IMG/VR virus record: IMGVR_UViG_3300032722_000020
Span: 1-61,263 of that record
Length of the DNA stretch: 61,263 nucleotides
Reading direction: 5' to 3' (one strand)
From: a virus
Lineage: Duplodnaviria; Caudoviricetes
The position numbers and the translations under genes were made by a program. Of this stretch, positions 1 through 61,263 are shown one piece after another. A model generated the notes under the pieces. The model ran no database searches. It saw nothing but the letters and a program-made list of their open reading frames with translations, and was not told the DNA's origin. Within the stretch, counting starts at the first letter, position 1. The number at the start of each line of letters is the position of its first letter.

Positions 1-631
1 CGGCCACTGAAATCCGACAGATTTTCCGCAGCAAAGTGGACGATTTGAAGCGTGATTCCGTTTCCGAGGAAAACATCAAGCGCAGCATTGACGCCGCCGA
101 AATGGGGCTGGCTGGCCGTTGTGAAGACGTGTTTTCCGTCATCAAGCGGACGCTCGCCGACGCCCATTCCAAAGGCACGCAGACCCGGAGCCTCATGCCG
201 ACCGGCGCGGAATTGGAATACTCGGACGAAGTTCGCGGCCATTTCAAGTCCATGCCCGGCTGTTCACACATTGCCGACCTCGGCGGTTTCATGTCCCCCC
301 CGAAACAGGGTCGCAAGTTTGAAGGCAAGATGGTTCGCGGCGGTGCTTCCGCCCGCTGGATGAAGCGCGACGCGCTCGCTTCCGATTTCGGCACAGTTGG
401 CGCGATGATTGCGCCGGAGTTCCGCCCATACATCGAATTGCTCCGCAACTCGACGGTGCTGGACAAACTCGGCTGCACCTACATCGGCGGCTGCAATGGC
501 GAACAAGTTTTCCCGCGTCAGGACGCGGCCACGGTTGCGCAGTCGGTCGCGGAAGGTTCACAGTTAAATCCCTACGACCAGACCCTCGGCCAGATCAAGA
601 TGACGCCCAAGCGCGTGGGTTCCCGCCAGTA
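1..631. repeat. Imperfect terminal direct repeat, copy 1 (pairs with 60633-61263)
   Basis: First ~100 and last ~120 nt are identical; about 44 mostly synonymous substitutions lie between (manual comparison). Confidence 0.97.
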
Positions 632-1232
632 TTACAGCCGCTTGGCTGTGATTCAGGCTGTCCCCGGTTGGGAAACGATGGTCTGGAACGATCACGCGCA
701 GGTTCTTGCGCTGTATCAGGACGAAATGGGCATCAACGGTTCCGGCGCGGCTGACCAGCCGGTTGGCATCCTGAACCAGCCCGGAATCAATCAGTTGGTG
801 TTCGGCGGCACGCCGACCTACAACAACATCCTGAATTTCCGCACGCAAATCCGCAAGTTCAACGTTCCCGGCGAACTCGCCTTCTGCACCACCAGCGTCG
901 GTCAAGGCCGGCTGGCGTATCTGCCCGCCGCGCTCAACGGCTCGACGGTCATCACGCAGGGCGAACTGGACGCCATCTGGAAGGGTGACGAGGAAAACGG
1001 CGAAATGCTCGGCTGCAAGGCGGTGGCGAGCCAACAGATTCCGGGCGACATCCTGCTCGCGGGCGTGTTCAGCCAGTTGCTCATGGCAAGCTGGGGCGGC
1101 ATCTTCACCACGCTCGACAACTATACTCGCGCCGACCGCGACGAAGTGGCGATCACGTTCAACACTTATTTCGACATCGCCGTGCGGCACGCGCAAGCGT
1201 TCACCCGCTCGCTGGATTCGGTCAACCAATAA
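1..1232 (+). CDS. Major capsid protein, HK97 fold (C-terminal part of protease-scaffold-capsid fusion; continues from 59093 across the window join)
   Basis: HK97-like motifs (AQSVAEG, MTPKRVG, INGSGAADQPVGILNQPG, FDIAVRHAQAF). Bases 1-631 repeat 60633-61263 in the same frame as the ORF from 59093. Confidence 0.92.
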   Translation, partial: ATEIRQIFRSKVDDLKRDSVSEENIKRSIDAAEMGLAGRCEDVFSVIKRTLADAHSKGTQTRSLMPTGAELEYSDEVRGHFKSMPGCSHIADLGGFMSPPKQGRKFEGKMVRGGASARWMKRDALASDFGTVGAMIAPEFRPYIELLRNSTVLDKLGCTYIGGCNGEQVFPRQDAATVAQSVAEGSQLNPYDQTLGQIKMTPKRVGSRQYYSRLAVIQAVPGWETMVWNDHAQVLALYQDEMGINGSGAADQPVGILNQPGINQLVFGGTPTYNNILNFRTQIRKFNVPGELAFCTTSVGQGRLAYLPAALNGSTVITQGELDAIWKGDEENGEMLGCKAVASQQIPGDILLAGVFSQLLMASWGGIFTTLDNYTRADRDEVAITFNTYFDIAVRHAQAFTRSLDSVNQ

Positions 1233-1275
1233 TCTGAATCTGAACCATTAAACAAAAAATTCAACGAATAAAAAT

Positions 1276-1890
1276 ATGAAGTTCAACAAATTCATTATCG
1301 GTCTGTTTGCGGTTGGCGCGTTGCTCACCGCAAGCGCGCAGCAGTTCCCAGCGCAAACCCAACGCACCCTCGTTTTGTCCGCTCTGCAAACCATGAGCGG
1401 CGCGGCGGTCGGTGTCGTCACCAACGGGCCGCAGGACAAAATCGGCGCGATTGGTCAAGGCTACATTGACATCTTTTCGCTGACGAACGCCAGCGGAAAC
1501 ATCGAGACGGCGCAGATTTACACCTCGCCCGATCAGACGAACCTGACGGCACTGGCGAATTACGCGCTTATCACTTCGCCGACGACCATCAACGTCACCA
1601 ATTTCCTGTATGGTGGCACGAATGGCCTGACTTGCGCGAATCTATCGCTCCTGCCCGGCACTATCACTACGCCGACATCCGCGACCGCAGGCTACGCCAC
1701 GCCGTATCTGGCTGAATTGCCGTTCACTAATACCGGGGCAATCACCATCACGGCCAAGGGGACATATCGCGTGATTATCAACAACATTCAGGACGCCAAC
1801 CGTTATTTCTACATCATCTATACGCCCAGTGGCACGGCGACGAACATCACGGTCGGGGCAAATCTGACGTTCCCGATTATGCGCCAGTAA
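1276..1890 (+). CDS. Signal-peptide-bearing Thr/Asn-rich protein at the capsid-decoration gene position
   Basis: N-terminus MKFNKFIIGLFAVGALLTASA|QQ; 6 N-x-S/T sequons; directly downstream of the capsid gene. Confidence 0.7.
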   Translation: MKFNKFIIGLFAVGALLTASAQQFPAQTQRTLVLSALQTMSGAAVGVVTNGPQDKIGAIGQGYIDIFSLTNASGNIETAQIYTSPDQTNLTALANYALITSPTTINVTNFLYGGTNGLTCANLSLLPGTITTPTSATAGYATPYLAELPFTNTGAITITAKGTYRVIINNIQDANRYFYIIYTPSGTATNITVGANLTFPIMRQ

Positions 1891-1926
1891 TGGCATCTGC
1901 GATTTAACCACAAACAAAATACCACC

Positions 1927-2349
1927 ATGAAATATATTTGCACAAATCCGTTTCCGAATCCGCCCGGCAAGCCAATCGTCATCGCCGACATCAAGGATGA
2001 ATCCGGCAAGACGACCGTGAAGCAGTCGCATATCACCGTGGACGGCAAGGAAGCCAAGGAACACGTCCACAAGGGCGCAATTTTCAACATCGGCACGGCC
2101 AGCACTTTTAGCGACCTATCGCCGGCTGAAAAAACCTTGGTGGCGCAACTGGTCGTGAGCAAGAAAATCGCCGAAGCCACTCCGCAGACCGTGGAACGCA
2201 TCAACAAGGAAGTCGCCGCCGAGAGATTGGTTTTGGAGCGCGATGCCGCCCGCGATGCGAAAGCCGATCCGATGGCTCCGCTGCGTGAAATTCTGGCCGC
2301 GCTCGCCGAACAGAACGCCGCGATTTTGGCCGCTGTGTCCAAGAAGTAA
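1927..2349 (+). CDS. Hypothetical head-module protein (position of lambda FI-like packaging chaperone)
   Basis: 140-aa ORF with AT-rich initiation region, helical C-terminus, followed by a terminator. Function assigned by position only. Confidence 0.55.
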   Translation: MKYICTNPFPNPPGKPIVIADIKDESGKTTVKQSHITVDGKEAKEHVHKGAIFNIGTASTFSDLSPAEKTLVAQLVVSKKIAEATPQTVERINKEVAAERLVLERDAARDAKADPMAPLREILAALAEQNAAILAAVSKK

Positions 2350-2381
2350 TTTGGGTTGCCGTTTGTTTATTCATAGTTCCG

Positions 2382-2421
2382 CCGCCGTCGAGTTATGTTT
2401 CTCGACGGCGGTTTTATTTTT
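2382..2421 (+). terminator. Rho-independent terminator ending the head operon
   Basis: CCGCCGTCGAG-loop-CTCGACGGCGG followed by TTTTATTTTT. Confidence 0.85.
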
Positions 2422-2491
2422 GACTCCCGCTTAAAGTTGGACGCCGTTAAGAGGTTTAAAACTACCACGGCTAGATTAGTTTCTGGCTATT

Positions 2492-2818
2492 TTAATAACG
2501 CGACCGCGTTTCAACGGCGTCCATTTCCTTCGCCAGCAACGATTCGACCCAATCCGGCACATTTCCCCCCCCCGCGCACCGAAGTTGGCTAACCACGGCT
2601 TGCGTTTCAGCCCGTAGCGCGCGTTTTACAAATTCCGAGAAATCTTCCCCCCGATTCCATTCAATTCTACGCACGGCACGTTTATAAAATCCCACAAGGC
2701 TCAATGGCAGGCCATCGGCGCGTTGTGAGTTACGCGCAGCCCATTTCCATAGCTTGATTGGTTCAGGTATTGGAAGCTGGTAGTGAACCACGCCTGATTT
2801 TGAACGGTGATCTTTCAT
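2492..2818 (-). CDS. Hypothetical protein
   Basis: 108-aa ORF at the distal end of the minus-strand island. Confidence 0.45.
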   Translation of the reverse strand: MKDHRSKSGVVHYQLPIPEPIKLWKWAARNSQRADGLPLSLVGFYKRAVRRIEWNRGEDFSEFVKRALRAETQAVVSQLRCAGGGNVPDWVESLLAKEMDAVETRSRY

Positions 2819-2942
2819 AATTTCAATTCTCCGTTATCCGCCTCGTTCGGCTTCATCGCGGCGAACGTCTCCGCAAAGTTGTATTTGCGGCGGTGGCTCT
2901 TCGGAACCGGCACGTTGGACTGAATGGTGAAGGAGACTTTTT

Positions 2943-3317
2943 TCATAAACAAAACTCCGGTTGCCGCTCCGCGACCGGAGCCTTGTTACGCCGAAGAAAC
3001 TCCTTGGCGAGCGCGTAGCTTGCCAGCCGATACTGCCAGACAACACGGCTCTTGGATTCTGGCTTCTTCGATCTGCGCCAGTGCTCGGTCATCGTGAGTA
3101 GTCCGCGCAGTTTTAGTGGTAGCCACACGTTACCGATTAAATTCTTGTCCTCTGGGCGCACGAAGCTCAAGTCCACTTCGTCCGTGAAATGTGCGCCGTC
3201 GTTCTCAACAAAGAATTTCACCACGGCCACGGCGATTGCTAAAAGCTGCGGTGATTTCCAGAGCCATTGTTGCTGCGATGCGTCGGCTAAAACTTCGGTG
3301 GTGGTTCGGTCAGACAT
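2943..3317 (-). CDS. Hypothetical protein (possible winged-helix)
   Basis: 124-aa ORF with AAAAAT-ATG start context. Confidence 0.6.
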   Translation of the reverse strand: MSDRTTTEVLADASQQQWLWKSPQLLAIAVAVVKFFVENDGAHFTDEVDLSFVRPEDKNLIGNVWLPLKLRGLLTMTEHWRRSKKPESKSRVVWQYRLASYALAKEFLRRNKAPVAERQPEFCL

Positions 3318-3386
3318 ATTTTTATTTTATTTCGCAGCCATAATTACATGGCCGGTCGAGGTAACGGGCTGGTTTGGTGATTTGTT

Positions 3387-3917
3387 TCATATTAAATAAT
3401 CTTGCGTGTTGGCTTCATTACCCCACGTCATCCACCCTGAACGTGGCCGGCGCGCGAACATTTCTAGCTTTGGCGTGGCAGTTGAAACCCGCTCGATGGC
3501 GGCATAGGCTGCGTCCGGTTTCGCGGAATGTTCCCCACGCGGCGCGATGATGACGGATGGCACGTTGCGAACGGGCGGCAACATGGTTTTCCCACGCACG
3601 CCGAACAAACAAAGTTCGTGTTGTCCGCGCAAATACTGGCCTATTCCAAAGCGGTCTTTGACCCACACAAGATTTGTGACATAGCGAAAACCAAGTTTTA
3701 CCATAATGTCCAAGCCGAGCGGTAATCGGTTATTAGTCACCCAAAGCCACAAATGGCAATCGTCGGCTGGATTCCAGACCGGCGCATTTCGGATTACTTC
3801 AATCATGTCCTTGTCCTTCACGACGGAGTAATGACGCTGCGCGCCACGACATATCTTCCCCCCCCCTGTCTCTGCCCACGGCGGATCGGCGGCGATGACT
3901 TTGAACGGTTCGCTCAC
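3387..3917 (-). CDS. MT-A70 family DNA adenine methyltransferase
   Basis: VIAADPPW, HLWLWVTN, YLRGQHELCLFG, EHSAKP, LEMFAR, GWMTWGNE. GTG start overlaps the upstream stop. Confidence 0.93.
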   Translation of the reverse strand: MSEPFKVIAADPPWAETGGGKICRGAQRHYSVVKDKDMIEVIRNAPVWNPADDCHLWLWVTNNRLPLGLDIMVKLGFRYVTNLVWVKDRFGIGQYLRGQHELCLFGVRGKTMLPPVRNVPSVIIAPRGEHSAKPDAAYAAIERVSTATPKLEMFARRPRSGWMTWGNEANTQDYLI

Positions 3918-4090
3918 GGCTTTTCCCCCTCTGGCTTGAAGCCCCACCGCTTTGCGGCGGATGCCAGCCCCGCCTTGCGATATTGTTCAGGCGTGCGGCG
4001 TTTGGTCGGGCCGGTTGTTTTCCCCCCCTTGCTGCCCATGTAGGCGAACACGGCGGAGATTTGAGACTTTGTTGGCTTGTGTGTTTTCAT
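3914..4090 (-). CDS. Small basic KGG-motif protein (58 aa, absent from ORF track)
   Basis: MKTHKPTKSQISAVFAYMGSKGGKTTGPTKRRTPEQYRKAGLASAAKRW. Confidence 0.65.
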   Translation of the reverse strand: MKTHKPTKSQISAVFAYMGSKGGKTTGPTKRRTPEQYRKAGLASAAKRWGFKPEGEKP

Positions 4091-4118
4091 TGGTTTAATT
4101 TTGGTTGGTGGTTTATGG

Positions 4119-4370
4119 TTATTCGCGTAAAAGTTTTACCGTCACCGGCCCTTCGCGGAAGTTCGGGCTGGTAATTGTGCCGTCCACAAAAGCCTTTTCT
4201 TTTTCAGTTAAGTTTTTCCACTTGGCAATCAAGATGCCCTTGCCGCGAATCAGCGCGACCGGCAAATCTCCGCAAAGCGATCCGGCAGAGTAACCGCGCG
4301 ATGCGACAAAAGATTGCGCGGAATACAATGCGGCGAATGTTCCTTTTTCTGTAAATTCAATGGTTTGCAT
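4119..4370 (-). CDS. Hypothetical phage protein
   Basis: 83-aa ORF in a tightly packed minus-strand operon. Confidence 0.7.
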   Translation of the reverse strand: MQTIEFTEKGTFAALYSAQSFVASRGYSAGSLCGDLPVALIRGKGILIAKWKNLTEKEKAFVDGTITSPNFREGPVTVKLLRE

Positions 4371-4383
4371 AGTTCAATTATTT

Positions 4384-4809
4384 TCAGATTTCCCCCCCGC
4401 TTTCCATCGGCAGCGCGTCCCAATACTCGGCGAACAATTCCGGCATGACTTCTTCCAAAGCGCGGCAGGCTTGGCGGAATGTCACCGGCTCGCGCTTGCC
4501 CGCCCCGTTGCATTGTTCCTGCACCAAGAGCGCAGCCGTGTAAGCGTTCGCCCAGATTCCCCCCGTCGTCCCCCGCCTGTGTTCGGCTTGCTGCTGCCAA
4601 TAGTCTGCCCAAGTCTTTGCCAATTTCCCCAAGCGGCCAGACTCGTAACCGGCGCGGATGGCTTTGGCCGCGCTTGCTGGCGTGTGGTGGAATGATTTCA
4701 CGATTGCACCTCGCTTCCAGTTGTGGACATCGCCAAAGGCAAGGCGAATGTGGTTAAACTCCGTCTTGAAATCGGCGAATTGCTTTTGCAGTTTCTTGGA
4801 TGCTTTCAT
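4384..4809 (-). CDS. Hypothetical protein
   Basis: 141-aa ORF in the operon. Confidence 0.65.
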   Translation of the reverse strand: MKASKKLQKQFADFKTEFNHIRLAFGDVHNWKRGAIVKSFHHTPASAAKAIRAGYESGRLGKLAKTWADYWQQQAEHRRGTTGGIWANAYTAALLVQEQCNGAGKREPVTFRQACRALEEVMPELFAEYWDALPMESGGEI

Positions 4810-4812
4810 AAC

Positions 4813-5256
4813 TCACTTCCCCCCTTTCGCGGTGGCGATGATGGAGCGGACAGCGATTTGAGCCGCTTCAACATTTTTGCGCGAAGCTGTGTTGCCGCTT
4901 TCCCCAAACATTTCCAAAACGGTGACTTCGCGGTCAAGACTTTCCAAAGCCGCCAGCAATTCCAAGCCAGCATCGCGCAATTCCGCATCGTCGCACCATT
5001 CCGCCGAATTGTAGCAAACCACATTCAGCGCCATTTTGCACAGGCACAACGCTTCTTCGCGCTCCTGTCTGGCGTCATTCAGAGCCATTTTGCAAAGTTT
5101 TTTGCCGTCGTCGTCACCGCAAAGGGCAATCGCCGTTTCAAGATACTCTGCTCCGGTGGCGTAGTCCCCACCATCGAGGCAAGCAATCGCGTGTTTTAGA
5201 TTTGGCAGGAACCGTTTTGATTTGAACTTTTTGTCTTTTGTCGTTTTCATTTTCAT
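4813..5256 (-). CDS. Hypothetical protein
   Basis: 147-aa ORF with internal repeat LCKMALN x2. Confidence 0.65.
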   Translation of the reverse strand: MKMKTTKDKKFKSKRFLPNLKHAIACLDGGDYATGAEYLETAIALCGDDDGKKLCKMALNDARQEREEALCLCKMALNVVCYNSAEWCDDAELRDAGLELLAALESLDREVTVLEMFGESGNTASRKNVEAAQIAVRSIIATAKGGK

Positions 5257-5366
5257 TCTTTCGTTTTTGGCCTAACAAGGCCGGTTTGTTTTTTGCGTCT
5301 TGAATCCCTAACGCTTTTTTTGTTAATTCCCCAAATTCTAACGATTTTAGTTTGTCCTTAATGGTT

Positions 5367-6320
5367 TTACTGATTGACCAGCCATTCGCGGCACAATACC
5401 GGCTGGCGAATTTTCCCCGAATACGTTAATCCCATGCCGGCGATCCGCACCACCGACCCCACGCGGATTCTGTCAATCGCTCCGCCGCCGAATTTGCACG
5501 CACCCCGCGCCTCTCCGGTGACGGCATCGCAGATTTGCGCGCTTTGGGTTCCACCGGTGGCGGTCACACGGCAAACGTAGATTGATTCAACCTTATGGCA
5601 AAGCATAGAACCCCACGTATCACCCCAGCCGTGCGCGCAGACGCCTTCAAAGTTTCCGGACATCATGCACGCCTCAATAATTTCCGGAGCGATGACATCT
5701 GCTATGACTAAAGCACCGTCGCGAGGTTCGCGGCACAGTGTCGCGCAAAGCTCGTTCCAGCGCGTCCGGGTGGATTCGGTCAGCATATTGCGCCCGTTCA
5801 ATTCTAAGAGCGTAAAGGCGGCAAAGAACGAGCCATGCCGCTCAATCCGTTGGCGGTCGTCATTGGTCAGGAACGCGCCAGATTTAGCGCGCACCAACTC
5901 CCCAAGCAAAACGGCATTCCCCACGCGCCTTGTGGACAGTTCGCCGTCATATTTGCGTTGAATGAGGTAATCAACCGGCGACCAGCCGCGCGCCTCGGCT
6001 AGTGTAACCAGATGTTTGCGCGGATGCGGCAGCACCTCGGCGAGCTTGGCAGCATCGCCGCCGAAGGGCACGCCGCTCGTTTCTTCCGTGTAACCCTTGG
6101 CGGTTTTCTCGCGGACAAGCGCGGCGAAAATCTTTTCCGCCTCGGCAAGAGACACCGGCACGCGGGTTTTAGTCCCCTCGGCCAACTTTGCCCCACGCTT
6201 TCCGAATTGAAACTCTACGCGGTAGGCTTTCCCGCCGCCGTCCACGTCCACGACCTGCGCGAAATAAACCTTGTCGCTGTTGGTGGCAGAATCCCGGTAA
6301 AATAGTTTGATTGTTTTCAT
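5367..6320 (-). CDS. WGR-domain protein fused to a divergent ATP-dependent DNA ligase-like domain
   Basis: N-terminal NSDKVY..FQFGKRG..EKTAKGY (WGR). Ligase motif I QRKYDGE, FEGVCAH, and C-terminal GKIRQPV. Confidence 0.75.
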   Translation of the reverse strand: MKTIKLFYRDSATNSDKVYFAQVVDVDGGGKAYRVEFQFGKRGAKLAEGTKTRVPVSLAEAEKIFAALVREKTAKGYTEETSGVPFGGDAAKLAEVLPHPRKHLVTLAEARGWSPVDYLIQRKYDGELSTRRVGNAVLLGELVRAKSGAFLTNDDRQRIERHGSFFAAFTLLELNGRNMLTESTRTRWNELCATLCREPRDGALVIADVIAPEIIEACMMSGNFEGVCAHGWGDTWGSMLCHKVESIYVCRVTATGGTQSAQICDAVTGEARGACKFGGGAIDRIRVGSVVRIAGMGLTYSGKIRQPVLCREWLVNQ

Positions 6321-6329
6321 TGCTTCTTA

Positions 6330-6358
6330 AATATACCAAGCGGCTTGCGTTTCGTCAA
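6330..6358 (-). promoter_or_regulatory. Sigma70-like promoter with palindromic operator CAAGCGGCTTG
   Basis: Minus strand TTGACG-N17-TATATT; operator at 6337-6347. Confidence 0.75.
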
Positions 6359-6371
6359 AGGATATTTTTGC

Positions 6372-9300
6372 CTATTCGATAGTTTTTTCCGCCAACATAG
6401 AAAACGGACTGCCGGCGCTAATTTGTTGGTTGCCGTTGAAATACTGCGCGGCATCCTTGTCCTGTAATTCCTCGGCTGCTTGTTCGCCGCTCCGCAGCCA
6501 GCCCTTTAGCCGGCCATGCTCGACGTTTAGCGCAAGGATGAATTTTTTGTTTAGGCGCAAATGAAGATTGCCGTTTTTGAACGCCTTCACGTCAAACAAT
6601 GTTCCAAAACCAACGCGCCCGGTCGTCACGGTTTTGTCACGGAAGAAAAATTCTTCCGTCTGTCCGCTCCTCCAGTTGCCTAGATTACGGAGTGAATAAG
6701 TCATGTCTCCGCTTGGATCAAAACCGAGATTGCGGGCAATCGTCCGCAAGTCGCCGATAAATTCCGCCGCGCGCTGGTCTAGCTCTTCACGTCCCCAGCG
6801 GTTTTCAATCCCCCCCATGCGATGCGTCACGATGCGGTAATCTAGCGCGTAATGCGTGTTTTTCACTTCCGGCTTTCCGTAACGCCAGCCGCTTTCCTCC
6901 CACGTTTTTTTGTTGGACTTGTAAAGCGTCACGTTGCACTTGGCTACCATGTTTTCATAGACCTCTATCAACTGCGAATCAATGTAACTGTTTGCGTTTT
7001 TGATAACCCACAAAACGACCTCCAGAATGTTTGAAACGGTAAAATCAACCGAAACGTGCGAATGTAGCCGCCCCAAAAGTTCCTTGCGGCTGGCACTGGT
7101 CAATCGGCTGGTGATGGTTCCGAGATTGCTAAAAAGTTCCATCCAGTAATCATTCTTCAAACCGTTTAACCGTTCCTTTAGACATTTCAAGATTGTTTTT
7201 GGCTCGATGGCGAACTCTTTCAAAAGCTCGGCGTCCAGTTGCGCGCAAAGCTGATAATTCTTGTAAATCTTCGACATTTCGGCGTTGTAAAGCCCCACCA
7301 GCGTTTCGGGATAGTTGGCCCCGACCACCAGCCCGGAGAACTCCGGGCGTTTGGCTTCTCGGTATTCTTCCCGCTCGGCCTTGTCCCCCGCCGGACGTGC
7401 TTCGCTGGCTTTGAACTTGTTAATCAGGTCGGCAAATTGTTCTTCAAAGAAACGGTTAAAGGCGTCATCTTCCCCCCGCTCGTCTCCGTAAGTTTCTTTG
7501 CGGTCACTGCGGCGCATATTGACATCAATAAGATGCACCACGGAGCGGGCGCGGCGATCCTCGGCGTCGGCAAAATCAAACTTGCCCACAATGCGCGCGG
7601 ACACGTCGCGGAATTTCAAAGCGTCTTTGATGCGCTGCGAATTTTCCCACCGGCACGGCAGCACCAAATAAACATTGCGAGAAGCGGCTTGCCGGATGAT
7701 TTTTTCTGCCCAGATTTCATATTCCGAGTAAGGCGGATTGCAGAAAATCACGTCCACGGTTTTAGACAATAGGCTTTGTTCGTGAAAGTCGGTTCCGACA
7801 ATCAAAATATCCTTGTCTAGTTCGGCGCAAAGGATTGGGCTTTTCTCAATGGCGTGCAGGCTGTCAATTCCGCAACGCTCTTTGATGGCGTTCAAAACTT
7901 TTCCGTTCCCCGCGCCGATGTCTAAAACGCTGCTGTGTCCGTAAATGTTGCTATCGTTGTCATTTTTAAGGCTTATGCACCGGCAAAGTTTATCAATTAT
8001 TTCATTCGTCGTCGGGTAAAATTCCCCATCTTGGCCGGCTTGCTTCAACTCCTCGACAAGCGGCGAAATTCGCTTTTGCGGTTCGCTGTTTCGGGCCAGT
8101 GGCACGGCTGGACAGTCACAATCCACCACGCGCGCGGCCTTGTAACTGTCCAAGACGGATTTCCCCACGCCTTGCGCGTAGTATTCAGGAAGGCTTAAAG
8201 GCTCGGCGGGTTTCTTTTCTACGGTTACGCCAATCTGTTTTGCCTTGTGCCGGATAAATTCGGATTCAATCGGGCATTGATCCCCCGCGCGACATTCGGC
8301 GGAATAATCTTGCCAGAGTTTGAACACTGCCAAAACTTCAAGACAGGATTCATCGGCAATCTTTCGCATGGTGGCGCGGAAAGCGGGCGCAGTTTCGGCG
8401 AAAACTTCCGCCAATCCAGACGGATTTTTTTCTTCCGGCTTCACCGGCTCATCAGCAATGTTTGCAACTGTCGGCACGCCAGCCCCCGCAAGCTGGTTTG
8501 CAAAGGCAAGATTTTCCGGCGTGTTTTTGTGATACCAGCAGGAAGAAAAGCGCGACCAACGCCAGCCAGCCGACTTGAGTTGCGCGAGAACTTCCGCCGC
8601 CGGTTTGCTGGCGAAATGGATTTCGATGCCGTTTTTTTCCGCGTTGGTTTTCACGGTGGCACCGCTGCCGGCGGAAACGGTTTCCGCTTGCGTCGGCGCG
8701 GTCGGTTCCGGCTTGGCTTCCGGCTGATTCCCCCCGCCGTTGGATTTGAACACAATCCGGCACCAGTGCAAGCCCTGCCGAGATTGATAATTTGAAAATG
8801 CGACTTGATCCGCTGGCGTCATCTGCTCGGTTTTGTTGTAAAATCCTTGACCGTAGGTTTCAAAAAGTCGCTTGAACGTGTCGCAATCTTCGCCAGCAAA
8901 TTCTTTTTCATCCACGCGATCAAACTCCGCGCCCGCCGGCCATGTGGTCAGTTTCAAAAGCTGGTTTATGTGCTGCTGTAAATCGCGGTCATCATTTTCC
9001 CCAAGCAAGCCGAGGGTGTATTGGCCGGCGAACTCGATGCCTTGCAACTCGCACAAGCTGCGCCCGATGGCGTCGTGCAATTCATTCGGAAAGCTGCGTT
9101 GCTCCATTACATATTTTGCCCCGCCGTAAATGTCCGGCCATTGGTTGCCGCTGTCGCGGTAAATATCTTCCATCCCGTCAAAGTGTCCTTCCTGATATTT
9201 TCCGGTTATTTTCTCAACCGCTTCTTTCGTCGGCCCGGCCTGCCAATGAACATCAATAGAATTTCCCCCCGTGTAGCTGTCGGAAGTCACAGAGAATTTA

Positions 9301-9800
9301 ATGCCAGGAAAAGCCCGTTTCAATTCGGCGCGAATGTTCTTTGCGCCCAAGACATGCGACCGGCAACCGCTGGCGGTAGTTTGCAGGAAAGCAAATTCAA
9401 TCGCCCATTGCGCCCGCTGTGCGGCTTGCTGCTCGGCTTTGATAATCGCGGCGGCGGCTCGCTCGGCGTCAATCCTCGCTTTGTTTTCCCCCGCCGTGCG
9501 GATGGCGTCAATCAGTTCGTCCGCGCTTAAAATCCGGTTGCCCATCTGCCAGCCGGCGTGACCGTTGCTGTCCACTTCGCGCACTTGTGCATCGTGTCCA
9601 TCTTCCAAGCAAAGCGCGCGCATGGTTCCGGGCGTGGTGTAATTCGACGGAGGCAACGGGCCAAGAATAACAAACTCTTTCAGCGGGTTAGCGCGATCCT
9701 CATAAGTGATTATTTGCCCAACGGCTAAAGGCGTTGCTGGCGTTTCCATTTCCTCAACAAGCCGCCCTTGTTCGTTCAAGTTGTAAGTGGTGATTTTCAT
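6372..9800 (-). CDS. Polyvalent protein: LPD29-like domain + class I SAM methyltransferase + DUF4942-like C-terminus
   Basis: KNIRAELKRAFPGIKFSVTSDSYTGGNSIDVHW (LPD29-like); EFYPT, VLDIGAGNG, FCNPPY (amino-MTase); FKNGNLHL near the C-terminus. Confidence 0.82.
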   Translation of the reverse strand: MKITTYNLNEQGRLVEEMETPATPLAVGQIITYEDRANPLKEFVILGPLPPSNYTTPGTMRALCLEDGHDAQVREVDSNGHAGWQMGNRILSADELIDAIRTAGENKARIDAERAAAAIIKAEQQAAQRAQWAIEFAFLQTTASGCRSHVLGAKNIRAELKRAFPGIKFSVTSDSYTGGNSIDVHWQAGPTKEAVEKITGKYQEGHFDGMEDIYRDSGNQWPDIYGGAKYVMEQRSFPNELHDAIGRSLCELQGIEFAGQYTLGLLGENDDRDLQQHINQLLKLTTWPAGAEFDRVDEKEFAGEDCDTFKRLFETYGQGFYNKTEQMTPADQVAFSNYQSRQGLHWCRIVFKSNGGGNQPEAKPEPTAPTQAETVSAGSGATVKTNAEKNGIEIHFASKPAAEVLAQLKSAGWRWSRFSSCWYHKNTPENLAFANQLAGAGVPTVANIADEPVKPEEKNPSGLAEVFAETAPAFRATMRKIADESCLEVLAVFKLWQDYSAECRAGDQCPIESEFIRHKAKQIGVTVEKKPAEPLSLPEYYAQGVGKSVLDSYKAARVVDCDCPAVPLARNSEPQKRISPLVEELKQAGQDGEFYPTTNEIIDKLCRCISLKNDNDSNIYGHSSVLDIGAGNGKVLNAIKERCGIDSLHAIEKSPILCAELDKDILIVGTDFHEQSLLSKTVDVIFCNPPYSEYEIWAEKIIRQAASRNVYLVLPCRWENSQRIKDALKFRDVSARIVGKFDFADAEDRRARSVVHLIDVNMRRSDRKETYGDERGEDDAFNRFFEEQFADLINKFKASEARPAGDKAEREEYREAKRPEFSGLVVGANYPETLVGLYNAEMSKIYKNYQLCAQLDAELLKEFAIEPKTILKCLKERLNGLKNDYWMELFSNLGTITSRLTSASRKELLGRLHSHVSVDFTVSNILEVVLWVIKNANSYIDSQLIEVYENMVAKCNVTLYKSNKKTWEESGWRYGKPEVKNTHYALDYRIVTHRMGGIENRWGREELDQRAAEFIGDLRTIARNLGFDPSGDMTYSLRNLGNWRSGQTEEFFFRDKTVTTGRVGFGTLFDVKAFKNGNLHLRLNKKFILALNVEHGRLKGWLRSGEQAAEELQDKDAAQYFNGNQQISAGSPFSMLAEKTIE

Positions 9801-9857
9801 ATTTTTTTATCTCTACCGGAAACCGCCGGCACGGGTTAATTTTTCAGTGACAATTCA

Positions 9858-9887
9858 GTTTATATCAAACGGTTTGTTTTATGTCAA
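9858..9887 (-). promoter_or_regulatory. Sigma70-like promoter with palindromic operator CAAACGGTTTG
   Basis: Minus strand TTGACA-N17-TATAAA; operator at 9866-9876. Confidence 0.8.
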
Positions 9888-9905
9888 TTATTTTTTAATT
9901 TATTT

Positions 9906-12797
9906 TCAAATATCTGCCGCCGCGAAACTCGGCACAAATTCCCCCCGCATCAAAGCCGCCAGCCGTTCGCCCGCTTCAATGATATTTGCCAGCGCGCTAC
10001 CTTTGCGCGGTGGGATTGGAGGCAGCACCACCGGACCGGAAACTTCGCGGAAATTTCCATTAATAACTTGCCCGGATTCGTCTTTGCGGATTGCCATGAT
10101 TAGAACAGGCTCGGTTTTCGGTGCTGGCGCGGACTGCTGTTGAATTGTGACCGGCGCGGCGTCATCTTCGATTGATTCAAAGGTTAAATCCTCGCAAACC
10201 GCGCGCAATGCGTCGTAATCAGTGCCGACAATGGCAATTCCCCGCGTGAATATCGCCGCTGATTTGGTTAGGATTTCAAACTTTGTAATGATCCCCCCCG
10301 CAACCGTAACCCGAATGTCAGGCGCAAAAGCTGCATTAACCTTTTCCAAAACTTGCGCGGTGCTGATTTCAAACGGCTTTGCTGGCTCTGGCAATTCCCC
10401 CCGCACAGGAACCACGGCGGAAAGTTTAGCGGATCGGATCGCCGCACGTTGCGCCTCCCGCTTGGCGTGATTGGCTTTCAACTTTTCCGCCAACGTCAAG
10501 ACGGCGGTTTTTAGCGGTTCATCGCCGGCAACATTCCCCACGCTGGCCGGTTCCGGCATAAATGTTTCATAAACTACCCACCCACGCGCAAGTTTGCCGT
10601 TCAAATAGCCTTTTACATGGTGAAACGGCTTGCCGGCGGCAGATTCAAAAGCGTGTTTCTTTCGGTTGAAATTTCCGACAAACCGAAAATTCAAGCCGTC
10701 ATTATTCACGAAAATTTCCCCAACATCAGCAAAGCCGAATTGAAAGCGGGCAAAGCCTACTTGGCGCGGATCATCGGCGGATGTTCCCCCCGCGCTAGGC
10801 TGGCTTTCCGGCTTGGCAGTCTCGACATTGGCAACCGGAGCGGGCGCAACGGCGGCAACGCTAGGCGCGGCAATCGCCGGCTCTCCATGTTTCGCCGTTT
10901 CAATTTCACGCTGGCGAGCGCAAAGTTTATCATTTTCCAAAATCTGCAACTCCAGATTGGCAATGTAACCCGGCAAAACATCATCCAAAAGGGACAATTC
11001 CCGATCTGTCATTGGCCTGTTTTCATCGGCATATTTCACGGCCAATGATTCGAGTATGCGCTTGGCTTGGTTGCGACGGGCAATCAATGGCTTGTAAACC
11101 GGCACGGTGATAATGTCAATTTCACCACAGCTATGGACATTGGAAACCGGTTTGCAATCGCTTACAATGGCCTGCTCTGACGCAGTATCTTTGACAGGGT
11201 ATGCTTTTGCATAGGCCGCGCGAAATTCATCACATTGGGCAGGATGGACAAACGCAACGCCTTTCGGCAAATGTTGCAAGGTGTATTCCTGCAATGTCGG
11301 AATTTTGGCCGGCGCAATCGCAGTTTCATCGCTAATCGTTTCCGGCAAACTTTCCGCCGGTATTTCTGCGGAAACTTCCTGCTCTTCAACCGGAGTTTCG
11401 CTTGCCGGCTCGACATTACAGGCACCATCCAATCGCATTGGCATAGTGACTGAAATCCAAGGCTCATTTATCTTCAAAACAATTGGACCTAAAACCTGCC
11501 CGGAGTTTGGCTTTTCAAATTCTGCCGTGATTTCATCTGTGTCAACTGCTGCAATCGCTTCCCTTAAATAGCGTGGATTTATCCCAATATAAAAATCCGG
11601 CCCCTTGTAATTGATTGCAACGCTGATCCGGCAATCGCCCCGCTCTGGAGAATTGGATGAAACAACACACTCATTTTTGCGAAATTCAAGTTTTATTGCA
11701 TTGGCTTTTTCGCTCGTTTGAATTTCCGCAGTTTTAACTGCGTCAAGTAATTCGACTCGGTTAAAACTGATTTCTTCCCACGCTTCGCCGGGAATCACTT
11801 GCCGGTAATTCGGATAATTTCCTTTAATAAACTTGGAATAAATTTGCACGCTTTGAACGCCGGAATTGAATGAAAAACAACCGTTGCAACTCCCAAACTG
11901 GATTATTACTTCGCCGGAATTTTCAACCGGAAAAGGATTTTTCTTTGTCGCCTTTTTCGCCTTTGGCAGTGATGAAAGAAGCGTGTCAACGGCCTTTGCC
12001 GGCAGAATAAATTCTGAATTGCCAGCGCACCCCAGCAATGACTCTATTTTCGCAACGGTAGAGTTTTGAAAATCGCGGATTTCCCGTGCCGCGCGCCGGG
12101 CCAAAATGTTTTGATCGCAATCGTTTGTTTCAACTAGCTGCTTTGCTGAAATCCAAGCATCATTAGATTTTTCAAACTTCGCCTTTTGAATTGGCAACGA
12201 TTTTTTTAACGCTGCAATCTGTTTTTCCGACATCGGTTTTTTGCCTAATTTCGCCAGCATATCAGCTAACGCCAATCGCCGGCCATCGGTTGCGACAATG
12301 GTTAGCTTGTCGTCTTTGAACGCGAAAAGCACCCCGTTCAAAACATAGCGGCTTTCATCGGTGGATATGGCAAACGATACGCGCTTTAATGCCGTTCGTA
12401 AATCGCTAGTCCTAACGCTCGCTTGGCGCGGACGTAGCATTTCAGGCATCGGCGGAAACTCGTTTGCCGGCAAACCAGCCAGCGAGAAGTTGCTGCCGTT
12501 GCGAATTGCGACGTTGCTTTTCTCATCAGAATCAAACTCAACATCATGGTGGCAGGATTTTAGGATTGCCAGCAAGCGAGACGCCGGCATTGTGACATCG
12601 CCGGGAAGAAAAACCTTAACGCCGGGTAAAGTAATTCGGCTGGTAATATCCAAGTCCGTAGTGGTAACGGCCAAACTGTCTCCGCTCGCCTGAAATAGCG
12701 CATTGGACAGAATAGGAAGCGAATTTCTCCGTGATACGGTTTTGCAAGCCAAAGTTACGGCCTGCGTTATAGTTTCAACTGCGATTTGTGTTTTCAT
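9906..12797 (-). CDS. dnaN: DNA polymerase III beta sliding clamp with internal insertion and ~500-aa C-terminal extension
   Basis: SLPILSN, TTDLD, FAISTDESRYVLNGV, VATDGRRLA, GNYPNYRQVIP, IGINPRYL, VTMPMRL (clamp end near residue 457). Confidence 0.92.
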   Translation of the reverse strand: MKTQIAVETITQAVTLACKTVSRRNSLPILSNALFQASGDSLAVTTTDLDITSRITLPGVKVFLPGDVTMPASRLLAILKSCHHDVEFDSDEKSNVAIRNGSNFSLAGLPANEFPPMPEMLRPRQASVRTSDLRTALKRVSFAISTDESRYVLNGVLFAFKDDKLTIVATDGRRLALADMLAKLGKKPMSEKQIAALKKSLPIQKAKFEKSNDAWISAKQLVETNDCDQNILARRAAREIRDFQNSTVAKIESLLGCAGNSEFILPAKAVDTLLSSLPKAKKATKKNPFPVENSGEVIIQFGSCNGCFSFNSGVQSVQIYSKFIKGNYPNYRQVIPGEAWEEISFNRVELLDAVKTAEIQTSEKANAIKLEFRKNECVVSSNSPERGDCRISVAINYKGPDFYIGINPRYLREAIAAVDTDEITAEFEKPNSGQVLGPIVLKINEPWISVTMPMRLDGACNVEPASETPVEEQEVSAEIPAESLPETISDETAIAPAKIPTLQEYTLQHLPKGVAFVHPAQCDEFRAAYAKAYPVKDTASEQAIVSDCKPVSNVHSCGEIDIITVPVYKPLIARRNQAKRILESLAVKYADENRPMTDRELSLLDDVLPGYIANLELQILENDKLCARQREIETAKHGEPAIAAPSVAAVAPAPVANVETAKPESQPSAGGTSADDPRQVGFARFQFGFADVGEIFVNNDGLNFRFVGNFNRKKHAFESAAGKPFHHVKGYLNGKLARGWVVYETFMPEPASVGNVAGDEPLKTAVLTLAEKLKANHAKREAQRAAIRSAKLSAVVPVRGELPEPAKPFEISTAQVLEKVNAAFAPDIRVTVAGGIITKFEILTKSAAIFTRGIAIVGTDYDALRAVCEDLTFESIEDDAAPVTIQQQSAPAPKTEPVLIMAIRKDESGQVINGNFREVSGPVVLPPIPPRKGSALANIIEAGERLAALMRGEFVPSFAAADI

Positions 12798-12865
12798 TTT
12801 GTTTTTTTACCGGTTGCCGCCGGCTCGGTTGTTATGTTGTTATTGGTTTAATTGATTGATGCTTC

Positions 12866-13075
12866 TTATGCCCGACGCGCACGGAGTTTGAAGCCGCAAT
12901 TCACCCCAAGTGGGGCTTGCTCCTGCTTTTTAATAATCGAAATCGCAGATTGCGGAGTTTTCGCTTCGATCAAAGCCCCGGTTGATAGCCAGATTCCACT
13001 TTGATTTTTCCGCATGGCATTGCGCTCATCGGGGGTGATATTTTTGGTTTTGTAGTAGTCAATTGAGTATTTCAT
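12866..13075 (-). CDS. Hypothetical 69-aa protein, duplicate copy A
   Basis: Near-identical to 13444-13653. Confidence 0.75.
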   Translation of the reverse strand: MKYSIDYYKTKNITPDERNAMRKNQSGIWLSTGALIEAKTPQSAISIIKKQEQAPLGVNCGFKLRARRA

Positions 13076-13113
13076 ATTATTTTCTTTGGTTGGTTTGTTT
13101 GTTGGTTATTTGG

Positions 13114-13404
13114 TTATTTGTTTTGAACGGCGGCAAGGTTGGCGAGGGATTGATTTAACTCATGGTCAAGCGCGATATATTCCGACCGCGTGCCGCCGCT
13201 AGTAAAATGCGATTGCATTTTAATCGTCAAATCCGCCACCGCCAACAGCGCGGCGTGTTCGGTTGCTGCTGATTTAAGCAAAGCTTCAAAATCATTATCT
13301 CTGCCAATTTTTCCAGCCTGAATGCCGAATTTTTTCCATATTGTCGCACGCTCGATCATTTCAGAAATTGCGCCCGTCGCCTTTTCTTGGTTTTGTGTTT
13401 TCAT
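13114..13404 (-). CDS. Hypothetical protein
   Basis: 96-aa ORF between the duplicated genes. Confidence 0.7.
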   Translation of the reverse strand: MKTQNQEKATGAISEMIERATIWKKFGIQAGKIGRDNDFEALLKSAATEHAALLAVADLTIKMQSHFTSGGTRSEYIALDHELNQSLANLAAVQNK

Positions 13405-13443
13405 AATTTTAGAGATTGTTGGGGATTTTGGCTGATTGATGAT

Positions 13444-13653
13444 TCATGCTCTCCGCGCACGGAGTTTGAATCCGCAGTTCACCCCAAGTGGGGTTTGCTC
13501 CAGATTTTTTATAATCGAAATCGCAGATTGCGGAGTTTTCGCTTCAATCAAAGCCCCGGATGATAGCCAGATTCCACTTTGATTTTTCCGCATGGCATTG
13601 CGCTCATCGGGGGTGATATTTTTGGTTTTGTAGTAGTCAATTGAGTATTTCAT
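13444..13653 (-). CDS. Hypothetical 69-aa protein, duplicate copy B
   Basis: First gene after the island promoter; 4 aa differences from copy A. Confidence 0.75.
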   Translation of the reverse strand: MKYSIDYYKTKNITPDERNAMRKNQSGIWLSSGALIEAKTPQSAISIIKNLEQTPLGVNCGFKLRARRA

Positions 13654-13710
13654 ATTATTTTTGGTTTAGTTTTTTGTTTGTTTACAATGTTTTACTTTCA
13701 CCGTGATTTA

Positions 13711-13739
13711 AGTATTACACAAGCCGTTTGAATTGTAAA
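13711..13739 (-). promoter_or_regulatory. Sigma70-like promoter with operator CAAGCCGTTTG
   Basis: Minus strand TTTACA-N17-TAATAC; operator at 13720-13730. Confidence 0.7.
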
Positions 13740-14432
13740 GCGGAAAAGAGAAAATAAATTAAGATTTTTTTAGCCTTGGAAACATTGAACAAAATCACTA
13801 CTATATTTAGAATTGTTCTAAATCTAAACCGAATTTAATCCAAAAAAGAGGCGAAAAACATTTTGTCTTGACACCATGAAAAACGACAAGTTACCATTGC
13901 TCCCGCAAGATGCCGCCAACATTTCAACGCCACGCCCCACAATGCGCCACCACCGGAGCGACACGTTAAGCCAGCCAAGCCGCAAGCCGGCAACTGGGCG
14001 ATCCGTTACAAGCCAGTTAGCTAAAGCCAGCCCGCTAAAGTATCAAAAGCAACGCTCGGTTTAACTAAAGTTGCGATAACGCTAAATACAACTTTATTGT
14101 TAAATGTTGCTTTAACGTAAATGTTGAATGTGGTTAAAGTAAAGTCGACAGCCAATCAACATGAATTAAAGATGCACAATATATCTTTGCCATGCCAAAA
14201 TTTTATGTTTGTTTATAGCCGCGATTATCGCCAATGTTTCCAATGGAATTATTTAATGATGCACAATAAATCAACAACAAAGCCGCGAAAACATTGATGA
14301 ATATAATAACGACCGATGGGGTGGGCATAAGGATTCTTTTCAATGTAAATCGTTGATAGCTAGTGACGGAACGGCTTGGTTTCCTTGTGCGTGGTGTTTT
14401 TTGATGAAAATTTACTGACTTATTTTCAGATA

Positions 14433-14456
14433 TTGACTTTTGGGCAATGTTGAATG
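14433..14456 (+). promoter_or_regulatory. TTGACTT late-gene motif 21 nt before ATG (also at 15238, 16543, 26138, 56039, 59073)
   Basis: Conserved sequence at a fixed 19-21 nt from start codons of structural genes. Confidence 0.7.
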
Positions 14457-15236
14457 GAAGTTTCTTGCACAATGGACACGTCCGGTTTGCGGGCGGTGAT
14501 TCCTGATTTGGTGGCGTATGGGCGTCGGACTGTGGCTGAACAGTGCGTTACAAGCATGGGGATGATTTTGCAGGACACGCAAAACTTTGGGTCTAATCCG
14601 ATACCGTTTGTGGATGTGGGCAGGATGGATCAGGAATTGGATGCGATTGACCACGTTTCAAAATCGAAGGTGGACGGGCTTTCTGGTCTTCCGTGGACGG
14701 AAGCAATGATGATTGCCGTTCAGCGGACGAATCCAAACTCAAAATTCAGTGTGATGACCGGAAATAGGTGGCCGCTTATGAAGCCAGGATTTCCTCGCGG
14801 TTCAATTCAAAATTGGCGTTATTTCGCCAATGCGGCCGACCGCATGACTGCCGCGCGCCATTCATCGGGACACTTCATTCAATCTGGTTTCAAGGGGCCG
14901 ATTGAGCAATGTATTACCAGCGCCTTGTTTAAGAATCGCTACCGCGCACGGACGGCATTGGCTCCTGCCAACCCGCTGAACACGCTCGATCCGTCCGAAC
15001 TTGGGCGGCTGGACATGGCTTCGCCTGAATCAGCAAATTTTCAGGTGACGGCGGAAAACAACATCGGCGAGAACGGCGGCAATGCGGTCTTGGACGCAAA
15101 ACACGCAGAAGCGCGGGACGCCTACGCATCTGGGCCGTTGCAGGGCGCGATTGACAAGGAAACTGCCGCCTGCGATGTCGAATTAGAGCGGCGCATTGCG
15201 GAGAAGTGGCCGGTTTTCAACAAAATGCTGTCGTGA
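14454..15236 (+). CDS. Putative neck/tail-completion protein
   Basis: First gene of the tail module; HK97 gp10-like size and position only. Confidence 0.5.
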   Translation: MEVSCTMDTSGLRAVIPDLVAYGRRTVAEQCVTSMGMILQDTQNFGSNPIPFVDVGRMDQELDAIDHVSKSKVDGLSGLPWTEAMMIAVQRTNPNSKFSVMTGNRWPLMKPGFPRGSIQNWRYFANAADRMTAARHSSGHFIQSGFKGPIEQCITSALFKNRYRARTALAPANPLNTLDPSELGRLDMASPESANFQVTAENNIGENGGNAVLDAKHAEARDAYASGPLQGAIDKETAACDVELERRIAEKWPVFNKMLS

Positions 15237-15258
15237 TTTGACTTTCAGTGTTTTGTGA

Positions 15259-15804
15259 ATGTCGAATCTGCGCGATAAAAATGACCGTGCCGTGCGCGCG
15301 TTTATTTCACCAACCGTAAAAGGCATTGGTGATGGGATTCCAATTTACATTTCGCTTGACCCGGAAACGCGGGACGTGACGACCGGGCCGGGATTGGTGG
15401 ATGTTCAAACTGGAATGGGGACAGAATCACCCAAAGGCAGCGGAAATTATACGTTCCGAGTCCGAGTCCGCGCAAAAATTCCAGCGGTGACGCAGCCAGG
15501 GCAACCGGAAAACCAAAACCACTCGGCCATTGGCGCGCTGGCGGACGCGATTTTTGGTGCGCTGCACCAGTCAGACAACAATCAGGACTATGCGGCGACG
15601 GCGAGGCTGATAACGGTGGCGGGAAATGCGTTGACGACGGACGGAACCGGAAATAATGACGACATGGGCGACTATTCTGCGATTTCGATTACGCATGACA
15701 CCGAGGGAGGCGACAAGACCAACGCGCAGGGCGAAGGATTAAATTTTATCGAGGTTGCCGATTTTCAAATGAATATCGTCGGCTTCGGAGGATATTGGAA
15801 CTGA
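15259..15804 (+). CDS. Putative tail terminator-like protein
   Basis: Position, plus motif pattern GSGNYTFRVRV..ALADAIFGAL. Confidence 0.5.
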   Translation: MSNLRDKNDRAVRAFISPTVKGIGDGIPIYISLDPETRDVTTGPGLVDVQTGMGTESPKGSGNYTFRVRVRAKIPAVTQPGQPENQNHSAIGALADAIFGALHQSDNNQDYAATARLITVAGNALTTDGTGNNDDMGDYSAISITHDTEGGDKTNAQGEGLNFIEVADFQMNIVGFGGYWN

Positions 15805-15809
15805 ATTTT

Positions 15810-16121
15810 ATGGCTGAAACAGAAAAACCAGCGGCGCGCAAGCCCGGAACACCGCCGCCAGTGCCGGACACGTCCGAGAAATGGTCATTTCGTGAGATTC
15901 GTGCCACGCGAGAGAAGATCATCGCAGCCATCAACGATGCTCGGCTGACCGATCCGAAAACGCGCAAGCCGGGAACGGAACCACTGCCGGAGCCGATTAA
16001 AAATTATTTGATTTGGATTCTCGATAATCTCGAAGGTGACGTGTTTGTTTTGGACGGTCATGTTCACGCCGCCTCAAAAACCGAATGGATGGAACACTTA
16101 CATATTAAAAAATTCTGCTGA
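15810..16121 (+). CDS. Hypothetical protein
   Basis: 103-aa ORF in the tail operon. Confidence 0.6.
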   Translation: MAETEKPAARKPGTPPPVPDTSEKWSFREIRATREKIIAAINDARLTDPKTRKPGTEPLPEPIKNYLIWILDNLEGDVFVLDGHVHAASKTEWMEHLHIKKFC

Positions 16122-16122
16122 T

Positions 16123-16539
16123 ATGAAAAAAACACTTATTTTTTGTGCCTGCCTGCTGTCAATTTCGGCGCAGGCCGGGCTTACTGTCGTCAACACGCTT
16201 AACCCGACCACACTGGCCGGAACACCATCGGTGCTGGTGACTAATAATTCGTCGCCGGTCATCGTCGGGTATGCCAGTTTCCGGTTTAGCCCGAATTTTG
16301 TCATCAATCAAGGTGGGTTGAATAACACGAACAGCTTTGTGAACTACACCAAGTTGAGTTTTGACACCAACGCGGATTTCGGGGTGGTGGTTTCAACAAA
16401 CCTTTTTTCGACCACCAATGCGTCTGCGCTCACTGTTCCGGCTCCGACCAGCCAGACAATTCCTATTTACGGATGGACGCAGACCGTGGTTTCAAACAGC
16501 ACCGTGGTCTGGCAACAGGTCGTCACCCAGACTCCGTGA
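16123..16539 (+). CDS. Signal-peptide-bearing Asn/Thr-rich beta protein
   Basis: MKKTLIFCACLLSISAQA|G; 6 sequons in 138 aa. Confidence 0.75.
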   Translation: MKKTLIFCACLLSISAQAGLTVVNTLNPTTLAGTPSVLVTNNSSPVIVGYASFRFSPNFVINQGGLNNTNSFVNYTKLSFDTNADFGVVVSTNLFSTTNASALTVPAPTSQTIPIYGWTQTVVSNSTVVWQQVVTQTP

Positions 16540-16563
16540 CGGTTGACTTTGACAAATTCTTGA

Positions 16564-16941
16564 ATGAAGACATTTTTTATCGCGCTTTTTTCCTTGGTGG
16601 CCGTTTCCGTGGTTACTGCGGCTCCGGTTCTGGTCGGCGGCTCGCCGTTGGTGGTCAATAACACGTCATCGAACTGCGCGGCGGCAACCAGTTTTGCCTC
16701 GCCGCCGGCAATCCAGAATTTTAGCGTCCAGCACGGCGCATTAAACAGCACGAACGACATCACGCTTTCCGTTTCCAACACGCTCGACGGTGTGAACTAC
16801 GTTTATGCCTACACCTGGCATCCGGCCAACACGAACGCCACCACGGAATATATCAATCCGTTTCAGTTCACCAACAATCTGACGCGGGCGACCGTCACCA
16901 CCACAAATTCGCAATCAGTTATCATCAATTTTGGAAACTAA
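16564..16941 (+). CDS. Signal-peptide-bearing Asn/Thr-rich beta protein, probable paralog of the preceding gene
   Basis: MKTFFIALFSLVAVSVVTA|A; 6 sequons; NFSVQHGALNSTN resembles NFVINQGGLNNTN. Confidence 0.75.
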   Translation: MKTFFIALFSLVAVSVVTAAPVLVGGSPLVVNNTSSNCAAATSFASPPAIQNFSVQHGALNSTNDITLSVSNTLDGVNYVYAYTWHPANTNATTEYINPFQFTNNLTRATVTTTNSQSVIINFGN

Positions 16942-16945
16942 TTTT

Positions 16946-17218
16946 ATGTCTGATTCAAATACACCCCTGACGCCCGCACAGGAACGCAAAGCGGCCAATG
17001 ACGTGAAACTCGCGGAACTGGAAGAACTGCTTTCCGCACTGTCGCCGGAAGATCGCCGGTTGCACTTCTTTGAAAACAAGGACGCCGCATCGCTGGAATT
17101 GGTGAATCTGCTTTCGCAGAAAGTGGACGGCATCAAAAATTCCGCAGACCGAAAGGCATTTTTCTTGGCGCATCCCGAACTGGAAGTGCGCTACTCGGCC
17201 AAAAACTTCATCAAATAA
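16946..17218 (+). CDS. Hypothetical protein
   Basis: 90-aa ORF with internal repeat (DRRLHFF / DRKAFF). Confidence 0.6.
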   Translation: MSDSNTPLTPAQERKAANDVKLAELEELLSALSPEDRRLHFFENKDAASLELVNLLSQKVDGIKNSADRKAFFLAHPELEVRYSAKNFIK

Positions 17219-17224
17219 AAAATT

Positions 17225-17713
17225 ATGATACCTGAAATTCTTGTCGGCCAAGCCGTGTTGCACGGCATTCAGAATGACGGCACGCAGATTGGCGTGAGTC
17301 CCTACGCCACGTTCGTTTTGAACAAAATTGGCGGAGCGCACCAATTTGAAATGAAGTCGCTAAAGGACGAAACCGACTTTACCGCCGCGATGATTGCCGT
17401 GGACGAAGGCAACGAGATTGACATTGACCTGACGATTTCAGCCGGCACATCCGGCACGCGCGCGGCAGCGGCGGCTCTGGCCGTCTATCCTTCGCCGCTC
17501 CAATCCATCACGCTTTCTCACCTGAAAACGCAGGGGACGTTCGCCAGTTCCGGCAATACGAGCGTGAAGCTGTTTGATGGGCTGTTTTCCTACATCGGCG
17601 GCGCGAAGATTGACATGAGCCAGTCCGATTTTGTGAAGCTGACCGGCATGAAACTCAAGAAATGGGCGAACGCCGAGCAAAACACCAGTCTCAATACGGT
17701 GGTTTCTGGCTAA
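17225..17713 (+). CDS. Putative tail tube (major tail) protein
   Basis: 162 aa, beta-rich, followed by a terminator, then chaperone-like and tape-measure genes. Confidence 0.6.
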   Translation: MIPEILVGQAVLHGIQNDGTQIGVSPYATFVLNKIGGAHQFEMKSLKDETDFTAAMIAVDEGNEIDIDLTISAGTSGTRAAAAALAVYPSPLQSITLSHLKTQGTFASSGNTSVKLFDGLFSYIGGAKIDMSQSDFVKLTGMKLKKWANAEQNTSLNTVVSG

Positions 17714-17733
17714 TCGGACGCAAAACGACATTC

Positions 17734-17766
17734 AAGGCGCGGCGAGAAATCGTTCGCGCCTTTTTA
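17734..17766 (+). terminator. Rho-independent terminator after the tail tube gene
   Basis: AAGGCGCGGCGA-GAAA-TCGTTCGCGCCTTTTT. Confidence 0.75.
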
Positions 17767-17772
17767 ATTAAA

Positions 17773-18489
17773 ATGCACGAACAAATTTTAGCGCAGGCGG
17801 TGATGCCAACCCCATACCGGATCATGGGGCTGGACATGATGCCGTATTCGCTTGGCAACGAGCTACAACTGTTCCGCGAAGGCTCGCCGTTTCTTTTGCT
17901 CGACCGGAAGAAGTTCAATGCGCTCGGATTTGAAAAACAATGCCTCGCCGTGATTCGCGGGGTGAATGTGTGCTGCCGACAATCGCCGCGCTGGTTCAAA
18001 TTCTGGGGCTGGCTATATCGCCCGCGCACGGCGGAGGAATTGGCCTTGATTGTGGCGGATTTTCGGAATTATTTGAACGATGGACGGCTGCAATTCCGTG
18101 CCGACTTGCCGCAGTCGGACGAGGGTGGAGGACGCTATCTGGGCGAGCCGGAAATCTTGCGGCTCTATCGGTTTGTCTGCGCGCACATCCCGGTTGAAGA
18201 ACGGCAGATTTGGGGTAAGACGGCGTGGGATTTCCCGTATTCCTTTGCCAAGATGCTTTCGCAGGGACACGCGGAGAGCAATGGCTGTCTCGAAATCTAC
18301 AACATCCAGAAAAAGGCGCACGACGACTATCACACGCAATGTCAGGAAGGCCGCGATGCGTGGACGGCGGCAGGCTTGGACATCGCCAAGCGGATCGCCG
18401 CGCTGAAAAACTATCCCATCATCCGCGAACTTGCGGGCTTGGAAGAAGAAGTTGCCAACTTTGAAAAGGAAATCGTATGCCCGGCTTAA
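17773..18489 (+). CDS. Putative tail assembly chaperone
   Basis: Position between tube and tape measure; AWDFP motif near the C-terminus. Confidence 0.5.
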   Translation: MHEQILAQAVMPTPYRIMGLDMMPYSLGNELQLFREGSPFLLLDRKKFNALGFEKQCLAVIRGVNVCCRQSPRWFKFWGWLYRPRTAEELALIVADFRNYLNDGRLQFRADLPQSDEGGGRYLGEPEILRLYRFVCAHIPVEERQIWGKTAWDFPYSFAKMLSQGHAESNGCLEIYNIQKKAHDDYHTQCQEGRDAWTAAGLDIAKRIAALKNYPIIRELAGLEEEVANFEKEIVCPA

Positions 18490-20765
18490 TTGTCACCCTT
18501 GGCGGCAGCAGCACGCCCTATGAGCAAATGCTGGCGCGCAGCGTCACGCAAGCGAAGGCGGCTGGCGTCGCAATTCAGCGGGAATATGAGCGGACACAGG
18601 CGATTATCGGACGGCGCATTTCTCCAATTCAGAGCATGGAAGCGATGAATCCGGCTTCCACGCTCATCAACAAGCAGGCAATCACTTCCGCCGAGCAGGA
18701 TTATGTGGCGTTCTGGGAAACGACGCTCGCCGCGAAGGCGGCGGCGGACGCGGAGCAGGTAGCCATGAATCAGGCGAAGTTGGAAACCATCGTGGCGCAA
18801 GAGAAGGCGGCGGGCGTGGAATACGAAAGCGACCGAGCCGCGCAACTGGCCGCCGAGGACATTCTTTATCACGAAGAAGTCGCCGCGAAGGCGGCGGCGG
18901 ACACTCAAAAATCACTCTACAACGCGATTGCGCTGGCTAAGATTGAAAAACAGGAAGCTGATGCCCTTGCTGCAAAAAAACTGATGGACGAGGAAATGGT
19001 GGCATCCAACCGGGCTGCAAATCTCGCCATGCTCGCCGATTCCGCCAAGGGCAACTTCGGACAAGGCATTCACGGCACTGGCGCGGGCGGCGGCATTTCA
19101 GGCATCATGCGGGAAACGCTGGTCATTTTTCGTGAAATCGGTCGCGGTAACATGACGCGCGTGCCCGGCTCGCTGCTTTTGTTGCTTCAATACACCGGGA
19201 TGTTGAACCTGATGATGAAGGGCGAGAAAACGGAAGCGTTACTCGCGGCGGCAGCGCAGGAAAAACTCGCCAAAAGCACGGCACGGGCGGCGCTGGCGGC
19301 GGAAGCCAAGGTTCGCGCCGCCAAGATTGCCGCCGGGATGGATGTCCGCAGCCCAGAGCTTCAAACTGCGGAAGCAGAGGCGGCAGACGCCACCGCCGCC
19401 GCACAGGCGCGGCGGGCAGAGGCTACCACCGTGGCTGCAAACTCTGATGCGCTTTCAAAAGAAGCCGCCATCGCAAACGTTACGGCACTTGAAGCCGAGC
19501 GTGACGCCGCCATCAAAGATGGTGTTGCACAAACCTTACGGGCGCGCGAAACCGCCGCCGCCGCCGCCACAATTCAAGCGTCTGCCGCAACCACAATCTC
19601 CGCGATTGGATTGATGCTCTTGCCCATCGCTTTGTTGGTTGCTGGAATTGTGGCGTGGTATATCGCCATCGATCATTTGATTTCGATTCTGCACGCAAAA
19701 AGAGAGGAATTGGAATATGCGATGGAGGCGCAGGACAGATACTCAATGTCTTTGGCTGAACAAATTTCAGCCGAGGAGCGTTTGGCAGAGGCGATTGACA
19801 AGACAACCGACGCCCTGCGGAAAATGAACGAGGCTAAAAACCAGTCGGTTGAAATTACGCAGGATGCCATTGAAGCGGCCAATGCCGAGGCCGACGCGCG
19901 AGCAAAACTTTACGAAGCCGCCACGAAGGGGAAACTTCTGGACATCGAAATTGCGGAAAAGACCGGAAGAATAACGCACGCGGAAGCGGTAAAACAAAAA
20001 GCGGCGGTGGAATCGCAGGCGGTGGCTGACAAGGCGGCGGCGCAGCAAAAAAAGCTGGATAATGAAGCCTCCATAGCCAATGCCGCTGCAAAAAAAGCCG
20101 CTGCCGACAAAACCGCCGCGCAAGCCGCGTTTCAGGCACAGAGTGACGCCAATAATAAAAGCCCGGAAGCTCTTGACCGCAAAAAAAAGCTGGAAGAAGC
20201 GGAGAAAATCAAAAAAACGGCGGCGGAAGATGCTGCCGACGCCAGAAAGGAAATTGCCAAGGCGGTTGGCAGCGGCGCGAAAAAGAAAGACATTGACGCG
20301 CTTAAAAATGAAGAGCGCGCGGCGGAAGATGCCGAAAAGAATGCGGAAAAACTGATTGTAAAATTAAAGGCCGCGATGAAGCCTGGCGAGATCGCCCAAG
20401 AAAACGCGCAGCGTGTGGCGGAAGAAGCTACAAGTGCCGCCACCGCCCTTGCCGAAAAAGCCAAAAAAGCGACAACTGCCGCCACTACCAATGCCGCCAA
20501 TTCGCCCGCCGAAGTTGCGGCAGAGCAGGCAAACATTGCCAAGCAAGCGGCATTAGACGAAGCCGAAGAACCGGAAAAAAAGGCGGGCGGATTCAGATCT
20601 GCGAACAATGTCACCGAGCGCGAGCGCATCGGCCTTGGCGCGGCGTCGAGCGTTCAGGTGTCCATCTTGGACTTCACCAAGAAAATTGAGGAACACACGC
20701 GCGATTCCAAGGCGGTGTTGAACTTCATCCACACCCACATGAAAGAAAACGAAGGGAGCTTTTAA
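18477..20765 (+). CDS. Tape measure protein
   Basis: 762 aa, Ala/Glu/Lys-rich helical, central hydrophobic segment, canonical position. Confidence 0.8.
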   Translation: MPGLIVTLGGSSTPYEQMLARSVTQAKAAGVAIQREYERTQAIIGRRISPIQSMEAMNPASTLINKQAITSAEQDYVAFWETTLAAKAAADAEQVAMNQAKLETIVAQEKAAGVEYESDRAAQLAAEDILYHEEVAAKAAADTQKSLYNAIALAKIEKQEADALAAKKLMDEEMVASNRAANLAMLADSAKGNFGQGIHGTGAGGGISGIMRETLVIFREIGRGNMTRVPGSLLLLLQYTGMLNLMMKGEKTEALLAAAAQEKLAKSTARAALAAEAKVRAAKIAAGMDVRSPELQTAEAEAADATAAAQARRAEATTVAANSDALSKEAAIANVTALEAERDAAIKDGVAQTLRARETAAAAATIQASAATTISAIGLMLLPIALLVAGIVAWYIAIDHLISILHAKREELEYAMEAQDRYSMSLAEQISAEERLAEAIDKTTDALRKMNEAKNQSVEITQDAIEAANAEADARAKLYEAATKGKLLDIEIAEKTGRITHAEAVKQKAAVESQAVADKAAAQQKKLDNEASIANAAAKKAAADKTAAQAAFQAQSDANNKSPEALDRKKKLEEAEKIKKTAAEDAADARKEIAKAVGSGAKKKDIDALKNEERAAEDAEKNAEKLIVKLKAAMKPGEIAQENAQRVAEEATSAATALAEKAKKATTAATTNAANSPAEVAAEQANIAKQAALDEAEEPEKKAGGFRSANNVTERERIGLGAASSVQVSILDFTKKIEEHTRDSKAVLNFIHTHMKENEGSF

Positions 20766-20767
20766 TT

Positions 20768-21727
20768 ATGGGCAATCCTATTATTGTCGGAAATCCTTCA
20801 CCGCTCATGCAAAAATGGTCGGTGAAGTGGTCGCCCACGACCGGCGGCGATTTCAGCGAGAACCTTGTCGGAACGGACATCAATCAGATGCTAAATCTGG
20901 CCGGAGCAAACGCCGCCGCAGGGTTGAATGTGGATGTTTCGTTTTCCAAAAACGTCGCGGAACTCACCATCAATTCCACCGACCCGACACAGTCCGGGTT
21001 TGCGCCCGTTTTCAGCAGTATCACGGACAAATGGGAAGTCGGCGTTGACCAAGAAAAGCCTGACTTGTTTGAAAACTCGAATTTCCTTTCTTTGTTCAAG
21101 ACCGTAAATGCGTCCTACGGCACGAATGTTGACCAGCAGTTTTTTCAGTTGTTTAAGAAAATTTCCAGTGATTCAGGCTCGGCCAACTCTTATTGGGGAG
21201 ATTTCTGCGATGCGCTTCCGCAAACCGATTTGATTTCAAACACGGGCACGGTCATTCCGCCATTTGATCCCGGCACTTACGATTCAGCTATGGACGAGGC
21301 GTTTTTCAACCTAGACAACCCGCTATGGTCAGGATTGACGGCATCGGCGGCGTTAAAATTCTTCTTTGATGAATACGCACGCGGGCGCACGAACTACGCG
21401 CACGGGAAATACGTCTTGAAACACACCACCATCGCGCCGCAGACCTATCAGGCGAACGTGACCGATTTCAACGTGGAGAAAATCTATTCCATACCGCAAC
21501 TGTTGAGCGAGGCGCAAAGCTCTACGCTTTGGATTCTGCCGCTGCCCGGCTATCTGGCCTACAAGATTCTGGCCTACCCTGTGCCGGTGAATATGTCGCC
21601 AAACTACCAATGGGGGGCGTTGAAAATGCGGGCAAACGCTGTCATGTGTGCAAAAGGGAGAATTGAGATTTCACAGGAATACCTGATTGACGCGATTGCC
21701 GTCCCGACATACGGAACCTGGCTGTGA
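20768..21727 (+). CDS. Putative distal tail/hub protein
   Basis: Immediately after the tape measure gene. Confidence 0.5.
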   Translation: MGNPIIVGNPSPLMQKWSVKWSPTTGGDFSENLVGTDINQMLNLAGANAAAGLNVDVSFSKNVAELTINSTDPTQSGFAPVFSSITDKWEVGVDQEKPDLFENSNFLSLFKTVNASYGTNVDQQFFQLFKKISSDSGSANSYWGDFCDALPQTDLISNTGTVIPPFDPGTYDSAMDEAFFNLDNPLWSGLTASAALKFFFDEYARGRTNYAHGKYVLKHTTIAPQTYQANVTDFNVEKIYSIPQLLSEAQSSTLWILPLPGYLAYKILAYPVPVNMSPNYQWGALKMRANAVMCAKGRIEISQEYLIDAIAVPTYGTWL

Positions 21728-22236
21728 AAACTTTTATCCCCAAAAAACCGGTTGGCGATTCCGCGCTGTGGACGTGGCGACGTTGGATTTGGGATTTACT
21801 GGCCGGCGGCAATTTTCCTATCAAGGGCGACGGAAATGTAATCGTCCAATGGCAGCAGGGCGTTTATCGCATTAGTTCAAAACCGATGCCAAACGGCACC
21901 TACACATTCCCTTGGCAATCGCCGAAAGAACTTGATCCCACCGTGGCAGTCAGCAAAGACACCTTTGTTTATATCTCGCCGTTGAATCCGCTGGTGACGA
22001 CTGGCTTGACGGATATTGACTTGGGCGTGCCGGTGAAGGCGTTGCCGGGCATCTGGCAGGCCGCGCAGGATGTTCCAGCGCAGACTTCCGACACGCCGCC
22101 GCAATACAACGTGCCGCAAATTCCTTATCCGGGCGGTGGCAGCGCACCGGTCGGAACGCCGTTGAAAGGCGACCTCGACGGCACGGGAGTTTATTGGATT
22201 CTTTGGTCGCAAGCCCCGATCTGCCCCAACGTCTAA
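21724..22236 (+). CDS. Putative tail tip protein
   Basis: Translationally coupled (GTGA overlap); Pro-rich. Confidence 0.5.
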   Translation: MKTFIPKKPVGDSALWTWRRWIWDLLAGGNFPIKGDGNVIVQWQQGVYRISSKPMPNGTYTFPWQSPKELDPTVAVSKDTFVYISPLNPLVTTGLTDIDLGVPVKALPGIWQAAQDVPAQTSDTPPQYNVPQIPYPGGGSAPVGTPLKGDLDGTGVYWILWSQAPICPNV

Positions 22237-22242
22237 ACTTTT

Positions 22243-22554
22243 ATGTCACAACTCACCTACTACAAATGCGAAGGCTGCGGAGAGATTATCTCTGCCGCAG
22301 ATAACACATGGACTCGCCACCTCGGCTCTTTTTCCGGTATGCCTTCTTTGGCAGCCCCATCGCCGTTTCCGCAAGCGGCAGTTAATGGCGTGCGTCCGGT
22401 CACGATTGACCTGTGCGCCAATTGCGCGGGCAAGACCACGGTGGCGCAACTGGTCGCGATTACGACGGCTTTGACACCCAAATCTGCTACCGTTTCCGCC
22501 AAGCCAGCTAACGCGCCAATAGCTGCACCAACCGTTGCCACCGCCGTCAAGTAA
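22243..22554 (+). CDS. Small Zn-binding protein
   Basis: CEGC ... DLCANC. Confidence 0.6.
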   Translation: MSQLTYYKCEGCGEIISAADNTWTRHLGSFSGMPSLAAPSPFPQAAVNGVRPVTIDLCANCAGKTTVAQLVAITTALTPKSATVSAKPANAPIAAPTVATAVK

Positions 22555-22560
22555 TCGCCT

Positions 22561-25500
22561 ATGAGCGTCGGGGGCGATACCAGACCGTTCCGCGAGAAAT
22601 ATCCGGGCTACGCCACGGTGTTTCCCGGCACGCTTGCGTCCCACTACAAACAAGTTCTTGGCACGGTAAAGAAAAACACCACGCAGCCGAATCAGACCGA
22701 CGCCACGCGGAGTCATTACGGCGAGATTGGTTATTGGGGAATGTTGGCTGGCGAAAGCGGCACAGGCTGTCCCGCCTCGGTTAATTTCTTCACTGATTCC
22801 AACAATTTTCTCGACCCGAATACCGGAAAATCCACGACGCCAGCCGCGCTCCGGTATGTCTATAATTGCGGCAACTGCTACAACGGCATTACCGACCCGA
22901 TACGGTTGCAAGACAACGCCAATACTTTTTCGGCGTGCGATGCGCTGCTGGCGGTGACGGTGACGAATGGCGGCACAGGTTACACTGATGGCGACGTGCT
23001 GACGATTACCGGCGCATATCCAGAGACGATTAACGGGGTGGCGCAAGTGGCGACGTTCCGGCTCAAGGTGACGGCGGGCGTGATTCAAAGTGCCACGGTG
23101 CTTACGGCGGGCTGTTATTCTGGAATTGGTGCAAATGCGCTGACGGCGCAGACCACGGCGACGGGCGGCACCGGCACTGGCGCGACGTTCACTTTCACGC
23201 GCAAGGATGCTCAATACGACTTTGGCCGGTGCAACATTGTTGGTTGGGCGGCAGCGGCAGCGGCGCGGCAATGGCACGGCACTTACGGTTTTCTTGATGC
23301 GTGCTACACCTGCCCAACGGACAACACGCAGGGAAATCCGCCGCAGACGAAGTATCTAAAGATAACTTTCGATGATTGCGAAAATCTTGACCTTACGGGA
23401 TTTGATGTAACAACCGTTCCATTGAGTTTGCCGTCTGACGACACCGGAAATGGTGGAACAGAAAATGGAGGCATAGTATTTGTCAATTCATCGCAATCTT
23501 TTTCTGGTAGTAATTCCGTTAATGAAAATAGTGGGGTTATAAGTTATGGGGTTGAAACTTATTCGCTTTCAGACAGAACGGACATTATTTGTAAGAATGG
23601 GATTCAGCTTTGGTATGATAGCCCACCAAATGTTGACGGCACATTTAAGCTGGATGGTAGTGGAAATACAGTGGCTGGCGATGGTTCCGATTCTCCGAAT
23701 TATCCTAATCCTTTTTGCAATACATATGTAAACTCTTCCAGTTGGGAGGTATATGCTGATGGAGTTTTGATTGATTCTGGAACAACAACTCCGTCTCTGG
23801 ATGCTGCTGATTATGACAACTATCAAAAAGAACATCCCGACTCAAACATCCTAGTTTCAATTCAAATAAGCAATTACACGCTAAACAACACTTATTTTGA
23901 ATGGAGTGAACTGAATTGCTATTATATGGCTTATGCTCCAGCAGATGATTTAAAGCCGTCTAGGTGGTCTGAATGCGACAACAGAATTTCCAAGGGCACC
24001 ATCACCCTTTCCGAACCGAATACGCCAACCGATGTCATTGCGGATTCAAACGAAAATCTCCTTTCTCCGTGGGTGTTGGTTGACCCTGTGCTGATGCCGC
24101 TGACGACGCAGCCTTTCGACGGCACGGTGGTCAAAGTTTCGCGGAATGAAGTTGGCACGAATGTCTCGCCAGCGAATTATGTGCCGCTGTGGATTGCGGG
24201 CGTTCCTCTCGTTGGTGGATTGCCACAAGTCTATGTTGACCCCAACCTCGCCGCGCTGACCGCTGGCGGCTTGACCGCAGGGCAAATTCTAGGCTTGCCG
24301 CTGGATAAAACCATTGGCGGCGATTACCCGCTGGATTATTTCATGCCGGATTACATTCGCTATATCTGCGAAGATTGTTCCGGTGGTGGAACTTCATCTT
24401 GGGACGAATACACTATTGGCGATTGGCGTAGTAACCACGCAAATTTGCCACCTCGCGCAACGCAGTGGACAAACACGCAAGAAGCGTTATTCATCAATAC
24501 TGGCCGAAAGCAATTTATCGGGGGTTGGGTTGGAACGGAAACCGGCGACGACAACATTTGCACGACCAACGCATCGGATAAAATCTGGTCAACCAAATGG
24601 ATTGAAACGAGCGTGCGCTTGCCGAGCGTGAATCATGCACGGCCATTTGGTCTTGACCGTTACACGCTCGATGCCACCAAACGGGCGTGTGTGGATTCCT
24701 TTGACGGCACTACCTTGACGACGCTGGGCAGTGAACCAACCTTTACCGCTGGCGATTTTCTGGCTTGCGTCGGCACGGACGCAGACGGGCTTTATACCTT
24801 CGACAGCATGAGTGGCACGGATTATTTGCTCACCTTTGTCAGCGCATTGCCCGACAACTTCCCGCCGTTGCCAACTGGCGACGTGAACGGGATTGTTGCC
24901 AAGATAAATTGGGATCATGTCCCTCCGATGGCCGGACGGTTACACATCATTTCCATTGCCGATAACGGTGACGGCACGGTGACGGTGACGAGTGACCCCA
25001 TGCCGGTGTTGAATAAGGCCGATACGTTGAATCCGCTTTACAACGTGGATTTGAGCGACAAGACGATGACTCCGCTCGCCAAAAATCTGGTTCCGGCGGC
25101 GGAAATTCCTGATAGCAACGGCAACCTGCCCGGTTCGACATCTAGCACGCCCGGCCAGAAACCGCTGGGTGCGCCGGTGGATTACATACCCACGCCGTTG
25201 ACCACCAGCGAGTTTATTTGCACCGCCGATTACGCCACGGTCAAAGATGCCGTGTGGCTGACGCTTTACGGCGCGATCCCAACCGCCGATACCAGCCCCG
25301 CGCCACCGGCAGAAGTCGCGCCGTGGTATTGGAATGATGACAAAGGCAAGGGCAACTATTGGATTGGTCAATGGTTTTACGAGAATCAGGTTTATTCTGA
25401 TGCCGTTGCGGTGGAATATCAGAAGGGCTTTGTCTATTGCTCGCCTTACGCCATTGTGATTTCGCCCAACGCCACTGACACGCCAACCGGCGTCAATTAC

Positions 25501-25899
25501 GCGGGCGTGCGCTATGATTTCTCGACGCCGTTTATCGCCGATGAGTTTTGCGCGTCGGCGCGCTGGATGGACGTTTGCCAGATGATGACTTACCCATATT
25601 GGAAAACTCCGCTTTGCTGTCCGTCGGTGAGTTCGCATCCGGCCAATTCCTATCCTTACGTTGAAGCGAGATTAATCATGCCGGGAGCGCACGCCCAGCC
25701 CGACAACGGCGCGGGCATGACGCAAACCGAGTCAGCCCCTTCCGGCGGCAACCACATCAATTACACGGTGGATTTGTCGGCGGCAACCGGACTGGGCAGC
25801 ACGCCACCGATTGCCAACACCATATTCAGCCAACCGGCTTGCGTGCTTGCGCCAACGGGTGTTTATATCGCGCAACCGGATACCTACTGCTCGCCGTGA
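22561..25899 (+). CDS. Large Cys/Thr/Gly-rich tail or receptor-binding protein
   Basis: 1112 aa; VTNGGTGYTDGDVLTI / GGTGTGATF motifs typical of virion fibres; many CxxC. Confidence 0.7.
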   Translation: MSVGGDTRPFREKYPGYATVFPGTLASHYKQVLGTVKKNTTQPNQTDATRSHYGEIGYWGMLAGESGTGCPASVNFFTDSNNFLDPNTGKSTTPAALRYVYNCGNCYNGITDPIRLQDNANTFSACDALLAVTVTNGGTGYTDGDVLTITGAYPETINGVAQVATFRLKVTAGVIQSATVLTAGCYSGIGANALTAQTTATGGTGTGATFTFTRKDAQYDFGRCNIVGWAAAAAARQWHGTYGFLDACYTCPTDNTQGNPPQTKYLKITFDDCENLDLTGFDVTTVPLSLPSDDTGNGGTENGGIVFVNSSQSFSGSNSVNENSGVISYGVETYSLSDRTDIICKNGIQLWYDSPPNVDGTFKLDGSGNTVAGDGSDSPNYPNPFCNTYVNSSSWEVYADGVLIDSGTTTPSLDAADYDNYQKEHPDSNILVSIQISNYTLNNTYFEWSELNCYYMAYAPADDLKPSRWSECDNRISKGTITLSEPNTPTDVIADSNENLLSPWVLVDPVLMPLTTQPFDGTVVKVSRNEVGTNVSPANYVPLWIAGVPLVGGLPQVYVDPNLAALTAGGLTAGQILGLPLDKTIGGDYPLDYFMPDYIRYICEDCSGGGTSSWDEYTIGDWRSNHANLPPRATQWTNTQEALFINTGRKQFIGGWVGTETGDDNICTTNASDKIWSTKWIETSVRLPSVNHARPFGLDRYTLDATKRACVDSFDGTTLTTLGSEPTFTAGDFLACVGTDADGLYTFDSMSGTDYLLTFVSALPDNFPPLPTGDVNGIVAKINWDHVPPMAGRLHIISIADNGDGTVTVTSDPMPVLNKADTLNPLYNVDLSDKTMTPLAKNLVPAAEIPDSNGNLPGSTSSTPGQKPLGAPVDYIPTPLTTSEFICTADYATVKDAVWLTLYGAIPTADTSPAPPAEVAPWYWNDDKGKGNYWIGQWFYENQVYSDAVAVEYQKGFVYCSPYAIVISPNATDTPTGVNYAGVRYDFSTPFIADEFCASARWMDVCQMMTYPYWKTPLCCPSVSSHPANSYPYVEARLIMPGAHAQPDNGAGMTQTESAPSGGNHINYTVDLSAATGLGSTPPIANTIFSQPACVLAPTGVYIAQPDTYCSP

Positions 25900-26135
25900 T
25901 TTACCGTGGCAACCAAGCTGAAAAAGTGACGGCAGCAACCACGCCGATGACTCCAATTTCGGCGGAAACCATCGCGCGGCGAACGGCGAAGTGTGAACCG
26001 TGTCCATTCAATAACGACTGGCGGAACTGCGAACACAAAGGTTGCAAAACCTGTCCCGGACAGCAATTCAGGGTGGGCGGATTACGCGCCAAGATTGAGC
26101 GTCCGTTTGAAACTTGTCCTGATGGGTTGTGGTAA
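25896..26135 (+). CDS. Small Cys-rich protein
   Basis: CEPC..C...C..C..CPDGLW pattern; GTG start overlapping the upstream stop. Confidence 0.6.
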   Translation: MIYRGNQAEKVTAATTPMTPISAETIARRTAKCEPCPFNNDWRNCEHKGCKTCPGQQFRVGGLRAKIERPFETCPDGLW

Positions 26136-26156
26136 AATTGACTTGCAGTGTCTAGT

Positions 26157-29100
26157 GTGAGACTACGCTATTTCTTTGCCCTCGTCGTCCTAGCCTTCAC
26201 CGCACAGGCAGGGACGGTCACGCCGACTTGGAATTTTCAAGATTATACCGGCGGCGCATACGGTTACAATTCCATCACTATTCAGCCGATGCTGCCCGTT
26301 TCGACCGACGGCGCGCAATACTACTTTGTTGGTGATCCGATTACGAAAAACACATCCGGCGGCAGCTTTACCACGAATCTTTTGAACGGGTATGCCTACA
26401 AAGTGACGTTTGCGGGTAGGTTCTCAAATTACTCGTTGACGAATTACTTTGGCACGAACGTAACCGGATCGGTAAATGCCGCCACCTACACCGCCGTTTC
26501 GACGAATATCACTACTGGATTGTATGCTTACAGCATGGCGGCCGCCGATGCTCGGTTTGCCTATGTCCTTATTGAAGGCACAAACAATTCGCTGGCGAAC
26601 GGCGTGCTGACGGTCAAAACGAATTATTCCAGCGGTGGAGGATCGGGTGATGCGCTGGTTGCTGGCTACGGCTTAAGCCTGACGAACATCGGCGGCACGA
26701 ACAACTTGAGCGTCCAGACAAACTTCTTTGACCTGTATGGCGACTGGTTCAAGGCTGTCACCTACCTAGCCACCACCGGCACAGTGTATCACGCGCAAAA
26801 TTCCGACAACGCGACGATGGCGACCTACGCGACCGGCAGCGGCAGCGCGGCGAGCTACACTGGATCGGTCAACTACAATCAGGTGACGAATCCGCCCGCC
26901 ATACCTTCAACCAACGGCTTTGTAACGGCGACAGTGACGAATGGCTTGGCGAGTATTGGTTACGTCAATAGTGTCAGTAACGTTCTAGCCGCTTCGATTC
27001 CATCAACGAATGGATTTGTGACCGCAGCCATCACCAACGGATTAGCTACCACCGGCTATGTCGCTCAAGCGACGAGCGGGATGGTGACGAACTTACCACC
27101 GTCAAACGGCAGCAATGACCAAGCCTTGTTGAGTGCTGCGGTTTCAGTTCCCAATCGCGTGATTATTCTGTCGCCGCAAACGACCTACTACGCCTCAAAC
27201 TTGTTTATCACCAACCACATTTTCCTCGACCTAAACGGCTCGACCATCGCCATGATGAGCGGCGCGACCAACGCGCTCATTGATACCGGCGACAACAATA
27301 GTGACCAATCCGTTGTCAATGGCACGCTCGACGGCGGGAATACGGGAGATTTCGTTTATGGTTCAACCATTCCGATGCCGATAAATCATCCAGTGTTTCC
27401 GGGCTATGGCAGTTCCATGAGCAATCGTTTTGGCCTGACGTGGAACGCCTCGGCGGGCGGTCAAATCTCGCACCTGTTTATCAAGGGATTCAACGGCATC
27501 GGTCTGGCGGTTCGTTGCTGGCGCGGCACCGAGTCCATGAAATACACCAATTCGACGATTGATAACGTCACCGTGTTCAACAACTTCGCGGGCGTCGTGG
27601 ATAGCGGATACGGCTTCCAATACTACTACAACCAGTTCACTCACGATCCCAATTCTTACGCCTACGACTCCGGCGAATACATCAATTTTCAAGGCTTAAC
27701 TGCCAAGCAAAACGGCATCGGCTTGGCGATTGGCGCGGGCAACGACCGCATCACCGGCGCAATGGTGACAGACAACTACATCGGCATGATTGCTGACGGC
27801 GGGCCAAATGCGGCGCATGGAATATTTTCGGACGTGACGATGAACCACAATGTTTATCCCTTCGCGTTTGCCGGTGCAGGCGAGATTCGTTTCACCGATT
27901 CTTATTTGCAAGTCAACACCTACGCCGGACAGGTTACTTCGGCTTCGGCTTTGGATTTCATTTCATCGGCGATACTTACGGGAATTGTTGTCACGAACAA
28001 AACAGGCGAACCCAATCCTCCGAACCTTGGTATCTATTCCTGTTCCATTGGCGATACCATTACCAACTTGGTGTCAGTGCCCGCGCCGAACGGGACGTGC
28101 TACTTTTACGGGAACCACTACTCGGCATCGGGAGCCATATCGGATGGCACTGATACCAACGGTTGCGGCAAGATTACTTCTGCGGGCGTCACTTATGCGG
28201 GTGGTGGCACCAGCCTGAATACCAACACAGTGGCAGGAATTGTGAGCAATACGGTGACGACGAGCTATGTCGCTGGACTCGGTTATCCAAATCCCACAAA
28301 CTTCAATCATGTGGTTGTTTCAAACAACGCATATTCCGGTGGGGTTACAATGGGAAGTATTTTTGTTAGTAGTTCGCTTTCGAGCAATTACGCGGTTATC
28401 GGAATGGCGTCCGATGGAATGACTCCGATATTTAAGGGCTACAACTTTTCCAGCAACCAAATTTCTCAATGTTACGTTTCCGGTGTTCCACTTGTCTTAA
28501 ATCCAGATAGTTCGCCTGTTGGTGTTGGAAAACTAAATCCGACCAACACGCTGGACGTCGGTGGCACCATCGGCGACCAATACGGACAGTTGCCGCCGTC
28601 AAATTTAATCCAAACCAACTCCAACCAATTCACTTCATGGACGATTGGAAACAACTTGGACGGCGGGATGTTCACGAATCTCACGGCTGGCAACATCGTC
28701 GGGACGGTAGCGAACGCAAATTATGCCAACCAAGCCGGAAACGCTTACTCCGCTGGCATCGCTAACCGAGCGGCTTTTGCTGTAATCGCCACCAACGCGC
28801 CGGATGGCAACGCGATTGCCAGCTTGAACGCCGCGACGAACATTGCCAATGCTGCGGTTGCGCCCTACACCAACCAAGTCACGACAGCGGCAATCACTAA
28901 CGCCAACGGTTTGACCACCAACAGCACGCTCAACGCCGCGCTGATTTCTGGTATTCTACCAATGGGGACTTTGACCACTGACACCGTGACCACCAACGGC
29001 GTGCTTTACTACAAGAACGCGACCACACGCGGCATCACCAACGCCCCGACGCTGAACCTTGCCAACTCGACGAACTACACCGGCGCAATCGCTTTGAGCC

Positions 29101-29705
29101 AGTTGCCTAGTCAGGTCTTGACCAACGGCGCGGCCTATCAGCCGACCAACGCGAACCTGACCACGCTGGCGACCTTGAACGGCAACTCGCTAACGAACAT
29201 TAATCCGGCCAACATCGCTTCCGGCAACCTGCCCAGCACCGTTACCAACACCGCGCCGATTGCCGCGACGAATGTCACTGGAACCATTTCTGCGACGAAT
29301 GTTCAAAACACTTATCAAGTAGTCAGTATCTATAATTATTCTGGCCTCAATGCGGGTCAAAACTTCTTTGCCACAGGGCCAGCCACGGCAGCCTCGTATC
29401 TCTATTGCCAGATGCCCGCCGGATTCACCGGAATCATCACCAATCTAACCATCGGCGAGCTTTATCCGCCGCTTGGTGTTGGGACTAATTTAGTTTGCTA
29501 CTTCTACACCAACGGCGTCAGTTGCTCAAACTCCTACTCTTTTACCTACGTTGGGGGAACGACCTATCCAAACGTCCAGATGTCCACCAACGGTTCGTTG
29601 ACCATCGCCAGCCCGACCGATTTGGTTTCGCTTGTGATATTTTCGTCTAATAGCACTCCGGCAATTCGCACGACAATCACTTGGAGGCAGCAAATCAAAC
29701 CATGA
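26157..29705 (+). CDS. Signal-peptide-bearing tailspike/adhesin-like protein with parallel beta-helix region
   Basis: RLRYFFALVVLAFTAQA|G; NDQALLSAA..LDLNGSTI..NGTLDGGN (pectate-lyase-like entry); STNGFVTA repeats; about 30 sequons. Confidence 0.75.
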   Translation: MRLRYFFALVVLAFTAQAGTVTPTWNFQDYTGGAYGYNSITIQPMLPVSTDGAQYYFVGDPITKNTSGGSFTTNLLNGYAYKVTFAGRFSNYSLTNYFGTNVTGSVNAATYTAVSTNITTGLYAYSMAAADARFAYVLIEGTNNSLANGVLTVKTNYSSGGGSGDALVAGYGLSLTNIGGTNNLSVQTNFFDLYGDWFKAVTYLATTGTVYHAQNSDNATMATYATGSGSAASYTGSVNYNQVTNPPAIPSTNGFVTATVTNGLASIGYVNSVSNVLAASIPSTNGFVTAAITNGLATTGYVAQATSGMVTNLPPSNGSNDQALLSAAVSVPNRVIILSPQTTYYASNLFITNHIFLDLNGSTIAMMSGATNALIDTGDNNSDQSVVNGTLDGGNTGDFVYGSTIPMPINHPVFPGYGSSMSNRFGLTWNASAGGQISHLFIKGFNGIGLAVRCWRGTESMKYTNSTIDNVTVFNNFAGVVDSGYGFQYYYNQFTHDPNSYAYDSGEYINFQGLTAKQNGIGLAIGAGNDRITGAMVTDNYIGMIADGGPNAAHGIFSDVTMNHNVYPFAFAGAGEIRFTDSYLQVNTYAGQVTSASALDFISSAILTGIVVTNKTGEPNPPNLGIYSCSIGDTITNLVSVPAPNGTCYFYGNHYSASGAISDGTDTNGCGKITSAGVTYAGGGTSLNTNTVAGIVSNTVTTSYVAGLGYPNPTNFNHVVVSNNAYSGGVTMGSIFVSSSLSSNYAVIGMASDGMTPIFKGYNFSSNQISQCYVSGVPLVLNPDSSPVGVGKLNPTNTLDVGGTIGDQYGQLPPSNLIQTNSNQFTSWTIGNNLDGGMFTNLTAGNIVGTVANANYANQAGNAYSAGIANRAAFAVIATNAPDGNAIASLNAATNIANAAVAPYTNQVTTAAITNANGLTTNSTLNAALISGILPMGTLTTDTVTTNGVLYYKNATTRGITNAPTLNLANSTNYTGAIALSQLPSQVLTNGAAYQPTNANLTTLATLNGNSLTNINPANIASGNLPSTVTNTAPIAATNVTGTISATNVQNTYQVVSIYNYSGLNAGQNFFATGPATAASYLYCQMPAGFTGIITNLTIGELYPPLGVGTNLVCYFYTNGVSCSNSYSFTYVGGTTYPNVQMSTNGSLTIASPTDLVSLVIFSSNSTPAIRTTITWRQQIKP

Positions 29706-29854
29706 TTCACCCGACACCCATCAACGTCTGGTATTGGCCGACGCCGCCGAACGCGCTGTATCTGACGCCGCAGAGCGTGCCGGATGCGGTGAACGTCGGC
29801 GCGTGGTTGGGTGTGTTGGCGATGTTTTTAATTATGGTAAAAGGGAAATTATGA
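29702..29854 (+). CDS. 50-aa membrane peptide ending in a VPD-type sorting-signal-like segment
   Basis: MIHPTPINVWYWPTPPNALYLTPQSVPDAVNVGAWLGVLAMFLIMVKGKL; ATGA overlaps with both neighbours. Confidence 0.6.
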   Translation: MIHPTPINVWYWPTPPNALYLTPQSVPDAVNVGAWLGVLAMFLIMVKGKL

Positions 29855-30168
29855 ATGAGAACTGGAACAAAGGATTGACGGAAAGATTCACGCAACTTGA
29901 AAAGCAAGTTGGTGAGATTCATTCAACGCTCAAGGACATAGACGTTGCCATCAAGGGCGATGCTGATAGAGGCGTAATCGGAATTGCCGGAACGGTTCGG
30001 AACCTGAAATCCGATGTCAGCGCACTCAAAGTCTGGCGCAACTACATTGTCGGCGCAAGCACGGTGGCGTGGCTGGTGTTCTCTGCCTTCTGCTGGGTGG
30101 CCTACGATTGGCTGCGAGAAAACATTTCAACAATCACGGAAATGGTGAAACACGCGAACAAGCAATAA
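29851..30168 (+). CDS. Coiled-coil + single TM protein (holin/XhlA-like)
   Basis: ERFTQLEKQV coiled coil followed by a hydrophobic helix; lysis-region position. Confidence 0.55.
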   Translation: MNENWNKGLTERFTQLEKQVGEIHSTLKDIDVAIKGDADRGVIGIAGTVRNLKSDVSALKVWRNYIVGASTVAWLVFSAFCWVAYDWLRENISTITEMVKHANKQ

Positions 30169-30172
30169 ATTT

Positions 30173-30355
30173 ATGCTAGACAAACTGATCGCTTTCGCCT
30201 CGGCGCACAAAGAGGCTATCATCGTGGCCGCAGGATGGGCAACGCACGTCTTTTGGCCGAACCTGAAACAAGCATATCCGTATCTGCGCGACAACGGCGG
30301 TGTGGTTGGTCTTGTCAAGAATGTTTTCGTCGGCAAGATTCAACCGAAACCATGA
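30173..30355 (+). CDS. Small membrane-associated protein (possible holin)
   Basis: 60 aa, amphipathic. Confidence 0.45.
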   Translation: MLDKLIAFASAHKEAIIVAAGWATHVFWPNLKQAYPYLRDNGGVVGLVKNVFVGKIQPKP

Positions 30356-30472
30356 TCCAATTTCCATCCAGCCCGTTAGACCATCGCCAAAAAGCAAACC
30401 GACTCGTGCCGTGTGGCAATGCGCCGGACTTGGTAGGTGGAGGCAAGCTGGATGGGGAGCCTTAAATCTAAC

Positions 30473-31099
30473 ATGAAAAAATATATCGCCGCAATCATCG
30501 GGCTGGCCTGCTGGGTCAGCGTTCACGCGCAAACGAATCAGGTGCCGAATCTGATTCCAACATCCGATCCACTGGCCGGCATCGGTCAGATCGCGCAATC
30601 CATCTACAACGGGGCGCAGTCGGCGGGTCTGCTCAATTCGAGCAACTACGCGCCGCTGGTCTATGCGACCTACGCGCCCAAAGCCAAAGACCAGTGGGGC
30701 GGCGGCGCGGCTGTGGCGTTCAACTTCCCCGGCTTGTCGGGAACGAACGGCAACGTCGGGACACTGTTCGGCGCGGACTGGCTCGGTAGCTGGTCGCTGG
30801 TGAACGCCAGCGTCACGCTCAAGGCGAAAATCCGGCCATTGAACATCGGCGTCCTGTCTTGGCTACCTGATTCTGTGCGGCTGGTGCAAGTCGAGCCGAT
30901 TGCTATTGGCGGCGTCTGGACGAGTCTCGGCGGCAGCAGCGCGGGCGGCACGCTCTGGGACATCGGCGGCGTCGTAAACTTTGGTCACTGGCTCGGCGGT
31001 CAATTCACCGCCGGCGTGACTTGGGGAGAATGGGTGGGGAACACCAAAGAACCCGGCCACCGCTACCATCCGTTCGTCGGGTGGCGCTGGGGCTTTTAA
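30473..31099 (+). CDS. Putative outer-membrane beta-barrel protein
   Basis: Signal peptide MKKYIAAIIGLACWVSVHA|Q; Gly/aromatic alternating strands; C-terminal VGWRWGF. Confidence 0.7.
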   Translation: MKKYIAAIIGLACWVSVHAQTNQVPNLIPTSDPLAGIGQIAQSIYNGAQSAGLLNSSNYAPLVYATYAPKAKDQWGGGAAVAFNFPGLSGTNGNVGTLFGADWLGSWSLVNASVTLKAKIRPLNIGVLSWLPDSVRLVQVEPIAIGGVWTSLGGSSAGGTLWDIGGVVNFGHWLGGQFTAGVTWGEWVGNTKEPGHRYHPFVGWRWGF

Positions 31100-31386
31100 C
31101 TAAAAACGGCGCGGCGGTGAGACTTGAAATCTCGCTGTAAAACGGCAACCGCCCGCCAATCTCTTTATGACTCCTCTACCTACCCGAATGCGGACGTTAT
31201 ACGTCCGAGCATCCCGGCATTCTTACCGGCTAGGCGTCTGGCGGGGGAGTCTTTCTTTGCCATGAAACGCATCGCCGCATTATTAACCGTCGCGTGGATT
31301 CTCGCGCTGTGCCTAGTCGGCTGTTTCGCGGCGTTGACGCGCATCCGTTGGCTGGACGACATTTGCGAACGCGCCTTGACTGACTT

Positions 31387-31917
31387 ATGAAACCGCACTT
31401 CCTGACATCGCTTGACGTTACGCCGCTCGACGACGGCATCCACTGGCGTCTGAACAAGATGCTCAAGTTCGTGGACAAGAAAGGCGAGTTGCACGTCGTC
31501 CATCGCGGCTTCCTGACAGACTTCGCCTCTGTTCCACCCCTAGCGTTTATCGCCGGACTGGTGCTTGCCATCGCGTCTCCGGTGGCGATAGGCGCTGCGT
31601 GGCTGCACTGCGTCTCGGTGCTGGGCTGGGCGTCTGCCGTAATCGCGTTCGCGGTCTGGGTGTGCGTCGTGGCCGACAAGTTCAACTGCGACGACACGGG
31701 CGCAAGCAAGCTGGACGCGCCAGCGGTGATCCACGACAACGGCTACGGACGCCCGCATCTTGGCGGCTTGTGGACGAAGATACGGATGAAGCAGTATTGG
31801 GACGGCGTGCTGTATCAGGCGATGCTTGCGAACGGCGTGGACAAGTTCACCGCGAACACCGTCTGGTTCATGCTGCTGCTGTTCGGATGGTTTGCCTACT
31901 TCCGAAAAGCAAAATGA
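31387..31917 (+). CDS. DUF1353-family protein with TM insertion
   Basis: GFLTDFASVP and AVIHDNGY motifs. Confidence 0.85.
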   Translation: MKPHFLTSLDVTPLDDGIHWRLNKMLKFVDKKGELHVVHRGFLTDFASVPPLAFIAGLVLAIASPVAIGAAWLHCVSVLGWASAVIAFAVWVCVVADKFNCDDTGASKLDAPAVIHDNGYGRPHLGGLWTKIRMKQYWDGVLYQAMLANGVDKFTANTVWFMLLLFGWFAYFRKAK

Positions 31918-32188
31918 TTTATGAAATTAACGAAAGACGAACTGATTAAACGCGGGAGTGTGCCTTTGACGTAGGCAAATTGAATTGCCTTAAAACAGGG
32001 AAAGACGGACGATGTTTTTATGAGCGACAAACCCGACGCAGAACAATACGCCAGAATCATCCTTTGGCATTTATGCACACTTCAAGCTCAAATCAATTTG
32101 ATGCAGTCCGATCTTATTTGCCGGGCTGGGCGGGATGATGGGGCAACAGACATGGAAATTTTGGACGAGACATCCAAGCGAGGAAAGA

Positions 32189-32518
32189 TTAAACTCGTTT
32201 TTTTTCGACTTCACATAATCCGCCCGCAGTCAATTTGCCCGTGATCTCGGCAAATAGCTGCATTGCCTTGCGCCGACAGTTGGCGCAATAAAGCGCATAT
32301 TTTCGCTTTGAAAAGTCGTAGTCAGATTTCCCCCCACATTCTCGGCAATGTCCGCGCTTGTATTTCATCCGCCGACGGTGAAACTTTTGAAGCGATTTCC
32401 GGTAACGCATCAGGCGCAAGCGCGCCTTTTCTTCGCGCAGAATGTCCCGCTTGGAAATCGGTTTAGCTTCGGACTTGTCTTTAACCAGCCATGCGAACGG
32501 TTTGCCGCTGGCTTGCAA
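32189..32518 (-). CDS. Basic Zn-ribbon passenger protein
   Basis: CREC..CANC; downstream of the transposase. Confidence 0.4.
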   Translation of the reverse strand: MQASGKPFAWLVKDKSEAKPISKRDILREEKARLRLMRYRKSLQKFHRRRMKYKRGHCRECGGKSDYDFSKRKYALYCANCRRKAMQLFAEITGKLTAGGLCEVEKKRV

Positions 32519-32524
32519 ATCCTT

Positions 32525-33475
32525 TCAATTCGCGGGCTGGCGATACATGAGCCGCTTTCCGGCAATCATCGGCATAAACGCAACCATGCGCTCGCCGTCT
32601 GTGCTTTTGCGGGTATTCCAGCGAAATTAAAACTCGCTGGCGTATTTTGAAAGATGCTCCGCAGAAATGCAATGCCACGCGCCGAAAACACCCCTTTTGA
32701 GCAAGGAAAAGAAACTCTCGCAGGTATTCACATGACTAACCGTGCCGTCTGGATTATGCCGCGCGTATTCGTATTTAGAGTGATTCACGCGCTGGTGACG
32801 GTCTTGCCCCTTCAAAGCCATTTTGTAGGACGGATGTTCGTCTGTGTTCACTATCGCCGTCTTGCGGGCGGCTGCCGCCATAAACTCGCCGACGTTTTTT
32901 GCCGTCACGCTTGGAATAACCCGCGTGCGCGCTTCGCCATTGCGCTCGACAATCAGCGCAACAATGGTCTTACGCTCCGGCTTTTCAAAGTTGGGCATGA
33001 ATGTTTCATCGGCTTCGCAAGTGTTGTCCAGCAGCTTTGCCGTTTTCAAATCCGCTCCCATTGCGTGCCGTATGCGATGCGCTAGAAACCAAGCCGTGCG
33101 GTAGGTGGTTTTTAGCATCCGCCGCAATTGCATCGCGCTAATGGATTTTTTAGACGAACACAGAATGAAAATTGCCATCAAGATTTTAGAAAGCGGGACG
33201 TGAGAATCTTCAAACACTGTGCCAACGGTTGCGGTGAACGGCTTGCGGCACGCGCCGCAAAAATAAACACCTTTGCGAAGTGGTGAACGGCTACCCGCTT
33301 TGGATTTCAGCTTGGAAATGGTTTTGGCTTTGCCGTCATTCTGGCAATGTGGGCAAACCGGCTTGCCATCCGGCCAGCGCAGTTGCTCAAAAAGTTTCCG
33401 CGCCCGGTTTTCGTTGGAATACTTCTTTGCCAGTGAAACCAGATTCAGTTCTTCGTCGTTAAGCTTCGCTTTCAT
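32525..33475 (-). pseudogene. IS1595 (ISXO2-like DDE) transposase with premature TAA
   Basis: CPHC/CGAC Zn ribbon, EADET, NTDEH, NTCESFFSLLKRG. In-frame TAA at 32627-32629 is followed by the conserved FRWNTR...GKRLMY tail. Confidence 0.9.
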
Positions 33476-33534
33476 CTTGACTAAAGGTTAAACCAAATGT
33501 ATATTCATGTCAAACTAAAAGTTAAACGAAATGT

Positions 33535-33705
33535 ATGAAACCTAAAATGGGTCGTCCCAAACTGCCAAAAGGCGAAGTCAAAGACGTTTTGCTTGGTGCG
33601 AAGTTCGCGCCGGATGAAGCAAAACAAGTCCATGCCGCCGTGAAGCGTGAAAACATGGGCAAGTCCGAATGGATCAGAAAAACCCTGCTTTCCGCCGCCA
33701 ATTAA
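33535..33705 (+). CDS. Ribbon-helix-helix regulator inside the IS (56 aa)
   Basis: MGRPKLP...KSEWIRKTL; divergent from the transposase. Confidence 0.7.
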   Translation: MKPKMGRPKLPKGEVKDVLLGAKFAPDEAKQVHAAVKRENMGKSEWIRKTLLSAAN

Positions 33706-34239
33706 GAGCCGCGCCGTAGCAATCCGGCGCGGATCACCGTTGGCTGGTCGCGTGGACTAGCTCCGCATGATTCGGTTGAACTTCCGAATCATCCCGCATT
33801 GATATGGTGGCGGGACTTTTGGAATACGAACCGAATTTATCCGGTTTTGGATATGGTTATTGCGTCTTTTCATAAATCACCTTTTGTGGGGATTTGATTA
33901 TTGACGCCGCCGGAAGTTGACTTTATGGTTTCAGTGTCTAGTTGAAACGCTCGTCGGGCATCCGGCAGCATCGGTTTTGAAAGACGACTTTTGCGAGTCG
34001 CCTTTTCCGTTTTTAGACTTCGAGTTTTTCTTACATTGGCTTGCCTTAAAAAGAAAACCGCTTCGTTCCGAGTCGAAAAGCTCACGGCGCGGAGCATTTC
34101 GGAACAAAGCGGTTTCTAAATTTTCAATTCACCGTCAAATCAGTTTCGACACTGACAATGCGAAGATAGCTTGTGCGTAGAAACTGTCGAAGATTTCAGG
34201 TGGAGTGAATTAAGGCAACCCAACTCCACAAAAGTGGAG

Positions 34240-35148
34240 TCAGACTTGTGTTTTTAACTCCACTTCCGGCGCGATAATTTTGAACGCTTCCAAAATTCTT
34301 TGCTTAATATATCGGCGCAAAATTCCGCGAAGTTTTTTCCCTTCTTTCGTCGCGCTTTTTTGAGCGATGGGAATAAACCCAGCAAAACATTTTCGGTTTT
34401 CAAAATCTTCTTTCCAGCGTGAGCGAAAAAGCGGCCATGACGCATCAAACCATTGCTTGTGCGTCTGCTTGTTAAATGGCGGTAGATTTTTTGCCATCTC
34501 TTGTGATTCTCCACTCAATCTAAATTCTTCTTCCCATTCCGGTTTTGTCGGGATCGGTTTAGGTTTTGGGGGCTGATAGTTTGCTGGCCGTCCAAGCCGC
34601 TTGTTTAGCTCGCGCATTTCTTTTTGAAACTTCTTAAATTGTGCGCGACCGTTCTTAACATTTTCGGGTTGCCATTGTTCGCGCCAAAAATTCATTGTGC
34701 CTTTAAGCCAAAGCGCCACTTCTATTTCTGGCGCGTCGTAAGACCAGTTTCCTTTCAAATCCACACTTTTGACATCTGCTCCCAAGTGAAGTTTTTCCAT
34801 TAACTTTTCATTGCGGTTTTTAATCGCTTTTTGCGGTGAAATTAAAGCAGGCCAGTAAATTCCTTTTCGAGCAATGGACTCAAACATCTCTGGTTTTTCA
34901 TGGCAGAAATCATCAAACCAATGAACTATGGCGGATAAATAATTGAGAATAAGTTCAGCGGCTTCTTTGTTGCCTTTGTCGGCAGGCTTTGAAAGTTCAC
35001 CAAATGCGAGATGCGCAATCCTGCCAAGCGAACCCAATCTATCATCAATCAAATCGGTTGGTTCGTTTTTAATCTTTTCCGTCAAACCCATGAGAAAGGC
35101 GCAAACATCATGCTCGTAGATTTTCGGCCTGATTTCTTCCGCTGGCAT
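34240..35148 (-). CDS. Hypothetical passenger protein
   Basis: 302-aa lower-GC ORF inside the IS inverted repeats. Confidence 0.65.
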   Translation of the reverse strand: MPAEEIRPKIYEHDVCAFLMGLTEKIKNEPTDLIDDRLGSLGRIAHLAFGELSKPADKGNKEAAELILNYLSAIVHWFDDFCHEKPEMFESIARKGIYWPALISPQKAIKNRNEKLMEKLHLGADVKSVDLKGNWSYDAPEIEVALWLKGTMNFWREQWQPENVKNGRAQFKKFQKEMRELNKRLGRPANYQPPKPKPIPTKPEWEEEFRLSGESQEMAKNLPPFNKQTHKQWFDASWPLFRSRWKEDFENRKCFAGFIPIAQKSATKEGKKLRGILRRYIKQRILEAFKIIAPEVELKTQV

Positions 35149-35391
35149 AGGTTTTGACTTTGCGCTTTTGATGCCGGTAGAAAAGTGGCAAACTGCCATC
35201 AAGTAAAGCGATTTTATGCCCAAAGCCATTGATTTAAGATTGAAAGGCGTCAGCTTTGAAGAAGCCGTGCGGCGCATAGCTGCCGCGCCGCCCATGCCAA
35301 AGAAATCCAAGCGTAAAAAGGAAGTTAAAAAACCGCGTCTGAATTAGCCCACTTCTAACCGCATAAACATTCAGTTTTTCGCATTATCTGC

Positions 35392-35553
35392 CTACGTCAA
35401 AGACCTACTGCCGATATAGGCCAGCGACATTTCATTAACCACATCAGACAGCGACTTTTCTTGCTGCTGGGCTATTTTTACAAGTCCCGCGCGAGTCTTT
35501 TTATCAATCCACGCGGACACATACTTTTTATTTCTACTGCGAACATTTGGCAT
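35392..35553 (-). CDS. RHH repressor candidate (53 aa), 3' end inside the IS inverted repeat
   Basis: KKYVSAWIDKKTRAGLVKIAQQQEKSLSDVVNEM. Confidence 0.75.
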   Translation of the reverse strand: MPNVRSRNKKYVSAWIDKKTRAGLVKIAQQQEKSLSDVVNEMSLAYIGSRSLT

Positions 35554-35559
35554 AATATC

Positions 35560-35673
35560 AAGATAAACACACCGTGTTTAATTTGTCAAATAGCTTTATT
35601 TTATGCGGGTTTTACCCAATTGTAAAAAAAGTAAAAAAAACTATTGACGGTGTGTGACACCTTCTGATATTGT
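35560..35673. promoter_or_regulatory. Divergent promoters with inverted operators (genetic switch)
   Basis: Leftward TTGACA..TATCTT and rightward TTGACG..TATTGT; ACACACCGT (35567-35575) and ACGGTGTGT (35647-35655). Confidence 0.75.
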
Positions 35674-35683
35674 CTGTTTCGAC

Positions 35684-35851
35684 ATGAGCGAACGAAACGG
35701 AAAAAGCTACATCGGAGCTTACATCGAACCCGATACCAAAAAGAAACTTCTGGCACTCGCCAAAGAGCAAGACCGTCCCCTGTCATACATTATCCAAAAG
35801 GTTTTAGACATGGGTGTATCACACCGCAAACAACCATCAAAAGCGAATTGA
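35684..35851 (+). CDS. RHH regulator (Cro-equivalent position)
   Basis: KSYIGAYIEPDTKKKLLALAKEQDRPLSYIIQKVL. Confidence 0.75.
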   Translation: MSERNGKSYIGAYIEPDTKKKLLALAKEQDRPLSYIIQKVLDMGVSHRKQPSKAN

Positions 35852-35852
35852 T

Positions 35853-36056
35853 ATGGCAACACCCGCCACCGAACCCGCTTCCTGCGAAACAATAGACGCG
35901 CATCAAGCCGCCGCCATAGCGGGATGCTGTTACCGATTTGTTTTGAAAATGATGCGGCCAACCGTCCACGAATCGCGCCGGCTTAAATCGTTCTCCGTTG
36001 GTCGCAAACGCCGCACCACGCGCGCTTGGTTGCAAGATTGGATGAATCGCAATTAG
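35853..36056 (+). CDS. Excisionase-like HTH protein
   Basis: IDAHQAAAIAGC...LKSFSVGRKRRTTRAWLQDW. Confidence 0.7.
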   Translation: MATPATEPASCETIDAHQAAAIAGCCYRFVLKMMRPTVHESRRLKSFSVGRKRRTTRAWLQDWMNRN

Positions 36057-36062
36057 ACGATT

Positions 36063-36728
36063 ATGAGCAAACTGAAATCAATCTTATCCGAAACGGAACG
36101 CGACGAGCGAAACCAGCTTGAAGCGGTAATCACCAGCGGAATTAAAACCTTTGTCGAGGTTGGAACGGCGCTTCTGACGATTGCAGAAAAGCGGATTTAC
36201 CGCGAGACGCACGGCAGCTTTGAACCGTATTGCCAAGAGAAATGGGGAATGTCGGCGCGTCAGGCTTACCGGCTTTGCGAAGCGGCGACGGTGGTTAAGT
36301 CGCTTCCGAAAAATTGCGACCAATTGGTCACAAACGAAGCCCAAGCCAGAGAACTTGCCCGCGTTCCTGCCGAGAAGCGTGAGGCTGTATTGGTCAAAGC
36401 CGGAACTAAGCCAACAGCGAAAGCGATCCGACAAGCTGCCGCGCCGGAATCGGAAGCGGAAGCAACTCCAATCGAAGAAGAAAAACCGCGCGTTCAGTCT
36501 GGTGTGATTGATGAAAAATTTTGCGAAGCTCTTGGCCTTCCGAAACGGAGTGAGATTCAATCTGAATTACAGTTTTGCATTAACCGGCTTAAACAATTCG
36601 AGCAGCACCTTTTAGACGCCGATTTGTCAGGAGCCGATTTGATTATTATTTCTAAAGAGATTTCCGAACTTTCTAAAAGAATATCCAAAGTCGGGAAGGC
36701 TCGAAAAATTTCCGAATCTTCAAAGTAA
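36063..36728 (+). CDS. Putative DNA-binding phage protein (DUF3102-like)
   Basis: FVEVGTALLTI..YRETHGSFEPYC.EKW..NEAQAREL. Confidence 0.65.
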   Translation: MSKLKSILSETERDERNQLEAVITSGIKTFVEVGTALLTIAEKRIYRETHGSFEPYCQEKWGMSARQAYRLCEAATVVKSLPKNCDQLVTNEAQARELARVPAEKREAVLVKAGTKPTAKAIRQAAAPESEAEATPIEEEKPRVQSGVIDEKFCEALGLPKRSEIQSELQFCINRLKQFEQHLLDADLSGADLIIISKEISELSKRISKVGKARKISESSK

Positions 36729-36734
36729 CGTATT

Positions 36735-37112
36735 ATGAGCCTCGACGTATATCTGAGCGGAGAAACAAAAGACGTTCCATGCTGCTGCGACCGATGCGAA
36801 CACCGACACGTCCGCAAAGAAACTGAATACTTCTACGAATCCAACATCACGCACAACCTCGGCGCGATGGCGGAAGAAGCTGGAATCTACAATCACCTGT
36901 GGCGACCCGAAGAAGTCGGAATCACCAAGGCCGCTCAACTGATCGAACCGCTACACGCTGGCTTGGCACTGATGAAGTCTGATCCGACGCGATTCCAGAA
37001 ACATAACGCCCAAAACGGATGGGGACTCTACGAGCATTTCGTGCCTTGGGTCGAAAAGTATCTCGCTGCCTGCGAGGAAAACCCGACAGCAAACGTGAGC
37101 GTGTCCCGATAA
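36735..37112 (+). CDS. Phage hypothetical protein, possible relic cassette
   Basis: MSLDVYL..NITHNL..NGWGLYE; followed by attI-like GCTAAC-CGTTGAATATCC. Confidence 0.75.
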   Translation: MSLDVYLSGETKDVPCCCDRCEHRHVRKETEYFYESNITHNLGAMAEEAGIYNHLWRPEEVGITKAAQLIEPLHAGLALMKSDPTRFQKHNAQNGWGLYEHFVPWVEKYLAACEENPTANVSVSR

Positions 37113-37582
37113 TTGCTAACCGTTGAATATCCGCGACCACTTATGAAACCAAAACGCAAATACCGACGCGGCTCAAAGCATCTGGCGATTCACCGCCGGA
37201 AGAACATCGCGCCGCATCTGCAAAAATACGCTGATTGGGCGATGGGCTGGTCTTACGACACCGGCCACATGACACCGCGCTTTGTCAGCACGCATTGATT
37301 TATGGCAACCGTCCGGCTTCAACCTCGAAACGACCATTCGGAAACTAACGGCGTGGCGCGTTCGGAAGGGCGTGCCGCTGTGGTCGGGCAGTTGCCACCA
37401 ATGGGCAGGCCGAGCCTTACCGGGTTATCAATTAAGCAGCTTGGCGAAAAGGAATACAGGAGGCGGTATCGCCTTTTACGGCATGGAAAGCCACTGCTGC
37501 GTCCACGATGGACAGGCTTATCAAACAAATTGCTAGGCCATACCGAATATAGTCGGCAATACAGAAAACTTAAATCCAATTT

Positions 37583-37942
37583 ATGACTGGAACCATGAAA
37601 TGTGAATGCTCGCACTGCGGCACGCTGCTTGGAATCAAGCCGTGTGTCCCGGAAATGGACGGGAAAACCACCAGCGGCATCTGTAATCCATGTTTTGCTA
37701 GGGAAATGTGTGTGGCGCTTGGTCTGGATTTGTTTGACCGCATTCAACGGGCTAATCGCGCGGAATTGACGCTGCTGGTGCTAACTGAGTTGCAGGGCGT
37801 AGAGAGCGAGTCTTTGAGGTTGTCTCTGCGCCAGTTGGCAGCGGAACTTCAGGAACGGCTGCGCGTGGCGTCACTTGCACCGGAAAATTATACTGGCGTG
37901 ACCTTTCGCGTGGCGCTGGCGGAAACGGAGTTGTCCCGATGA
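37583..37942 (+). CDS. Zn-finger hypothetical protein
   Basis: CSHC...SGICNPC. Confidence 0.6.
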   Translation: MTGTMKCECSHCGTLLGIKPCVPEMDGKTTSGICNPCFAREMCVALGLDLFDRIQRANRAELTLLVLTELQGVESESLRLSLRQLAAELQERLRVASLAPENYTGVTFRVALAETELSR

Positions 37943-38102
37943 AATTTGAACCAATAGACCGTTTTTGGATTCAGCCGACGCGCGAGGAAATGGCGGCGGA
38001 TAACGCGCGGTTGAAATCGTGGCTGTTGGCTGCGGTGGTGGTGGCGTCAATCGGTTGGGGGGTAGCTGCATTTGCAATTATTTTAATCGGGAGGGTGGTT
38101 CA

Positions 38103-38360
38103 ATGAACCTTCACGCCAATTCCATTGCCGCCTTTTCCGAGACTGCGAACGAGCGCACCAGCTTGGAAACGCGCATTCTTGAACTAATGTCCGATGGTAA
38201 TCCGCGCACTGACCGTCAGATAGCGCATGAGTTGGGACACCCGGAACCGCTACGGCCAAGAGTCACGACGCTGGTTGAAGAAGTCAAGCTACACGAAGTC
38301 GGTTCAACGAAATGCGAATAGACACACAAGCGCGTCAGATTAACCCGGCGTTTTATTTAA
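38103..38360 (+). pseudogene. Winged-helix protein with internal TAG at 38319-38321
   Basis: TDRQIAHELG..RPRVTTL..EVGSTKCE*THKRV; the frame continues to the TAA inside the first attC box. Confidence 0.55.
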
Positions 38361-38471
38361 CGTCCCTGCTGAGCCAAGCCGGAACGGGAACGCCCGAAAA
38401 ACAAAATGAAGCGACTACCGGCTTTGGCTCCGGCAGGTGGTTAGACCCAGCGAATAACGACAAACAACAAT

Positions 38472-38864
38472 ATGACACCGACACAAACAGTGGCTACGAA
38501 TGAGCGACAATCTGCTATCCTGCCAAACGGTAATAAAATAATAGACTCCGCAATCGCCAGACAGCTTGCCTTGGATTTAGAGGAATGTGGGAAAGCCCTA
38601 AACGCAATGTCGCTTCGGTGTGAAAGGCTTCTGGACGAACGCGCAGAAGCCTATGAGACAATAAACACCCTGCACAATCTTTGCCTGTCTGCTGAAAAGC
38701 GCGCTCTTAAAAAACGTGATGAAGAAATCGCGCAGATAAAAAACGAGCTGCAATACCTCGTCGAAGTCTGCGAAACCAACTTAGAAACAAAAGACTGGCC
38801 GCGATTCAAATATGCCAAACGCATCGCCGCTGGGTCTAACGACAAGCTGACACACGCCGAATGA
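38472..38864 (+). CDS. Cassette hypothetical coiled-coil protein
   Basis: 130 aa; reads through the AAC box into the next attC. Confidence 0.7.
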   Translation: MTPTQTVATNERQSAILPNGNKIIDSAIARQLALDLEECGKALNAMSLRCERLLDERAEAYETINTLHNLCLSAEKRALKKRDEEIAQIKNELQYLVEVCETNLETKDWPRFKYAKRIAAGSNDKLTHAE

Positions 38865-39742
38865 AAAACCATAAAACAACCAGCGACCGAAGCGAACAAC
38901 CGAGCGCGCCCAACGGCGTTGTGTCCAGCGATTTGTTAGACCCCATTTCAATAATCTCGCTAGGTGCGGGTGTCCAAAGCTCGACAATGGCACTGATGGC
39001 AGCGAGGGGCGAAATCGCGCCTATGCCCAAATATGCCATCTTTTCTGATGTCGGCGCAGAACCAAAGAATGTGTATGACTACCTCGACTATCTGGAAAAG
39101 CTGCTGCCGTTTCCTGTGCTGCGCGTGATGCACAAAGACGGGCTGACGAAAGCCATTGAAAAATCTCTAAAGTCTGGGTCTATCTCTGGAAGTCCGCCGT
39201 GGTTCAGTGCTGGCAAGGATGGAAAAGCCGTGCTGCTATCGCGTGCCTGCACGCATGACTTCAAAATACACCCGATACAACAAGCTATCCGGCGACTGAC
39301 GGGTGCTAAGCGTGGAAGCAAGAAAACTCACGCCGTGCTGTGGATAGGCATATCAACTGACGAAGCGCAGCGAATCAAAGACAGCCGCTATCCGCACTAC
39401 ATCCACCGCCATCCTCTAATCGAAAAGGGCATGAGCAGAAACAACTGTCTGGCATGGATGGAACGGAATGGCTACCAGCAACCGCCTAAATCTTCGTGCG
39501 TGTATTGCCCGTTTCACTCTAACCCGCACTGGCGGCAAATCAAAGACACAGACCCGGCTGGATGGGCGGAAGCTGTGCGCGTGGACAATCTCATCCGAGA
39601 CGGTGTGCGGCGGAATGGAAAGCCGCCAATGTATGCTCACCGCTCACTAAAACCACTAAACGAAATAGACCTGACAACTGACCTCGACCGTGGCCAAGAA
39701 CTACTCTGGGGAAACGAGTGTGAGGGGATGTGTGGGGTCTAA
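38861..39742 (+). CDS. PAPS reductase / PP-loop family protein (cassette)
   Basis: SLGAGVQSS, DVGAE, CTHDFKI, IGISTDE, PPKSSCVYCPF, ECEGMCGV. Confidence 0.85.
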   Translation: MKNHKTTSDRSEQPSAPNGVVSSDLLDPISIISLGAGVQSSTMALMAARGEIAPMPKYAIFSDVGAEPKNVYDYLDYLEKLLPFPVLRVMHKDGLTKAIEKSLKSGSISGSPPWFSAGKDGKAVLLSRACTHDFKIHPIQQAIRRLTGAKRGSKKTHAVLWIGISTDEAQRIKDSRYPHYIHRHPLIEKGMSRNNCLAWMERNGYQQPPKSSCVYCPFHSNPHWRQIKDTDPAGWAEAVRVDNLIRDGVRRNGKPPMYAHRSLKPLNEIDLTTDLDRGQELLWGNECEGMCGV

Positions 39743-39774
39743 CGTGGGCGCTGAGCCGCCCCGGAAAGAAAACC

Positions 39775-40362
39775 ATGAATGAACCAAAGACCGAAGCGAT
39801 AAACGACACGCGCCAACCGGGGTTGGCTCCAGCAACTTGTTATGCTTCCCTGCCGCCAATCCTGGACGCTTGTTGTGGAGGCCGGCAATTCTGGTTCGAC
39901 AAGGAAAACCCGAACGTGCTTTTTGCTGACTGCCGCGTGATGCCTGACAAGGTGGTCGGGAGCGGCAAGGATGCCCGCACGCGCCGCTGCCTGCCGGATC
40001 GTGTCCACGACTTCCGCGCAATGGAATATCCCGACGAGACTTTTCAAATGGTCGTGTTCGACCCGCCGCATCTATTCCTCGGCGAGAATAGCTTCATGGC
40101 TCAAAGCTACGGGCGGCTGGACCGCGAAACGTGGCGCGATGATTTGAGCCGTGGCTTCGCCGAGTGCTTCCGAGTCTTGAAGCCCGGCGGCGTGCTTATC
40201 TTCAAGTGGAATGAATGCGACGTGCCACTTGCGGAAATTCTAAAACTCACGCCGCACAAACCGCTGTTCGGTCATCCGAGCGGCAAAGCACAGAAAACGC
40301 ACTGGTGCGCGTTCTGGAAGCATAACGCTCCGGCTCACCGGCCGGCGCGAGAACAAGAATAA
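39775..40362 (+). CDS. SAM-dependent (DNA adenine) methyltransferase (cassette)
   Basis: ILDACCGGRQFW, VVFDPPHL, ECFRVLKPGGVLIFKW. Confidence 0.88.
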   Translation: MNEPKTEAINDTRQPGLAPATCYASLPPILDACCGGRQFWFDKENPNVLFADCRVMPDKVVGSGKDARTRRCLPDRVHDFRAMEYPDETFQMVVFDPPHLFLGENSFMAQSYGRLDRETWRDDLSRGFAECFRVLKPGGVLIFKWNECDVPLAEILKLTPHKPLFGHPSGKAQKTHWCAFWKHNAPAHRPAREQE

Positions 40363-40366
40363 CGCT

Positions 40367-40645
40367 ATGACTACTCAATCAACGTCCGAACAGCCAGCGC
40401 CCGCGCCGGTTCGCGTGCAGCCGGTGGTTAGAGCGCGATACCGTGTCTCTGACTGGATAAACACCAACACCATGCAGCCGGTCTTCGGCATCCAACACAA
40501 CAAGGAGCGGGGCAAGTGGGTGAACTGTGCGGTGGACGGCACGGCGCTGCTCTACACTAAACGCGAAACCGCCGAGAGACACTGCCGCTGGCTGAATGAC
40601 CCGAAAGGCACTGCGCCGGAATGGTCACAAGACTCAGCGCTCTAA
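40367..40645 (+). CDS. Cassette hypothetical protein
   Basis: Starts inside attC; its stop codon is the TAA of the terminal TCTAAC. Confidence 0.7.
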   Translation: MTTQSTSEQPAPAPVRVQPVVRARYRVSDWINTNTMQPVFGIQHNKERGKWVNCAVDGTALLYTKRETAERHCRWLNDPKGTAPEWSQDSAL

Positions 40646-40679
40646 CAGTTAATTCAATCAACAGAGTTGCTATTATCAC
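40640..40679 (-). other. Putative attI
   Basis: Minus strand ...TTGAATTAACTG|TTAGAGC directly 5' of intI, with no attC hairpin following. Confidence 0.65.
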
Positions 40680-41663
40680 ATGGGGCTTATCCAAAAACTG
40701 AACGATGCGATGATTGAGCAAAGCCTTGCGCGCTCAACTATGCAAGGCTACCGCTTTTGGAATCGCAAGTTCTATGGCTATGTGAAGAAACCGGCGAGCC
40801 AATGGCAAGGTGGCGATGTAAAGGCATTTTTACTGTGGTTGTATGCTGAAAATTATTCACCGGTTTCGCGCAAGCAGGCTTTGAATGCGCTGGCTTTTAC
40901 ATTCAAGCACGTTCTCATGGCAGACATGGGTAATTTGGAACTGCCGCCCATGCCGAAGGTGACTCAGACCAACCGGATTTTGCCATCGCCGGATGATTTG
41001 CAGCGCATTTTTGCCCTAATGAACGGTATGCCTAAAACAATGGCGCAACTGATGGCCGGATCTGGCCTGCGCGTGGCAGAGTGTTGCAAGCTGCGGGTGC
41101 AAGACGTGGACATTGAAGCCCGCACGATTCGCGTTTGGTTTGGAAAAAATGACAAGTGCCGGCGAACGATCATTCCTGATTCTCTGGTGCCGAAATTGCA
41201 GCGGCACCTGGCATTGCGAAAGGCACTGCATGACCGCGATCTAGCCGATGGACGCGGCTTGGTGGTTTTGCCGGGACGGCTGGCTAACAAATACCAGCAG
41301 GCTAACCAGGAATTTCGGCAGCAATGGTTTTTTCCGTCCACGAAGTTTCGCGGGCAGTATCGTTGGCACGCGGTTCCTGAATGTTTAGGAAAACCAATGC
41401 GCCGGGCTGTAAAGGCGGCGGGAATATTGAAGCACCTTACCCCGCATTGCCTGCGCCATTTCTTCATCACTTACAGTCAGCGCGTCGGAAATGACCTGAA
41501 AACAGTGATGGAATGGGCCGGTCATCAGAACCCAGAAACAACGATGATTTACACACACCCGGACGCGGCGAACGGGGTTAGTCCGTTGGATTATATGGTT
41601 GCCAGAACAATCATTACAACCCACCCGATGACACCAAGGCGGATTGAATTTCACCACGCATAA
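40680..41663 (+). CDS. intI: Integron integrase-type tyrosine recombinase
   Basis: Catalytic R-K-H-R-H-Y intact (GLRV, GKND, HCLRH, AGH, MIYTH). IntI-specific insertion HDRDLADGRGLVVLPGRLANKY..QWFFPS; N-terminal QALNAL. Confidence 0.92.
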   Translation: MGLIQKLNDAMIEQSLARSTMQGYRFWNRKFYGYVKKPASQWQGGDVKAFLLWLYAENYSPVSRKQALNALAFTFKHVLMADMGNLELPPMPKVTQTNRILPSPDDLQRIFALMNGMPKTMAQLMAGSGLRVAECCKLRVQDVDIEARTIRVWFGKNDKCRRTIIPDSLVPKLQRHLALRKALHDRDLADGRGLVVLPGRLANKYQQANQEFRQQWFFPSTKFRGQYRWHAVPECLGKPMRRAVKAAGILKHLTPHCLRHFFITYSQRVGNDLKTVMEWAGHQNPETTMIYTHPDAANGVSPLDYMVARTIITTHPMTPRRIEFHHA

Positions 41664-41697
41664 ATGTCCACAATCCAGACAGATTTATTTGCTACGC

Positions 41698-42066
41698 ATG
41701 AATCTTCCGATTCCATCACCAACCCTAGCTCGACTTAACCCGCACTTATTTAGCAGTGGTCAGTCCGTTGCTAGTTGCAGCGAACCAGTTACCCGCGAAA
41801 GTGACTTGCATGAATCCATCTTTGCCGAATGTCGGAAACGCGGTTGGATAGTGTTGCACGGTTCTATGTCAGAACGGACGCATCGCACGGCTGGCGAACC
41901 GGATTTTGTGATTCTGGCTAATGCGGGACGGTTGATGTTAGTGGAATGTAAGTCGCGCGGCGGTAAGTTATCGCCAACGCAAAGCGCGATGAAGGCGCAC
42001 GCGGAGAAGTTAGGCCATACGGTTCACGTTGTCAGGAGCATGGATGAATTTTTTAAGATTTTATGA
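41698..42066 (+). CDS. VRR-NUC domain nuclease
   Basis: GEPDF..VECK..GKLSPTQ..VVRS. Confidence 0.88.
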   Translation: MNLPIPSPTLARLNPHLFSSGQSVASCSEPVTRESDLHESIFAECRKRGWIVLHGSMSERTHRTAGEPDFVILANAGRLMLVECKSRGGKLSPTQSAMKAHAEKLGHTVHVVRSMDEFFKIL

Positions 42067-42138
42067 GTGAAAACAAAATGACGATGTTCATTTTTGAAAT
42101 TTACAGTAACTAAACCAACCGAAACCAAAAACAAAAAT

Positions 42139-42948
42139 ATGACAACTGCCATTGCAACTACATCAAAACCAAAAACCGAAACCAAGCCAAACGCGCTCGT
42201 AAGCCTCGCCGCTCGCCTGCAAGTTGATCCCGCCCGCCTGCAAACCATCTTGAAATCTACTGTGTTTGCCAAGGCTAATGATGATGAGTTCGCCGCGCTC
42301 GTTATTGTCTGCCAAGAGTATCGGCTCAATCCACTGCTCAAAGAGATTTACGCATTTCCCGCAAAGGGCGGCGGCATCTGCCCGATTGTCAGCGTTGACG
42401 GTTGGAACAAAATGCTCATCACGCACCCGGAATTTGATGGCATTGAATATGTTCGTGGGGATGATTCCGAAGGCAATCTTCAATCCTGCACCGCGACGGT
42501 CTTTATGAAGAACCGTTCGCATCCGATGGTCATTACCGAATACCTGTCCGAGTGCAAGCGGAATACCGAGCCGTGGAATCAAATGCCGTGGCGGATGCTT
42601 CGTAACCGCACCACCTGTCAGGCCGCGCGCATGGCCTTTGGTTTCTCTGGGGTCTATAATGAAGATGAAGCCAAGACCATCACCGTCGAGTCAACGGTGA
42701 TTCCCAACGAACCGCCGCCGAAGATTATTGCTGCGCCGGCTACGACCACGGCACAAGCCGAACTGGAAGCACTTATCACCGGAGAAGGTTACACCTTTGA
42801 CCATCTGCAAAAGTTCGGGATTGAAACTGGAAACATTGCGAATGCTGATAGCATCGGCGGATTCGATGAAATCAGCACGGACGACGCCAAGCGGTTGCTC
42901 AAAGCTAAGACTGGTTTGTTGAACGGTTTGAAGGCGATTAAGGGATAA
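42139..42948 (+). CDS. bet: Red-beta/RecT-family single-strand annealing protein
   Basis: YRLNPLLKEIYAFP..PIVSVDGW..PW...MLR..QAARMAFGFSGVYNEDE. Confidence 0.92.
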   Translation: MTTAIATTSKPKTETKPNALVSLAARLQVDPARLQTILKSTVFAKANDDEFAALVIVCQEYRLNPLLKEIYAFPAKGGGICPIVSVDGWNKMLITHPEFDGIEYVRGDDSEGNLQSCTATVFMKNRSHPMVITEYLSECKRNTEPWNQMPWRMLRNRTTCQAARMAFGFSGVYNEDEAKTITVESTVIPNEPPPKIIAAPATTTAQAELEALITGEGYTFDHLQKFGIETGNIANADSIGGFDEISTDDAKRLLKAKTGLLNGLKAIKG

Positions 42949-43026
42949 AATCTTACCACAAAAACCGTGAACGCCTGCGGAGAAAGTAATAGGCGTGACA
43001 GCCGGAGAGACGGCAACCAATTTTTT

Positions 43027-43953
43027 ATGAGCGAATCACTAATCATCATGCCGTTGGAAAAGCTGCCGGTGGCGCAAATCGCACCCATCGCAATCCATTT
43101 GCGCGACGAGGCTCTGGCTTCATCCGCACTGATTGGTAAGGTGGAAAACGCCGAGCAGAACAATAAATGTTCCGCCGCCCGCAAGCAAATCAAAGGGCTG
43201 CTATCGCTGTTTGAATCCCAGCGCAAAAAGTTAAAAGAACCAATCTTGGAAGCGGGACGCTACTTGGATCGAATCGTTGCGACTGAATCCGAGGACTTGA
43301 AACGTGAAGATGGCCGGCTGGAAAACTTGGAAAAAGATTTTATCCGTGCCGAACTGCGTCGGAAATCCGAGGAAGAAGAATTGCAGCGCAAGGAACTCGC
43401 CCGTATCGAAGCCGAGAAGCAAGCCGAACTGCTCCGTATCGCCCGCGAGCAGGCGGCGCGCGAGGAAGAAGCGCGACGGGTTGCCGCCGAAGCTGAACGC
43501 ATTGCCAGCGAGGAGCGCGAGGCCGCTGAAAAGCTGGCACGGGAGGCAACCAACAAGAAACAGCGTGAAGCCGCCGAAGCTGCCCGCATCGAGGCCGAGA
43601 AGCGCGCCGAAGCCGCCCGTATTGAGGCCGAACGGATTGCAGAGCTTGCTGCCGAAACCGCCCGCCAGCAAGCACAGTTGGCCGTAGAACGCGCCGAAAC
43701 CGCAACCTATGTCGAATCGCGCCCGGTCGAGATAACACGCGCGAAAGGGCAGTCCGTTCGCAAGGAGTGGGTGATTGAACAAATTAACGACTTTCAACTG
43801 ATGAAGGCGCGGCCCGACCTAGTTCGGAAGGTGGAATGGGATATGGTTGGTTTGAAACAGGCATTAGCCGCTGGTGAGAAGTTGCCCGGTGTCCGCGCCC
43901 GTGAAGATATATCCATTGGAACTCGCGCGGGAAAGGCGCTGATTGAAGTCTAA
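43027..43953 (+). CDS. Coiled-coil recombination-module protein
   Basis: RKKLKEPILE, long E/A/R coiled coil, C-terminal LPGVR. Confidence 0.65.
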   Translation: MSESLIIMPLEKLPVAQIAPIAIHLRDEALASSALIGKVENAEQNNKCSAARKQIKGLLSLFESQRKKLKEPILEAGRYLDRIVATESEDLKREDGRLENLEKDFIRAELRRKSEEEELQRKELARIEAEKQAELLRIAREQAAREEEARRVAAEAERIASEEREAAEKLAREATNKKQREAAEAARIEAEKRAEAARIEAERIAELAAETARQQAQLAVERAETATYVESRPVEITRAKGQSVRKEWVIEQINDFQLMKARPDLVRKVEWDMVGLKQALAAGEKLPGVRAREDISIGTRAGKALIEV

Positions 43954-43957
43954 TCCC

Positions 43958-44188
43958 ATGACCATCAAGACCCACATCGAATTAGAAGTGGAAGTAGCGT
44001 TCGACTATGTAAAAGAAGAACGCGAAACCCGTAACTGCCCCGGATCGCCGGAGAGTATTGAAATTACTTCCGTCACCATTTTACAAAACGGGGCGGAATT
44101 GACGTTGACACCACAACAGTCATATCAGGTCGAAACCGATTTCTGGGATGCGTTGGAAAAGATGAGGAAAGAACCAGTTGAACCATGA
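43958..44188 (+). CDS. Hypothetical acidic protein
   Basis: 76-aa ORF containing CPGSPESIEITSV. Confidence 0.65.
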   Translation: MTIKTHIELEVEVAFDYVKEERETRNCPGSPESIEITSVTILQNGAELTLTPQQSYQVETDFWDALEKMRKEPVEP

Positions 44189-44228
44189 ATTTTAACCGAC
44201 AAAACATAATGCACAAGGAGGCTTCAAT

Positions 44229-44894
44229 ATGAAGCCAGACGCCTTTATGCCGCTTTACGGCGACGACTTCATCAGCGCGGTAAAGATGCTGCCAAAGGAT
44301 GTCAAATGGATTTACCTTGAATGCTGCTGGCATTACTGGTCGCACACGCATTGCGAAGGATTGCCCGATGACGATTCCCTGTTACAGGAACTGTCACAGG
44401 TTCAGTTACCAGATGTGTGGCGCAGGGTGAAACAGCTTGTGTTCGACAACGACAAGTTCTTTGTTTTGGACGGCGGCAAGTGGCATCAAAAGCGTTGCCG
44501 CGAGCTATATCTAACAGCTAAAGAGGCTTACGCCAAAAAGGTTCGCCAAACATCCGCTGCTAGGGCTGCTGTTACAAAGACTGTTACAGGCTCTGTTACA
44601 GTCCGCAAACTAAAACCAGAACCAGAGTTAATAGAAGATAAGACTAATGGGCTTCGCCCAATAGCTTTCAATGGAAGGCTTTCACCGATACAGGCCGCAA
44701 CCGCCACCAGATTCGCTTCTGTGCTTGGATGTCAATGGGATCAAGGAAATGGAAGAAAATGGATGAAGCGGTGCAGAGACGAAAGAATTAGGGCAGAGCG
44801 AGTCATTAGCGAAGTGGAAAATGCAATTAAGGAAAACCGGGTTAAAACCACGCCCGCGCAATACGCGGAGCAGATTTGGAAGGAGTTTGTATGA
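44229..44894 (+). CDS. Replication initiator-like protein (YdaU/DUF1376)
   Basis: FMPLYGDDF..Y....HYW..GLPDDD..WHQKR. Confidence 0.8.
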   Translation: MKPDAFMPLYGDDFISAVKMLPKDVKWIYLECCWHYWSHTHCEGLPDDDSLLQELSQVQLPDVWRRVKQLVFDNDKFFVLDGGKWHQKRCRELYLTAKEAYAKKVRQTSAARAAVTKTVTGSVTVRKLKPEPELIEDKTNGLRPIAFNGRLSPIQAATATRFASVLGCQWDQGNGRKWMKRCRDERIRAERVISEVENAIKENRVKTTPAQYAEQIWKEFV

Positions 44895-45079
44895 GAAAAA
44901 TGACGCAAGATCAAATGGAACTTTTCAAAAAAGTATGTTTGCAGAAAAACCATGAGCAGTTTTAGGCGGCTTGTGAATCAGTAAAAGAAAACGGTGAATA
45001 TCCTATTGATTGGTTTTCAATCGTCCGACAGTCAGGCATGGCTGACTTCTACTACAAAAACAAATTTTCAGAGCTATAA
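44891..45079 (+). pseudogene. Small ORF interrupted by TAG at 44963-44965
   Basis: ATGA-coupled start; frame stays open after the TAG until the TAA before the next gene. Confidence 0.45.
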
Positions 45080-45091
45080 AACAACAACCTT

Positions 45092-45319
45092 ATGATCATC
45101 ACCAACAAACCAAACCTTCATTGCCCGAACTGCTCCAACAAGTTGCGATGGTGGCACGCTACCAAGATGCAGGACGACGAGAGCATTGTTGTTGTGCATC
45201 GTGATTGCAGACTGACAGCCGCACGGTGCAAGTATGTTCGCAACGTGGTGCTTGCGATAGTGCTAGGGCTGGCTAGTGCTGGCGCGGCGGTGATGTTCGG
45301 ACATTTGGCGAGTAAATAA
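45092..45319 (+). CDS. Small Zn-finger membrane protein
   Basis: CPNC..HRDC plus C-terminal TM segment. Confidence 0.6.
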   Translation: MIITNKPNLHCPNCSNKLRWWHATKMQDDESIVVVHRDCRLTAARCKYVRNVVLAIVLGLASAGAAVMFGHLASK

Positions 45320-45330
45320 AAAATAAAAAT

Positions 45331-45507
45331 ATGACTGAACCAATCAAACTCCGGCGTCCGGCGAAATATCTGCACACCGGCAAACATGACTATGATGACG
45401 GCTTCCGAGTCGGAAGCAACTGCGCCAAACGCCGCACTATCCGTGCCTTCAAGCGCGGGCAACGTCGTGAAAGTCTCAAATACATGACTCAAGACGAAGT
45501 GGCCTAA
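45331..45507 (+). CDS. Small basic protein ending in an attC box
   Basis: 58 aa; stop codon within AGTGGCCTAAA. Confidence 0.55.
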   Translation: MTEPIKLRRPAKYLHTGKHDYDDGFRVGSNCAKRRTIRAFKRGQRRESLKYMTQDEVA

Positions 45508-45540
45508 AGCTCCGCATTAGCGACCGCCGACCAAAACGCT

Positions 45541-45774
45541 ATGATTGCAACTGAGACGCCCAACGGCGGTTCACTCGATGCGGTTGTTAGGCATACACCG
45601 TGGACACAAGATGAAGATGATATGCTGCGCTACTGGTATGGGTGCGCGAATGGCGCAATGACCCCATACCGGCACATGGCTGAATATCTGAACAAACACT
45701 TTCACGGCGGCAAACCAATCCGAAAAGTCGGTGCAATAGCTCGCCGCGACGGAAAAATAAACTACGGCAAATGA
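45541..45774 (+). CDS. Myb/SANT-like HTH small protein (cassette)
   Basis: PWTQDEDDMLR..MAEYLN..R; starts inside attC. Confidence 0.65.
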   Translation: MIATETPNGGSLDAVVRHTPWTQDEDDMLRYWYGCANGAMTPYRHMAEYLNKHFHGGKPIRKVGAIARRDGKINYGK

Positions 45775-46049
45775 AATACATAATCGAAACTGGAAATGAC
45801 GGAGGCGCGGCCTCGGTAGTGGGATGGACTCACGACTTCGGAAGTGCCTGCAATGAAGTGGCGCGGATAGTCGGGATTGACTGCTATGTGAAAATCCAGC
45901 CAATCAATCGCGGCAAAAACGGCGCGATATGGAACTTCGTCCATGACGGAAAAACAAAGTGGCTGCGCGTGCTTAAAATGCCCGCTGCCGAAACCTACGG
46001 CGCGATGGATGTATGTTCGCCCGTTCGAGACGCATCGCTGTATGCCTAA
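45771..46049 (+). CDS. Cassette hypothetical protein
   Basis: Second gene of the same cassette; stop codon within GCCTAAC. Confidence 0.65.
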   Translation: MKYIIETGNDGGAASVVGWTHDFGSACNEVARIVGIDCYVKIQPINRGKNGAIWNFVHDGKTKWLRVLKMPAAETYGAMDVCSPVRDASLYA

Positions 46050-46176
46050 CGTAGAAAGCTGAGCCACCCGCGACCTATGACATCCGCCAACCAGAAACCT
46101 TCTCGGTCAACTGACAGCGCCAACGCGGGTTGGCTCCGGCGACTTTTTAGGCCACTGGTATAACTGAAACAAAAAT

Positions 46177-46539
46177 ATGGGATACATATCTGAAACAATC
46201 GGCAATCTGGAACACGAGCAACGGACGGCAAACAAGCTGGCCGACGCGATAGCCCTGCTGCGCGAACTCGAATGGTCGGGATGCGTGAACACCGAAATAC
46301 TCGCGGTGAACACCTGCCCGTGCTGCTACAACTGGAAACCAACAAGCGGTGACGATGATTTCTGGAAAGGCCGCGAACTGCGGAAAGGACACACGCCGGA
46401 CTGCAAGCTTGCCGATTTGCTGAAAGCATCTAACGCGGACATCAGGCGCGGCGACGTGAACCGCGACAGCGGAACAGCAAGCGCCAACGGCGGTTGGCTC
46501 CGGCGACTGGTTAGGCATAGCGATATAAAATCTAAATAA
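46177..46539 (+). CDS. Cassette hypothetical protein (Cys/His motif)
   Basis: LEWSG..CPCC..GHTPDC; reads through the next attC. Confidence 0.65.
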   Translation: MGYISETIGNLEHEQRTANKLADAIALLRELEWSGCVNTEILAVNTCPCCYNWKPTSGDDDFWKGRELRKGHTPDCKLADLLKASNADIRRGDVNRDSGTASANGGWLRRLVRHSDIKSK

Positions 46540-46540
46540 A

Positions 46541-46777
46541 ATGAAAACCGAAACCAAACGAACCGACAAGGAACGCGAGCAACAAGCTGCGACTCCCGAC
46601 AAACCGCGCTCGGCATATCTTGCGCGTAAATTCTTTCCGCACCTCGGCGAATATCACGGACAAGCCTTGGTCGAACAACTAATCCGCGCCGCCGCTATGC
46701 CTAACGAAAAAGCTGACCTACCGCCGACCGGGGCGCGTCAGCCGCGTAGCGGAACTGAAGGCGGTAACGGAGGTTAG
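46541..46777 (+). CDS. Cassette hypothetical protein
   Basis: 78 aa; ends inside attC. Confidence 0.55.
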   Translation: MKTETKRTDKEREQQAATPDKPRSAYLARKFFPHLGEYHGQALVEQLIRAAAMPNEKADLPPTGARQPRSGTEGGNGG

Positions 46778-46820
46778 GTCCGGCGCTTTTTTAGCTGAAC
46801 GTCAAAAAAAACAGAAAATT

Positions 46821-47219
46821 ATGGGAACAAACTACTATCTGAAAACGAATATCTGCCAGCACTGCAATCGCGCTGGAGAAGAAAAACACATCGGCAAATC
46901 TTCCGGCGGCTGGCACTTCGCGCTGCACGTCGAGCCGGAAAATGGCATCGCAACTCTGGATGACTGGAAAGTGCTGTTCGCGCAACCAGACTCCAAAATC
47001 TTCGATGAATACGGCAAAGAAATCGCTGTGGATGAAATGCTGAAAATCATCACCGAACGGTCATGGTGGCAGCGAAAGAACGACTGGAAGAAAGAACAAT
47101 ACGAACAAAACCACGCCCAACCCGGCATCAATGGACTCATCCGCAACAAAATAGAACCCGACCACTGTGTCTCGCACGGCGAAGGAACGTGGGACTGCAT
47201 CGTGGGCGAGTTCAGATAA
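46821..47219 (+). CDS. Phage-type hypothetical protein (cassette)
   Basis: MGTNYY..CQHC..HIGKSSGGW..IFDEYG. Confidence 0.8.
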   Translation: MGTNYYLKTNICQHCNRAGEEKHIGKSSGGWHFALHVEPENGIATLDDWKVLFAQPDSKIFDEYGKEIAVDEMLKIITERSWWQRKNDWKKEQYEQNHAQPGINGLIRNKIEPDHCVSHGEGTWDCIVGEFR

Positions 47220-47254
47220 AGCTCCTGCTGACCTACCGCGCACGTTAGATGCGA

Positions 47255-47503
47255 ATGTCCAAACTCAAAAAATATATGGCAAAAAATAAAACAAGCAACA
47301 GACACGAAAATCAGCAACATCCCAAATGGGAATATATGATTAACGACTTGGCGTTCCTGAACACTGAAAAGGAAACCATCCTGAACCTTCTTGGCCAAGA
47401 TGGATGGGAAGCCGTCGGATTTACCGGCAATGGCTCGGTGCTTCTAAAAAGGAAAGCATCTAAACGTAGAAAGCTGATCCACCGCCGACTAAAATCTAAC
47501 TAA
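47255..47503 (+). CDS. DUF4177-like protein (cassette)
   Basis: KWEY...LNLLGQDGWEAVG...LLKR. Confidence 0.7.
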   Translation: MSKLKKYMAKNKTSNRHENQQHPKWEYMINDLAFLNTEKETILNLLGQDGWEAVGFTGNGSVLLKRKASKRRKLIHRRLKSN

Positions 47504-47512
47504 AATAAAACT

Positions 47513-48070
47513 ATGATTCACTGCCCACGTTGCAACTGTCCTTTTGAAGCGTCAGTAACAGAATTTTCTTGCTGCCCAAATTGTTCACTTGAAGTTGAAC
47601 CAATCGAACCAAAACCTATGACCACCACCCAACAAAGCTCACCAACCAAAGAACAAATCGCCAAGCAATGCACTTGTGGTTTGAAGCCACATCCGCAAGA
47701 TGGATGTCCTGCTATTTCTCCACAAATCCCGACGCCGAGGACGGATGAAATCCATCGAATTAACACCAAGATGAACGTCCATGATGAATATGGCAATCTG
47801 TTAGACCACGCCCGCACTCTCGAACGCGAACTCATCACCACCAAACAACTCGCCGAACGCTACGAGCAAGAGCGTAACGAGTATCAAGAACAACTCCTAG
47901 CTGTCCGGCGTGAGTTAGAGGAAGCGAGGAAGGGCAAGGAACGATACGAGTATGTTCGGCGTCTGAATCCAACAAGTTTCGCTTCACTGTTCACTCAAAA
48001 CATCCGAACCGGCAAACACTTTGACGACATCGTTGACGATGCTATTAACCAAGCGAAAGGCAAACAATGA
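47513..48070 (+). CDS. Hypothetical phage protein
   Basis: CPRC/CPNC; TPRTD..ARTLEREL motif. Confidence 0.65.
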   Translation: MIHCPRCNCPFEASVTEFSCCPNCSLEVEPIEPKPMTTTQQSSPTKEQIAKQCTCGLKPHPQDGCPAISPQIPTPRTDEIHRINTKMNVHDEYGNLLDHARTLERELITTKQLAERYEQERNEYQEQLLAVRRELEEARKGKERYEYVRRLNPTSFASLFTQNIRTGKHFDDIVDDAINQAKGKQ

Positions 48071-48291
48071 AAACGGCAGAACAGTGGGCTAACCGAATAC
48101 AAAACAGCAAAGAGCCGTGGGCAAAACTTGTGGGTGAAATCCAATCCGACGCCGCGAAAGCTGCGCTGACGCTGGCGGCTGAAATCGTGCGAGACACGCC
48201 TACTCTTGAACTGGACAGAGACGTTGTGACAAGCACGCTGTCTCTTGAAATATTGAAGAAGCGCGACAACCTCAAACTGGAACAACTATGA
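48067..48291 (+). CDS. Hypothetical protein
   Basis: ATGA-coupled ORF. Confidence 0.6.
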   Translation: MKTAEQWANRIQNSKEPWAKLVGEIQSDAAKAALTLAAEIVRDTPTLELDRDVVTSTLSLEILKKRDNLKLEQL

Positions 48292-48406
48292 AAATCTGGT
48301 GGAAAGGCGAACCATTGATTGTCGGCAGTCTGCGCTGGCTTGTCATTGACAACGACCTTTTGCAAACGATACGAGAAGCATTAAACAAACTGAAAGCATT
48401 AAGAAA

Positions 48407-48610
48407 ATGAACAAACCTATGGCAAAAACAAAATGCAAATCGTGCGGCGTAAAATGGACAGACCACAAGGGCATCCAGCCTACCTGCGCCGCGCTTCAAG
48501 TCGCCATCAAAGCCCTTGAACAAATCTCGGTCATGCCAAGGAATCGGCGGGCGCGGCATCTGGCAATCGGCGCACGCTCGTTTATCGAAACGCAATTATT
48601 TCAGCAATGA
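48407..48610 (+). CDS. Hypothetical protein
   Basis: CKSC..HKGIQPTC. Confidence 0.6.
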   Translation: MNKPMAKTKCKSCGVKWTDHKGIQPTCAALQVAIKALEQISVMPRNRRARHLAIGARSFIETQLFQQ

Positions 48611-49290
48611 AACGCATACTGCTAACCATCGCTCTAGCAAGCCAAGCGCACGCCGGAATCGAGTTGTGCGGATTAGAATTTTCTCCCGTTCCTATGCCGG
48701 ACGACAGCCGTATATGTTCCCAATGGGTTCACAAGAGCGGCGAAGCGCAAGCGGGCATCGAAGCCAATCAAGGAGGCTACATTCGGCCAATGGTCGTGAC
48801 GCCTCCGAAAATAGGCACGCTTGCGGCGGGAGAAAAACATTTAACGGAACGCGAGCGGGTAGTAGCCCGTAGTGGTCGCGCCACTTATCAAACGATGCAA
48901 AGGGCTGTCGAAGCTGATGCGTTGAATGATTCGCAGGTAAAATCCTGCCGTTCCGACCATTTCGTTGACGCCAACAAAATGCTTTGGGCGTTGGCGCAGA
49001 TCGAGTCAGGCGGCAACGACTACGCTCACGGACGGCACGGCGAGGTTTCGCGCTACCAGTGCATGAAGCGAGTCTGGCGCAATGCGACGGCGCAACCGTA
49101 TTCCGCTGCCACCAACGCGCAGATAGCCGCCACCGTAACGCTCGCGGTGATTCGCGCCCGCACCGGCCAAGACCCCGCTACGCTCACGCCTGCGGCTTTT
49201 GCGCTCGCGTGGCATTGCCCAAACGCCAAGCACCTAAACGCCGAGCAGCGCGACTACGTTGACCGCTTCACGAATCTGGTGAGGAAATGA
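48607..49290 (+). CDS. Signal-peptide lytic transglycosylase/lysozyme-like protein
   Basis: MKRILLTIALASQAHA|G; ALAQIESGGN..GRHGEVSRYQ..W. Confidence 0.72.
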   Translation: MKRILLTIALASQAHAGIELCGLEFSPVPMPDDSRICSQWVHKSGEAQAGIEANQGGYIRPMVVTPPKIGTLAAGEKHLTERERVVARSGRATYQTMQRAVEADALNDSQVKSCRSDHFVDANKMLWALAQIESGGNDYAHGRHGEVSRYQCMKRVWRNATAQPYSAATNAQIAATVTLAVIRARTGQDPATLTPAAFALAWHCPNAKHLNAEQRDYVDRFTNLVRK

Positions 49291-49429
49291 TTTATGAACA
49301 AACTCCGATACAAATACTTCTACTGGAAACGCAAGCTGGCAATCTTTCTTGGGCTTTGCCCGACGTGTTGGCAGCGCGTGAACTACACCATCACCGGCAG
49401 GCCAATCTGCCCAAACTGCGCGAGATAAT

Positions 49430-49819
49430 ATGAACACTGAATTGAGAGAGTTGGATGCTTGGATTGCAGAAAATGTCATGGGATTGAAACCGTGGAAGGA
49501 AACGCAGGAAAGAATAACCTGCATTCTTGAGCCAAACGAGTTTGTTCTTTCAATTCCATCTAACATTGTTCGCGCCCGAATTTGCAGCAATCCAACTAAA
49601 AACTTTCAGCCAACGATAGACGCCGCCGACTCTCTGGAAGTCTTGAAGAAGTGCGTAGAAATGCGAGGAGAAGTGAAAATCTTCAAGGCTGGCGACGGCG
49701 AATGGGTGTGTCGCAAGCCGATTGGAAGCGGTTACAATAGCACGCTACACATTGCCACCGCCACTACCCTCGAACTCGCCATCTGCCGCTTCGCCAGCAA
49801 GCTGTTTGAAAAACAATAA
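49430..49819 (+). CDS. Phage ABA-sandwich/YopX-neighbour-like hypothetical protein
   Basis: RELDAWIAENVMG..FQPTIDAAD..LAICRFA. Confidence 0.65.
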   Translation: MNTELRELDAWIAENVMGLKPWKETQERITCILEPNEFVLSIPSNIVRARICSNPTKNFQPTIDAADSLEVLKKCVEMRGEVKIFKAGDGEWVCRKPIGSGYNSTLHIATATTLELAICRFASKLFEKQ

Positions 49820-49832
49820 ACCAACTGCACCT

Positions 49833-50057
49833 ATGCTATCCAAAATTATTCCATCCGTTCGCGCCAAGTTTCTAACCATATACAAACAGACCAAAGACGA
49901 CCTCGAAAAACTCTCCGCAAATGAATTAAGCTATCTCGCGCACATGGCCGAAGAAAACAAAACCAGCCAGCAATACAGCACCCGCGCCGCCGCCGAGATA
50001 GTTGCCGCTGCCTGTCAGATTATCCAAGAAAAAAAAGACAAATTAAACTTGCCCTAG
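49833..50057 (+). CDS. Hypothetical protein
   Basis: ORF beginning MLSKII within the operon. Confidence 0.5.
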   Translation: MLSKIIPSVRAKFLTIYKQTKDDLEKLSANELSYLAHMAEENKTSQQYSTRAAAEIVAAACQIIQEKKDKLNLP

Positions 50058-50096
50058 AACTTACATCGCAGACTTTTTATCTCGTAAATCCTGACC

Positions 50097-50615
50097 ATGA
50101 ATACTTCTACCGACACGCGATTAAATCCGAACGAGATACCCGCGCCCTTGCATAATGGCAATCACATGGTCGAATCTCATGCCACTGACGAGGCGGAATT
50201 TATAATTCGGATCGCCGCCCGCTATCCACTAACTGAATCGCAAGCGTTGGAAATCGCCAGTGAAGCGCAGGAACATTACGGCGGTGCCGACGTGCCGCGC
50301 GCGGAGTTTTGGCGCGTTCATGGCATGATTGAGCGGGGTTTTCTTGTGCTGCGCGCCTATTCTAAAAAAGGCGGCAACCGCGACATGGCGGAACGGTGCT
50401 TGTGGTTGCTGCTCGGTTTTCCGGTCTTGGCCGGAGCGGATTCGATGGTGGACATTATTAAATACACCGGCTTTAGCAAGCAGACCGTTGACAAATGCCT
50501 TAAACACTTTCAAAAGGAAATGCCGGAACTACCGATACTGGAAGGGCAGCGCGACATTGAATCACGCAAAAATATGACACTGGCTAGAATTAAACAAATC
50601 AAAAAACATGAATGA
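50097..50615 (+). CDS. HTH-containing protein, candidate late regulator
   Basis: SMVDIIKYTGFSKQTVDKCL; sits at the early/late boundary. Confidence 0.55.
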   Translation: MNTSTDTRLNPNEIPAPLHNGNHMVESHATDEAEFIIRIAARYPLTESQALEIASEAQEHYGGADVPRAEFWRVHGMIERGFLVLRAYSKKGGNRDMAERCLWLLLGFPVLAGADSMVDIIKYTGFSKQTVDKCLKHFQKEMPELPILEGQRDIESRKNMTLARIKQIKKHE

Positions 50616-51183
50616 TACCACCATCGAAACCTACACTGATCGCGCTCACGCGATGAAGCAAGAGGCCGCGCAAGCTGCCTTAAAAGAACTCACCAAAAAG
50701 TTTGCACTGTTCAAGGAAGCGGTTGCTAACGGTCGTGAATCCACCGTTGAAGCGGTCAACCTGGCCCGCGACATGGGCGATACCATCTGGGAAATTACCG
50801 GACACGAAAAGCTGTTGCCGGCGGAATTTAACCAGCTTGCTCTGGCTCTGCCTGATGCGGGACTGGCTTTTGCAAAGGAGTGTTTATCGGTTCGCCGACA
50901 ACTGGACAAGCCGGTGACGGATTACAACGCCGCCCGGCCATTGTGGGACAAACTGCTTATTCAGCTTGACCTAATCCCTAAACCGGCGCGCGGCGAGCAG
51001 AAACTTCACAGCAAGGAACACGTCGAAATGTTTCTGGCAAGCGTGATTCGGATTAATAACGAATCGGCGCGACTAATCAAGACTGATCCGATTGAACAAT
51101 GGCCGTCGTTTTATCGCCAGAAATTTATTAACGATGCGAAGCCGATTCACGACCTTTACGAACAAGCCATTGCGTTGAAATAA
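50608..51183 (+). CDS. Hypothetical protein
   Basis: 191-aa helical ORF. Confidence 0.65.
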   Translation: MNDTTIETYTDRAHAMKQEAAQAALKELTKKFALFKEAVANGRESTVEAVNLARDMGDTIWEITGHEKLLPAEFNQLALALPDAGLAFAKECLSVRRQLDKPVTDYNAARPLWDKLLIQLDLIPKPARGEQKLHSKEHVEMFLASVIRINNESARLIKTDPIEQWPSFYRQKFINDAKPIHDLYEQAIALK

Positions 51184-51371
51184 ATCCATGAAAAATCACA
51201 CACGCTTTTCTAAAGCATCCGGCAGCGAGTTAGCCAAACTTTGCAAACTCGCCCAACGCGGCTGGAAACCCGGTGCCGGTAAAGTTGGCGATTGGCTGCG
51301 GTCAATCCGCCGCGAAAAACGCCGGTCAGGTTCTTCGCAAACCGAGTCGGCGATGGAATAGGCGGCTACGC

Positions 51372-52310
51372 ATGAGTAAGCGTAAGAAAAAGCAAATTGC
51401 AAAGCCAGCCGCGCCAGTTTTACCAGAACCAACTCCTGATGAAATTGAAAAGCAGCGGATTGAAAGCCGTTTCATCGAAATCGGACGGCTTAACAGCGAT
51501 AAAGAAAAACGGCTACGCGATTTGTATTTCATCTGGCGCAATCCATTAAGTGACGAAGGTAAGAAACAAACGCTTCGCAAAGATGAGATTCAGGAATTAC
51601 TAGACGCAAAAATAATCGCTTTACCAAAAGATGACCCGGCGGGAAGCACCGGCCCCGCTTTGTCGGATGTTGATGTGTGCGATTCGGGGGGCGAACTGGC
51701 ACGCCGGATGATGCTGCATTTTCAAAATCCCGACAAGACAAGCAAGCTGCGGAATGAAATCGTTAAACAAACGATTAGTGATTGGAAGGCCCATAGGCGT
51801 TTGGCTTCAACCATTCCACCATTCCCGACCATTAAGGGTGGTCGCACACGCTATTCGCTCCGGGCGGCAATCGAATGGTTTAATAATAACCTGTGGCACG
51901 CCTGGCGGCGCGATCCAGCCCAGACCAACGGGGCGGAAGCGAGTCCGCTTGTGCTGATTGAGGAATTGCGGTTAGTGGCGGAACGGGCCGAACTGGAAAA
52001 AACCTTGTTTGATATTGAGGTGGCGAAGGGCGGTTATTTGGCTACGGAAAAATGCGCGGCGATTTTGGCTGGAACCATGCGGCAATCACACGATTTTTTG
52101 AAGGGACTGATGGAAAATGATTCGCCGGAATTGTTTGAATTATTCTGGCAGGGAATCGGTTTGACGCCGGAACAAATCACCGCGTCCAAAGAATTTCAGG
52201 CGAAGGAATACCGGCGGATAATCGACGAGGTGGAAACGGAAGCGTCGCGGCGAGCGAATGAAAACGCGGCGCGAATCCAAACGCAAGTGAAGCATGATCT
52301 CGGACAATAA
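51372..52310 (+). CDS. Putative terminase small subunit (Nu1-like)
   Basis: KQTISDWK..P.P..RYSLRAAIEWF winged helix, then coiled coil ending EVAKGGY. Confidence 0.6.
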   Translation: MSKRKKKQIAKPAAPVLPEPTPDEIEKQRIESRFIEIGRLNSDKEKRLRDLYFIWRNPLSDEGKKQTLRKDEIQELLDAKIIALPKDDPAGSTGPALSDVDVCDSGGELARRMMLHFQNPDKTSKLRNEIVKQTISDWKAHRRLASTIPPFPTIKGGRTRYSLRAAIEWFNNNLWHAWRRDPAQTNGAEASPLVLIEELRLVAERAELEKTLFDIEVAKGGYLATEKCAAILAGTMRQSHDFLKGLMENDSPELFELFWQGIGLTPEQITASKEFQAKEYRRIIDEVETEASRRANENAARIQTQVKHDLGQ

Positions 52311-52328
52311 AATTAACGAAAAAATACT

Positions 52329-52637
52329 ATGAAAAAGGAAAACCTTGTCAGACTACTAACAGCGATAATCTCCGGTGCTTTATTAGTCGCGTGGATTATT
52401 CGACATAAATCACCGCACGCAAATTTTGTCATTCCACCAGAGTATTTAGTGGTGACTATGGATACCAACGCCATCGCAAATCCACCGACGATTACTTTTA
52501 AGATCAGCTTTGACGGGACGAATTGGGAAAAAGTCGAATCCATAAAACTCAGTCCTGAAAGCGTGCAATACATTGCAACGCCGCCAATCATAAAAAGCGT
52601 AAAACTTCAAGTTATAGAAAGTATAAACACACATTGA
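52329..52637 (+). CDS. Small membrane-anchored protein (lower GC)
   Basis: N-terminal TM; ISFDGTNW motif. Confidence 0.55.
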   Translation: MKKENLVRLLTAIISGALLVAWIIRHKSPHANFVIPPEYLVVTMDTNAIANPPTITFKISFDGTNWEKVESIKLSPESVQYIATPPIIKSVKLQVIESINTH

Positions 52638-52682
52638 TTCCTAACGCCTCAAGTGTTAGGTGCGAAATAACGACAATCTAAT

Positions 52683-53045
52683 ATGAAAGAAATAATAGAA
52701 ATCTTGAACGAACTCGCGGGAGAAATCCACGAGCTAAACCATAAGTGGTGGCACGATAAAAACGGCCAACCGCTGCAACGCAACAAGGGCGAACTGCTCT
52801 GCCTCATGCACTCGGAAATCTCCGAGGCGATGGAAGGCGAGCGGAAAGACCTGATGGATGACAAGCTGCCGCATCGCAAAATGGCAGAGGTGGAACTGGC
52901 CGACGCGCTCATCCGAATCTTAGACTACGCCGCAGGATTCAACTACGACATCGGCGGAGCAGTCTTTGAAAAACTGCAATACAACGCCACGCGGCAAGAC
53001 CACACGCACGAAGCGCGCGAACAAGCCAACGGCAAGAAATGGTAA
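52683..53045 (+). CDS. MazG-like NTP pyrophosphohydrolase
   Basis: LCLMHSEISEAMEGERK..EVELADALIRILD..EKLQYN..R. Confidence 0.88.
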   Translation: MKEIIEILNELAGEIHELNHKWWHDKNGQPLQRNKGELLCLMHSEISEAMEGERKDLMDDKLPHRKMAEVELADALIRILDYAAGFNYDIGGAVFEKLQYNATRQDHTHEAREQANGKKW

Positions 53046-53269
53046 CTAACGAAAAAAGATGAGCCACCGGCAACCCACGACTATGCAAACCAATAACTCT
53101 TGCGAATTACTGAAAGCCCAGACAAATCGCTGATCTAAAAGCTGAAAATGCCGAACTGCGCCGACACCTAGCCGACGCGGTAAAATCGGTGCTAGAAATC
53201 CGCGACTTGCTCGACCCTGACGGAAATCTGTGCGTCAAAGACGCCGCCGTAAAACTGAAAGCTAAAATC

Positions 53270-53614
53270 ATGGAAACAACACTAGAAAAACCAAGTGCCG
53301 CCGCAAATGCCAGCGACAAGGCGGATTCGCCTGCGATGCCTTGTTCGGAGAAAAAACCAGTGATAATCCGTGGCCGTGCAATATGCCACGGGGCTGACCT
53401 TCGGTGGTCTAGCCTGCCAATCATAAACCTTCCGCCCAACACAATCAAAGTTCGTCGGCGCATCAGAAATGATCGCTTCGCATCGGTGTTCGTAAAAACA
53501 AAAACCGAAGTCCAACACTGGAGGCTCTGTCCAGTAGGAGATAAATTCAATGGTGTAACCGAACTCTATCTCGACCTACTGCAAGGGGTGAACGCCTTTT
53601 CTCCGAACAGTTGA
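53270..53614 (+). CDS. Cassette hypothetical protein
   Basis: Start lies in an attC remnant. Confidence 0.5.
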   Translation: METTLEKPSAAANASDKADSPAMPCSEKKPVIIRGRAICHGADLRWSSLPIINLPPNTIKVRRRIRNDRFASVFVKTKTEVQHWRLCPVGDKFNGVTELYLDLLQGVNAFSPNS

Positions 53615-53641
53615 ATATACCAGGCCACTTTGTATAACCTA

Positions 53642-55822
53642 GTGACTCCCGAAACTAAATCCATCGCCGAGCAAAATGCGATTGCCAAAGTCACCTCCGC
53701 CGCGTGGCGCGGCGTCGGCAAATCGTTTCGCGGTGAGATTTATGACTACGCCCGCACGTTCACGTTGGGCAGCGGTTATCTGGGCGACTGGCAGCTAACC
53801 AACCTGTGCCGCCTCTGCCGCGCCAAAGGTAACATCCGAACGTGCCGCCATTTTGAGATAGATACCGCGCGCCATTTAATCGGCCCGTTCAAAGCCATCC
53901 TCGATCCCAATGTGCGGATTGTGATGTTGCTTAAAGCTGCACAAACCGCCGGCTCGCTCGTTTGGGATTTGACAGTCCATTATCTGCTCGTCCATTCGCC
54001 TTATATGCGGGTTAAGGCGCTGATGGATTGTGAAGAAAAGGCGCGAATTTATTGCACGCAGCGATTGATGGAAACTTTGCGAAAGAATCCCGACATCTCT
54101 CCCCTGCTGCCGACCGGAGCGGACAGGTTCGGCGTGACCGATACGGAGATGCGTTTGCTTAACGGTAAAACTTTATTCGTCGGCGGACTTAACGAAACAA
54201 ATGCGTCATCGCTACCGGCGGACGTGATGATTCTGGACGAGGGTTGGTTGCACCAATCGGATGGGCTAATGGGAAAAGCTGTCAACCGCGTCAAACAAAG
54301 CCAGAAACGAGGAAAACTTATTATCGTGGGACAGGCTGGAAAAGTGAAGGAGGATCAGGATTTAATTTGGGAGGGGCTTCATGTTCGTGTTCCTTTGACG
54401 TTTTCATGTCCTGCCTGCGGTGGCCGACAGGAATTTAACATCACCAAGCAACGGCCAAATGATTTTGCGCCGCTTCCAATCAAGGGGATCGGCGAATGGA
54501 CGATTCCTGCCGATCCTCCAAAGCCAGAAACTTTTTGGGGGATGAAGGTGCCGGAACGTTTTTCAGAACTCGACACGCCGGAAAAAATCAAGTCTGCCGC
54601 CGCCAAGACAACGATTGAATGCTACCATTGCGGATCAGAACTTCCCGACACCCGCAAAATCCGCGAAGCCATCAATGCTACATTTGATCAGGAATATCGC
54701 CAGCAGTTGCCGAATGGGATTTTTTACACGCCGAAAAATTTTAGCGTTGGATTCTGGCAGCCCGACCCGGCCTCGATGTTCGTTCCGTGGCGAGAAACCA
54801 TGCAGGCATACATCGTGGCGGTCAAAGCACATAAAGAATCTGGGAACATCCAAAAACTGATTGATTTTTACTTGTCGAACTGGGCAACACCTTGGGATGG
54901 AAAATCGCTGTCGGTTTCCAACCGGACGATAACCGCCGGAACTTACGACCCGTTGAAGTATCTGGAAATTTTTGGCAAGGATGAATCCGGCGCGAGCCTG
55001 TTTCATTCCGTGAACATGGCAGTGGACTGCCAAGAGGACGCCGACCACAAGGCCGCAACCGAGAAATCCATCACTGGCTGGTTTTGGTATATCGTGCGTG
55101 CGTATGACCGATTTGGAAACAGTCGTCAACTGGCGCGCGGTTATTGCAAATCATGGGCGGCATGGCGCTCGGTTCAGGCATTTTGGGGAGTTCCGAATGA
55201 CCGGGTAATGATTGACGTAGTGCAATGGAGCGAACAGGTGATGAATAAGGCGGTGGAGTTCCGGCAGATGGTGAAGCGTTCGCGGCCACATCCGATTTTC
55301 AAGACGATGGAAGATTCGGTGACTTGGAAACTTCTGGCCGCAAGTCCCGGCAAGCAGAATTTCAAGGGACATCGGGACGGCCAAATCAGGCCGTGGTCGC
55401 CAGAGGCGGCAGTGTATGGTAGTATGATTGACGAGTCCGGCAAAGTGCGGCGCATCCCGCTGGCGCGCATTTTATTCAACAAGACGCCCATCATGTTGCA
55501 GATAGATTCGCTTTACAGCGGAGCGCCAGGGATGCCGAAGTTTGAATTTTTATCGCGTGACCAGCTTAAAATTCCGGCGGCTGATGGAAAAACGCTTGTG
55601 CCGGACACGCTGACGCTTTCAATGGAAGTGGACGGGCGCAACGGCAGGCAGACGATGTTGGCTTACGAAAACCAGATGAGCGCGCAGATTTACAACAAAG
55701 AGACGAACAAGTATGACGAGTTGCGACCGGACGATCACTGGTTTTGGTGCGAGCAGGCGTTACTTGTGCGTGCGGGGATGGACGGTTTGTTGGGGCAATC
55801 AGCGGTGTTTTCGGCGGAATGA
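53642..55822 (+). CDS. Terminase large subunit (GpA family)
   Basis: KAAQTAGS (deviant Walker A), MILDE (Walker B), CPAC/CYHC, AVDCQ nuclease motif, DHWFWCE. Confidence 0.9.
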   Translation: MTPETKSIAEQNAIAKVTSAAWRGVGKSFRGEIYDYARTFTLGSGYLGDWQLTNLCRLCRAKGNIRTCRHFEIDTARHLIGPFKAILDPNVRIVMLLKAAQTAGSLVWDLTVHYLLVHSPYMRVKALMDCEEKARIYCTQRLMETLRKNPDISPLLPTGADRFGVTDTEMRLLNGKTLFVGGLNETNASSLPADVMILDEGWLHQSDGLMGKAVNRVKQSQKRGKLIIVGQAGKVKEDQDLIWEGLHVRVPLTFSCPACGGRQEFNITKQRPNDFAPLPIKGIGEWTIPADPPKPETFWGMKVPERFSELDTPEKIKSAAAKTTIECYHCGSELPDTRKIREAINATFDQEYRQQLPNGIFYTPKNFSVGFWQPDPASMFVPWRETMQAYIVAVKAHKESGNIQKLIDFYLSNWATPWDGKSLSVSNRTITAGTYDPLKYLEIFGKDESGASLFHSVNMAVDCQEDADHKAATEKSITGWFWYIVRAYDRFGNSRQLARGYCKSWAAWRSVQAFWGVPNDRVMIDVVQWSEQVMNKAVEFRQMVKRSRPHPIFKTMEDSVTWKLLAASPGKQNFKGHRDGQIRPWSPEAAVYGSMIDESGKVRRIPLARILFNKTPIMLQIDSLYSGAPGMPKFEFLSRDQLKIPAADGKTLVPDTLTLSMEVDGRNGRQTMLAYENQMSAQIYNKETNKYDELRPDDHWFWCEQALLVRAGMDGLLGQSAVFSAE

Positions 55823-55827
55823 ATTTA

Positions 55828-56042
55828 TGATAACACCAGAACAAAAACAGAAATACTTGGAAAGAACCAAGGCTCAATACAAAGACGGCCAATGGATGAT
55901 CTGGGCGGACTTTCTTGGCGGAAATGCCGGAACGGGACTGACGGTTGAGGACGCCGCCAGAAATTACGCCAAAGGCGTTGCTGAAATGTTTGCCAGTTCG
56001 GAAATAGACTGGCCTGCGTTTTTAAGTCAGCCGCCGCTTTGA
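55828..56042 (+). CDS. Small hypothetical protein
   Basis: MITPEQK..GTGLTVEDAARN (HicB-like fold possible). Confidence 0.45.
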
Positions 56043-56058
56043 CTTTGCGCGGTTGTAG

Positions 56059-56685
56059 ATGGCCGTCGAACCAAAACAGTGGCGCGAGCCGGAAGTCTTT
56101 GCTTCCGGCGATTCGCTGATTTTCACCAAGTATCTGTCGAATTATCTGCCGGCGGATGGCTGGGCGTTGCACTACGTTGTCACTCAATCGCTTCCAAATG
56201 GTGCGGAAAAAGTTGCTGAATTTTATTCCACGCAGTCTGCTTTCGACCCGTCCTGCCATTCCGTCAACGTGCCGAACTTCGGGGCGGGGTTTGACCCGAC
56301 GGGCGAATACGTCCTGACCGGACAGGTGGTGAACGCGGTTGGCAATGCCGGATTGAACATCGCTGCCGGCGAAAAGCACACATTCTACGTTGCCGAGATT
56401 TCGATTGACCCCGACTTGGCGGACGGCGCAGGGAGTGCGCCGGTAACGACTTTCGCGCAGCAGATGGTTGACGCTCTCAAGGCGAAGCTGATGCGACTTG
56501 AATCTTACGACCTGACGGAAACCGACGTGCAGCGGACTCGGTTTATTGTCGAGGACAAAAACAAGACGTGGGAACGCTACTGGCGGCTGGTGGAGTTCCG
56601 CAACTACGAAATTAAGGTTGACCGGCAGCGAAACACCGGAGTCAGCCAAAACCAGATTTTGCCGCAACACACGGGCGGATGGTGA
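56059..56685 (+). CDS. Head-tail joining/adaptor protein
   Basis: EPEVFASGDSL..YLPADGWALHY..FAQQMVDALKA; precedes the portal gene. Confidence 0.65.
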   Translation: MAVEPKQWREPEVFASGDSLIFTKYLSNYLPADGWALHYVVTQSLPNGAEKVAEFYSTQSAFDPSCHSVNVPNFGAGFDPTGEYVLTGQVVNAVGNAGLNIAAGEKHTFYVAEISIDPDLADGAGSAPVTTFAQQMVDALKAKLMRLESYDLTETDVQRTRFIVEDKNKTWERYWRLVEFRNYEIKVDRQRNTGVSQNQILPQHTGGW

Positions 56686-56694
56686 TTTGATTTT

Positions 56695-58629
56695 ATGAAA
56701 GTTTTATCCCCATCCACATGGTTTCAGAAAAGCGTTGCGGTTGCTCCGCCACCGCAGTCTGAGTCCCCGTTTCGCCAAGACCTGTCGCCGGACGAAATCG
56801 CGCGGGCAAACGCGCAGATTCGCACGTTTGGAAAGATGAAGGAGCAGGTTGCCGGTCTGATGGAATCCGCCAGCCGTTTGCAGCGCAGTTATGACGCTGG
56901 GGTGACGACGGCTTTCAATGCGGATTTCAAAGGGACTTACGGAACGGCTAACACGGAAATTTTCATGGACTTTTACAAGGTGTGGGCGCGAGCGCGCACC
57001 TTGGCGAAGGACACGCCGCAGGGCAAGGCGATTTTACGGACGCACCGCAACAATATCGTCGGGCATGACCCGTTCAAGCTCACAATGAAGGTTGGTTCAA
57101 CGATTGAGAAGCCACATCCCAAATCCGGCCAAATGGTAAAAGTTTTTGAGGCCGAAAATGATGTCAACCAGATAATCGAATCAGAGTGGAAACAGCAGGG
57201 TTTGCCGGAAAACTTTACCGTGCGCGGGACGGTTTCCTCATTGGAGGCGTTCAACCAGATGGTGAACGAGGCTAAGACCATCGGCAGCGTTTTAATCCGT
57301 CTGTGGGATGATTTTCCGAACAACGAAAGCCGGTTTGCGATTGACCTTTTGGAGTCCGACCGCTTGCAGCCGAATTACATGGCCACTTCGCAGACGGGCG
57401 ACAAGTTTGGCGCTGGCAACCCGATTCGCGGCAGCATCGAGTATCATCCGAAATGGAATTATCCGCTGGCCTACTGGATTTTGACGCGGCATCCTGGCGA
57501 GGGGTATGTCCAAAACAACTATGTCGGCGACGGCGACAAGAAATGGGTGCGCGAGCAGGTTCCGGCGAAGGACATCATCCATTTCAACAACCTGCGGGAT
57601 CGCGCGGAGCAGGAATTTGGCTTCACGGAAATGGACGCCTGCATCCAAGCAATTTGGCGGCTGTTCCAATACCAGAAGGCTTTAACCTATGCCGCTATTT
57701 CAAGCTGCATGAAAGTTTTCTGGATCAAGAAAAACTATCCTACCGGGATGAGCTTCACGCCGGACGAGTTCGGGGCGATGGTGGAAAAGTTTGCGGACGG
57801 AACAGGTTTGCCAAATGCGCTGGCTGGCGGCGACAGCGTGACGCGGCAACAAGGCATCCAGCAACGACGCAGCACCGAGACTCCGGGCGCAACTCTGGAA
57901 CTGGATTACGGTTTGGAACTGATGCAGACCGACCCGCGCTTTCCCATCGAGGCCGCGCATGAATTTCGGATGGATAACGACAAGGAGATTGCGGCGGCGG
58001 CGGCGGTGTCGTATTCCGATTTGACCGGGGATTTTCAGTCGCTCGGCTACATCGCAGCGCAGATGTCGCAACGTCCGTCCCGCGATGAGGCGATGGTGTT
58101 TCAGGAACACATGATAATGGTGGTGGTATCGCGCATCTTCAAACGCTGGCTTCGCGCTGCGTGCATGAATGGCGTGCTGGACGGGCTGGCGTCGAGACAG
58201 AAAGAGATTTTGCGGGCAGCACATTTCCACGGCAAGCGGTTCCCGTTCACGGACGAACTACGCGAAGTGCAGGCGCTCGTTTTGAAGCTGGACGCCAAGC
58301 TGATTTCTCCGCAACGCGCGCAGGACATGATGGCCGACGGCGACGATATTGAAAACGTGATTGCCGAATGGTCGCAATGGAATGAGCGGTGCGAGGCTTA
58401 CGGCATCACGCTGATGGACGCGCCGACAAGCGTTACGGAAAAAGAAACGCTGGCGGAAACACCGGATGCCCCAACCACGGATGATGGTGGAGAACCTCCG
58501 GCTGCCACACAGAAGCCGTCCAAGAAAAAAGGCAGCGTGACAGCCAAGCAGCAGACGGCGCGCAGCAGCCATCAGCGCAACGGCCACGGCGCGGCACTGG
58601 TGCGGCAACTGCTGGCGGAAAGAATTTAA
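56695..58629 (+). CDS. Portal protein, lambda family
   Basis: RSYDAG, ARARTL, NNIVG, LESDRL, PLAYWI, VPAKDIIH, VSYSDLTGDF. Confidence 0.93.
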   Translation: MKVLSPSTWFQKSVAVAPPPQSESPFRQDLSPDEIARANAQIRTFGKMKEQVAGLMESASRLQRSYDAGVTTAFNADFKGTYGTANTEIFMDFYKVWARARTLAKDTPQGKAILRTHRNNIVGHDPFKLTMKVGSTIEKPHPKSGQMVKVFEAENDVNQIIESEWKQQGLPENFTVRGTVSSLEAFNQMVNEAKTIGSVLIRLWDDFPNNESRFAIDLLESDRLQPNYMATSQTGDKFGAGNPIRGSIEYHPKWNYPLAYWILTRHPGEGYVQNNYVGDGDKKWVREQVPAKDIIHFNNLRDRAEQEFGFTEMDACIQAIWRLFQYQKALTYAAISSCMKVFWIKKNYPTGMSFTPDEFGAMVEKFADGTGLPNALAGGDSVTRQQGIQQRRSTETPGATLELDYGLELMQTDPRFPIEAAHEFRMDNDKEIAAAAAVSYSDLTGDFQSLGYIAAQMSQRPSRDEAMVFQEHMIMVVVSRIFKRWLRAACMNGVLDGLASRQKEILRAAHFHGKRFPFTDELREVQALVLKLDAKLISPQRAQDMMADGDDIENVIAEWSQWNERCEAYGITLMDAPTSVTEKETLAETPDAPTTDDGGEPPAATQKPSKKKGSVTAKQQTARSSHQRNGHGAALVRQLLAERI

Positions 58630-58631
58630 CC

Positions 58632-58997
58632 GTGAATCCGTTTTCACAGCATACGGCGTTGCAATGTGAATATGAGAATTTCACCGGCGGCGGGACATCG
58701 TTGGCGACGCTGACTTTCACAACCACGGTCCCGCAGATGACAGTTCCGGCCACACACACCGAAGTTGCCGGCGAAGTTGTTTTGGTGATGGGTGGCTTGT
58801 CCCCCAAAACAATGGTCAACTGTTGCGAAGTCCGCATTTCAACCTTGGGGAATTATGTTCCCCAAAAAGGCCATAAATGCACACTGCTGTTAAATCCGAC
58901 GGCAGTTCCAACCCGATTGCAAATATGGTCGGTCAACACGCTGCCCGGCGGCGAGATTTACCGATTTATCCTGGCGGACGAAAATTATAGCGCGTGA
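58632..58997 (+). CDS. Putative head-closure (FII-like) protein
   Basis: 121 aa beta-rich protein in the head module. Confidence 0.45.
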   Translation: MNPFSQHTALQCEYENFTGGGTSLATLTFTTTVPQMTVPATHTEVAGEVVLVMGGLSPKTMVNCCEVRISTLGNYVPQKGHKCTLLLNPTAVPTRLQIWSVNTLPGGEIYRFILADENYSA

Positions 58998-59092
58998 TTT
59001 TGGCGGGGCGGGTGCGGCAATGTTGCAATCTACTAGCATTGCGGCGTGAAGCATCCGCCTTGCCGCCTTGGTTTGACTTGCGGGCGTTTCAA

Positions 59093-61263
59093 ATGAGTGC
59101 CACCGCCGCTGATACCACCGAAGCCAAAGAAAAAACGCCCGCCGTTGAACCAACGGCAGCGTCTCACCAACCCGCAGAAGTCAAACCGCCGGTGGAAATG
59201 GAGCGGAGCGGCGACAACCTGCTTTACCGCTACACCGACGTTGCCAGTGGTGACGTTATCGGCGAGGACACCTTTCAAATCGCAGCCGCTTCCGAGTTTC
59301 CAGGGCAGCAGATTTGCGATGAAATCCACGCGCGTCTTGGTATTGCAAAAGAAGGCGAACTTTACACCGAAATCTTGAGCCACAACGAAGGCGATGCCGA
59401 CCTTTCTTTTTTCAACACTGGCCGCGCCGCGTTTTTGGACGAACACAAGACCAACCGGCATCTTGGCAACATCAAAAAAGCCACTCTTTCCAAAGACAAA
59501 GTGACGCGCGTTTTGGTGCAATGCGATGAGGTTTCAAAACTTTCCAAGACCCGCAAAAAACAACTCGGCAAAAAAAGCCGGATGAATGTTTCTTGCGGTT
59601 ACATCCACACCAAGTATCTCGGCGCACAGAAGTTGGACGACGGAACGATTGGACACCGCTTCGCATGGCAAGGCCGCGAAGTTTCCAGCGTGGGCGATCC
59701 GCTCGACCCGACGGTTGGATTGCAGCGCGCGGCGGCGGTGGACAAGACGTGCTGCTTTGGTTGCGGCAAGCAGATGAAAAGCGTGGACATGATTAAATCC
59801 GACGACGCGCTTTATTGCAGCCAGGATTGCATTGACGCCGAAACCCCGGCGGAAGAAGAAGCCGAGCGCAAGGGCGGAGAGAAAATGTTTCGTTCCAAAA
59901 AGGACGCCAAGGAAATCCGAATCTCGCACGCGGATCTGAAACGCAAGGTAGTCACTGCGCTGGAAACCGACAAGCGGTTCAAACACAAGCGGGACAACGG
60001 CGACATGGTTTCTGATTTTTACCACCACGACAACCATCAGGTGAGTTCGGACGGGACAGATTTTCAAGCCATCGTTTCATCCCCGGCGTGGCGCGATGGC
60101 AGAAAACTTTACGCGGTGGATTTTAGTTACGACGGCGAGAATGTGACGCTCGGCGAAGCCACCCATGTTGAGCCAAAAACCACGCTTGAAGCCGTCGAGC
60201 GCGGCGTCCCATGCGACCTGAAACAATTCCGCGCAGTTGACTCCACAAATTTATCGAAAGCGGAAATTAACGCACCAAACATCATATCCAGAAAATTTAT
60301 GGCCGACAAAACACCAGAACAAATCGCTGCCGAAACCATCGCGCAGAAACCCGAACTCGTCGTTGACAGTCTGGCGACGCCCCACGTCCAGCGCAAGCTG
60401 ACTGAACTTGGCTACCGTTCCAAAGTGGAGTTGGAAGCCGCCGCGAACACGAGCAAGGCCAATCTCGCCGCACGCAACAACGAAATCACCGCGCTCGAAA
60501 CCGAGTTCTCCCGCGATTTTGGTTCGCGCATCGCCTACCGCAAACTATCCGACGGAAAGAAAGAGCCGGTTTATCTGCGCGATGCCATCCACATCGCCGC
60601 GATGGAAGCCTGCGCGCACGACGAATCCAAGCCGGCCACTGAAATCCGACAGATTTTCCGCAGCAAAGTGGACGATTTGAAGCGTGATTCCGTTTCCGAG
60701 GAAAACATCAAGCGCAGCATTGACGCCGCCGAAGTTGGTTTGGCTGGCCGTTGCGATGACGTTTTCTCCGTCATCAAACGCACACTCGCTGACGCGCATT
60801 CCAAAGGTGTTCAAACCCGGAGTCTAATGCCGACCGGCGCGGAACTGGAATACTCAGATGAAGTTCGCGGCCATTTCAAATCCATGCCCGGTTGCTCGCA
60901 CATCGCCGATCTCGGCGGTTTCATGTCGCCCCCGAAACAGGGTCGCAAGTTTGAAGGCAAGATGGTTCGAGGCGGCGCTTCCGCCCGCCGGATGCAGCGT
61001 GACGCGCTCGCTTCCGATTTCGGCACGGTTGGCGCGATGATTGCGCCGGAGTTCCGACCCTACATCGAACTGCTCCGAAATTCGACGGTGCTGGATAAGC
61101 TCGGCTGCACCTACATCGGCGGCTGCAATGGCGAACAGGTTTTCCCGCGTCAGGACGCGGCCACGGTTGCGCAGTCGGTCGCGGAAGGTTCACAGTTAAA
61201 TCCCTACGACCAGACCCTCGGCCAGATCAAGATGACGCCCAAGCGCGTGGGTTCCCGCCAGTA
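59093..61263 (+). CDS. Prohead protease-scaffold-major capsid fusion, N-terminal part (open to window end; about 923 aa when joined)
   Basis: Manual translation: EILSH..ADLS..FLDEH..HLG..NVSCGY..W.GREVSSVGDPLDPTVG (HK97-type protease); same frame as the capsid sequence at 60668. Confidence 0.88.
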   Translation, partial: MSATAADTTEAKEKTPAVEPTAASHQPAEVKPPVEMERSGDNLLYRYTDVASGDVIGEDTFQIAAASEFPGQQICDEIHARLGIAKEGELYTEILSHNEGDADLSFFNTGRAAFLDEHKTNRHLGNIKKATLSKDKVTRVLVQCDEVSKLSKTRKKQLGKKSRMNVSCGYIHTKYLGAQKLDDGTIGHRFAWQGREVSSVGDPLDPTVGLQRAAAVDKTCCFGCGKQMKSVDMIKSDDALYCSQDCIDAETPAEEEAERKGGEKMFRSKKDAKEIRISHADLKRKVVTALETDKRFKHKRDNGDMVSDFYHHDNHQVSSDGTDFQAIVSSPAWRDGRKLYAVDFSYDGENVTLGEATHVEPKTTLEAVERGVPCDLKQFRAVDSTNLSKAEINAPNIISRKFMADKTPEQIAAETIAQKPELVVDSLATPHVQRKLTELGYRSKVELEAAANTSKANLAARNNEITALETEFSRDFGSRIAYRKLSDGKKEPVYLRDAIHIAAMEACAHDESKPATEIRQIFRSKVDDLKRDSVSEENIKRSIDAAEVGLAGRCDDVFSVIKRTLADAHSKGVQTRSLMPTGAELEYSDEVRGHFKSMPGCSHIADLGGFMSPPKQGRKFEGKMVRGGASARRMQRDALASDFGTVGAMIAPEFRPYIELLRNSTVLDKLGCTYIGGCNGEQVFPRQDAATVAQSVAEGSQLNPYDQTLGQIKMTPKRVGSRQ
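60633..61263. repeat. Imperfect terminal direct repeat, copy 2
   Basis: Matches positions 1-631. Confidence 0.97.

Follow-up and report, generated by a model that had tools for sequence, protein, structure and literature searches.

Sec-type leaders on head- and tail-module proteins of an uncultured lake-water phage: candidate exported add-on parts of a tailed virion

Introduction

Can parts of a tailed-phage particle mature outside the cytoplasm in which the particle is built? The textbook account of tailed-phage assembly is entirely cytoplasmic, and the question is raised by an uncultured phage from lake water, in which genes placed after the capsid gene, before the presumed tail-tube gene and at a plausible fibre position appear to encode secreted proteins. 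The sequence-only reading of this DNA proposed that these proteins carry Sec signal peptides, are possibly N-glycosylated by the host and bind the particles at lysis. Because bacterial secretion signals are present on them, a location outside the cytoplasm is probable for their maturation. We put the further step, that the exported parts fold in the periplasm and join the particles at lysis as add-on parts, only a little below an even chance.

The phage genome and its virion genes

The window, by which we mean the whole stretch of DNA that was analysed (61,263 nt), is an IMG/VR record of a nearly complete tailed phage of about 60.6 kb: the ends of the record overlap (60635-61261 vs 3-629, 98% amino acid identity), and CheckV completeness is 83%. 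Terminase, portal and protease-capsid genes, found with Pfam and PHROGs, establish the tailed-phage identity, and an integrase (PF00589) indicates that the phage is temperate. The N-terminal part of a protease-scaffold-major capsid fusion gene is located at 58994..61261 (+; phrog_617 and phrog_4523) and, since the record ends overlap, the gene runs on into 3-1232, which encodes the C-terminal HK97-type major capsid domain (3..1232, +; PF05065, E = 6e-16; phrog_617, E = 3e-36).

None of the tail genes of the window matched Pfam or PHROGs. A putative tail-tube-position protein (17225..17713, +), with no family or PDB match, is placed by gene order only, and a putative tape measure of 762 aa with 27% charged residues (18477..20765, +) by position, size and composition only. 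A large leaderless tail protein of 1112 aa, g22561 (22561..25899, +), gave no family match and is a candidate central fibre or tip; it could suffice for host recognition, a possibility that counts against exported parts in the particle. So does the leaderless DUF1353 or 'tail assembly chaperone'-like protein g31387 (31387..31917, +; PF07087, E = 5e-11; phrog_1158, E = 2e-13), encoded near the fibre gene g26148: should g26148 be its client, the two proteins would need to be in the cytoplasm together.

Leaders of the virion-module proteins

We called leaders with a heuristic of our own, which asks for a basic n-region, an uncharged hydrophobic core of at least 8 residues and small residues at -3/-1. 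The four genes said to encode Sec signal peptides (1276, 16123, 16564 and 26157) were confirmed on this basis at the sequence level, each translation opening with a basic stretch and a hydrophobic core free of charge and offering an A-x-A-like site for the cut. With ↓ for the predicted cut, the leaders read MKFNKFIIGLFAVGALLTASA↓QQ in g1276, MKKTLIFCACLLSISA↓QA↓G in g16123, MKTFFIALFSLVAVSVVTA↓AP in g16564 and ...RLRYFFALVVLAFTAQA↓G in g26148, whose start is at 26148 or 26157, both GTG. Two more genes, 30473 and 48607, gave the same result. The first, g30473 (30473..31099, alternative start 30452, +), is located downstream of the fibre gene and encodes 208 aa with the leader VHA↓QTNQ.

A six-frame scan flagged 20 ORFs, and six of the eight best scores (at least 4.3) belong to the four genes, to 30452/30473-31099 and to 48607-49290, the remaining two being antisense ORFs. 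The looser rule that we used on families flags 9/42 curated window genes, about 3 of them falsely, that is, about 3/36 leaderless window genes. The four leader proteins are also poor in charged residues (4.0-6.9% vs 10.7-30.6% in 17 other phage proteins), and neither a lipobox nor a T9SS C-terminal domain was found in the leader-bearing proteins of the window. Export of these virion-module proteins is well supported by their predicted leaders.

Conservation of the leaders and the likely host

Leaders are retained in relatives of all four families. Among relatives of g1276, one alignment (A2) has a leader in 7/7 members and, by the looser rule, 143 of the best 150 of at least 258 cluster representatives are leader-like, the seven leaderless ones being mostly N-terminally short. 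In the g16123 family the leader is present in 8/9 members, the ninth being N-terminally short, and in the g16564 family in 7/7, five of which have a two-Cys pattern. The fibre-like relatives (P0006, P0007, a 554-aa protein of G003 and a 753-aa protein of L004) all have leader-like N-termini.

In 121 of the best 150 g1276-family representatives, Gln directly follows the A-x-A-like cut site. Nothing but a true cut by signal peptidase I at this site makes sense of the A-x-A↓Q pattern, which supports export and matches the Bacteroidetes 'Q-rule': according to Bochtler 2018 (PMC5837995), Gln at +1 averages 71% in Bacteroidetes and is mostly below 9% in Chlorobi. Within the clade of the phage, Gln was found at +1 in 14/26 proteins by script and in 2 more by eye; members of the g16564 subfamily are an exception to the rule (0/8). 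Leaders of this type suggest a Bacteroidota-like host. As a further hint of host type, a Shine-Dalgarno-like motif precedes only 4/41 genes, vs 5.4% at random positions; a search for the Bacteroidota promoter motif gave no excess in the window, and the only genome match, on an 11-kb contig, belongs to a MAG that is labelled Patescibacteria. We infer that the host is probably a member of Bacteroidota. As a marker of host phylum in uncultured phages, Gln at +1 could come at little cost.

The capsid-adjacent jelly-roll protein

The position of g1276 (1276..1890, +) after the capsid gene is borne out by the PF05065 and phrog_617 matches on 3-1232. Its predicted signal peptide (residues 1-21, cut at ASA↓QQ) is followed by a jelly-roll domain. 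In 19/19 loci, which represent about 10 sequence types, the capsid gene precedes the g1276-family gene in the same orientation at a distance of 30-149 nt, and in 15/19 the gene directly downstream is a homologue of g1927 (1927..2349, +), a leaderless 140-aa protein with 27% charged residues and no Pfam or PHROG match. An AlphaFold2 model built from 139 sequences (pLDDT 91, pTM 0.81) predicts a helix at 4-21 and then a beta-sandwich. Foldseek relates this model to viral jelly rolls in the PDB (E = 1e-5, with a low TM of about 0.25) and, in BFVD, to small phage proteins, the best target-normalised TM (0.80) being that of a 115-aa protein of Pseudomonas phage PPpW-3 (ORF7). ORF7 has no leader, is encoded two genes past a capsid-protease fusion, and matches the g1276-family profile weakly (22.7 bits) with both hallmark motifs; its homologues sit 3' of the capsid gene in cultured phages that match the capsid protein of the window, one of them annotated 'minor capsid protein'. 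In the PDB, the best match of the family profile is 8cjz_B, a 'Capsid Decoration Protein', at a sub-threshold E = 0.077 with two collinear motifs; 8cjz is absent among the PDB fold matches listed for the model.

Like g1276, the genes of 8cjz_B, PPpW-3 ORF7 and Xanthomonas phage Murka gp0009 ('minor capsid protein') adjoin a homologous capsid gene, and proteins of the 8cjz_B/ORF7 type share with g1276 the motifs T-x-T-L-Q-S-x-D-x-T-N-W and R-Y/F-x-R-V in the same order. These proteins have 115-130 aa and no signal peptide, whereas g1276 begins with a leader of 21 residues, shows Gln at +1 and carries some 60 additional residues. From sequence and model, the best explanation is that g1276 is a leader-bearing counterpart of the small jelly-roll 'minor capsid / decoration' protein whose gene follows the protease-capsid gene in related phages, and we regard it as a candidate exported capsid-decoration homologue. 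Of the suggestion of virion decoration, the capsid adjacency (19/19), the jelly roll and a weak two-motif match to 8cjz_B and leaderless phage proteins speak for g1276.

Tail-module and fibre-like proteins

The genes g16123 (16123..16539, +; 138 aa) and g16564 (16564..16941, +; 125 aa) encode N/S/T-rich, predicted exported proteins, g16564 being a weak paralogue of g16123 (BLASTP E = 7e-5). As the start codon of g16123 comes 2 nt past the stop of the gene before it and g16564 runs into the gene that follows, both are placed inside the operon. Their products appear, from sequence, to be small beta-rich tail-module accessory proteins.

The fibre position proposed for gene 26157 is plausible. Its product, g26148 (26148..29705, +; alternative GTG start 26157), is a mosaic, tail-fibre- or tailspike-like protein of 1185 aa with a leader. 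Segments 104-267 and 663-1061 recur in P0006, and the middle and tip differ; another relative, P0007, ends in a GDSL domain. This modular, mosaic relation, with segments that recur in P0006 and P0007 and a divergent middle and tip, is of the kind expected of fibres. Searches of Pfam, PHROG, NCBIfam and PDB with g26148 gave no match, and its language-model neighbours are tailspike and pectate-lyase clusters (0.76-0.82), which we take as a lead only. Known fibres dock through the N-terminus; no N-terminal docking module was identified in g26148, the leader being followed by a variable beta-rich domain, and no segment near the N-terminus is common to its relatives, which counts against an exported fibre in the particle. 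As far as its sequence tells, g26148 appears to be a modular fibre or tailspike-like protein.

Sequons and N-glycosylation

That the host N-glycosylates the exported proteins at many N-x-S/T sites is very improbable. The sequon counts given for the four genes are real (6, 6, 6 and 29, earlier about 30, for 1276, 16123, 16564 and 26157), but their enrichment is weak, since no single protein departs significantly from 2000 shuffles of its own composition (in the same order, z = 1.95, 1.71, 1.61 and 0.44; p = 0.06, 0.08, 0.10 and 0.36), and the fibre not at all. The sequon density of the four proteins is due to their Asn/Thr/Ser-rich (N+S+T = 28-37%), charge-poor composition. The extended sequon D/E-x-N-x-S/T occurs 0, 0, 0 and 1 times in them. 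Among 139 g1276-family members, sequons number 3.35 observed vs 3.20 expected, and among the 150 best representatives they range from 0 to 8 per protein. In this family Asn is 85-99% conserved at six positions, but only 4-53% of members retain a sequon at these positions, since Ser/Thr at +2 is not conserved; N-glycosylation is therefore unsupported, and the best explanation is that these Asn residues are structural and represent no glycosylation code. In favour of glycosylation, several sequon positions are retained among g16123 relatives, and sequons are about 1.5-fold above shuffled in the families of the two small tail-module proteins (4.71 vs 2.91 in one and 5.44 vs 3.67 in the other), whose members are close relatives and not independent. 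No glycosyltransferase was found among the 49 phage ORFs scanned with Pfam, and the leader type does not suggest a host from lineages known for PglB. The Bacteroidota O-glycosylation motif, D-[ST]-[AILVMT], was not enriched either (0.45 vs 0.65).

Envelope, cytoplasm or particle

A precedent in a cultured phage comes from gp085, gp086 and gp087 of Cellulophaga phage phi18:3 (NC_021794), whose annotations, 'based on experimental MS/MS', name a virion structural, a structural and a tail protein. Their N-termini read MKNKITIIMILMSISFGYS↓Q, ...GVSA↓Q and ...GLNA↓Q, although the record annotation makes no mention of leaders. The host of phi18:3 belongs to Bacteroidota, as that of the window probably does, and each of the three proteins has a Sec-type leader followed by Gln and is N/S/T-rich (25-31%); unlike the proteins of the window, with which they share no sequence similarity, they have 15-20% charged residues. 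The MS detection could reflect co-purified envelope material.

The main rival to particle binding is that the proteins are exported, as is well supported, but never enter the particle and have their target in the envelope of the cell during infection or lysogeny, in receptor masking or destruction, superinfection exclusion, protection of progeny from debris, or surface or vesicle remodelling. We hold this to be unlikely, while giving it real weight. The phage is temperate, and the central beta-helix-like enzyme module of g26148 (a lead only) could be a free depolymerase. Lambda Lom and Bor, T5 Llp and phi80/N15 Cor are likewise exported and encoded among structural genes, as secreted or lipoprotein genes of late operons; they belong to the outer membrane or are lipoproteins, come and go among relatives and have no known homology to virion parts, whereas the window shows no lipobox, a strict gene order and fibre- or decoration-like homology. 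Porphyromonas gingivalis phages (Nixviridae) are reported to have five Q-rule leader genes of unknown function, whose predicted leaders, like those of the window, expose Gln and are adapted to the Bacteroidota Sec pathway; in that study (PMC10367356) they are read as possible modifiers of the host surface or outer membrane and are not placed in the head or tail module. Against an envelope role stand the fixed place of g1276 3' of the capsid gene in 19/19 loci with g1927 following in 15/19, its resemblance to capsid-associated proteins, the place of g16123 and g16564 inside the operon, the lack of a lipobox or T9SS C-terminal domain, and the virion MS annotation of the leader-bearing phi18:3 proteins. 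Neither promoter-like nor terminator-like signals are in excess in 14-32 kb, by a sigma-70 model that may not fit the host. Conserved order, coupled or overlapping genes and this sigma-70 scan also speak against accessory 'moron' or lysogenic-conversion genes as such.

It is more improbable still that the hydrophobic N-termini are unused for export, with cytoplasmic assembly throughout and the N-termini removed by the prohead protease or serving as membrane tether or assembly helix. Cytoplasmic assembly of tailed phages is established, the chaperone-like g31387 is leaderless and near the fibre gene, and a protease is fused to the capsid protein in this phage; predicted leaders on major capsid proteins have been suggested to reflect a prohead-protease cut (PMC10367356). 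However, A-x-A↓Q in 121/150 best representatives agrees with the host pathway of signal peptidase I and glutaminyl cyclase and does not fit a prohead protease. Leaders of this type also occur on proteins of the tail and fibre, to which the inside of the prohead is never open, and the 4-7% charge and the two-Cys pattern of the g16564 family fit extracytoplasmic proteins.

Proposed two-compartment assembly

In the assembly that we prefer, host Sec would translocate, and signal peptidase I would cut, at least five late-block proteins (g1276, g16123, g16564, g26148 and g30473), most relatives of which would then expose an N-terminal Gln, like Bacteroidota secreted proteins. The exported proteins would fold in the periplasm, while the DNA-filled head and tail would be built in the cytoplasm. 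Only at lysis, when the compartments merge, would the exported proteins meet the particles and bind as capsid decoration, tail accessory and side fibre. Of the original proposal that exported proteins join particles at lysis, the export is supported, with leaders kept and, in the g1276 family, Gln at +1 in 121/150. The sequences and the model show the leader features and their conservation, gene order, fold and mosaicism; actual translocation, binding to the particle and its timing are what we infer. In its full form, a large phage clade, probably of Bacteroidota, with a Sec-exported decoration protein, tail accessories and a side fibre that acquire pyroglutamate N-termini in the periplasm and attach only during lysis, we advance the proposal as tentative and somewhat short of an even chance.

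If true, some components of a tailed-phage particle would reach maturity in the periplasm and attach at lysis, and a capsid protein family of at least 258 clusters would have the Sec leader as an integral and conserved element. This would bear on structural-proteome annotation, where leader-bearing genes are usually dismissed as non-structural, on the expression of Bacteroidota phage fibres for host-range work, and on environmental particle stability, to which a pyroglutamate N-terminus or disulfides might contribute.

The sixth leader-bearing protein, g48607 (48607..49290, +), has a transglycosylase/Rpf-like match below the cut-off (E = 0.008) and may, judging from this match and its leader, be an exported cell-wall enzyme. 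Signal-peptide and SAR endolysins are late phage proteins that reach the periplasm via host Sec before lysis, and are lysis enzymes, not particle parts; g48607 may be an endolysin of this type.

Conserved leaders in the families of the four genes

In the products of g1276, g16123, g16564 and the mosaic fibre-like g26148 (named by their start coordinates), the N-terminus shows a basic n-region, then a hydrophobic core lacking charges, and finally an A-x-A-like site, so that the signal peptides read from the sequence alone are recognizable in all four, as sequence-level calls. Leaders were called with our own rule-based scan of all six frames, which flagged 20 ORFs as leader-bearing, the four genes, 30473–31099 and 48607–49290 accounting for six of the eight best scores. 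The leader is kept as a property across relatives while the core sequence drifts: it is present in 7/7 members of the g16564 family and 8/9 of the g16123 family, and leader-like N-termini were also observed on fibre-like proteins of relatives (P0006, P0007, a 554-aa protein in contig G003 and a 753-aa protein in locus L004).

For g1276, seven relatives on related contigs each carry a leader ending in A-x-A, mostly followed by Gln. A search of the family profile against 1.84 billion cluster representatives retrieved 258 proteins at E <= 0.001, of which 153 reach E <= 1e-30; almost all are 190–230 aa long. Among the best 150 of these 258 representatives, 143 satisfy a lenient leader rule; in 121 of these, Gln directly follows the A-x-A-like site. 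The seven that fail are mostly N-terminally short. Since the lenient rule flags 9/42 window genes, about three of them wrongly, the leader signal of the g1276 family lies far above background.

Leaders were also seen outside these families. The gene g48607 (48607–49290) combines a leader with sub-threshold transglycosylase/Rpf-like matches (E = 0.008 and 0.037) and may encode a cell-wall enzyme that leaves the cytoplasm through Sec; the rest of the window showed no clear endolysin. In G003 (locus L019, a 96%-complete relative), a lipoprotein-like protein with the leader ...ALAFTG/C is encoded at 6634–7083 (minus strand), downstream of the fibre gene and beside more leader-bearing small proteins, and is a candidate spanin or exclusion lipoprotein.

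Glutamine at +1 and the putative host

Gln at +1 after the signal peptidase I cut is known as the 'Bacteroidetes Q-rule'; according to Bochtler et al. (2018; PMC5837995) it averages 71% in Bacteroidetes, is mostly below 9% in Chlorobi and reaches 77% in Ignavibacterium. That Gln is favoured at this exact position indicates that signal peptidase I really cuts there, and at sequence level it provides the strongest argument for true export; together with the conserved leaders, it strengthens the earlier proposal that these proteins would be exported.

Gln at +1 also points to a Bacteroidota-like host, and the near absence of Shine-Dalgarno-like motifs (4/41 window genes, versus 5.4% at random positions) agrees with such a host and its translation style. 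A-rich runs precede many window gene starts. The promoter motif of Bacteroidota, TAnnTTTG, was uninformative (34 occurrences in the window versus 30.4 expected). The genome-contig search for a host gave a single match, to an 11-kb contig from a MAG that bears the label Patescibacteria; this is probably a binning artefact and was treated as unreliable.

A capsid-adjacent jelly-roll family

In 19/19 loci the capsid gene lies 30–149 nt upstream of the g1276-family gene on the same strand, and in 15/19 a g1927-like gene comes next; these loci represent about 10 sequence types, several contigs being near-duplicates. This gene order is core-module behaviour.

AlphaFold2, run on an alignment of 139 sequences, predicted for g1276 a helix at residues 4–21, corresponding to the leader, followed by a beta-sandwich (pLDDT 91, pTM 0.81); this model superseded a first fold from 7 sequences (pLDDT 50), whose fold search was empty at E <= 0.001. 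Foldseek against the PDB matched the model to viral jelly-roll capsid proteins (E ~1e-5, but low TM, ~0.25), and against BFVD to small uncharacterised phage proteins, with the best target coverage for a 115-aa protein of Pseudomonas phage PPpW-3 (TM 0.80). This protein, ORF7, is encoded two genes past a 'major capsid protein and peptidase' fusion and matches both hallmark motifs of the g1276-family profile (22.7 bits); unlike g1276 it has no leader, but both lie near the capsid gene and share these motifs. Homologues of ORF7 are encoded shortly behind the capsid gene in Xanthomonas phages FoX and Murka, Serratia MQ-4, Enterobacter Arya, Ralstonia phiRSP and Synechococcus S-CBS1. These cultured phages are also the ones that gave matches to the window capsid protein, and the Murka homologue is annotated 'minor capsid protein'. 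In an independent search, the best PDB sequence match of the family profile was 8cjz chain B, 'Capsid Decoration Protein' (E = 0.077, below significance), which matches the same two motifs as ORF7, in the same order; a literature search found no paper for 8CJZ.

Although each single link is weak, position, fold and motifs converge: most likely, g1276 corresponds to a small jelly-roll protein associated with capsids, with a leader in addition. The virion decoration suggested earlier for the four proteins is thus favoured for g1276 by capsid adjacency, jelly-roll fold and decoration-protein motifs, with the reservation that the sequence match is not significant. Complex prediction with the capsid domain (A1, residues 125–409) and mature g1276 (A5, residues 22–204) returned 'no answer' (score 0.00), uninformative either way. 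Neither the four proteins nor the presumed tail genes had a match in Pfam, PHROGs or NCBIfam, and tblastn of the query proteins P0004, P0001 and P0003 against GenBank phages gave none. What emerges as new is a widespread capsid-adjacent jelly-roll family with a conserved putative Q-rule secretion signal.

The tail-proximal genes and the fibre-like protein

A weak paralogy links g16123 with g16564 (BLASTP E = 7e-5). Paralogy of the g16564 and g1276 families was considered and is unsupported, profile comparison giving a probability of 30%. Both tail-proximal genes are embedded in an operon, as g16123 starts 2 nt past the stop codon of its predecessor and g16564 overlaps with the gene behind it. 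In relatives, one or two genes of this kind are retained immediately upstream of a 155–162-aa protein that precedes the long presumed tape measure. Two Cys residues, present in 5/7 members of the g16564 family, would fit a disulfide formed outside the cytoplasm. A g16564 relative was also found on a 100-kb metagenome contig (L026).

The fibre-like g26148 shares residues 104–267 with P0006 at 75% identity and residues 663–1061 at 61%, while middle and tip differ; with P0007, whose C-terminal end is a GDSL esterase domain, it has shorter modules in common. At sequence level, this module pattern is the mosaic of fibres and tailspikes. In language-model space, g26148 has clusters of tailspikes and pectate lyases as neighbours (0.76–0.82), which we take as a lead only, and scans of viral contigs found no further fibre relatives. 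Further downstream is a leaderless gene that resembles a DUF1353 'tail assembly chaperone'.

Sequon content

The sequon counts reported earlier for the four proteins (6, 6, 6 and about 30) were confirmed, at 6, 6, 6 and 29, as were their leaders, whereas the enrichment did not hold: against 2000 shuffles per protein the excess is small (z = 1.95, 1.71, 1.61 and 0.44). What distinguishes these proteins is composition, with 28–37% N+S+T and 4.0–6.9% charged residues, versus 10.7–30.6% charged residues in 17 other phage proteins. Across 139 members of the g1276 family, six Asn positions are 85–99% conserved and the sequon is kept there in only 4–53%, so these residues are probably structural; among the best 150 of the 258 representatives, sequon counts range from 0 to 8. 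In the two small families, g16123 and g16564, sequons are ~1.5-fold above shuffles, which is not independent evidence since the members are close relatives. The extended PglB sequon D/E-x-N-x-S/T occurs 0, 0, 0 and 1 times in the four proteins, a Pfam scan of 49 ORFs revealed no glycosyltransferase, and the O-glycosylation motif of Bacteroidota is not enriched (0.45 versus 0.65). With no significant sequon excess, scarce PglB sequons and unconserved sites, the proposed N-glycosylation by the host is unsupported.

Proposed export and assembly at lysis, and alternative readings

In known phages, decoration proteins and side fibres join the particle late, which makes addition at lysis mechanistically feasible. 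The proteins would be exported and cut by signal peptidase, would fold in the periplasm and would attach to completed particles once lysis brings the two compartments together; we tentatively regard this as the most likely reading. Its main rival, in which the exported proteins would instead work at the cell envelope, we consider possible though rather unlikely: a study of P. gingivalis phages reads Q-rule leader genes of unknown function as host-surface modifiers (PMC10367356), but a capsid gene upstream of the g1276-family gene in every one of the 19 loci speaks against such a role. It is improbable that the N-termini, called by rule at sequence level, are not export signals, given that the Gln preference makes sense only with cleavage at that site. 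Host N-glycosylation of the exported proteins, for which the N-x-S/T sites had been adduced, is very improbable, sequons in the 139 g1276-family members being near expectation (mean 3.35 observed versus 3.20 expected).

Leaders on annotated virion proteins have a precedent in Cellulophaga phage phi18:3 (NC_021794), whose gp085, gp086 and gp087 each open with a Sec-type leader followed by Gln. The annotation, 'based on experimental MS/MS proteomics', gives them as virion structural, structural and tail protein, respectively. Our literature search on exported virion proteins found no paper proposing periplasmic maturation of tailed-phage virion parts.

Genome organization and additional observations

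CheckV estimates the record as 83% complete. Its ends overlap, 60635–61261 and 3–629 encoding the same stretch of the capsid-fusion protein at 98% amino-acid identity, so the phage genome is essentially complete at ~60.6 kb: the record is a genome with either a closed circle or redundant termini, and some strain variation entered its assembly. We recognized a lambda gpA-type large terminase (53630–55822), a portal (56695–58629), a protease-scaffold-capsid fusion (58994 across the record ends to 1232; PF05065, phrog_617), RecT and a tyrosine integrase. Nearest cultured relatives of capsid and portal have <=33% identity. Head and tail genes are separated by a 12-kb opposite-strand block (2492–14472, minus) that encodes an MT-A70 methylase and a WGR-domain protein, together with two large proteins: one of 1142 aa (LPD29 + methyltransferase + DUF4942) and a beta-clamp fusion of 963 aa whose C-terminal extension is long. 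The presumed tail genes (14454–25899) have zero matches in Pfam or PHROGs, so that 'tail tube' and 'tape measure' are labels by gene order only, and PDB sequence searches with P0004, g22561, g17225, g20768 and profile A3 gave nothing usable. The public sequencing runs containing window DNA are labelled lake or freshwater metagenomes, with no RNA runs among those listed.

Within the opposite-strand block, two near-identical 69-aa ORFs (12866–13075 and 13444–13653, minus strand), both starting MKYSIDYYKTKNITPDERN, bracket a 96-aa ORF (13114–13404) and represent a local gene duplication. An IS1595-family transposase (PF12762, PF12760) lies inside the phage at 32627–33475 (minus strand) and adjoins a low-GC stretch (44% at 34–36 kb). 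The motif TTGACTTT occurs at 14433, 15238 and 16543 (plus), ~15–20 nt before the late gene starts 14454, 15259 and 16564; genome-wide it has 6 matches versus 2.9 expected, which is not significant. In the relatives L005, L006 and L009, the ORF that opens the locus, ahead of the terminase region, encodes a protein with long Gly-Arg dipeptide repeats (GRGRGR...).

Follow-up and report, generated by a model that had tools for sequence, protein, structure and literature searches.

Evidence for an integron resident in a lake-water phage genome, with cassette genes on the strand of the integrase gene

Integrons have been described in phages before. From 10,705 phage genomes, Qi et al. 2023 (PMC9892861) report, in the portion of the text considered here, three complete integrons, one In0 and 17 attC clusters. 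The cases given there are Vibrio anguillarum prophages, a P1 isolate with class 1 integrons and the Shewanella prophage M16-3. The Vibrio case is a subset of the host chromosomal array, with an IntIA 75% identical to that of V. cholerae, and both it and the P1 case are described as fragments of bacterial integrons, either the host's own or mobile. An earlier note on the DNA studied here had called integrons rare or absent in phages, a statement that these reports make partly outdated.

The window (the whole stretch of DNA analysed) is a virus record of 61,263 bases, classed as linear and with an estimated completeness of 83%. The lake-water phage that it represents carries the integron at 38355-41663, flanked by phage genes: RecT and VRR-NUC immediately 3', terminase and portal beyond (Table 1). 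The minus strand shows the canonical order: intI, attI at the intI 5' end and four cassettes each ending in an attC. We think it probable that this is a genuine integron resident in the phage genome and that its integrase is part of a lineage associated with phages. Several independent lines of evidence speak for reading the locus as intI, attI and cassettes.

Table 1. Features of the integron, the second attC cluster and neighbouring phage genes in the window.
Feature	Coordinates	Strand	Details
attC1, outermost site	38355-38446	+	ATTTAAC ... GTTAGAC; boundary AA|C 38360|38361
Cassette D, 479 nt	38361-38839	+	ORF 38472-38864, 130 aa, no family
attC2	38834-38941	+	GTCTAAC ... GTTAGAC; holds ATG (38861) of following ORF
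Cassette C, 903 nt	38840-39742	+	ORF 38861-39742, 293 aa, PAPS-reductase-like
attC3	39737-39845	+	GTCTAAC ... GTTATGC; holds methyltransferase ATG (39775)
Cassette B, 583 nt	39743-40325	+	ORF 39775-40362, 195 aa, DNA methyltransferase
attC4	40320-40433	+	GCATAAC ... GTTAGAG; holds ATG (40367) of 92-aa ORF
Cassette A, 320 nt	40326-40645	+	ORF 40367-40645, 92 aa, no family
attI-like site	40640-40679	+	R box CTCTAA|C, then 33-nt conserved block reaching intI ATG
intI, integron-type tyrosine recombinase, 327 aa	40680-41663	+	NCBIfam, 2a3v alignment, catalytic residues
RecT, VRR-NUC	directly 3' of intI		
Second attC cluster, no adjacent integrase	45498-47250	+	R1 matches
R1 matches of second cluster	45498-45596, 46040-46156, 46424-46521, 46695-46800	+	small + strand ORFs between
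Terminase large subunit	53630-55822		phrog_15
Portal	56695-58629		phrog_21

The best NCBIfam match of the integrase was the integron integrase family TIGR02249 (223.7 bits, E 3.6e-66; the score falls under the curated cut-off of 265), followed by XerA (119 bits) and XerC (87 bits). Residues 11-303 aligned with 2a3v, the V. cholerae integron integrase of known structure (E 2.4e-45). This alignment covered residues 185-238, which are the IntI-specific insertion and stayed unmatched when the protein was aligned to XerA, where only pieces 11-184 and 239-295 were covered. R131, K156/K159, H256, R259, H282 and Y291 are invariant across 26 clade members. Family match, structural alignment and invariant residues together bear out the earlier note's description of a tyrosine recombinase with its catalytic residues and the IntI insertion. 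The intI gene is intact and, with a dN/dS of 0.046 relative to the related contig L137, under strong purifying selection.

In the IntI tree, the window sequence fell within a 25-row clade with support of 100/99, made up of 18 rows from viral contigs, the window, two metagenome contigs and five contigs from Chthoniobacterales genomes. All 19 remaining rows fell outside it: chromosomal IntIs of Chthoniobacterales, IntIs of other bacteria (mostly proteobacterial) and the viral sequence L019. The phylogeny that the earlier note had proposed as a check therefore places the window integrase in a strongly supported clade whose members come mostly from viral contigs. Six relatives have head, terminase, portal, tail or tape-measure PHROG matches less than 10 kb from intI, and three match the transposase phrog_310. 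By their gene content the relatives are phages, and R1, a covariance model of the attC sites, detects attC arrays a short way upstream of intI in viral contigs related to the window.

An attI-like site 5' of intI had also been claimed, and comparison with relatives agrees. The AA|C boundary lies at 40645|40646, and conservation extends over the 34 nt from there to the intI ATG. In 20 of the 21 relatives inspected a corresponding block directly follows ...AAC; in the exception, L013, it was not seen in the 90 nt examined. The left-hand sequence differs while the block stays constant in L137, L138 and L140, which join it at ...AAC|, and phages whose backbones are unrelated share this attI type.

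Each cassette has a perfectly complementary head and tail, measured at 13, 11, 11 and 10 nt where the earlier note had given 10-12 nt. The longest belongs to cassette D (head GTTAGACCCAG... complementary to tail ...CTGGGTCTAAC), followed by cassettes C (11/11) and B (head GTTATGCTTCC against tail GGAAGCATAAC, 11/11), with 10 nt in cassette A. Across the window and its relatives, 16 pairs of neighbouring attC sites were compared: on average, the 11-nt head of the first site matched the second site's tail at 10.06 of 11 positions (10 pairs perfect, 15 scoring at least 9). Control means were 6.25 for heads against their own site's tail (n = 32) and 6.08 against tails from other loci, where 5/940 pairs reached 10. 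The whole window holds five perfect 11-mer GTT.../...AAC pairs 200-1300 nt apart (three in the integron, one in the second array and one at 53343/53598), compared with 0-1 in each of 20 mononucleotide shuffles (mean 0.2).

All four of the attC sites claimed earlier are present. Folded as single-stranded DNA, only two did better than shuffles: attC1 formed the hairpin expected of it, its bulges lying on the 3' arm (z -3.5), and attC2 gave an 8-bp R-box stem (z -2.6). The attC3 fold was no better than shuffles (z -0.57) and its minimum-energy fold was not the expected hairpin; attC4 formed a long bulged hairpin, yet its z was only -0.49. The sites attC2 and attC3 are 72% identical over 93 nt. 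Six sites of this family served to train R1, which scored attC1, attC2 and attC3, all of them training sequences, at 79.1, 110.9 and 120.8 bits. An R1 scan did not detect attC4, the placement of which rests on the 11/11 match of cassette B and on a 320-nt skip in two other contigs.

At E<=1 over 372,719 nt searched, R1 gave 41 matches, 40 of them on the intI strand and, in relatives, nearly all less than 2 kb upstream of intI; these matches are biased towards structure because the model was trained on the family. In the 41-row alignment, 90.8% of cells pair, compared with 67.9% in shuffles (0/500 as high) and 28-45% when partners were slid, and both sides changed in 141 cells against 47.5 in shuffles, counts that share the bias because the alignment was fitted to the model. 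The attC stems covary. On the plus strand AA|C lies on the 5' arm, with a bulged C and T on the 3' arm. Since the bottom-strand rule of Nivina et al. is cleavage in AAC with unpaired bases on the opposite arm, the plus strand, on which both intI and the cargo are coded, at the same time forms the recombinogenic bottom strand of the attCs.

The cassette C ORF matched phrog_424 (PAPS-reductase-like; E 1.2e-42) and the cassette B ORF phrog_954 (DNA methyltransferase; E 2.2e-65), so the cargo is phage-type, as had been proposed. The TAA stops of the cassette C and cassette A ORFs are part of the boundary TAA|C. Pfam and PHROG searches with the cassette D ORF gave no match. The atlas clusters closest to it consist of hypothetical proteins of viruses and give no more than a lead.

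Relatives differ by whole cassettes. In the metagenome contig L140, a methyltransferase cassette at 86% identity adjoins attI, and the sequence to its right is 100% identical to the window attI and intI start over 103 nt. L140 thus lacks exactly one 320-nt cassette (40326-40645), cut at AA|C, and one contig of run X5 shows the same skip (40321->40642). Cassette-precise differences at AA|C, which the earlier note had named as a check, therefore exist between relatives. Taken with the attI junctions and the head/tail chain in the 16 pairs, they corroborate the intI-attI-cassette layout. A related contig, L143, has homologues of the upstream gene (65% identity) and of RecT (60%), with two small ORFs between them and no integron. 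Because both flanking homologues are present there without it, the integron is an accessory module. The description of this region as an early operon is drawn from gene order and direction only, because promoter and terminator scans stayed at chance level.

The coding strand sets these cassettes apart. The longest ORF lies on the intI strand in 20/29 phage-type cassettes but in 1/42 cassettes of two host chromosomal arrays with the same orientation (Fisher p = 8e-10); the 9/29 phage-type cassettes with a longer ORF on the opposite strand are mostly short and near ties. Homology fixes the coding strand of the methyltransferase and PAPS-reductase-like genes, and each of the two starts within the loop of the attC belonging to its cassette. 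An ORF of 50 aa or more begins at an ATG within the attC at 21/36 phage-type sites and at 8/17 and 0/27 sites in two host arrays. Because one host array also shows this feature, we regard it as established for the two homology-fixed genes only.

We propose that IntI would fold the attC bottom strand and exchange it either with attI, so that a cassette is inserted beside intI, or with a further attC, so that one is excised as a circle. Cleavage would fall in 5'-AAC-3' (AA|C) on the 5' arm of the hairpin, with the unpaired bulges on the opposite arm. The cassette genes lie on the bottom strand and point to attI and intI, with intI as the last gene after the cassettes; with that direction, the array would be read by transcription from the phage's co-directional gene block rather than from an intI/attI promoter, possibly starting at a phage early promoter. 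Being written on the strand opposite to that used in bacterial integrons, these cassettes could in this way be read by phage early transcription. IntI may well be active in the window phage, and the comparative signatures and the purifying selection on intI suggest that the phage currently uses the integron. Its cargo (the methyltransferase, the PAPS-reductase-like protein and two small proteins) may serve infection or counter-defence.

It is also conceivable, although we consider it unlikely, that the locus is an integron by descent that is now inactive, its genes fixed in the operon and intI having another role or none. The ORFs of cassettes D and B extend 25 and 37 nt past the cassette boundary, and excision would therefore alter their C-termini. 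The poor folds of attC3 and attC4 fit such decay, as do the three degenerate boxes of the second cluster (AAA for AAC at 45506, TTT for GTT in two R' boxes). That cluster still holds an 11/11 match between head GTTAGGCATAC (45586) and tail GTATGCCTAAC (46040-46050), and 13 nt, GTTAGGCATAGCG (46510-), complementary to CGCTATGCCTAAC (46695-), read directly. No excision product was found among assembled contigs, which cannot show circles or rare variants. Against inactivity stand the intact and strongly selected intI and the near relative that differs by exactly one cassette. Moreover, all four cassettes keep perfect head/tail complementarity, where decay would be expected without selection or recent recombination.

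The phage could have captured a fragment of a host chromosomal integron passively, by imprecise excision or illegitimate recombination, as in the Vibrio anguillarum prophages (captures of this kind are described in PMC9892861). Chromosomal integrons are frequent in the likely hosts: an IntI match at E<=1e-40 occurs in 62/201 Chthoniobacterales genomes (one of them, G169, flagged as unpublished). R1 also recognises host attCs, with at least 139 matches in G137, 17 in G076 and 5 in G040. However, the window IntI shares only 33-42% identity with the IntIs on these host chromosomes and sits apart from them in its mostly viral clade. The opposite coding strand, the phage-type cargo and the recurrence of one attI type across unrelated phage backbones also speak against capture, which we judge very improbable.

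Slightly less probable still is that IntI is the phage's integration enzyme, with the attC-like hairpins serving as an attP-like entry to a host attC or attI. No second integrase was found among the scanned window ORFs, 3/10 related records are classed as provirus, and a Chthoniobacter genome holds a lone attC of the same family whose R boxes are 10-bp self-complementary. In several relatives intI lies near a contig end, but this fits assembly breaks at repeated attCs, and Logan contigs also stop there. In the three provirus records intI is interior, not terminal, and the transposase-like phrog_310 upstream of the array in three relatives suggests another route of integration. A role in lysogeny would also leave the head/tail-matched cassette chains and the single-cassette difference unexplained.

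In runs of other studies, contigs match the window exactly over 38020-39753 and 40344-40885 (X3), and others span the junctions of backbone and attC1 (X4, 37938-38443; X5, 37941-38371) and of intI and VRR-NUC (X4, 41523-41939; X7, 41428-41808). Although the record is a metagenome assembly in which attC-like repeats can mis-join contigs, a chimeric join with host DNA, which the earlier note had raised, is contradicted by these contigs across both flanks and internal junctions, and chance or regulatory stem-loops by the excess of 11-mer pairs, the covarying stems and the same architecture in more than a dozen further viral contigs; the segment does not appear to be an assembly artefact, an explanation that we give almost no weight.

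The integron that we favour as resident in this phage shares much with known systems. It resembles VchIntIA (PDB 2a3v) in its full-length alignment, IntI-specific insertion and conserved catalytic residues, and the IntI1/attI1/attC paradigm in its bottom-strand AAC cleavage site and the unpaired bases on the opposite arm. Unlike paradigm integrons, it shows no sign of cassette expression from an intI/attI promoter, because the cargo points towards intI, and its integrase scores under the curated NCBIfam cut-off. In described attC sites the L-box bulge is usually G, whereas in the window attCs it is C.

The sedentary chromosomal integrons of Chthoniobacterales (Verrucomicrobiota) likewise have the array upstream of the intI 5' end, the attC bottom strand as the intI sense strand and boundaries at ...AAC. 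Their attCs score 15-39 bits with R1 in the regions examined, and up to 39.8 genome-wide. They carry long arrays, with 17 sites in the 14.5 kb examined of one and 27 in 20 kb of the other, whereas phage arrays hold 1-4 cassettes, and host cassette ORFs run opposite to intI in 41/42 cassettes while phage cassettes lie mostly on the intI strand. In inverted-integrase integrons (Treponema and others), the intI gene has the reverse orientation with respect to attI and its array. These share with the window co-directional intI and cassette genes; unlike that type as generally described, the window keeps the canonical relation of intI, attI and attC and has the coding strand of the cassettes turned instead.

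The integrons of PMC9892861 are like the window in forming a complete intI-attI-cassette unit in a phage and in having DNA methyltransferases among their cassettes. A search of that paper found neither "reverse" nor "Verrucomicrobi". Unlike the Vibrio and P1 cases as presented in that portion, the window has an IntI from a clade of mainly viral contigs, an attI common to unrelated phage backbones, and flipped cassettes. Phage integrons have thus already been reported, and relative to those accounts the window would be a variant with flipped cassettes.

The product of intI is best described by the NCBIfam integron-integrase family TIGR02249 (223.7 bits, E 3.6e-66), more than 100 bits ahead of the runner-up families XerA (119 bits) and XerC (87 bits). 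Because this score lies under the curated TIGR02249 cut-off of 265 bits, we file the protein as a divergent IntI clade and not as a member of the curated equivalog. The sub-threshold score also suggests that current annotation pipelines miss this clade. The V. cholerae integron integrase structure 2a3v can be aligned with residues 11–303 (E 2.4e-45), whereas the alignment to archaeal XerA falls into two pieces, 11–184 and 239–295. Residues 185–238, which are aligned in 2a3v and absent from the XerA pieces, are therefore the IntI-specific segment, in agreement with the insertion that the earlier note had described. The full catalytic set that it had also claimed is present, with R131, K156/K159, H256, R259, H282 and Y291 invariant in an alignment of 26 relatives. 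The dN/dS ratio of intI is 0.046 when measured against a 91%-identical relative on metagenome contig L137, and the gene is evidently maintained by selection.

Three of the four recombination sites, attC1 to attC3, can be aligned with one another and with sites on two related metagenome contigs (L138 and L140). Their order is RYYYAAC, a GCTGAG-type arm, a loop, a CTC-C-AGC-type arm and GTTRRRY, and the aligned sites carry an extrahelical C and T on the 3' arm of the plus strand. The 11-mer that follows the GTT of attC3 (GTTATGCTTCC) is the exact complement of GGAAGCATAAC at 40316–40326, and this 11/11 match sets the limits of attC4 and gives the last cassette a length of 320 nt. A different attC4 tail at 40357–40363 (8/10 head/tail match) was dropped, since the 11/11 match and the 320-nt skip seen in relatives both favor 40320–40433. 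A scan that demanded R''–R' pairing within one site returned only attC2 and two unrelated palindromes; that rule is wrong, because in arrays the boxes of one site belong to different cassettes. All four sites have boxes and bulges, as expected of the four attC hairpins claimed at the outset, but folding energy is significant in only two of them. The expected hairpin forms better than in shuffles for attC1 and attC2 (z −3.5 and −2.6), whereas attC3 and attC4 fold no better than shuffles (z −0.57 and −0.49), attC3 having a minimum-energy fold other than that hairpin.

The cassette boundaries are sharply marked. In all four cassettes the head (GTT and the next bases) is complementary to the cassette's own tail (...AAC), with perfect runs of 13, 11, 11 and 10 nt where 10–12 nt had been reported. 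Five perfect 11-mer GTT/AAC pairs are found in the whole window, compared with 0–1 (mean 0.2) per shuffle in 20 shuffles. Since the AAC/GTT triplet is the exchange point, the outer part of the R box moves with the neighboring cassette, and a head/tail pattern of this kind is what recombination in integrons yields.

Directly 5' of intI, a conserved 34-nt span runs from AA/C (40645/40646) to the intI ATG. In 20 of 21 relatives an equivalent conserved block begins right behind ...AAC, and the sequence on its left varies from contig to contig; the attI-like site put forward in the earlier note recurs across the group. A conserved block after ...AAC with variable sequence to its left places the crossover at AA/C on the plus strand, which is G/TT on the minus strand. 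This candidate attI adjoins the 5' end of intI, where cassettes would be expected to enter. Read along the minus strand, the order is that of a textbook integron, with attI adjoining the 5' end of intI and the cassettes beyond it. The available text of Nivina et al. 2016 (PMC5027507) describes IntI as cutting 5'-AAC-3' of the folded bottom strand and puts the extrahelical bases of that strand on the arm opposite the AAC triplet. By that description, AA/C on the 5' arm and bulges on the 3' arm identify the plus strand here as the bottom strand; it is also the intI sense strand, as the bottom strand of canonical integrons is.

An exact scan of viral contigs for the attI motif gave five loci, none of which encodes a relative of any window ORF of at least 60 aa, integrase included. 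At two of these loci on viral contigs (L162 3772–3810 and L163 6099–6135) the motif stands directly after ...CTAAC, with a small unrelated ORF (71 and 94 aa) behind it in the place of intI; these may be attI remnants left after integrase loss or replacement. The other three look like chance matches.

Relatives differ from the window by whole cassettes. The methyltransferase cassette is common to the window and metagenome contig L140 (86% identity over 546 nt), where it directly abuts a 103-nt stretch with 100% identity to attI and the start of intI in the window. The genes upstream of the L140 methyltransferase differ from those of the window. One contig from a separate metagenome run (X5) makes the same skip (40321->40642), so that both it and L140 lack exactly the 320-nt cassette, which is the cassette-precise gain or loss that the earlier note had proposed to look for among relatives.

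We built a covariance model, R1, from six attC sites of this family, and searched it against the window and 23 related loci (372,719 nt). Forty of the 41 matches at E ≤ 1 lie on the intI strand, and nearly all of those in relatives are within 2 kb upstream of intI. In the alignment of the 41 matches, which is fitted to R1 so that its pairing counts lean toward structure, 90.8% of cells are paired versus 67.9% in shuffles (none of the 500 reached 90.8%) and 28–45% with slid partners, and both-side changes occupy 141 cells versus 47.5 in shuffles. Across 16 consecutive pairs, the head of one site matched the tail of the next at a mean of 10.06 of 11 positions; 10 pairs were perfect and 15 reached at least 9. 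As controls, the same heads matched own-site tails at a mean of 6.25 and other-locus tails at 6.08. The one pair below 9, in viral contig L005, spans 1.1 kb and may conceal an undetected attC site. One of the window's five perfect 11-nt GTT.../...AAC pairs (53343–53353 and 53598–53608) lies just upstream of the terminase gene, with only a weak partial R1 match nearby (53274–53320, 7.9 bits). It could be a chance pair (0.2 expected per window) or another cassette-like unit.

Recombinase, attI-like site, attC sites and head/tail-matched cassettes are found together in the intI–attI–cassette layout that had been ascribed to this segment, and IntI-catalyzed attI × attC and attC × attC recombination is predicted to occur here. 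That the enzyme is instead a lysogeny integrase, a tyrosine recombinase serving to integrate the phage, is improbable to our minds, since it leaves the runs of head/tail-matched cassettes and the one-cassette difference unaccounted for.

The record that makes up the window is 61,263 bases long, of linear class, with an estimated completeness of 83%. From 36063 to beyond 53 kb it carries a long run of tightly packed plus-strand ORFs, within which 38355–41663 holds four small-to-medium ORFs followed by the recombinase gene. Phage genes lie upstream and downstream, and the segment is therefore flanked by them on both sides (see table). A search for relatives of the protein encoded at 36063–36728 found none. 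The IS1595-family transposase gene, also inside the phage record, immediately precedes the divergent region that leads into the plus-strand gene block.

Features of the window, in order of position
Feature	Coordinates	Strand	Remarks
Clamp/RusA-like single 963-aa ORF	9906-12797	-	Upstream of integron; phrog_947 (DNA polymerase processivity-factor-like), residues 1-185; phrog_3007 (RusA-like resolvase), residues 261-393
IS1595-family transposase	32627-33475	-	DDE_Tnp_IS1595, E 2.9e-22; zinc ribbon
attC1	38355-38446		
attC2	38834-38941		
attC3	39737-39845		
attC4	40320-40433		
Last cassette (320 nt)	40326-40645		92-aa ORF
attI-like site	40640-40679		Directly 5' of intI
intI	40680-41663	+	327-aa tyrosine recombinase
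VRR-NUC nuclease, then RecT			Directly downstream of intI
Second attC cluster	45498-47250	+	At least four same-family attC sites, four R1 matches; no adjacent intI
Terminase large subunit	53630-55822		Downstream of integron
Portal	56695-58629		Downstream of integron

A chimeric join with host DNA, the artifact that the earlier note had been wary of, is not borne out, as independent contigs bridge the flanks of the segment. Contigs from lake-water and freshwater runs of other studies are identical to the window over 38020–39753 and 40344–40885, and other contigs span the junction of the backbone with attC1 and that of intI with VRR-NUC. These contigs tend to end at attCs, which is normal for repeat sequences. 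In a related phage fragment (L143), a homolog of the gene just upstream (65% identity) and RecT (60%) are separated by only two small unrelated ORFs, with no integron between them. Since the integron is missing between the same neighbors, it must sit in a variable slot of the backbone.

Single-protein locus searches of viral and genome contigs returned no relatives, and alignment queries were needed; these gave relatives with 41–63% identity in 17 viral contigs (L002–L018). When one genome per species was searched, the best match (53%) came from a Chthoniobacter assembly, on a contig of 2.4 kb, and the runner-up stood at 35%. Among the Chthoniobacterales, the likely hosts, 62 of 201 genomes have an IntI match at E ≤ 1e-40 (one of the 62, G169, is flagged as unpublished); only four of them reach 50–58% identity to the window IntI, and the others lie at 33–42%. 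A maximum-likelihood tree of 44 rows, rooted at the midpoint only and with the short row L095 dropped, places the window IntI in a clade of 25 rows (support 100/99), whose members are 18 viral-contig rows, the window, 2 metagenome contigs and 5 genome contigs. Apart from it stands a second group of 19 rows (support 100/99), made up of the chromosomal IntIs of Chthoniobacterales, IntIs of other bacteria (most of them proteobacterial) and the viral contig L019.

The carriers of these relatives are phages. Within 10 kb of intI, contigs L004, L005, L010, L013, L015 and L017 have phage PHROG matches in the categories minor head protein, head protease, terminase, portal, tail, structural and tape-measure. 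The portal family phrog_21 was found in 0 of 10 related records, all of them incomplete, a result that does not bear on their being phages or not; other hallmark genes were found in relatives. Their backbones are unrelated to that of the window: tblastn matched IntI and one VRR-NUC only. In L004 (6569–13913), the neighbors of intI are the gene of a minor head protein on one side and that of a head maturation protease on the other, so the integron is not restricted to early regions in every phage of the clade. Large proteins matching the transposase family phrog_310 are encoded a few kb upstream of the arrays in three carriers (L002 2288–5065, E 5.9e-15; L010 2306–4402, E 2.7e-08; L018 1651–3555, E 5.2e-06). 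Some carriers may be transposable phages, and to label them Mu-like would be a guess.

R1 also matches chromosomal integrons of likely hosts, at least 139 times in genome G137, 17 times in G076 and 5 times in G040, and the strand relation of these attCs to intI is the same as in the phage arrays. The G137 matches, whose number is capped by the 150 candidates scored, lie in G137:C7:1124095-1433531 (~310 kb) and G137:C5:145495-160864 (15 kb). Both stretches have an IntI gene, and as chromosomal integrons of Verrucomicrobiota they are very large. A Chthoniobacter genome assembly holds a lone attC of this family (L141 1501–1601, minus strand, equal to G001:C4:205868-205968). Its two R boxes complement each other over 10 bp (GTGGCCTAAC ... 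GTTAGGCCAC), and it is either a single site without a nearby integrase or a possible target of attC-directed insertion.

The direction of coding separates the two kinds of array. In host cassettes the longest ORF lies opposite the intI strand in 15 of 16 and 26 of 26 cases (two arrays), which is the canonical design. In phage-type cassettes it is on the intI strand in 20 of 29, versus 1 of 42 in host arrays (Fisher p = 8e-10, one phage-type cassette of more than 1.7 kb being left out). For two of the four window genes the coding strand is fixed by homology, namely the methyltransferase (phrog_954, E 2.2e-65) and the PAPS-reductase-like gene (phrog_424, E 1.2e-42), and these matches also uphold the earlier description of the cargo as phage-type. 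Each of the two genes has its ATG in the loop of its own attC, and the stop codon of the PAPS-reductase-like gene is the TAA of the boundary TAA/C. An ATG inside the attC was rejected as a phage-type hallmark, with 21 of 36 phage-type sites versus 8 of 17 and 0 of 27 in two host arrays; the general claim that starts lie inside attCs is a weak one. A promoter and terminator scan gave 11 versus 10.1 expected and 23 versus 21.9 expected, both at chance level. For the 130-aa and 92-aa cassette proteins no family was found, and atlas look-ups gave viral hypothetical clusters, which serve as leads. What can be assigned suggests a cargo of phage DNA protection (the methyltransferase) and other early functions.

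The window integron might be a captured fragment of a host integron. It has its attC family in common with the host chromosomes; its IntI falls in the mainly viral clade, apart from the chromosomal group, and its genes run on the other strand. We think such a capture unlikely.

A second attC cluster begins 3.8 kb downstream of intI and has small plus-strand ORFs between its sites. Two head/tail matches in it are intact (11 and 13 nt). One site has AAA for AAC and two have TTT for GTT, and with such degenerate boxes the cluster may be decaying. One attC core in it, 46451–46516, reaches a summed contig depth of 1721, 1452 and 422 in the lake runs X4, X5 and X7, versus about 2–60 in its flanks, and is joined to many different sequences. 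In those lake communities the attC type is highly abundant, in keeping with a very large pool of cassettes that carry it, a good part of them probably located in host chromosomal arrays. Joints in this array (e.g., 46068->46451, with 8 other letters between) were considered as cassette deletions and are best read as other community copies of the attC family. Stretches that no contig covers carry no weight in either direction.

The mechanism that we propose starts from the observed anatomy, boundaries, between-relative variation, clade and coding strand. Transcription from the upstream phage block would read through the cassettes and then intI. IntI would act on folded plus-strand attCs, perhaps exposed as the non-template strand or during single-strand phage replication or recombination. 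It would insert circles at attI, which adjoins intI at the promoter-distal end, and remove cassettes by attC × attC exchange.

Beyond this single locus, we see about an even chance that the clade is a phage-adapted integron lineage, with its own IntI clade and attI type, mirror-image cassettes read from phage promoters, and a separate cassette pool traded between unrelated backbones. Its genes would be coded on the bottom strand, the recombinogenic one, and would often have their start within the loop of their own attC. Because coding is on that strand, the array would be expressed by read-through from a phage promoter, with intI last; and since the recombinogenic strand would then be the non-template strand during transcription of the array, transcription or single-strand phage replication could itself trigger shuffling. 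The attC family would be shared with the large chromosomal integrons of Verrucomicrobial hosts and the phage-oriented cassette pool kept separate, holding methyltransferases and other infection or counter-defense genes.

In the available text of Qi et al. 2023, a screen of 10,705 phage genomes turned up 3 complete integrons, a single integrase that had no cassettes, and 17 attC clusters. The authors present the Vibrio and P1 cases as parts of class 1 integrons or of the host's chromosomal ones, and they note methyltransferases among the phage cassettes. An integron in a phage is therefore already known from that text, and of the earlier statement that integrons are rare or absent in phages, the rarity stands (3 complete in 10,705) and the absence does not. 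Our literature search, with subscription journals outside its coverage, found no mainly phage-carried IntI clade, no attI type shared across unrelated phages and, with the supplementary cluster tables of Qi et al. 2023 outside coverage as well, no systematic bottom-strand cassette coding. The handful of published phage cases resemble host integrons that were carried along.

Integrons are regarded as bacterial devices for on-demand gene capture. If a phage-adapted lineage exists, phages run a site-specific exchange system of their own for accessory, probably counter-defense, genes, which would explain mechanistically some of the mosaicism seen in the early regions of phages. It would also offer a defined route to phage accessory genes, by searching between these attCs, and a natural experiment on what fixes the orientation of integron cassettes. 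In a standard integron, Pc at intI/attI drives promoterless cassettes that are coded away from intI, whereas the cargo genes of the window are directed toward it.

Follow-up and report, generated by a model that had tools for sequence, protein, structure and literature searches.

In the early region of a lake-water phage, the strand that corresponds to the bottom, recombining strand of integron attC sites also carries all cassette genes. The phage genome is circular, of ~60.6 kb, and was analysed as a stretch of 61,263 nucleotides (the window); its early region contains a gene for an integron-integrase-like recombinase (intI), eight attC-type hairpin sites (A–H) and remnants. As a whole these data are probably explained by a phage-native integron, which has classical attC geometry, bottom-strand ORFs and a cassette unit composed of C, attC and ORF.

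The attC-type sites are real and stand far above chance. Ten of them, six from the window, were read on the gene-sense (+) strand and used as the seed of covariance model R1. They share one common fold with 19 pairs, 10 of which show compensatory changes; on the + strand its 3′ arm is interrupted by one bulged base at position 16 and another at position 23, counting from the 3′ end. R1 gave 66–99 bits on + for the six window seed sites and recovered two window sites outside the seed, D (33.7 bits, E 1.5e-7) and G (31.2 bits, E 8e-7); minus-strand scores of the window sites were at most 17.5 bits. In an alignment of 68 sites from 25 sources, which like many of the alignments behind these counts was fitted to the model, paired cells made up 96.1% (71.2% after shuffling), 17 of the 19 pairs were changed on both sides (matched by none of 500 shuffles), and the R-box helix was paired in 90.5% versus 97.5% for the inner helix. 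The window sites are 89–114 nt long and have the elements by which attCs are recognised, with R boxes in inverted orientation (RYYYAAC / GTTRRRY), L boxes, a spacer that stays unpaired and a variable loop.

A class 1 integron, Vibrio arrays and Shewanella arrays served as references for strand polarity. In the reference sequences L001, L072 and L073 R1, a model of the phage + strand, matched attCs antisense to the cassette genes. In L001 resistance genes are on + and their R1 matches on − (43, 41.5, 39.1 and 23.6 bits), while the dfr cassette lies on − and is matched on + (22.7 bits); in L073 and L072, with cassette genes on −, 11 and 14 matches were found on + versus 1 and 2 on −. Therefore the + strand of the window is the canonical bottom strand, yet it carries all cassette genes. 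Model R2, made of 20 reference sites on their gene-sense (canonical top) strand, matched window sites B, C and E on the minus strand only, though weakly (16.9, 8.9 and 8.7 bits). Read directly on the gene-sense strand, the reference attCs have the extra base in the 5′ arm and the window attCs have it in the 3′ arm. The initial annotation had read the sites as canonical attCs on the minus strand and had named a covariance-model strand test beforehand; the bulge-bearing arm and the strand calls of both models agree with that reading. At loci oriented by their IntI gene all 46 of 46 R1 matches were on the IntI-sense strand; with respect to intI the attC strand has its classical placement, and the flip concerns the ORFs alone.

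Array 1 consists of four cassettes (38361–40645), an attI candidate and intI, i.e. a complete integron in the sense of an integrase gene, an adjacent attI and at least one cassette, and it looks intact. Its first (distal) site, attC A (38355–38446, bottom strand on +), scored 81.2 bits on + and is followed by a 130-aa gene of no known family (38472–38864, +; codon-usage margin +0.105 per codon, weak PHROG match only). A copy of attC A with 92% identity occurs in L005 with different flanks on both sides, which strict linkage of one attC body to one gene would not predict; two homologous cassette pairs (55–76% amino-acid identity) had no linked attC on either side. After attC B (38834–38941, +; 90.4 bits on + versus 17.5 on −) comes a PAPS-reductase-like gene (38861–39742, +; phrog_424, E 1.2e-42, residues 30–293), which starts within the attC B loop and whose stop TAA is the TAA of the following R box. 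attC C (39737–39845, +; 91.4 bits on +) has the left box GTCTAAC and the right box GTTATGC, the latter matching, as its reverse complement, the left box of D (GCATAAC); its gene encodes a DNA methyltransferase (39775–40362, +; phrog_954, E 2.2e-65, residues 27–185). attC D (40320–40433, +) accompanies a 92-aa gene (40367–40645, +; margin +0.118 per codon) with the stop TAA within the R box at the attI junction. The R boxes thereby form a chain in the window: GTCTAAC from A to B and from B to C, GCATAAC from C to D and CTCTAAC from D to attI. The attI candidate (40640–40679, +), delimited by motif conservation and homology breaks, is made of the R box CTCTAAC and a conserved motif AGTTAATTCAATCAAC..GTTGC that extends up to the intI start codon. 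That every cassette ORF is on +, as proposed from the start, was upheld by homology (the PAPS-reductase-like protein, the methyltransferase and a pyrophosphatase of array 3) together with codon-usage margins, and intI is indeed co-directional with the cassette genes.

The intI product (40680–41663, +; 327 aa) is an integron-integrase-like tyrosine recombinase with a SAM-like N-terminal domain and a catalytic domain (PF13495 and PF00589), matching both IntI1 and VchIntIA. In profile searches it gave 223.7 bits with TIGR02249 (model positions 1–313 of 315) and 87 bits with XerC; this is under the curated TIGR02249 cut-off of 265 bits, but the match is full-length and 2.5 times the XerC score. 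Residues R131, K156/K159, H256, R259, H282 and Y291 are invariant across 21 relatives, and from alignment with IntI1 and VchIntIA we take them to be the catalytic set; the enzyme may be catalytically active. An extra segment near patch III sets IntI proteins apart from Xer and phage integrases. Over residues 197–220 the alignment with this segment in IntI1 and VchIntIA is free of gaps, that with IntI1 runs unbroken through LPGRLANKYQQANQEFRQQWFFPS, and the loop that follows is ~6 residues shorter. Identity to IntI1 is 37%, and the top relative of solved structure is VchIntIA (2a3v, E 2.4e-45). Relatives with 55–91% identity number hundreds in metagenomes. Among species-representative genomes of bacteria and archaea, the 80 best loci included only one full-length relative of more than 50% identity and one 63-residue fragment; the clade is nearly missing from ~185,000 such genomes. 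These comparisons support assignment of the phage enzyme to a distinct, largely viral lineage. Directly 3′ of intI is a recombination module (41644–43953, +) with a resolvase-like endonuclease, RecT and an exonuclease-like ORF.

Arrays 2 and 3 are partly decayed. Array 2 (E, F, G and H), 3.8–5 kb 3′ of intI, is a CALIN, having at least two attCs and no adjacent intI. All its sites are on +: E (45502–45592, 66.3 bits) has AAA instead of AAC in the left R box, F (46044–46152, 99 bits on + versus 8 on −) and H (46699–46795, 77.4 bits) have TTT instead of GTT in the right one, and in G (46428–46516) only the right half is conserved. Remnants read in the sequence follow at 47215–47492 (+), namely the short site I (47215–47250) and the left half-site J (47458–47492), which flank an ORF (47249–47503) and were not matched by R1. 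The sites of array 3 are either weak or half-sites. A low-GC block with an ORF at 52329–52637 (52311–52661, +) lies between a weak R1 match (52311–52388) and a mini palindrome CCTAAC..GTTAGG (52639–52661), with R1 scores of 17.6 and 9.6 bits; in one X4 contig 12 other letters replace this block (joint 52310→52662). The gene of a MazG-type pyrophosphatase (52683–53045, +; phrog_5658, E 8.2e-53) and the left half-site K (53043–53080, +; read by eye, repeat family D5) come next.

Half-sites and AAA/TTT boxes should not recombine. The arrays might be regarded as fossils of an inherited integron, whose cassettes became fixed as early genes while the sites lost activity, so that the orientation reflects selection on these fixed genes rather than a working system. 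Half-sites G, J and K, the altered boxes of arrays 2 and 3 and the low score of site D speak for this explanation, which we nevertheless consider unlikely. In array 1 the AAC/GTT boxes are intact and their bookkeeping is perfect, IntI is full-length with conserved catalytic columns, and close relatives differ in cassette content right at attI. Moreover, the G-type site is highly abundant in lake metagenomes: summed contig depth of the bin 46217–46817 was 242–1147, while all other bins had ~1–40, mostly 2–10. An excess of 20 to several hundred times over the phage backbone in four runs implies that this site exists in many different contexts, and there are other contigs in which a J-type left arm adjoins a G-type right half.

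In the window, and likewise in 13 of 13 other loci listed, the attI-like motif starts with AAC on + at a distance of 35–40 nt from the intI start, upstream of it. Homology among related phages begins at this AAC (at 40642 in comparison with L154), and the cassettes upstream are unrelated. A natural variant with the joint 40321→40642 lacks attC D and the downstream ORF 40367–40645 as one block (40322–40641), fusing the R box of D with the one beside intI. It was found in one contig each of two lake metagenome runs, X5 (depth 3.2, side 30) and X8 (depth 5.0, side 74). The variant joint reads GCCTAAC, while clean AA|C excision from the window sequence would give GCATAAC, so that these two low-depth contigs (3–5×) come from a diverged strain and do not fix the cleaved phosphodiester. 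The block loss, the conserved motif and the start of homology at AAC together support the attC-then-gene unit that had been proposed. R-box bookkeeping covered 45 pairs of neighbouring sites whose AAC boxes are clean, and 36 of these were informative; the right R box was closer to the left box of the next site than to its own in 31, worse in 4 and tied in 1. Such chimeric R boxes and the unit-sized variants bear on recombination of folded single-stranded attC DNA with cleavage at AA|C, which we infer for these sites. In the window there are 6 copies of the word AACAGTT (7.2 expected). The assertion that a bare AAC-AGTT site ends arrays 1 and 3 stood for array 1, where the copy at 40644 is within the attI-like motif, and is not supported for array 3, since related phages lend no support to the copy at 53606.

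A slightly smaller chance than to fossil arrays is given to the possibility that the phage IntI folds and cleaves the other strand, so that the unit is the classical gene-then-attC and nothing is inverted. attCs are near-palindromes with AAC and GTT boxes on both strands, the stop of many + ORFs is the TAA of the box before the hairpin, as it would be for a classical gene followed by its attC, and R-box bookkeeping is symmetric and does not discriminate between the two units. However, bulge and spacer positions on + match the classical bottom strand. The intI end of the array has a lone AAC box with a conserved non-hairpin motif and the far end has a complete hairpin, an arrangement that agrees with classical integrons only when + is taken as the bottom strand. 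Besides, the natural variant lost attC D with the downstream, not the upstream, ORF, and 3′ of the hairpin there is no plausible start for ORFs B and C.

Very improbable, in our opinion, is that the hairpins are intergenic RNA or DNA elements of the phage (terminators, mRNA stabilisers, translation signals) resembling attC, with the recombinase serving as a lysogeny integrase, even though they are part of the transcribed sense strand, start codons lie in or beside their loops and no second tyrosine recombinase was found among the phage ORFs scanned. R1 recognises true class 1, Vibrio and Shewanella attCs, the weaker pairing of the R-box helix is what recombination into chimeric boxes predicts, and the enzyme groups with IntI, away from phage integrases; near absence of its clade from cellular genomes would be unexpected for a lysogeny integrase. 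Consensus scans for promoters, including Pc, and for terminators were at chance level.

The same-strand arrangement of genes and attCs was observed in ~20 related viral contigs. The orientation survey of viral versus reference arrays, suggested in the initial annotation, separated the two groups: among clear coding-strand calls between adjacent sites 29 were same-strand and 2 opposite in viral loci, versus 1 and 17 in reference arrays. Beside the 2 clear opposite calls the viral survey contained 7 weak ones, three of which are in L015, a locus without training data. In related loci 48 same-strand ORFs had matches in 40 PHROG families (E<=1e-5), and none of 38 opposite-strand ORFs had any. In array 2 eight small ORFs of 58–132 aa (45092–47503, +) were assessed by codon usage: 7 of 8 had positive margins, all five overlapping minus ORFs had negative ones, and the ORF 46821–47219 matched phrog_12436 (E 5e-7). 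That the true genes are on the minus strand, the + ORFs spurious and the cassettes classical is hardly credible, since in spite of the longest array 2 ORFs being on minus (124, 110, 151 and 187 aa) these have negative margins and no family matches, while + ORFs have strong homologs.

The phage-native integron would operate as follows. The early operon carries intI, attI is directly upstream of its start, four mobile cassettes lie upstream of attI, and two further attC clusters without integrase, partly decayed, are downstream. The strand with the 5′-RYYYAAC box and then the bulge-free arm would be the bottom strand, folded by IntI and cleaved at AA|C; it is the + strand and the intI-sense strand, as classically. 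In the direction of transcription a cassette would read C, attC, ORF and terminal ...TAA, with the start codon in or just past the hairpin and the stop often formed by the TAA of the next R box. Insertion at attI would put a new cassette between array and intI, co-oriented with intI and the early genes, and cassettes are presumably expressed by read-through from a phage promoter rather than from Pc. The exact point of cleavage, co-transcription and incompatibility of expression with bacterial integrons are inferred. With genes on the attC bottom strand, a phage cassette placed in a bacterial integron would face Pc backwards and, as a logical consequence of this geometry, should be silent there; a cassette of bacterial origin, once taken up by the phage, would run antisense to early transcription. 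If so, the recombinogenic strand is the non-template strand of the early operon, transcription could expose the hairpins, and cassette shuffling could be linked to infection. The cargo would then consist largely of orphan DNA methyltransferases and other candidate counter-defence genes, making these arrays a phage-side counterpart of bacterial "defence biobank" integrons. Only tentatively, and with somewhat less than even confidence, can one extend this to a virus-specific integron lineage with its own cassette pool, separated by orientation rather than chemistry, and with shuffling coupled to infection; a separate virus-adapted pool of swappable genes is the direction to which the flipped orientation points.

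Classical integrons share with the phage element an IntI recombinase with the IntI-specific segment, attCs with R and L boxes, one-arm bulges and a variable loop, R boxes chimeric between neighbours, the attC bottom strand on the intI-sense strand, and an array with attI upstream of the intI 5′ end. Classical cassette ORFs, according to an excerpt of Nivina 2016 (PMC5027507), are on the top strand and are read from Pc away from attI, whereas in the phage all of them occupy the bottom strand, with attI and intI ahead of them in the direction of reading. The phage element also differs in that attI ends only ~35 nt from the intI start, in its position inside a phage early operon and in the additional attC clusters 3′ of intI. 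Single reverse-oriented cassettes of classical arrays resemble those of the phage in having the ORF on the bottom strand, as in the methyltransferase cassette 6066–8169 of L072. In the same excerpt they are described as "few exceptions" with own promoters; in the phage lineage the reversed orientation is the rule. In the inverted integron-integrase group of the Treponema type intI and cassette genes also have the same direction, and, as far as the available parts of PMC3607928 and the preprint of Cury et al. (10.1101/030866) describe it, intI is transcribed towards attI with cassettes following. There the integrase is flipped relative to attC, while in the phage it is the ORFs that are flipped, intI being placed and oriented classically relative to attI and attC; being transcribed away from attI, with the attC top strand opposite to it, the phage intI falls outside that group.

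No published description of a phage integron with flipped ORFs was found in the literature, and the parts available of Qi et al. 2023 (PMC9892861) mention neither this lineage nor flipped ORFs. The same parts report intI, attC and cassettes in phage genomes and recombination of phage attCs with attI1 by IntI1; the complete integrons of that study (Vibrio anguillarum phages, P1 and Shewanella M16-3) represent pieces or copies of integrons from the host. The identity of their integrases to the present IntI is 30–38%, and their cassette genes are classically oriented.

Repeat finding together with reading of the window revealed its sites as imperfect palindromes of about 90–114 nt, whose ends on the plus strand are 5′ YTAAC-G..CTGAGCC and 3′ GGCTCCRGC..GTTAGRC. 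Rfam families, scanned at their gathering thresholds, had no match in the window. Structure alignment of ten sites, six of the window and the other four supplied by two viral contigs, L004 and L005, gave a common structure with 19 pairs; 10 of these pairs show compensatory changes, and two single-base bulges lie in the 3′ arm on the plus strand (positions 16 and 23 from the 3′ end). Covariance model R1, which describes the phage sites read on plus, scored the six seed sites at 66–99 bits and also registered, outside the seed, sites D (40320–40433, 33.7 bits) and G (46428–46516, 31.2 bits), while the minus strand of the window sites gave at most 17.5 bits. Across 68 sites from 25 sources pairs held in 96.1% of cells versus 71.2% after shuffling and 33–42% with partners slid, in an alignment fitted to R1, which favours such figures; changes on both sides were found in 17 of the 19 pairs. 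The outer helix of the R boxes was paired less often than the inner one (90.5% versus 97.5%), as would be expected if recombination splits R boxes.

Strand assignment was based on reference integrons with annotated cassette orientation: a P1 phage record that contains class 1 arrays (L001), a Vibrio anguillarum phage with part of its host's super-integron (L072) and Shewanella phage M16-3 (L073). On the gene-sense strand class 1 sites read RYYYAAC, a 5-nt spacer and an L box with one extra base, followed in the other arm by the partner L box, a 5–6-nt spacer and GTTRRRY. This layout was found on the minus strand of the window, and on its plus strand the extra bases lie in the 3′ arm. In L001 the array genes are on plus and four R1 matches were on minus (43, 41.5, 39.1 and 23.6 bits), while for the dfr cassette, with its gene on minus, the match was on plus (22.7 bits). 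Cassette genes on minus were likewise accompanied by R1 matches on plus in 11 of 12 cases in the Shewanella phage and in 14 of 16 in the Vibrio one. Model R2, built from 20 reference sites on their gene-sense strand and weak owing to poor alignment of the 3′ arm, matched window sites B, C and E on minus only (16.9, 8.9 and 8.7 bits). In Nivina et al. 2016 (PMC5027507) the bottom strand is defined by 5′-RYYYAAC-3′ in R′ and extrahelical bases near L″, and those of attCaadA7 are labelled G16 and T23, which coincide with the window bulges 16 and 23, with the proviso that the numbering may start from different ends. Bulge layout, matches to both models and this definition taken together, the plus strand of the window is the classical bottom strand. 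The initial annotation, which read the sites as canonical attC on minus, is thus upheld by R1 matching the reference sites antisense to their genes and, more weakly, by R2; the covariance-model check of the strand that it proposed gave the same answer.

The genes lie on that same plus strand, as had been claimed for every cassette. PHROG families were matched on plus by a PAPS-reductase-like ORF (phrog_424, E 1.2e-42) and a DNA methyltransferase (phrog_954, E 2.2e-65) of array 1 and by a pyrophosphatase of array 3 (phrog_5658, E 8.2e-53). The sole family match in array 2 was 46821–47219 (+; phrog_12436), and there codon usage, modelled on the large genes of the phage, gave positive margins for 7 of 8 plus ORFs and negative ones for all five longer minus ORFs. 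For a survey of loci, each stretch between adjacent R1 matches was scored with a codon model trained per locus. In the window five of six stretches were clearly coding on the strand of the attC match and the sixth was a weak opposite call. The 52 stretches of other phage loci gave 29 clear same-strand and 2 clear opposite calls, with 14 weak same and 7 weak opposite ones, three of the latter from L015, a locus without training data. The 21 stretches of reference arrays showed the reverse (1 clear same-strand, 17 clear opposite, no weak same and 3 weak opposite), and their single clear same-strand call was an annotated reversed methyltransferase cassette. Strand calls by longest ORF were noisy (40 same versus 18 opposite in phage loci) and were replaced by the self-trained models. 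Locus L036, with 12 sites and an IntI only 30% identical, was kept apart from the survey; its strand calls were mixed and mostly weak. In related arrays 48 same-strand ORFs matched 40 PHROG families at E ≤ 1e-5, including many DNA methyltransferase families, PAPS reductase twice, a deoxyribosyltransferase, a sigma factor and an FtsK-gamma protein, versus no PHROG match for the 38 opposite-strand ORFs. In L005 the cassettes at 4101–4457 (minus) and 3700–4000 code for a zinc-ribbon/FtsK-gamma protein and for an N6/N4-type methyltransferase, and the frame of the latter continues through the right arm of attC (ELLDP).

The ORF at 40680–41663 (+) has the domain make-up of a tyrosine recombinase, SAM-like plus catalytic, and matched TIGR02249 over its whole length with 223.7 bits (curated cut-off 265; XerC, 87 bits). 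It is 37% identical to IntI1, the alignment being unbroken across the IntI-specific segment, and its best relative among solved structures is 2a3v, the integron integrase of Vibrio cholerae (E 2.4e-45). The family comprised 358 protein matches at E ≤ 1e-20, and the best 120 of them were 55–91% identical and nearly all metagenomic. A single-protein scan of viral contigs for relatives gave no match, whereas an alignment-based scan found at least 17 IntI loci with 41–63% identity. Among the best 80 loci of a prokaryote scan with one genome per species, one full-length relative exceeded 50% identity, from a Chthoniobacter MAG (contig of 2.4 kb); a second close relative was a 63-residue fragment at a contig edge, and the next-best matches were ordinary bacterial IntIs (33–40%).

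In loci oriented by their integrase, some of them duplicated (L007/L024, L025/L026, L040/L041), all 46 R1 matches were on the IntI-sense strand, mostly just 5′ of intI. The same was true of reference integrons, so that the relation of attC to intI is classical. Cassette genes and intI of the window are both on plus, as is attC read in the IntI sense, in agreement with the co-directionality proposed initially. A lone box, GCTCTAAC, supplies the TAA stop of the last cassette gene (40367–40645, +), and between this box and the ATG of intI lies AGTTAATTCAATCAACAGAGTTGCTATTATCAC. A similar attI-like layout, with variable RYYY, AAC and then AG(T/G/C)..AAT..AAC..GTT.. about 35–40 nt before the start codon, was seen in all 13 other loci printed and in regular-expression matches; search of viral contigs for the exact 27-nt word gave no match. 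The AAC of this box is where homology between related phages starts (L022/L033 at 9958, L022/L025 at 9965, L025/L033 at 9963, L019/L023 at 9962/9921), and cassettes 5′ of it are unrelated. The closest relative found, L154 with 91% identity in IntI, aligned to the window starting with the CTAAC of the box at 40642. Upstream of the box L154 has another cassette, accompanied by an attC of its own on the same strand (R1, 19.4 bits); the right box of this attC, GTTAGCC, is the complement of GGCTAAC at the junction. Judged by these junctions, the lone AAC box behaves as attI does, with its bottom strand on plus. In L014 an attI-like motif, GCTAAC AGTGTATTAGGACAAAC, was observed at 2714 after a four-site array, with no IntI match seen in the stretch; this array may have lost its integrase.

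Contigs of four lake and freshwater runs, compared over 36000–54000, bear on the composition of the mobile unit. One contig each of runs X5 and X8 joined 40321 to 40642, skipping 320 nt that comprise attC D and ORF 40367–40645, so that the R box of D is joined to the attI box. If the unit were a gene followed by attC, attC D would have been left behind; it is absent, and the order of attC and then gene, as the initial annotation had it, is supported by this joint. The joint reads GCCTAAC instead of GCATAAC and one contig has a nearby SNP; these mark a diverged strain, whose joint shows the unit but not the exact bond cleaved. Of 58 adjacent site pairs 45 had clean AAC boxes, and in 36 of the 45 the comparison was informative: the right box resembled the left box of the next site better than that of its own site in 31, worse in 4 and equally in 1. 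Perfect matches were found across the ORF in 33 of the 45 pairs and within the site in 9. This bookkeeping agrees with mobile units; being symmetric, the test carries no information on polarity. Against strict linkage of attC and gene, a site of the attC A type occurs in L005 with 92% identity and both flanks different. Homologous cassettes in different arrays, sought for crossover mapping, amounted to only six pairs, all distant, and in two examined pairs attCs on both sides were 0.56–0.63 identical, which is background (0.62 ± 0.06). Joints 38291→53138 and 46321→53744, with sides of just 21 letters, were set aside; those between the left arm of F, J or K and the right half of G stem from further sites of the family rather than from rearrangement of the phage genome; and 52310→52662 was ruled out as a clean excision by 12 other letters in between.

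Array 1 (sites A–D, attI and intI) looks intact by its sequence. Array 2 has four sites (E–H), of which E and F have AAA or TTT replacing AAC or GTT and G is a right half only, besides a short remnant, I, and a left half, J; array 3 consists of K, likewise a left half, plus a mini palindrome and one weak R1 match. Bare AAC-AGTT ends had been assigned to arrays 1 and 3. The first corresponds to the conserved attI-like box, but the second, at 53606, found no support: AACAGTT occurs in the window at chance frequency, and a comparable site before the terminase gene was found in neither L031 nor L018. In the bin of the G-type site (46217–46817) the summed contig depth in the four runs was 242–1147 versus about 1–40, mostly 2–10, elsewhere, and the right half of this attC type is common to very many other contigs. 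Such depth implies many different carriers.

As in classical integrons, IntI would fold the plus strand of attC and recombine it at AA|C with either attI or another attC, and a captured circle C-attC-ORF-TAA would be inserted between the array and intI. With genes on the bottom strand, cassettes would be transcribed as part of the early operon in the direction of intI, which would place new captures at the promoter-distal end and intI downstream of the array. We infer co-transcription with the early operon, absence of Pc and silence of these cassettes in bacterial integrons. Scans of the window for sigma-70 promoters (17 versus 15.4 expected) and terminators (33 versus 33.0) stayed at chance level; these hosts may rely on other signals.

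Integrons are seen as bacterial devices, and their logic hinges on one rule: recombination of the bottom strand leaves promoterless genes correctly oriented behind Pc. The whole lineage of phage integrons keeps the geometry of recombination and consistently breaks this rule of orientation, the strand of cassette genes being what distinguishes it from classical integrons. In Treponema-type integrons (PMC3607928; 10.1101/030866) intI is flipped and the genes are not, whereas here the genes are flipped. Phage integrons reported so far (Qi et al. 2023, PMC9892861) are host-derived and of classical orientation. The supplementary tables of that study, which list phage attC clusters and might include relatives, lay outside our search, and the full-text literature covered gave no account of the lineage, nor of cassette genes lying on the bottom strand as a rule. 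If active, the system would give phages their own site-specific exchange of cassettes with accessory early genes, among which methyltransferases are prominent in the nameable set. Orientation would then be a property of the transcription of the host element and not of the recombination system, and the environmental cassette pool would be very abundant, one attC type reaching 20 to several hundred times the depth of the phage backbone in lake metagenomes. Integron surveys blind to gene orientation would take this pool as ordinary. Since the start codon is often inside the hairpin, such arrays also offer a natural test of attC–gene joining.

The first 631 nt of the window (1–631) are 93% identical to the last (60633–61263). 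From this overlap, in a record handled as a virus, the window is taken as the circular genome of a phage, about 60.6 kb long, and the incomplete identity suggests that the circle was closed across two co-occurring strains of a mixed population. Capsid, terminase and portal genes are present. A leftward block contains a large polyvalent protein of 1142 aa (6372–9800, minus; LPD29, DUF4942) and, adjoining it, a 963-aa ORF (9906–12797, minus), a fusion that opens with a complete DNA polymerase III beta sliding clamp. Tail-region genes are on plus, and between them and the early-region switch lies an IS1595-family transposase (32627–33475, minus). The integron resides in the long run of early genes at about 36.0–53.6 kb (+). 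Junctions made by intI-type recombinases are thought to be resolved through replication. Here a full recombination module (41644–43953, +) with a Holliday-junction-resolvase-like endonuclease, RecT and an exonuclease-like ORF adjoins intI directly on its 3′ side, and its participation is possible.

Low-GC hairpins at 14059–14139 and 5270–5328, weakly matched by both R1 and R2 (8–13.5 bits), are probably terminators in intergenic gaps, not attC. In the start regions read in the window a Shine-Dalgarno-like purine run is absent ahead of many start codons; A-rich stretches of the type AAAAATATGAC precede many ORF starts (38455, 42122 and 45314 among them) and may be translation signals of the host. 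Contig comparison in the lake runs also showed in-frame length variants of early ORFs between strains, with 84, 81 and 144 nt skipped at 47860–47945, 48180–48262 and 48837–48982, respectively.
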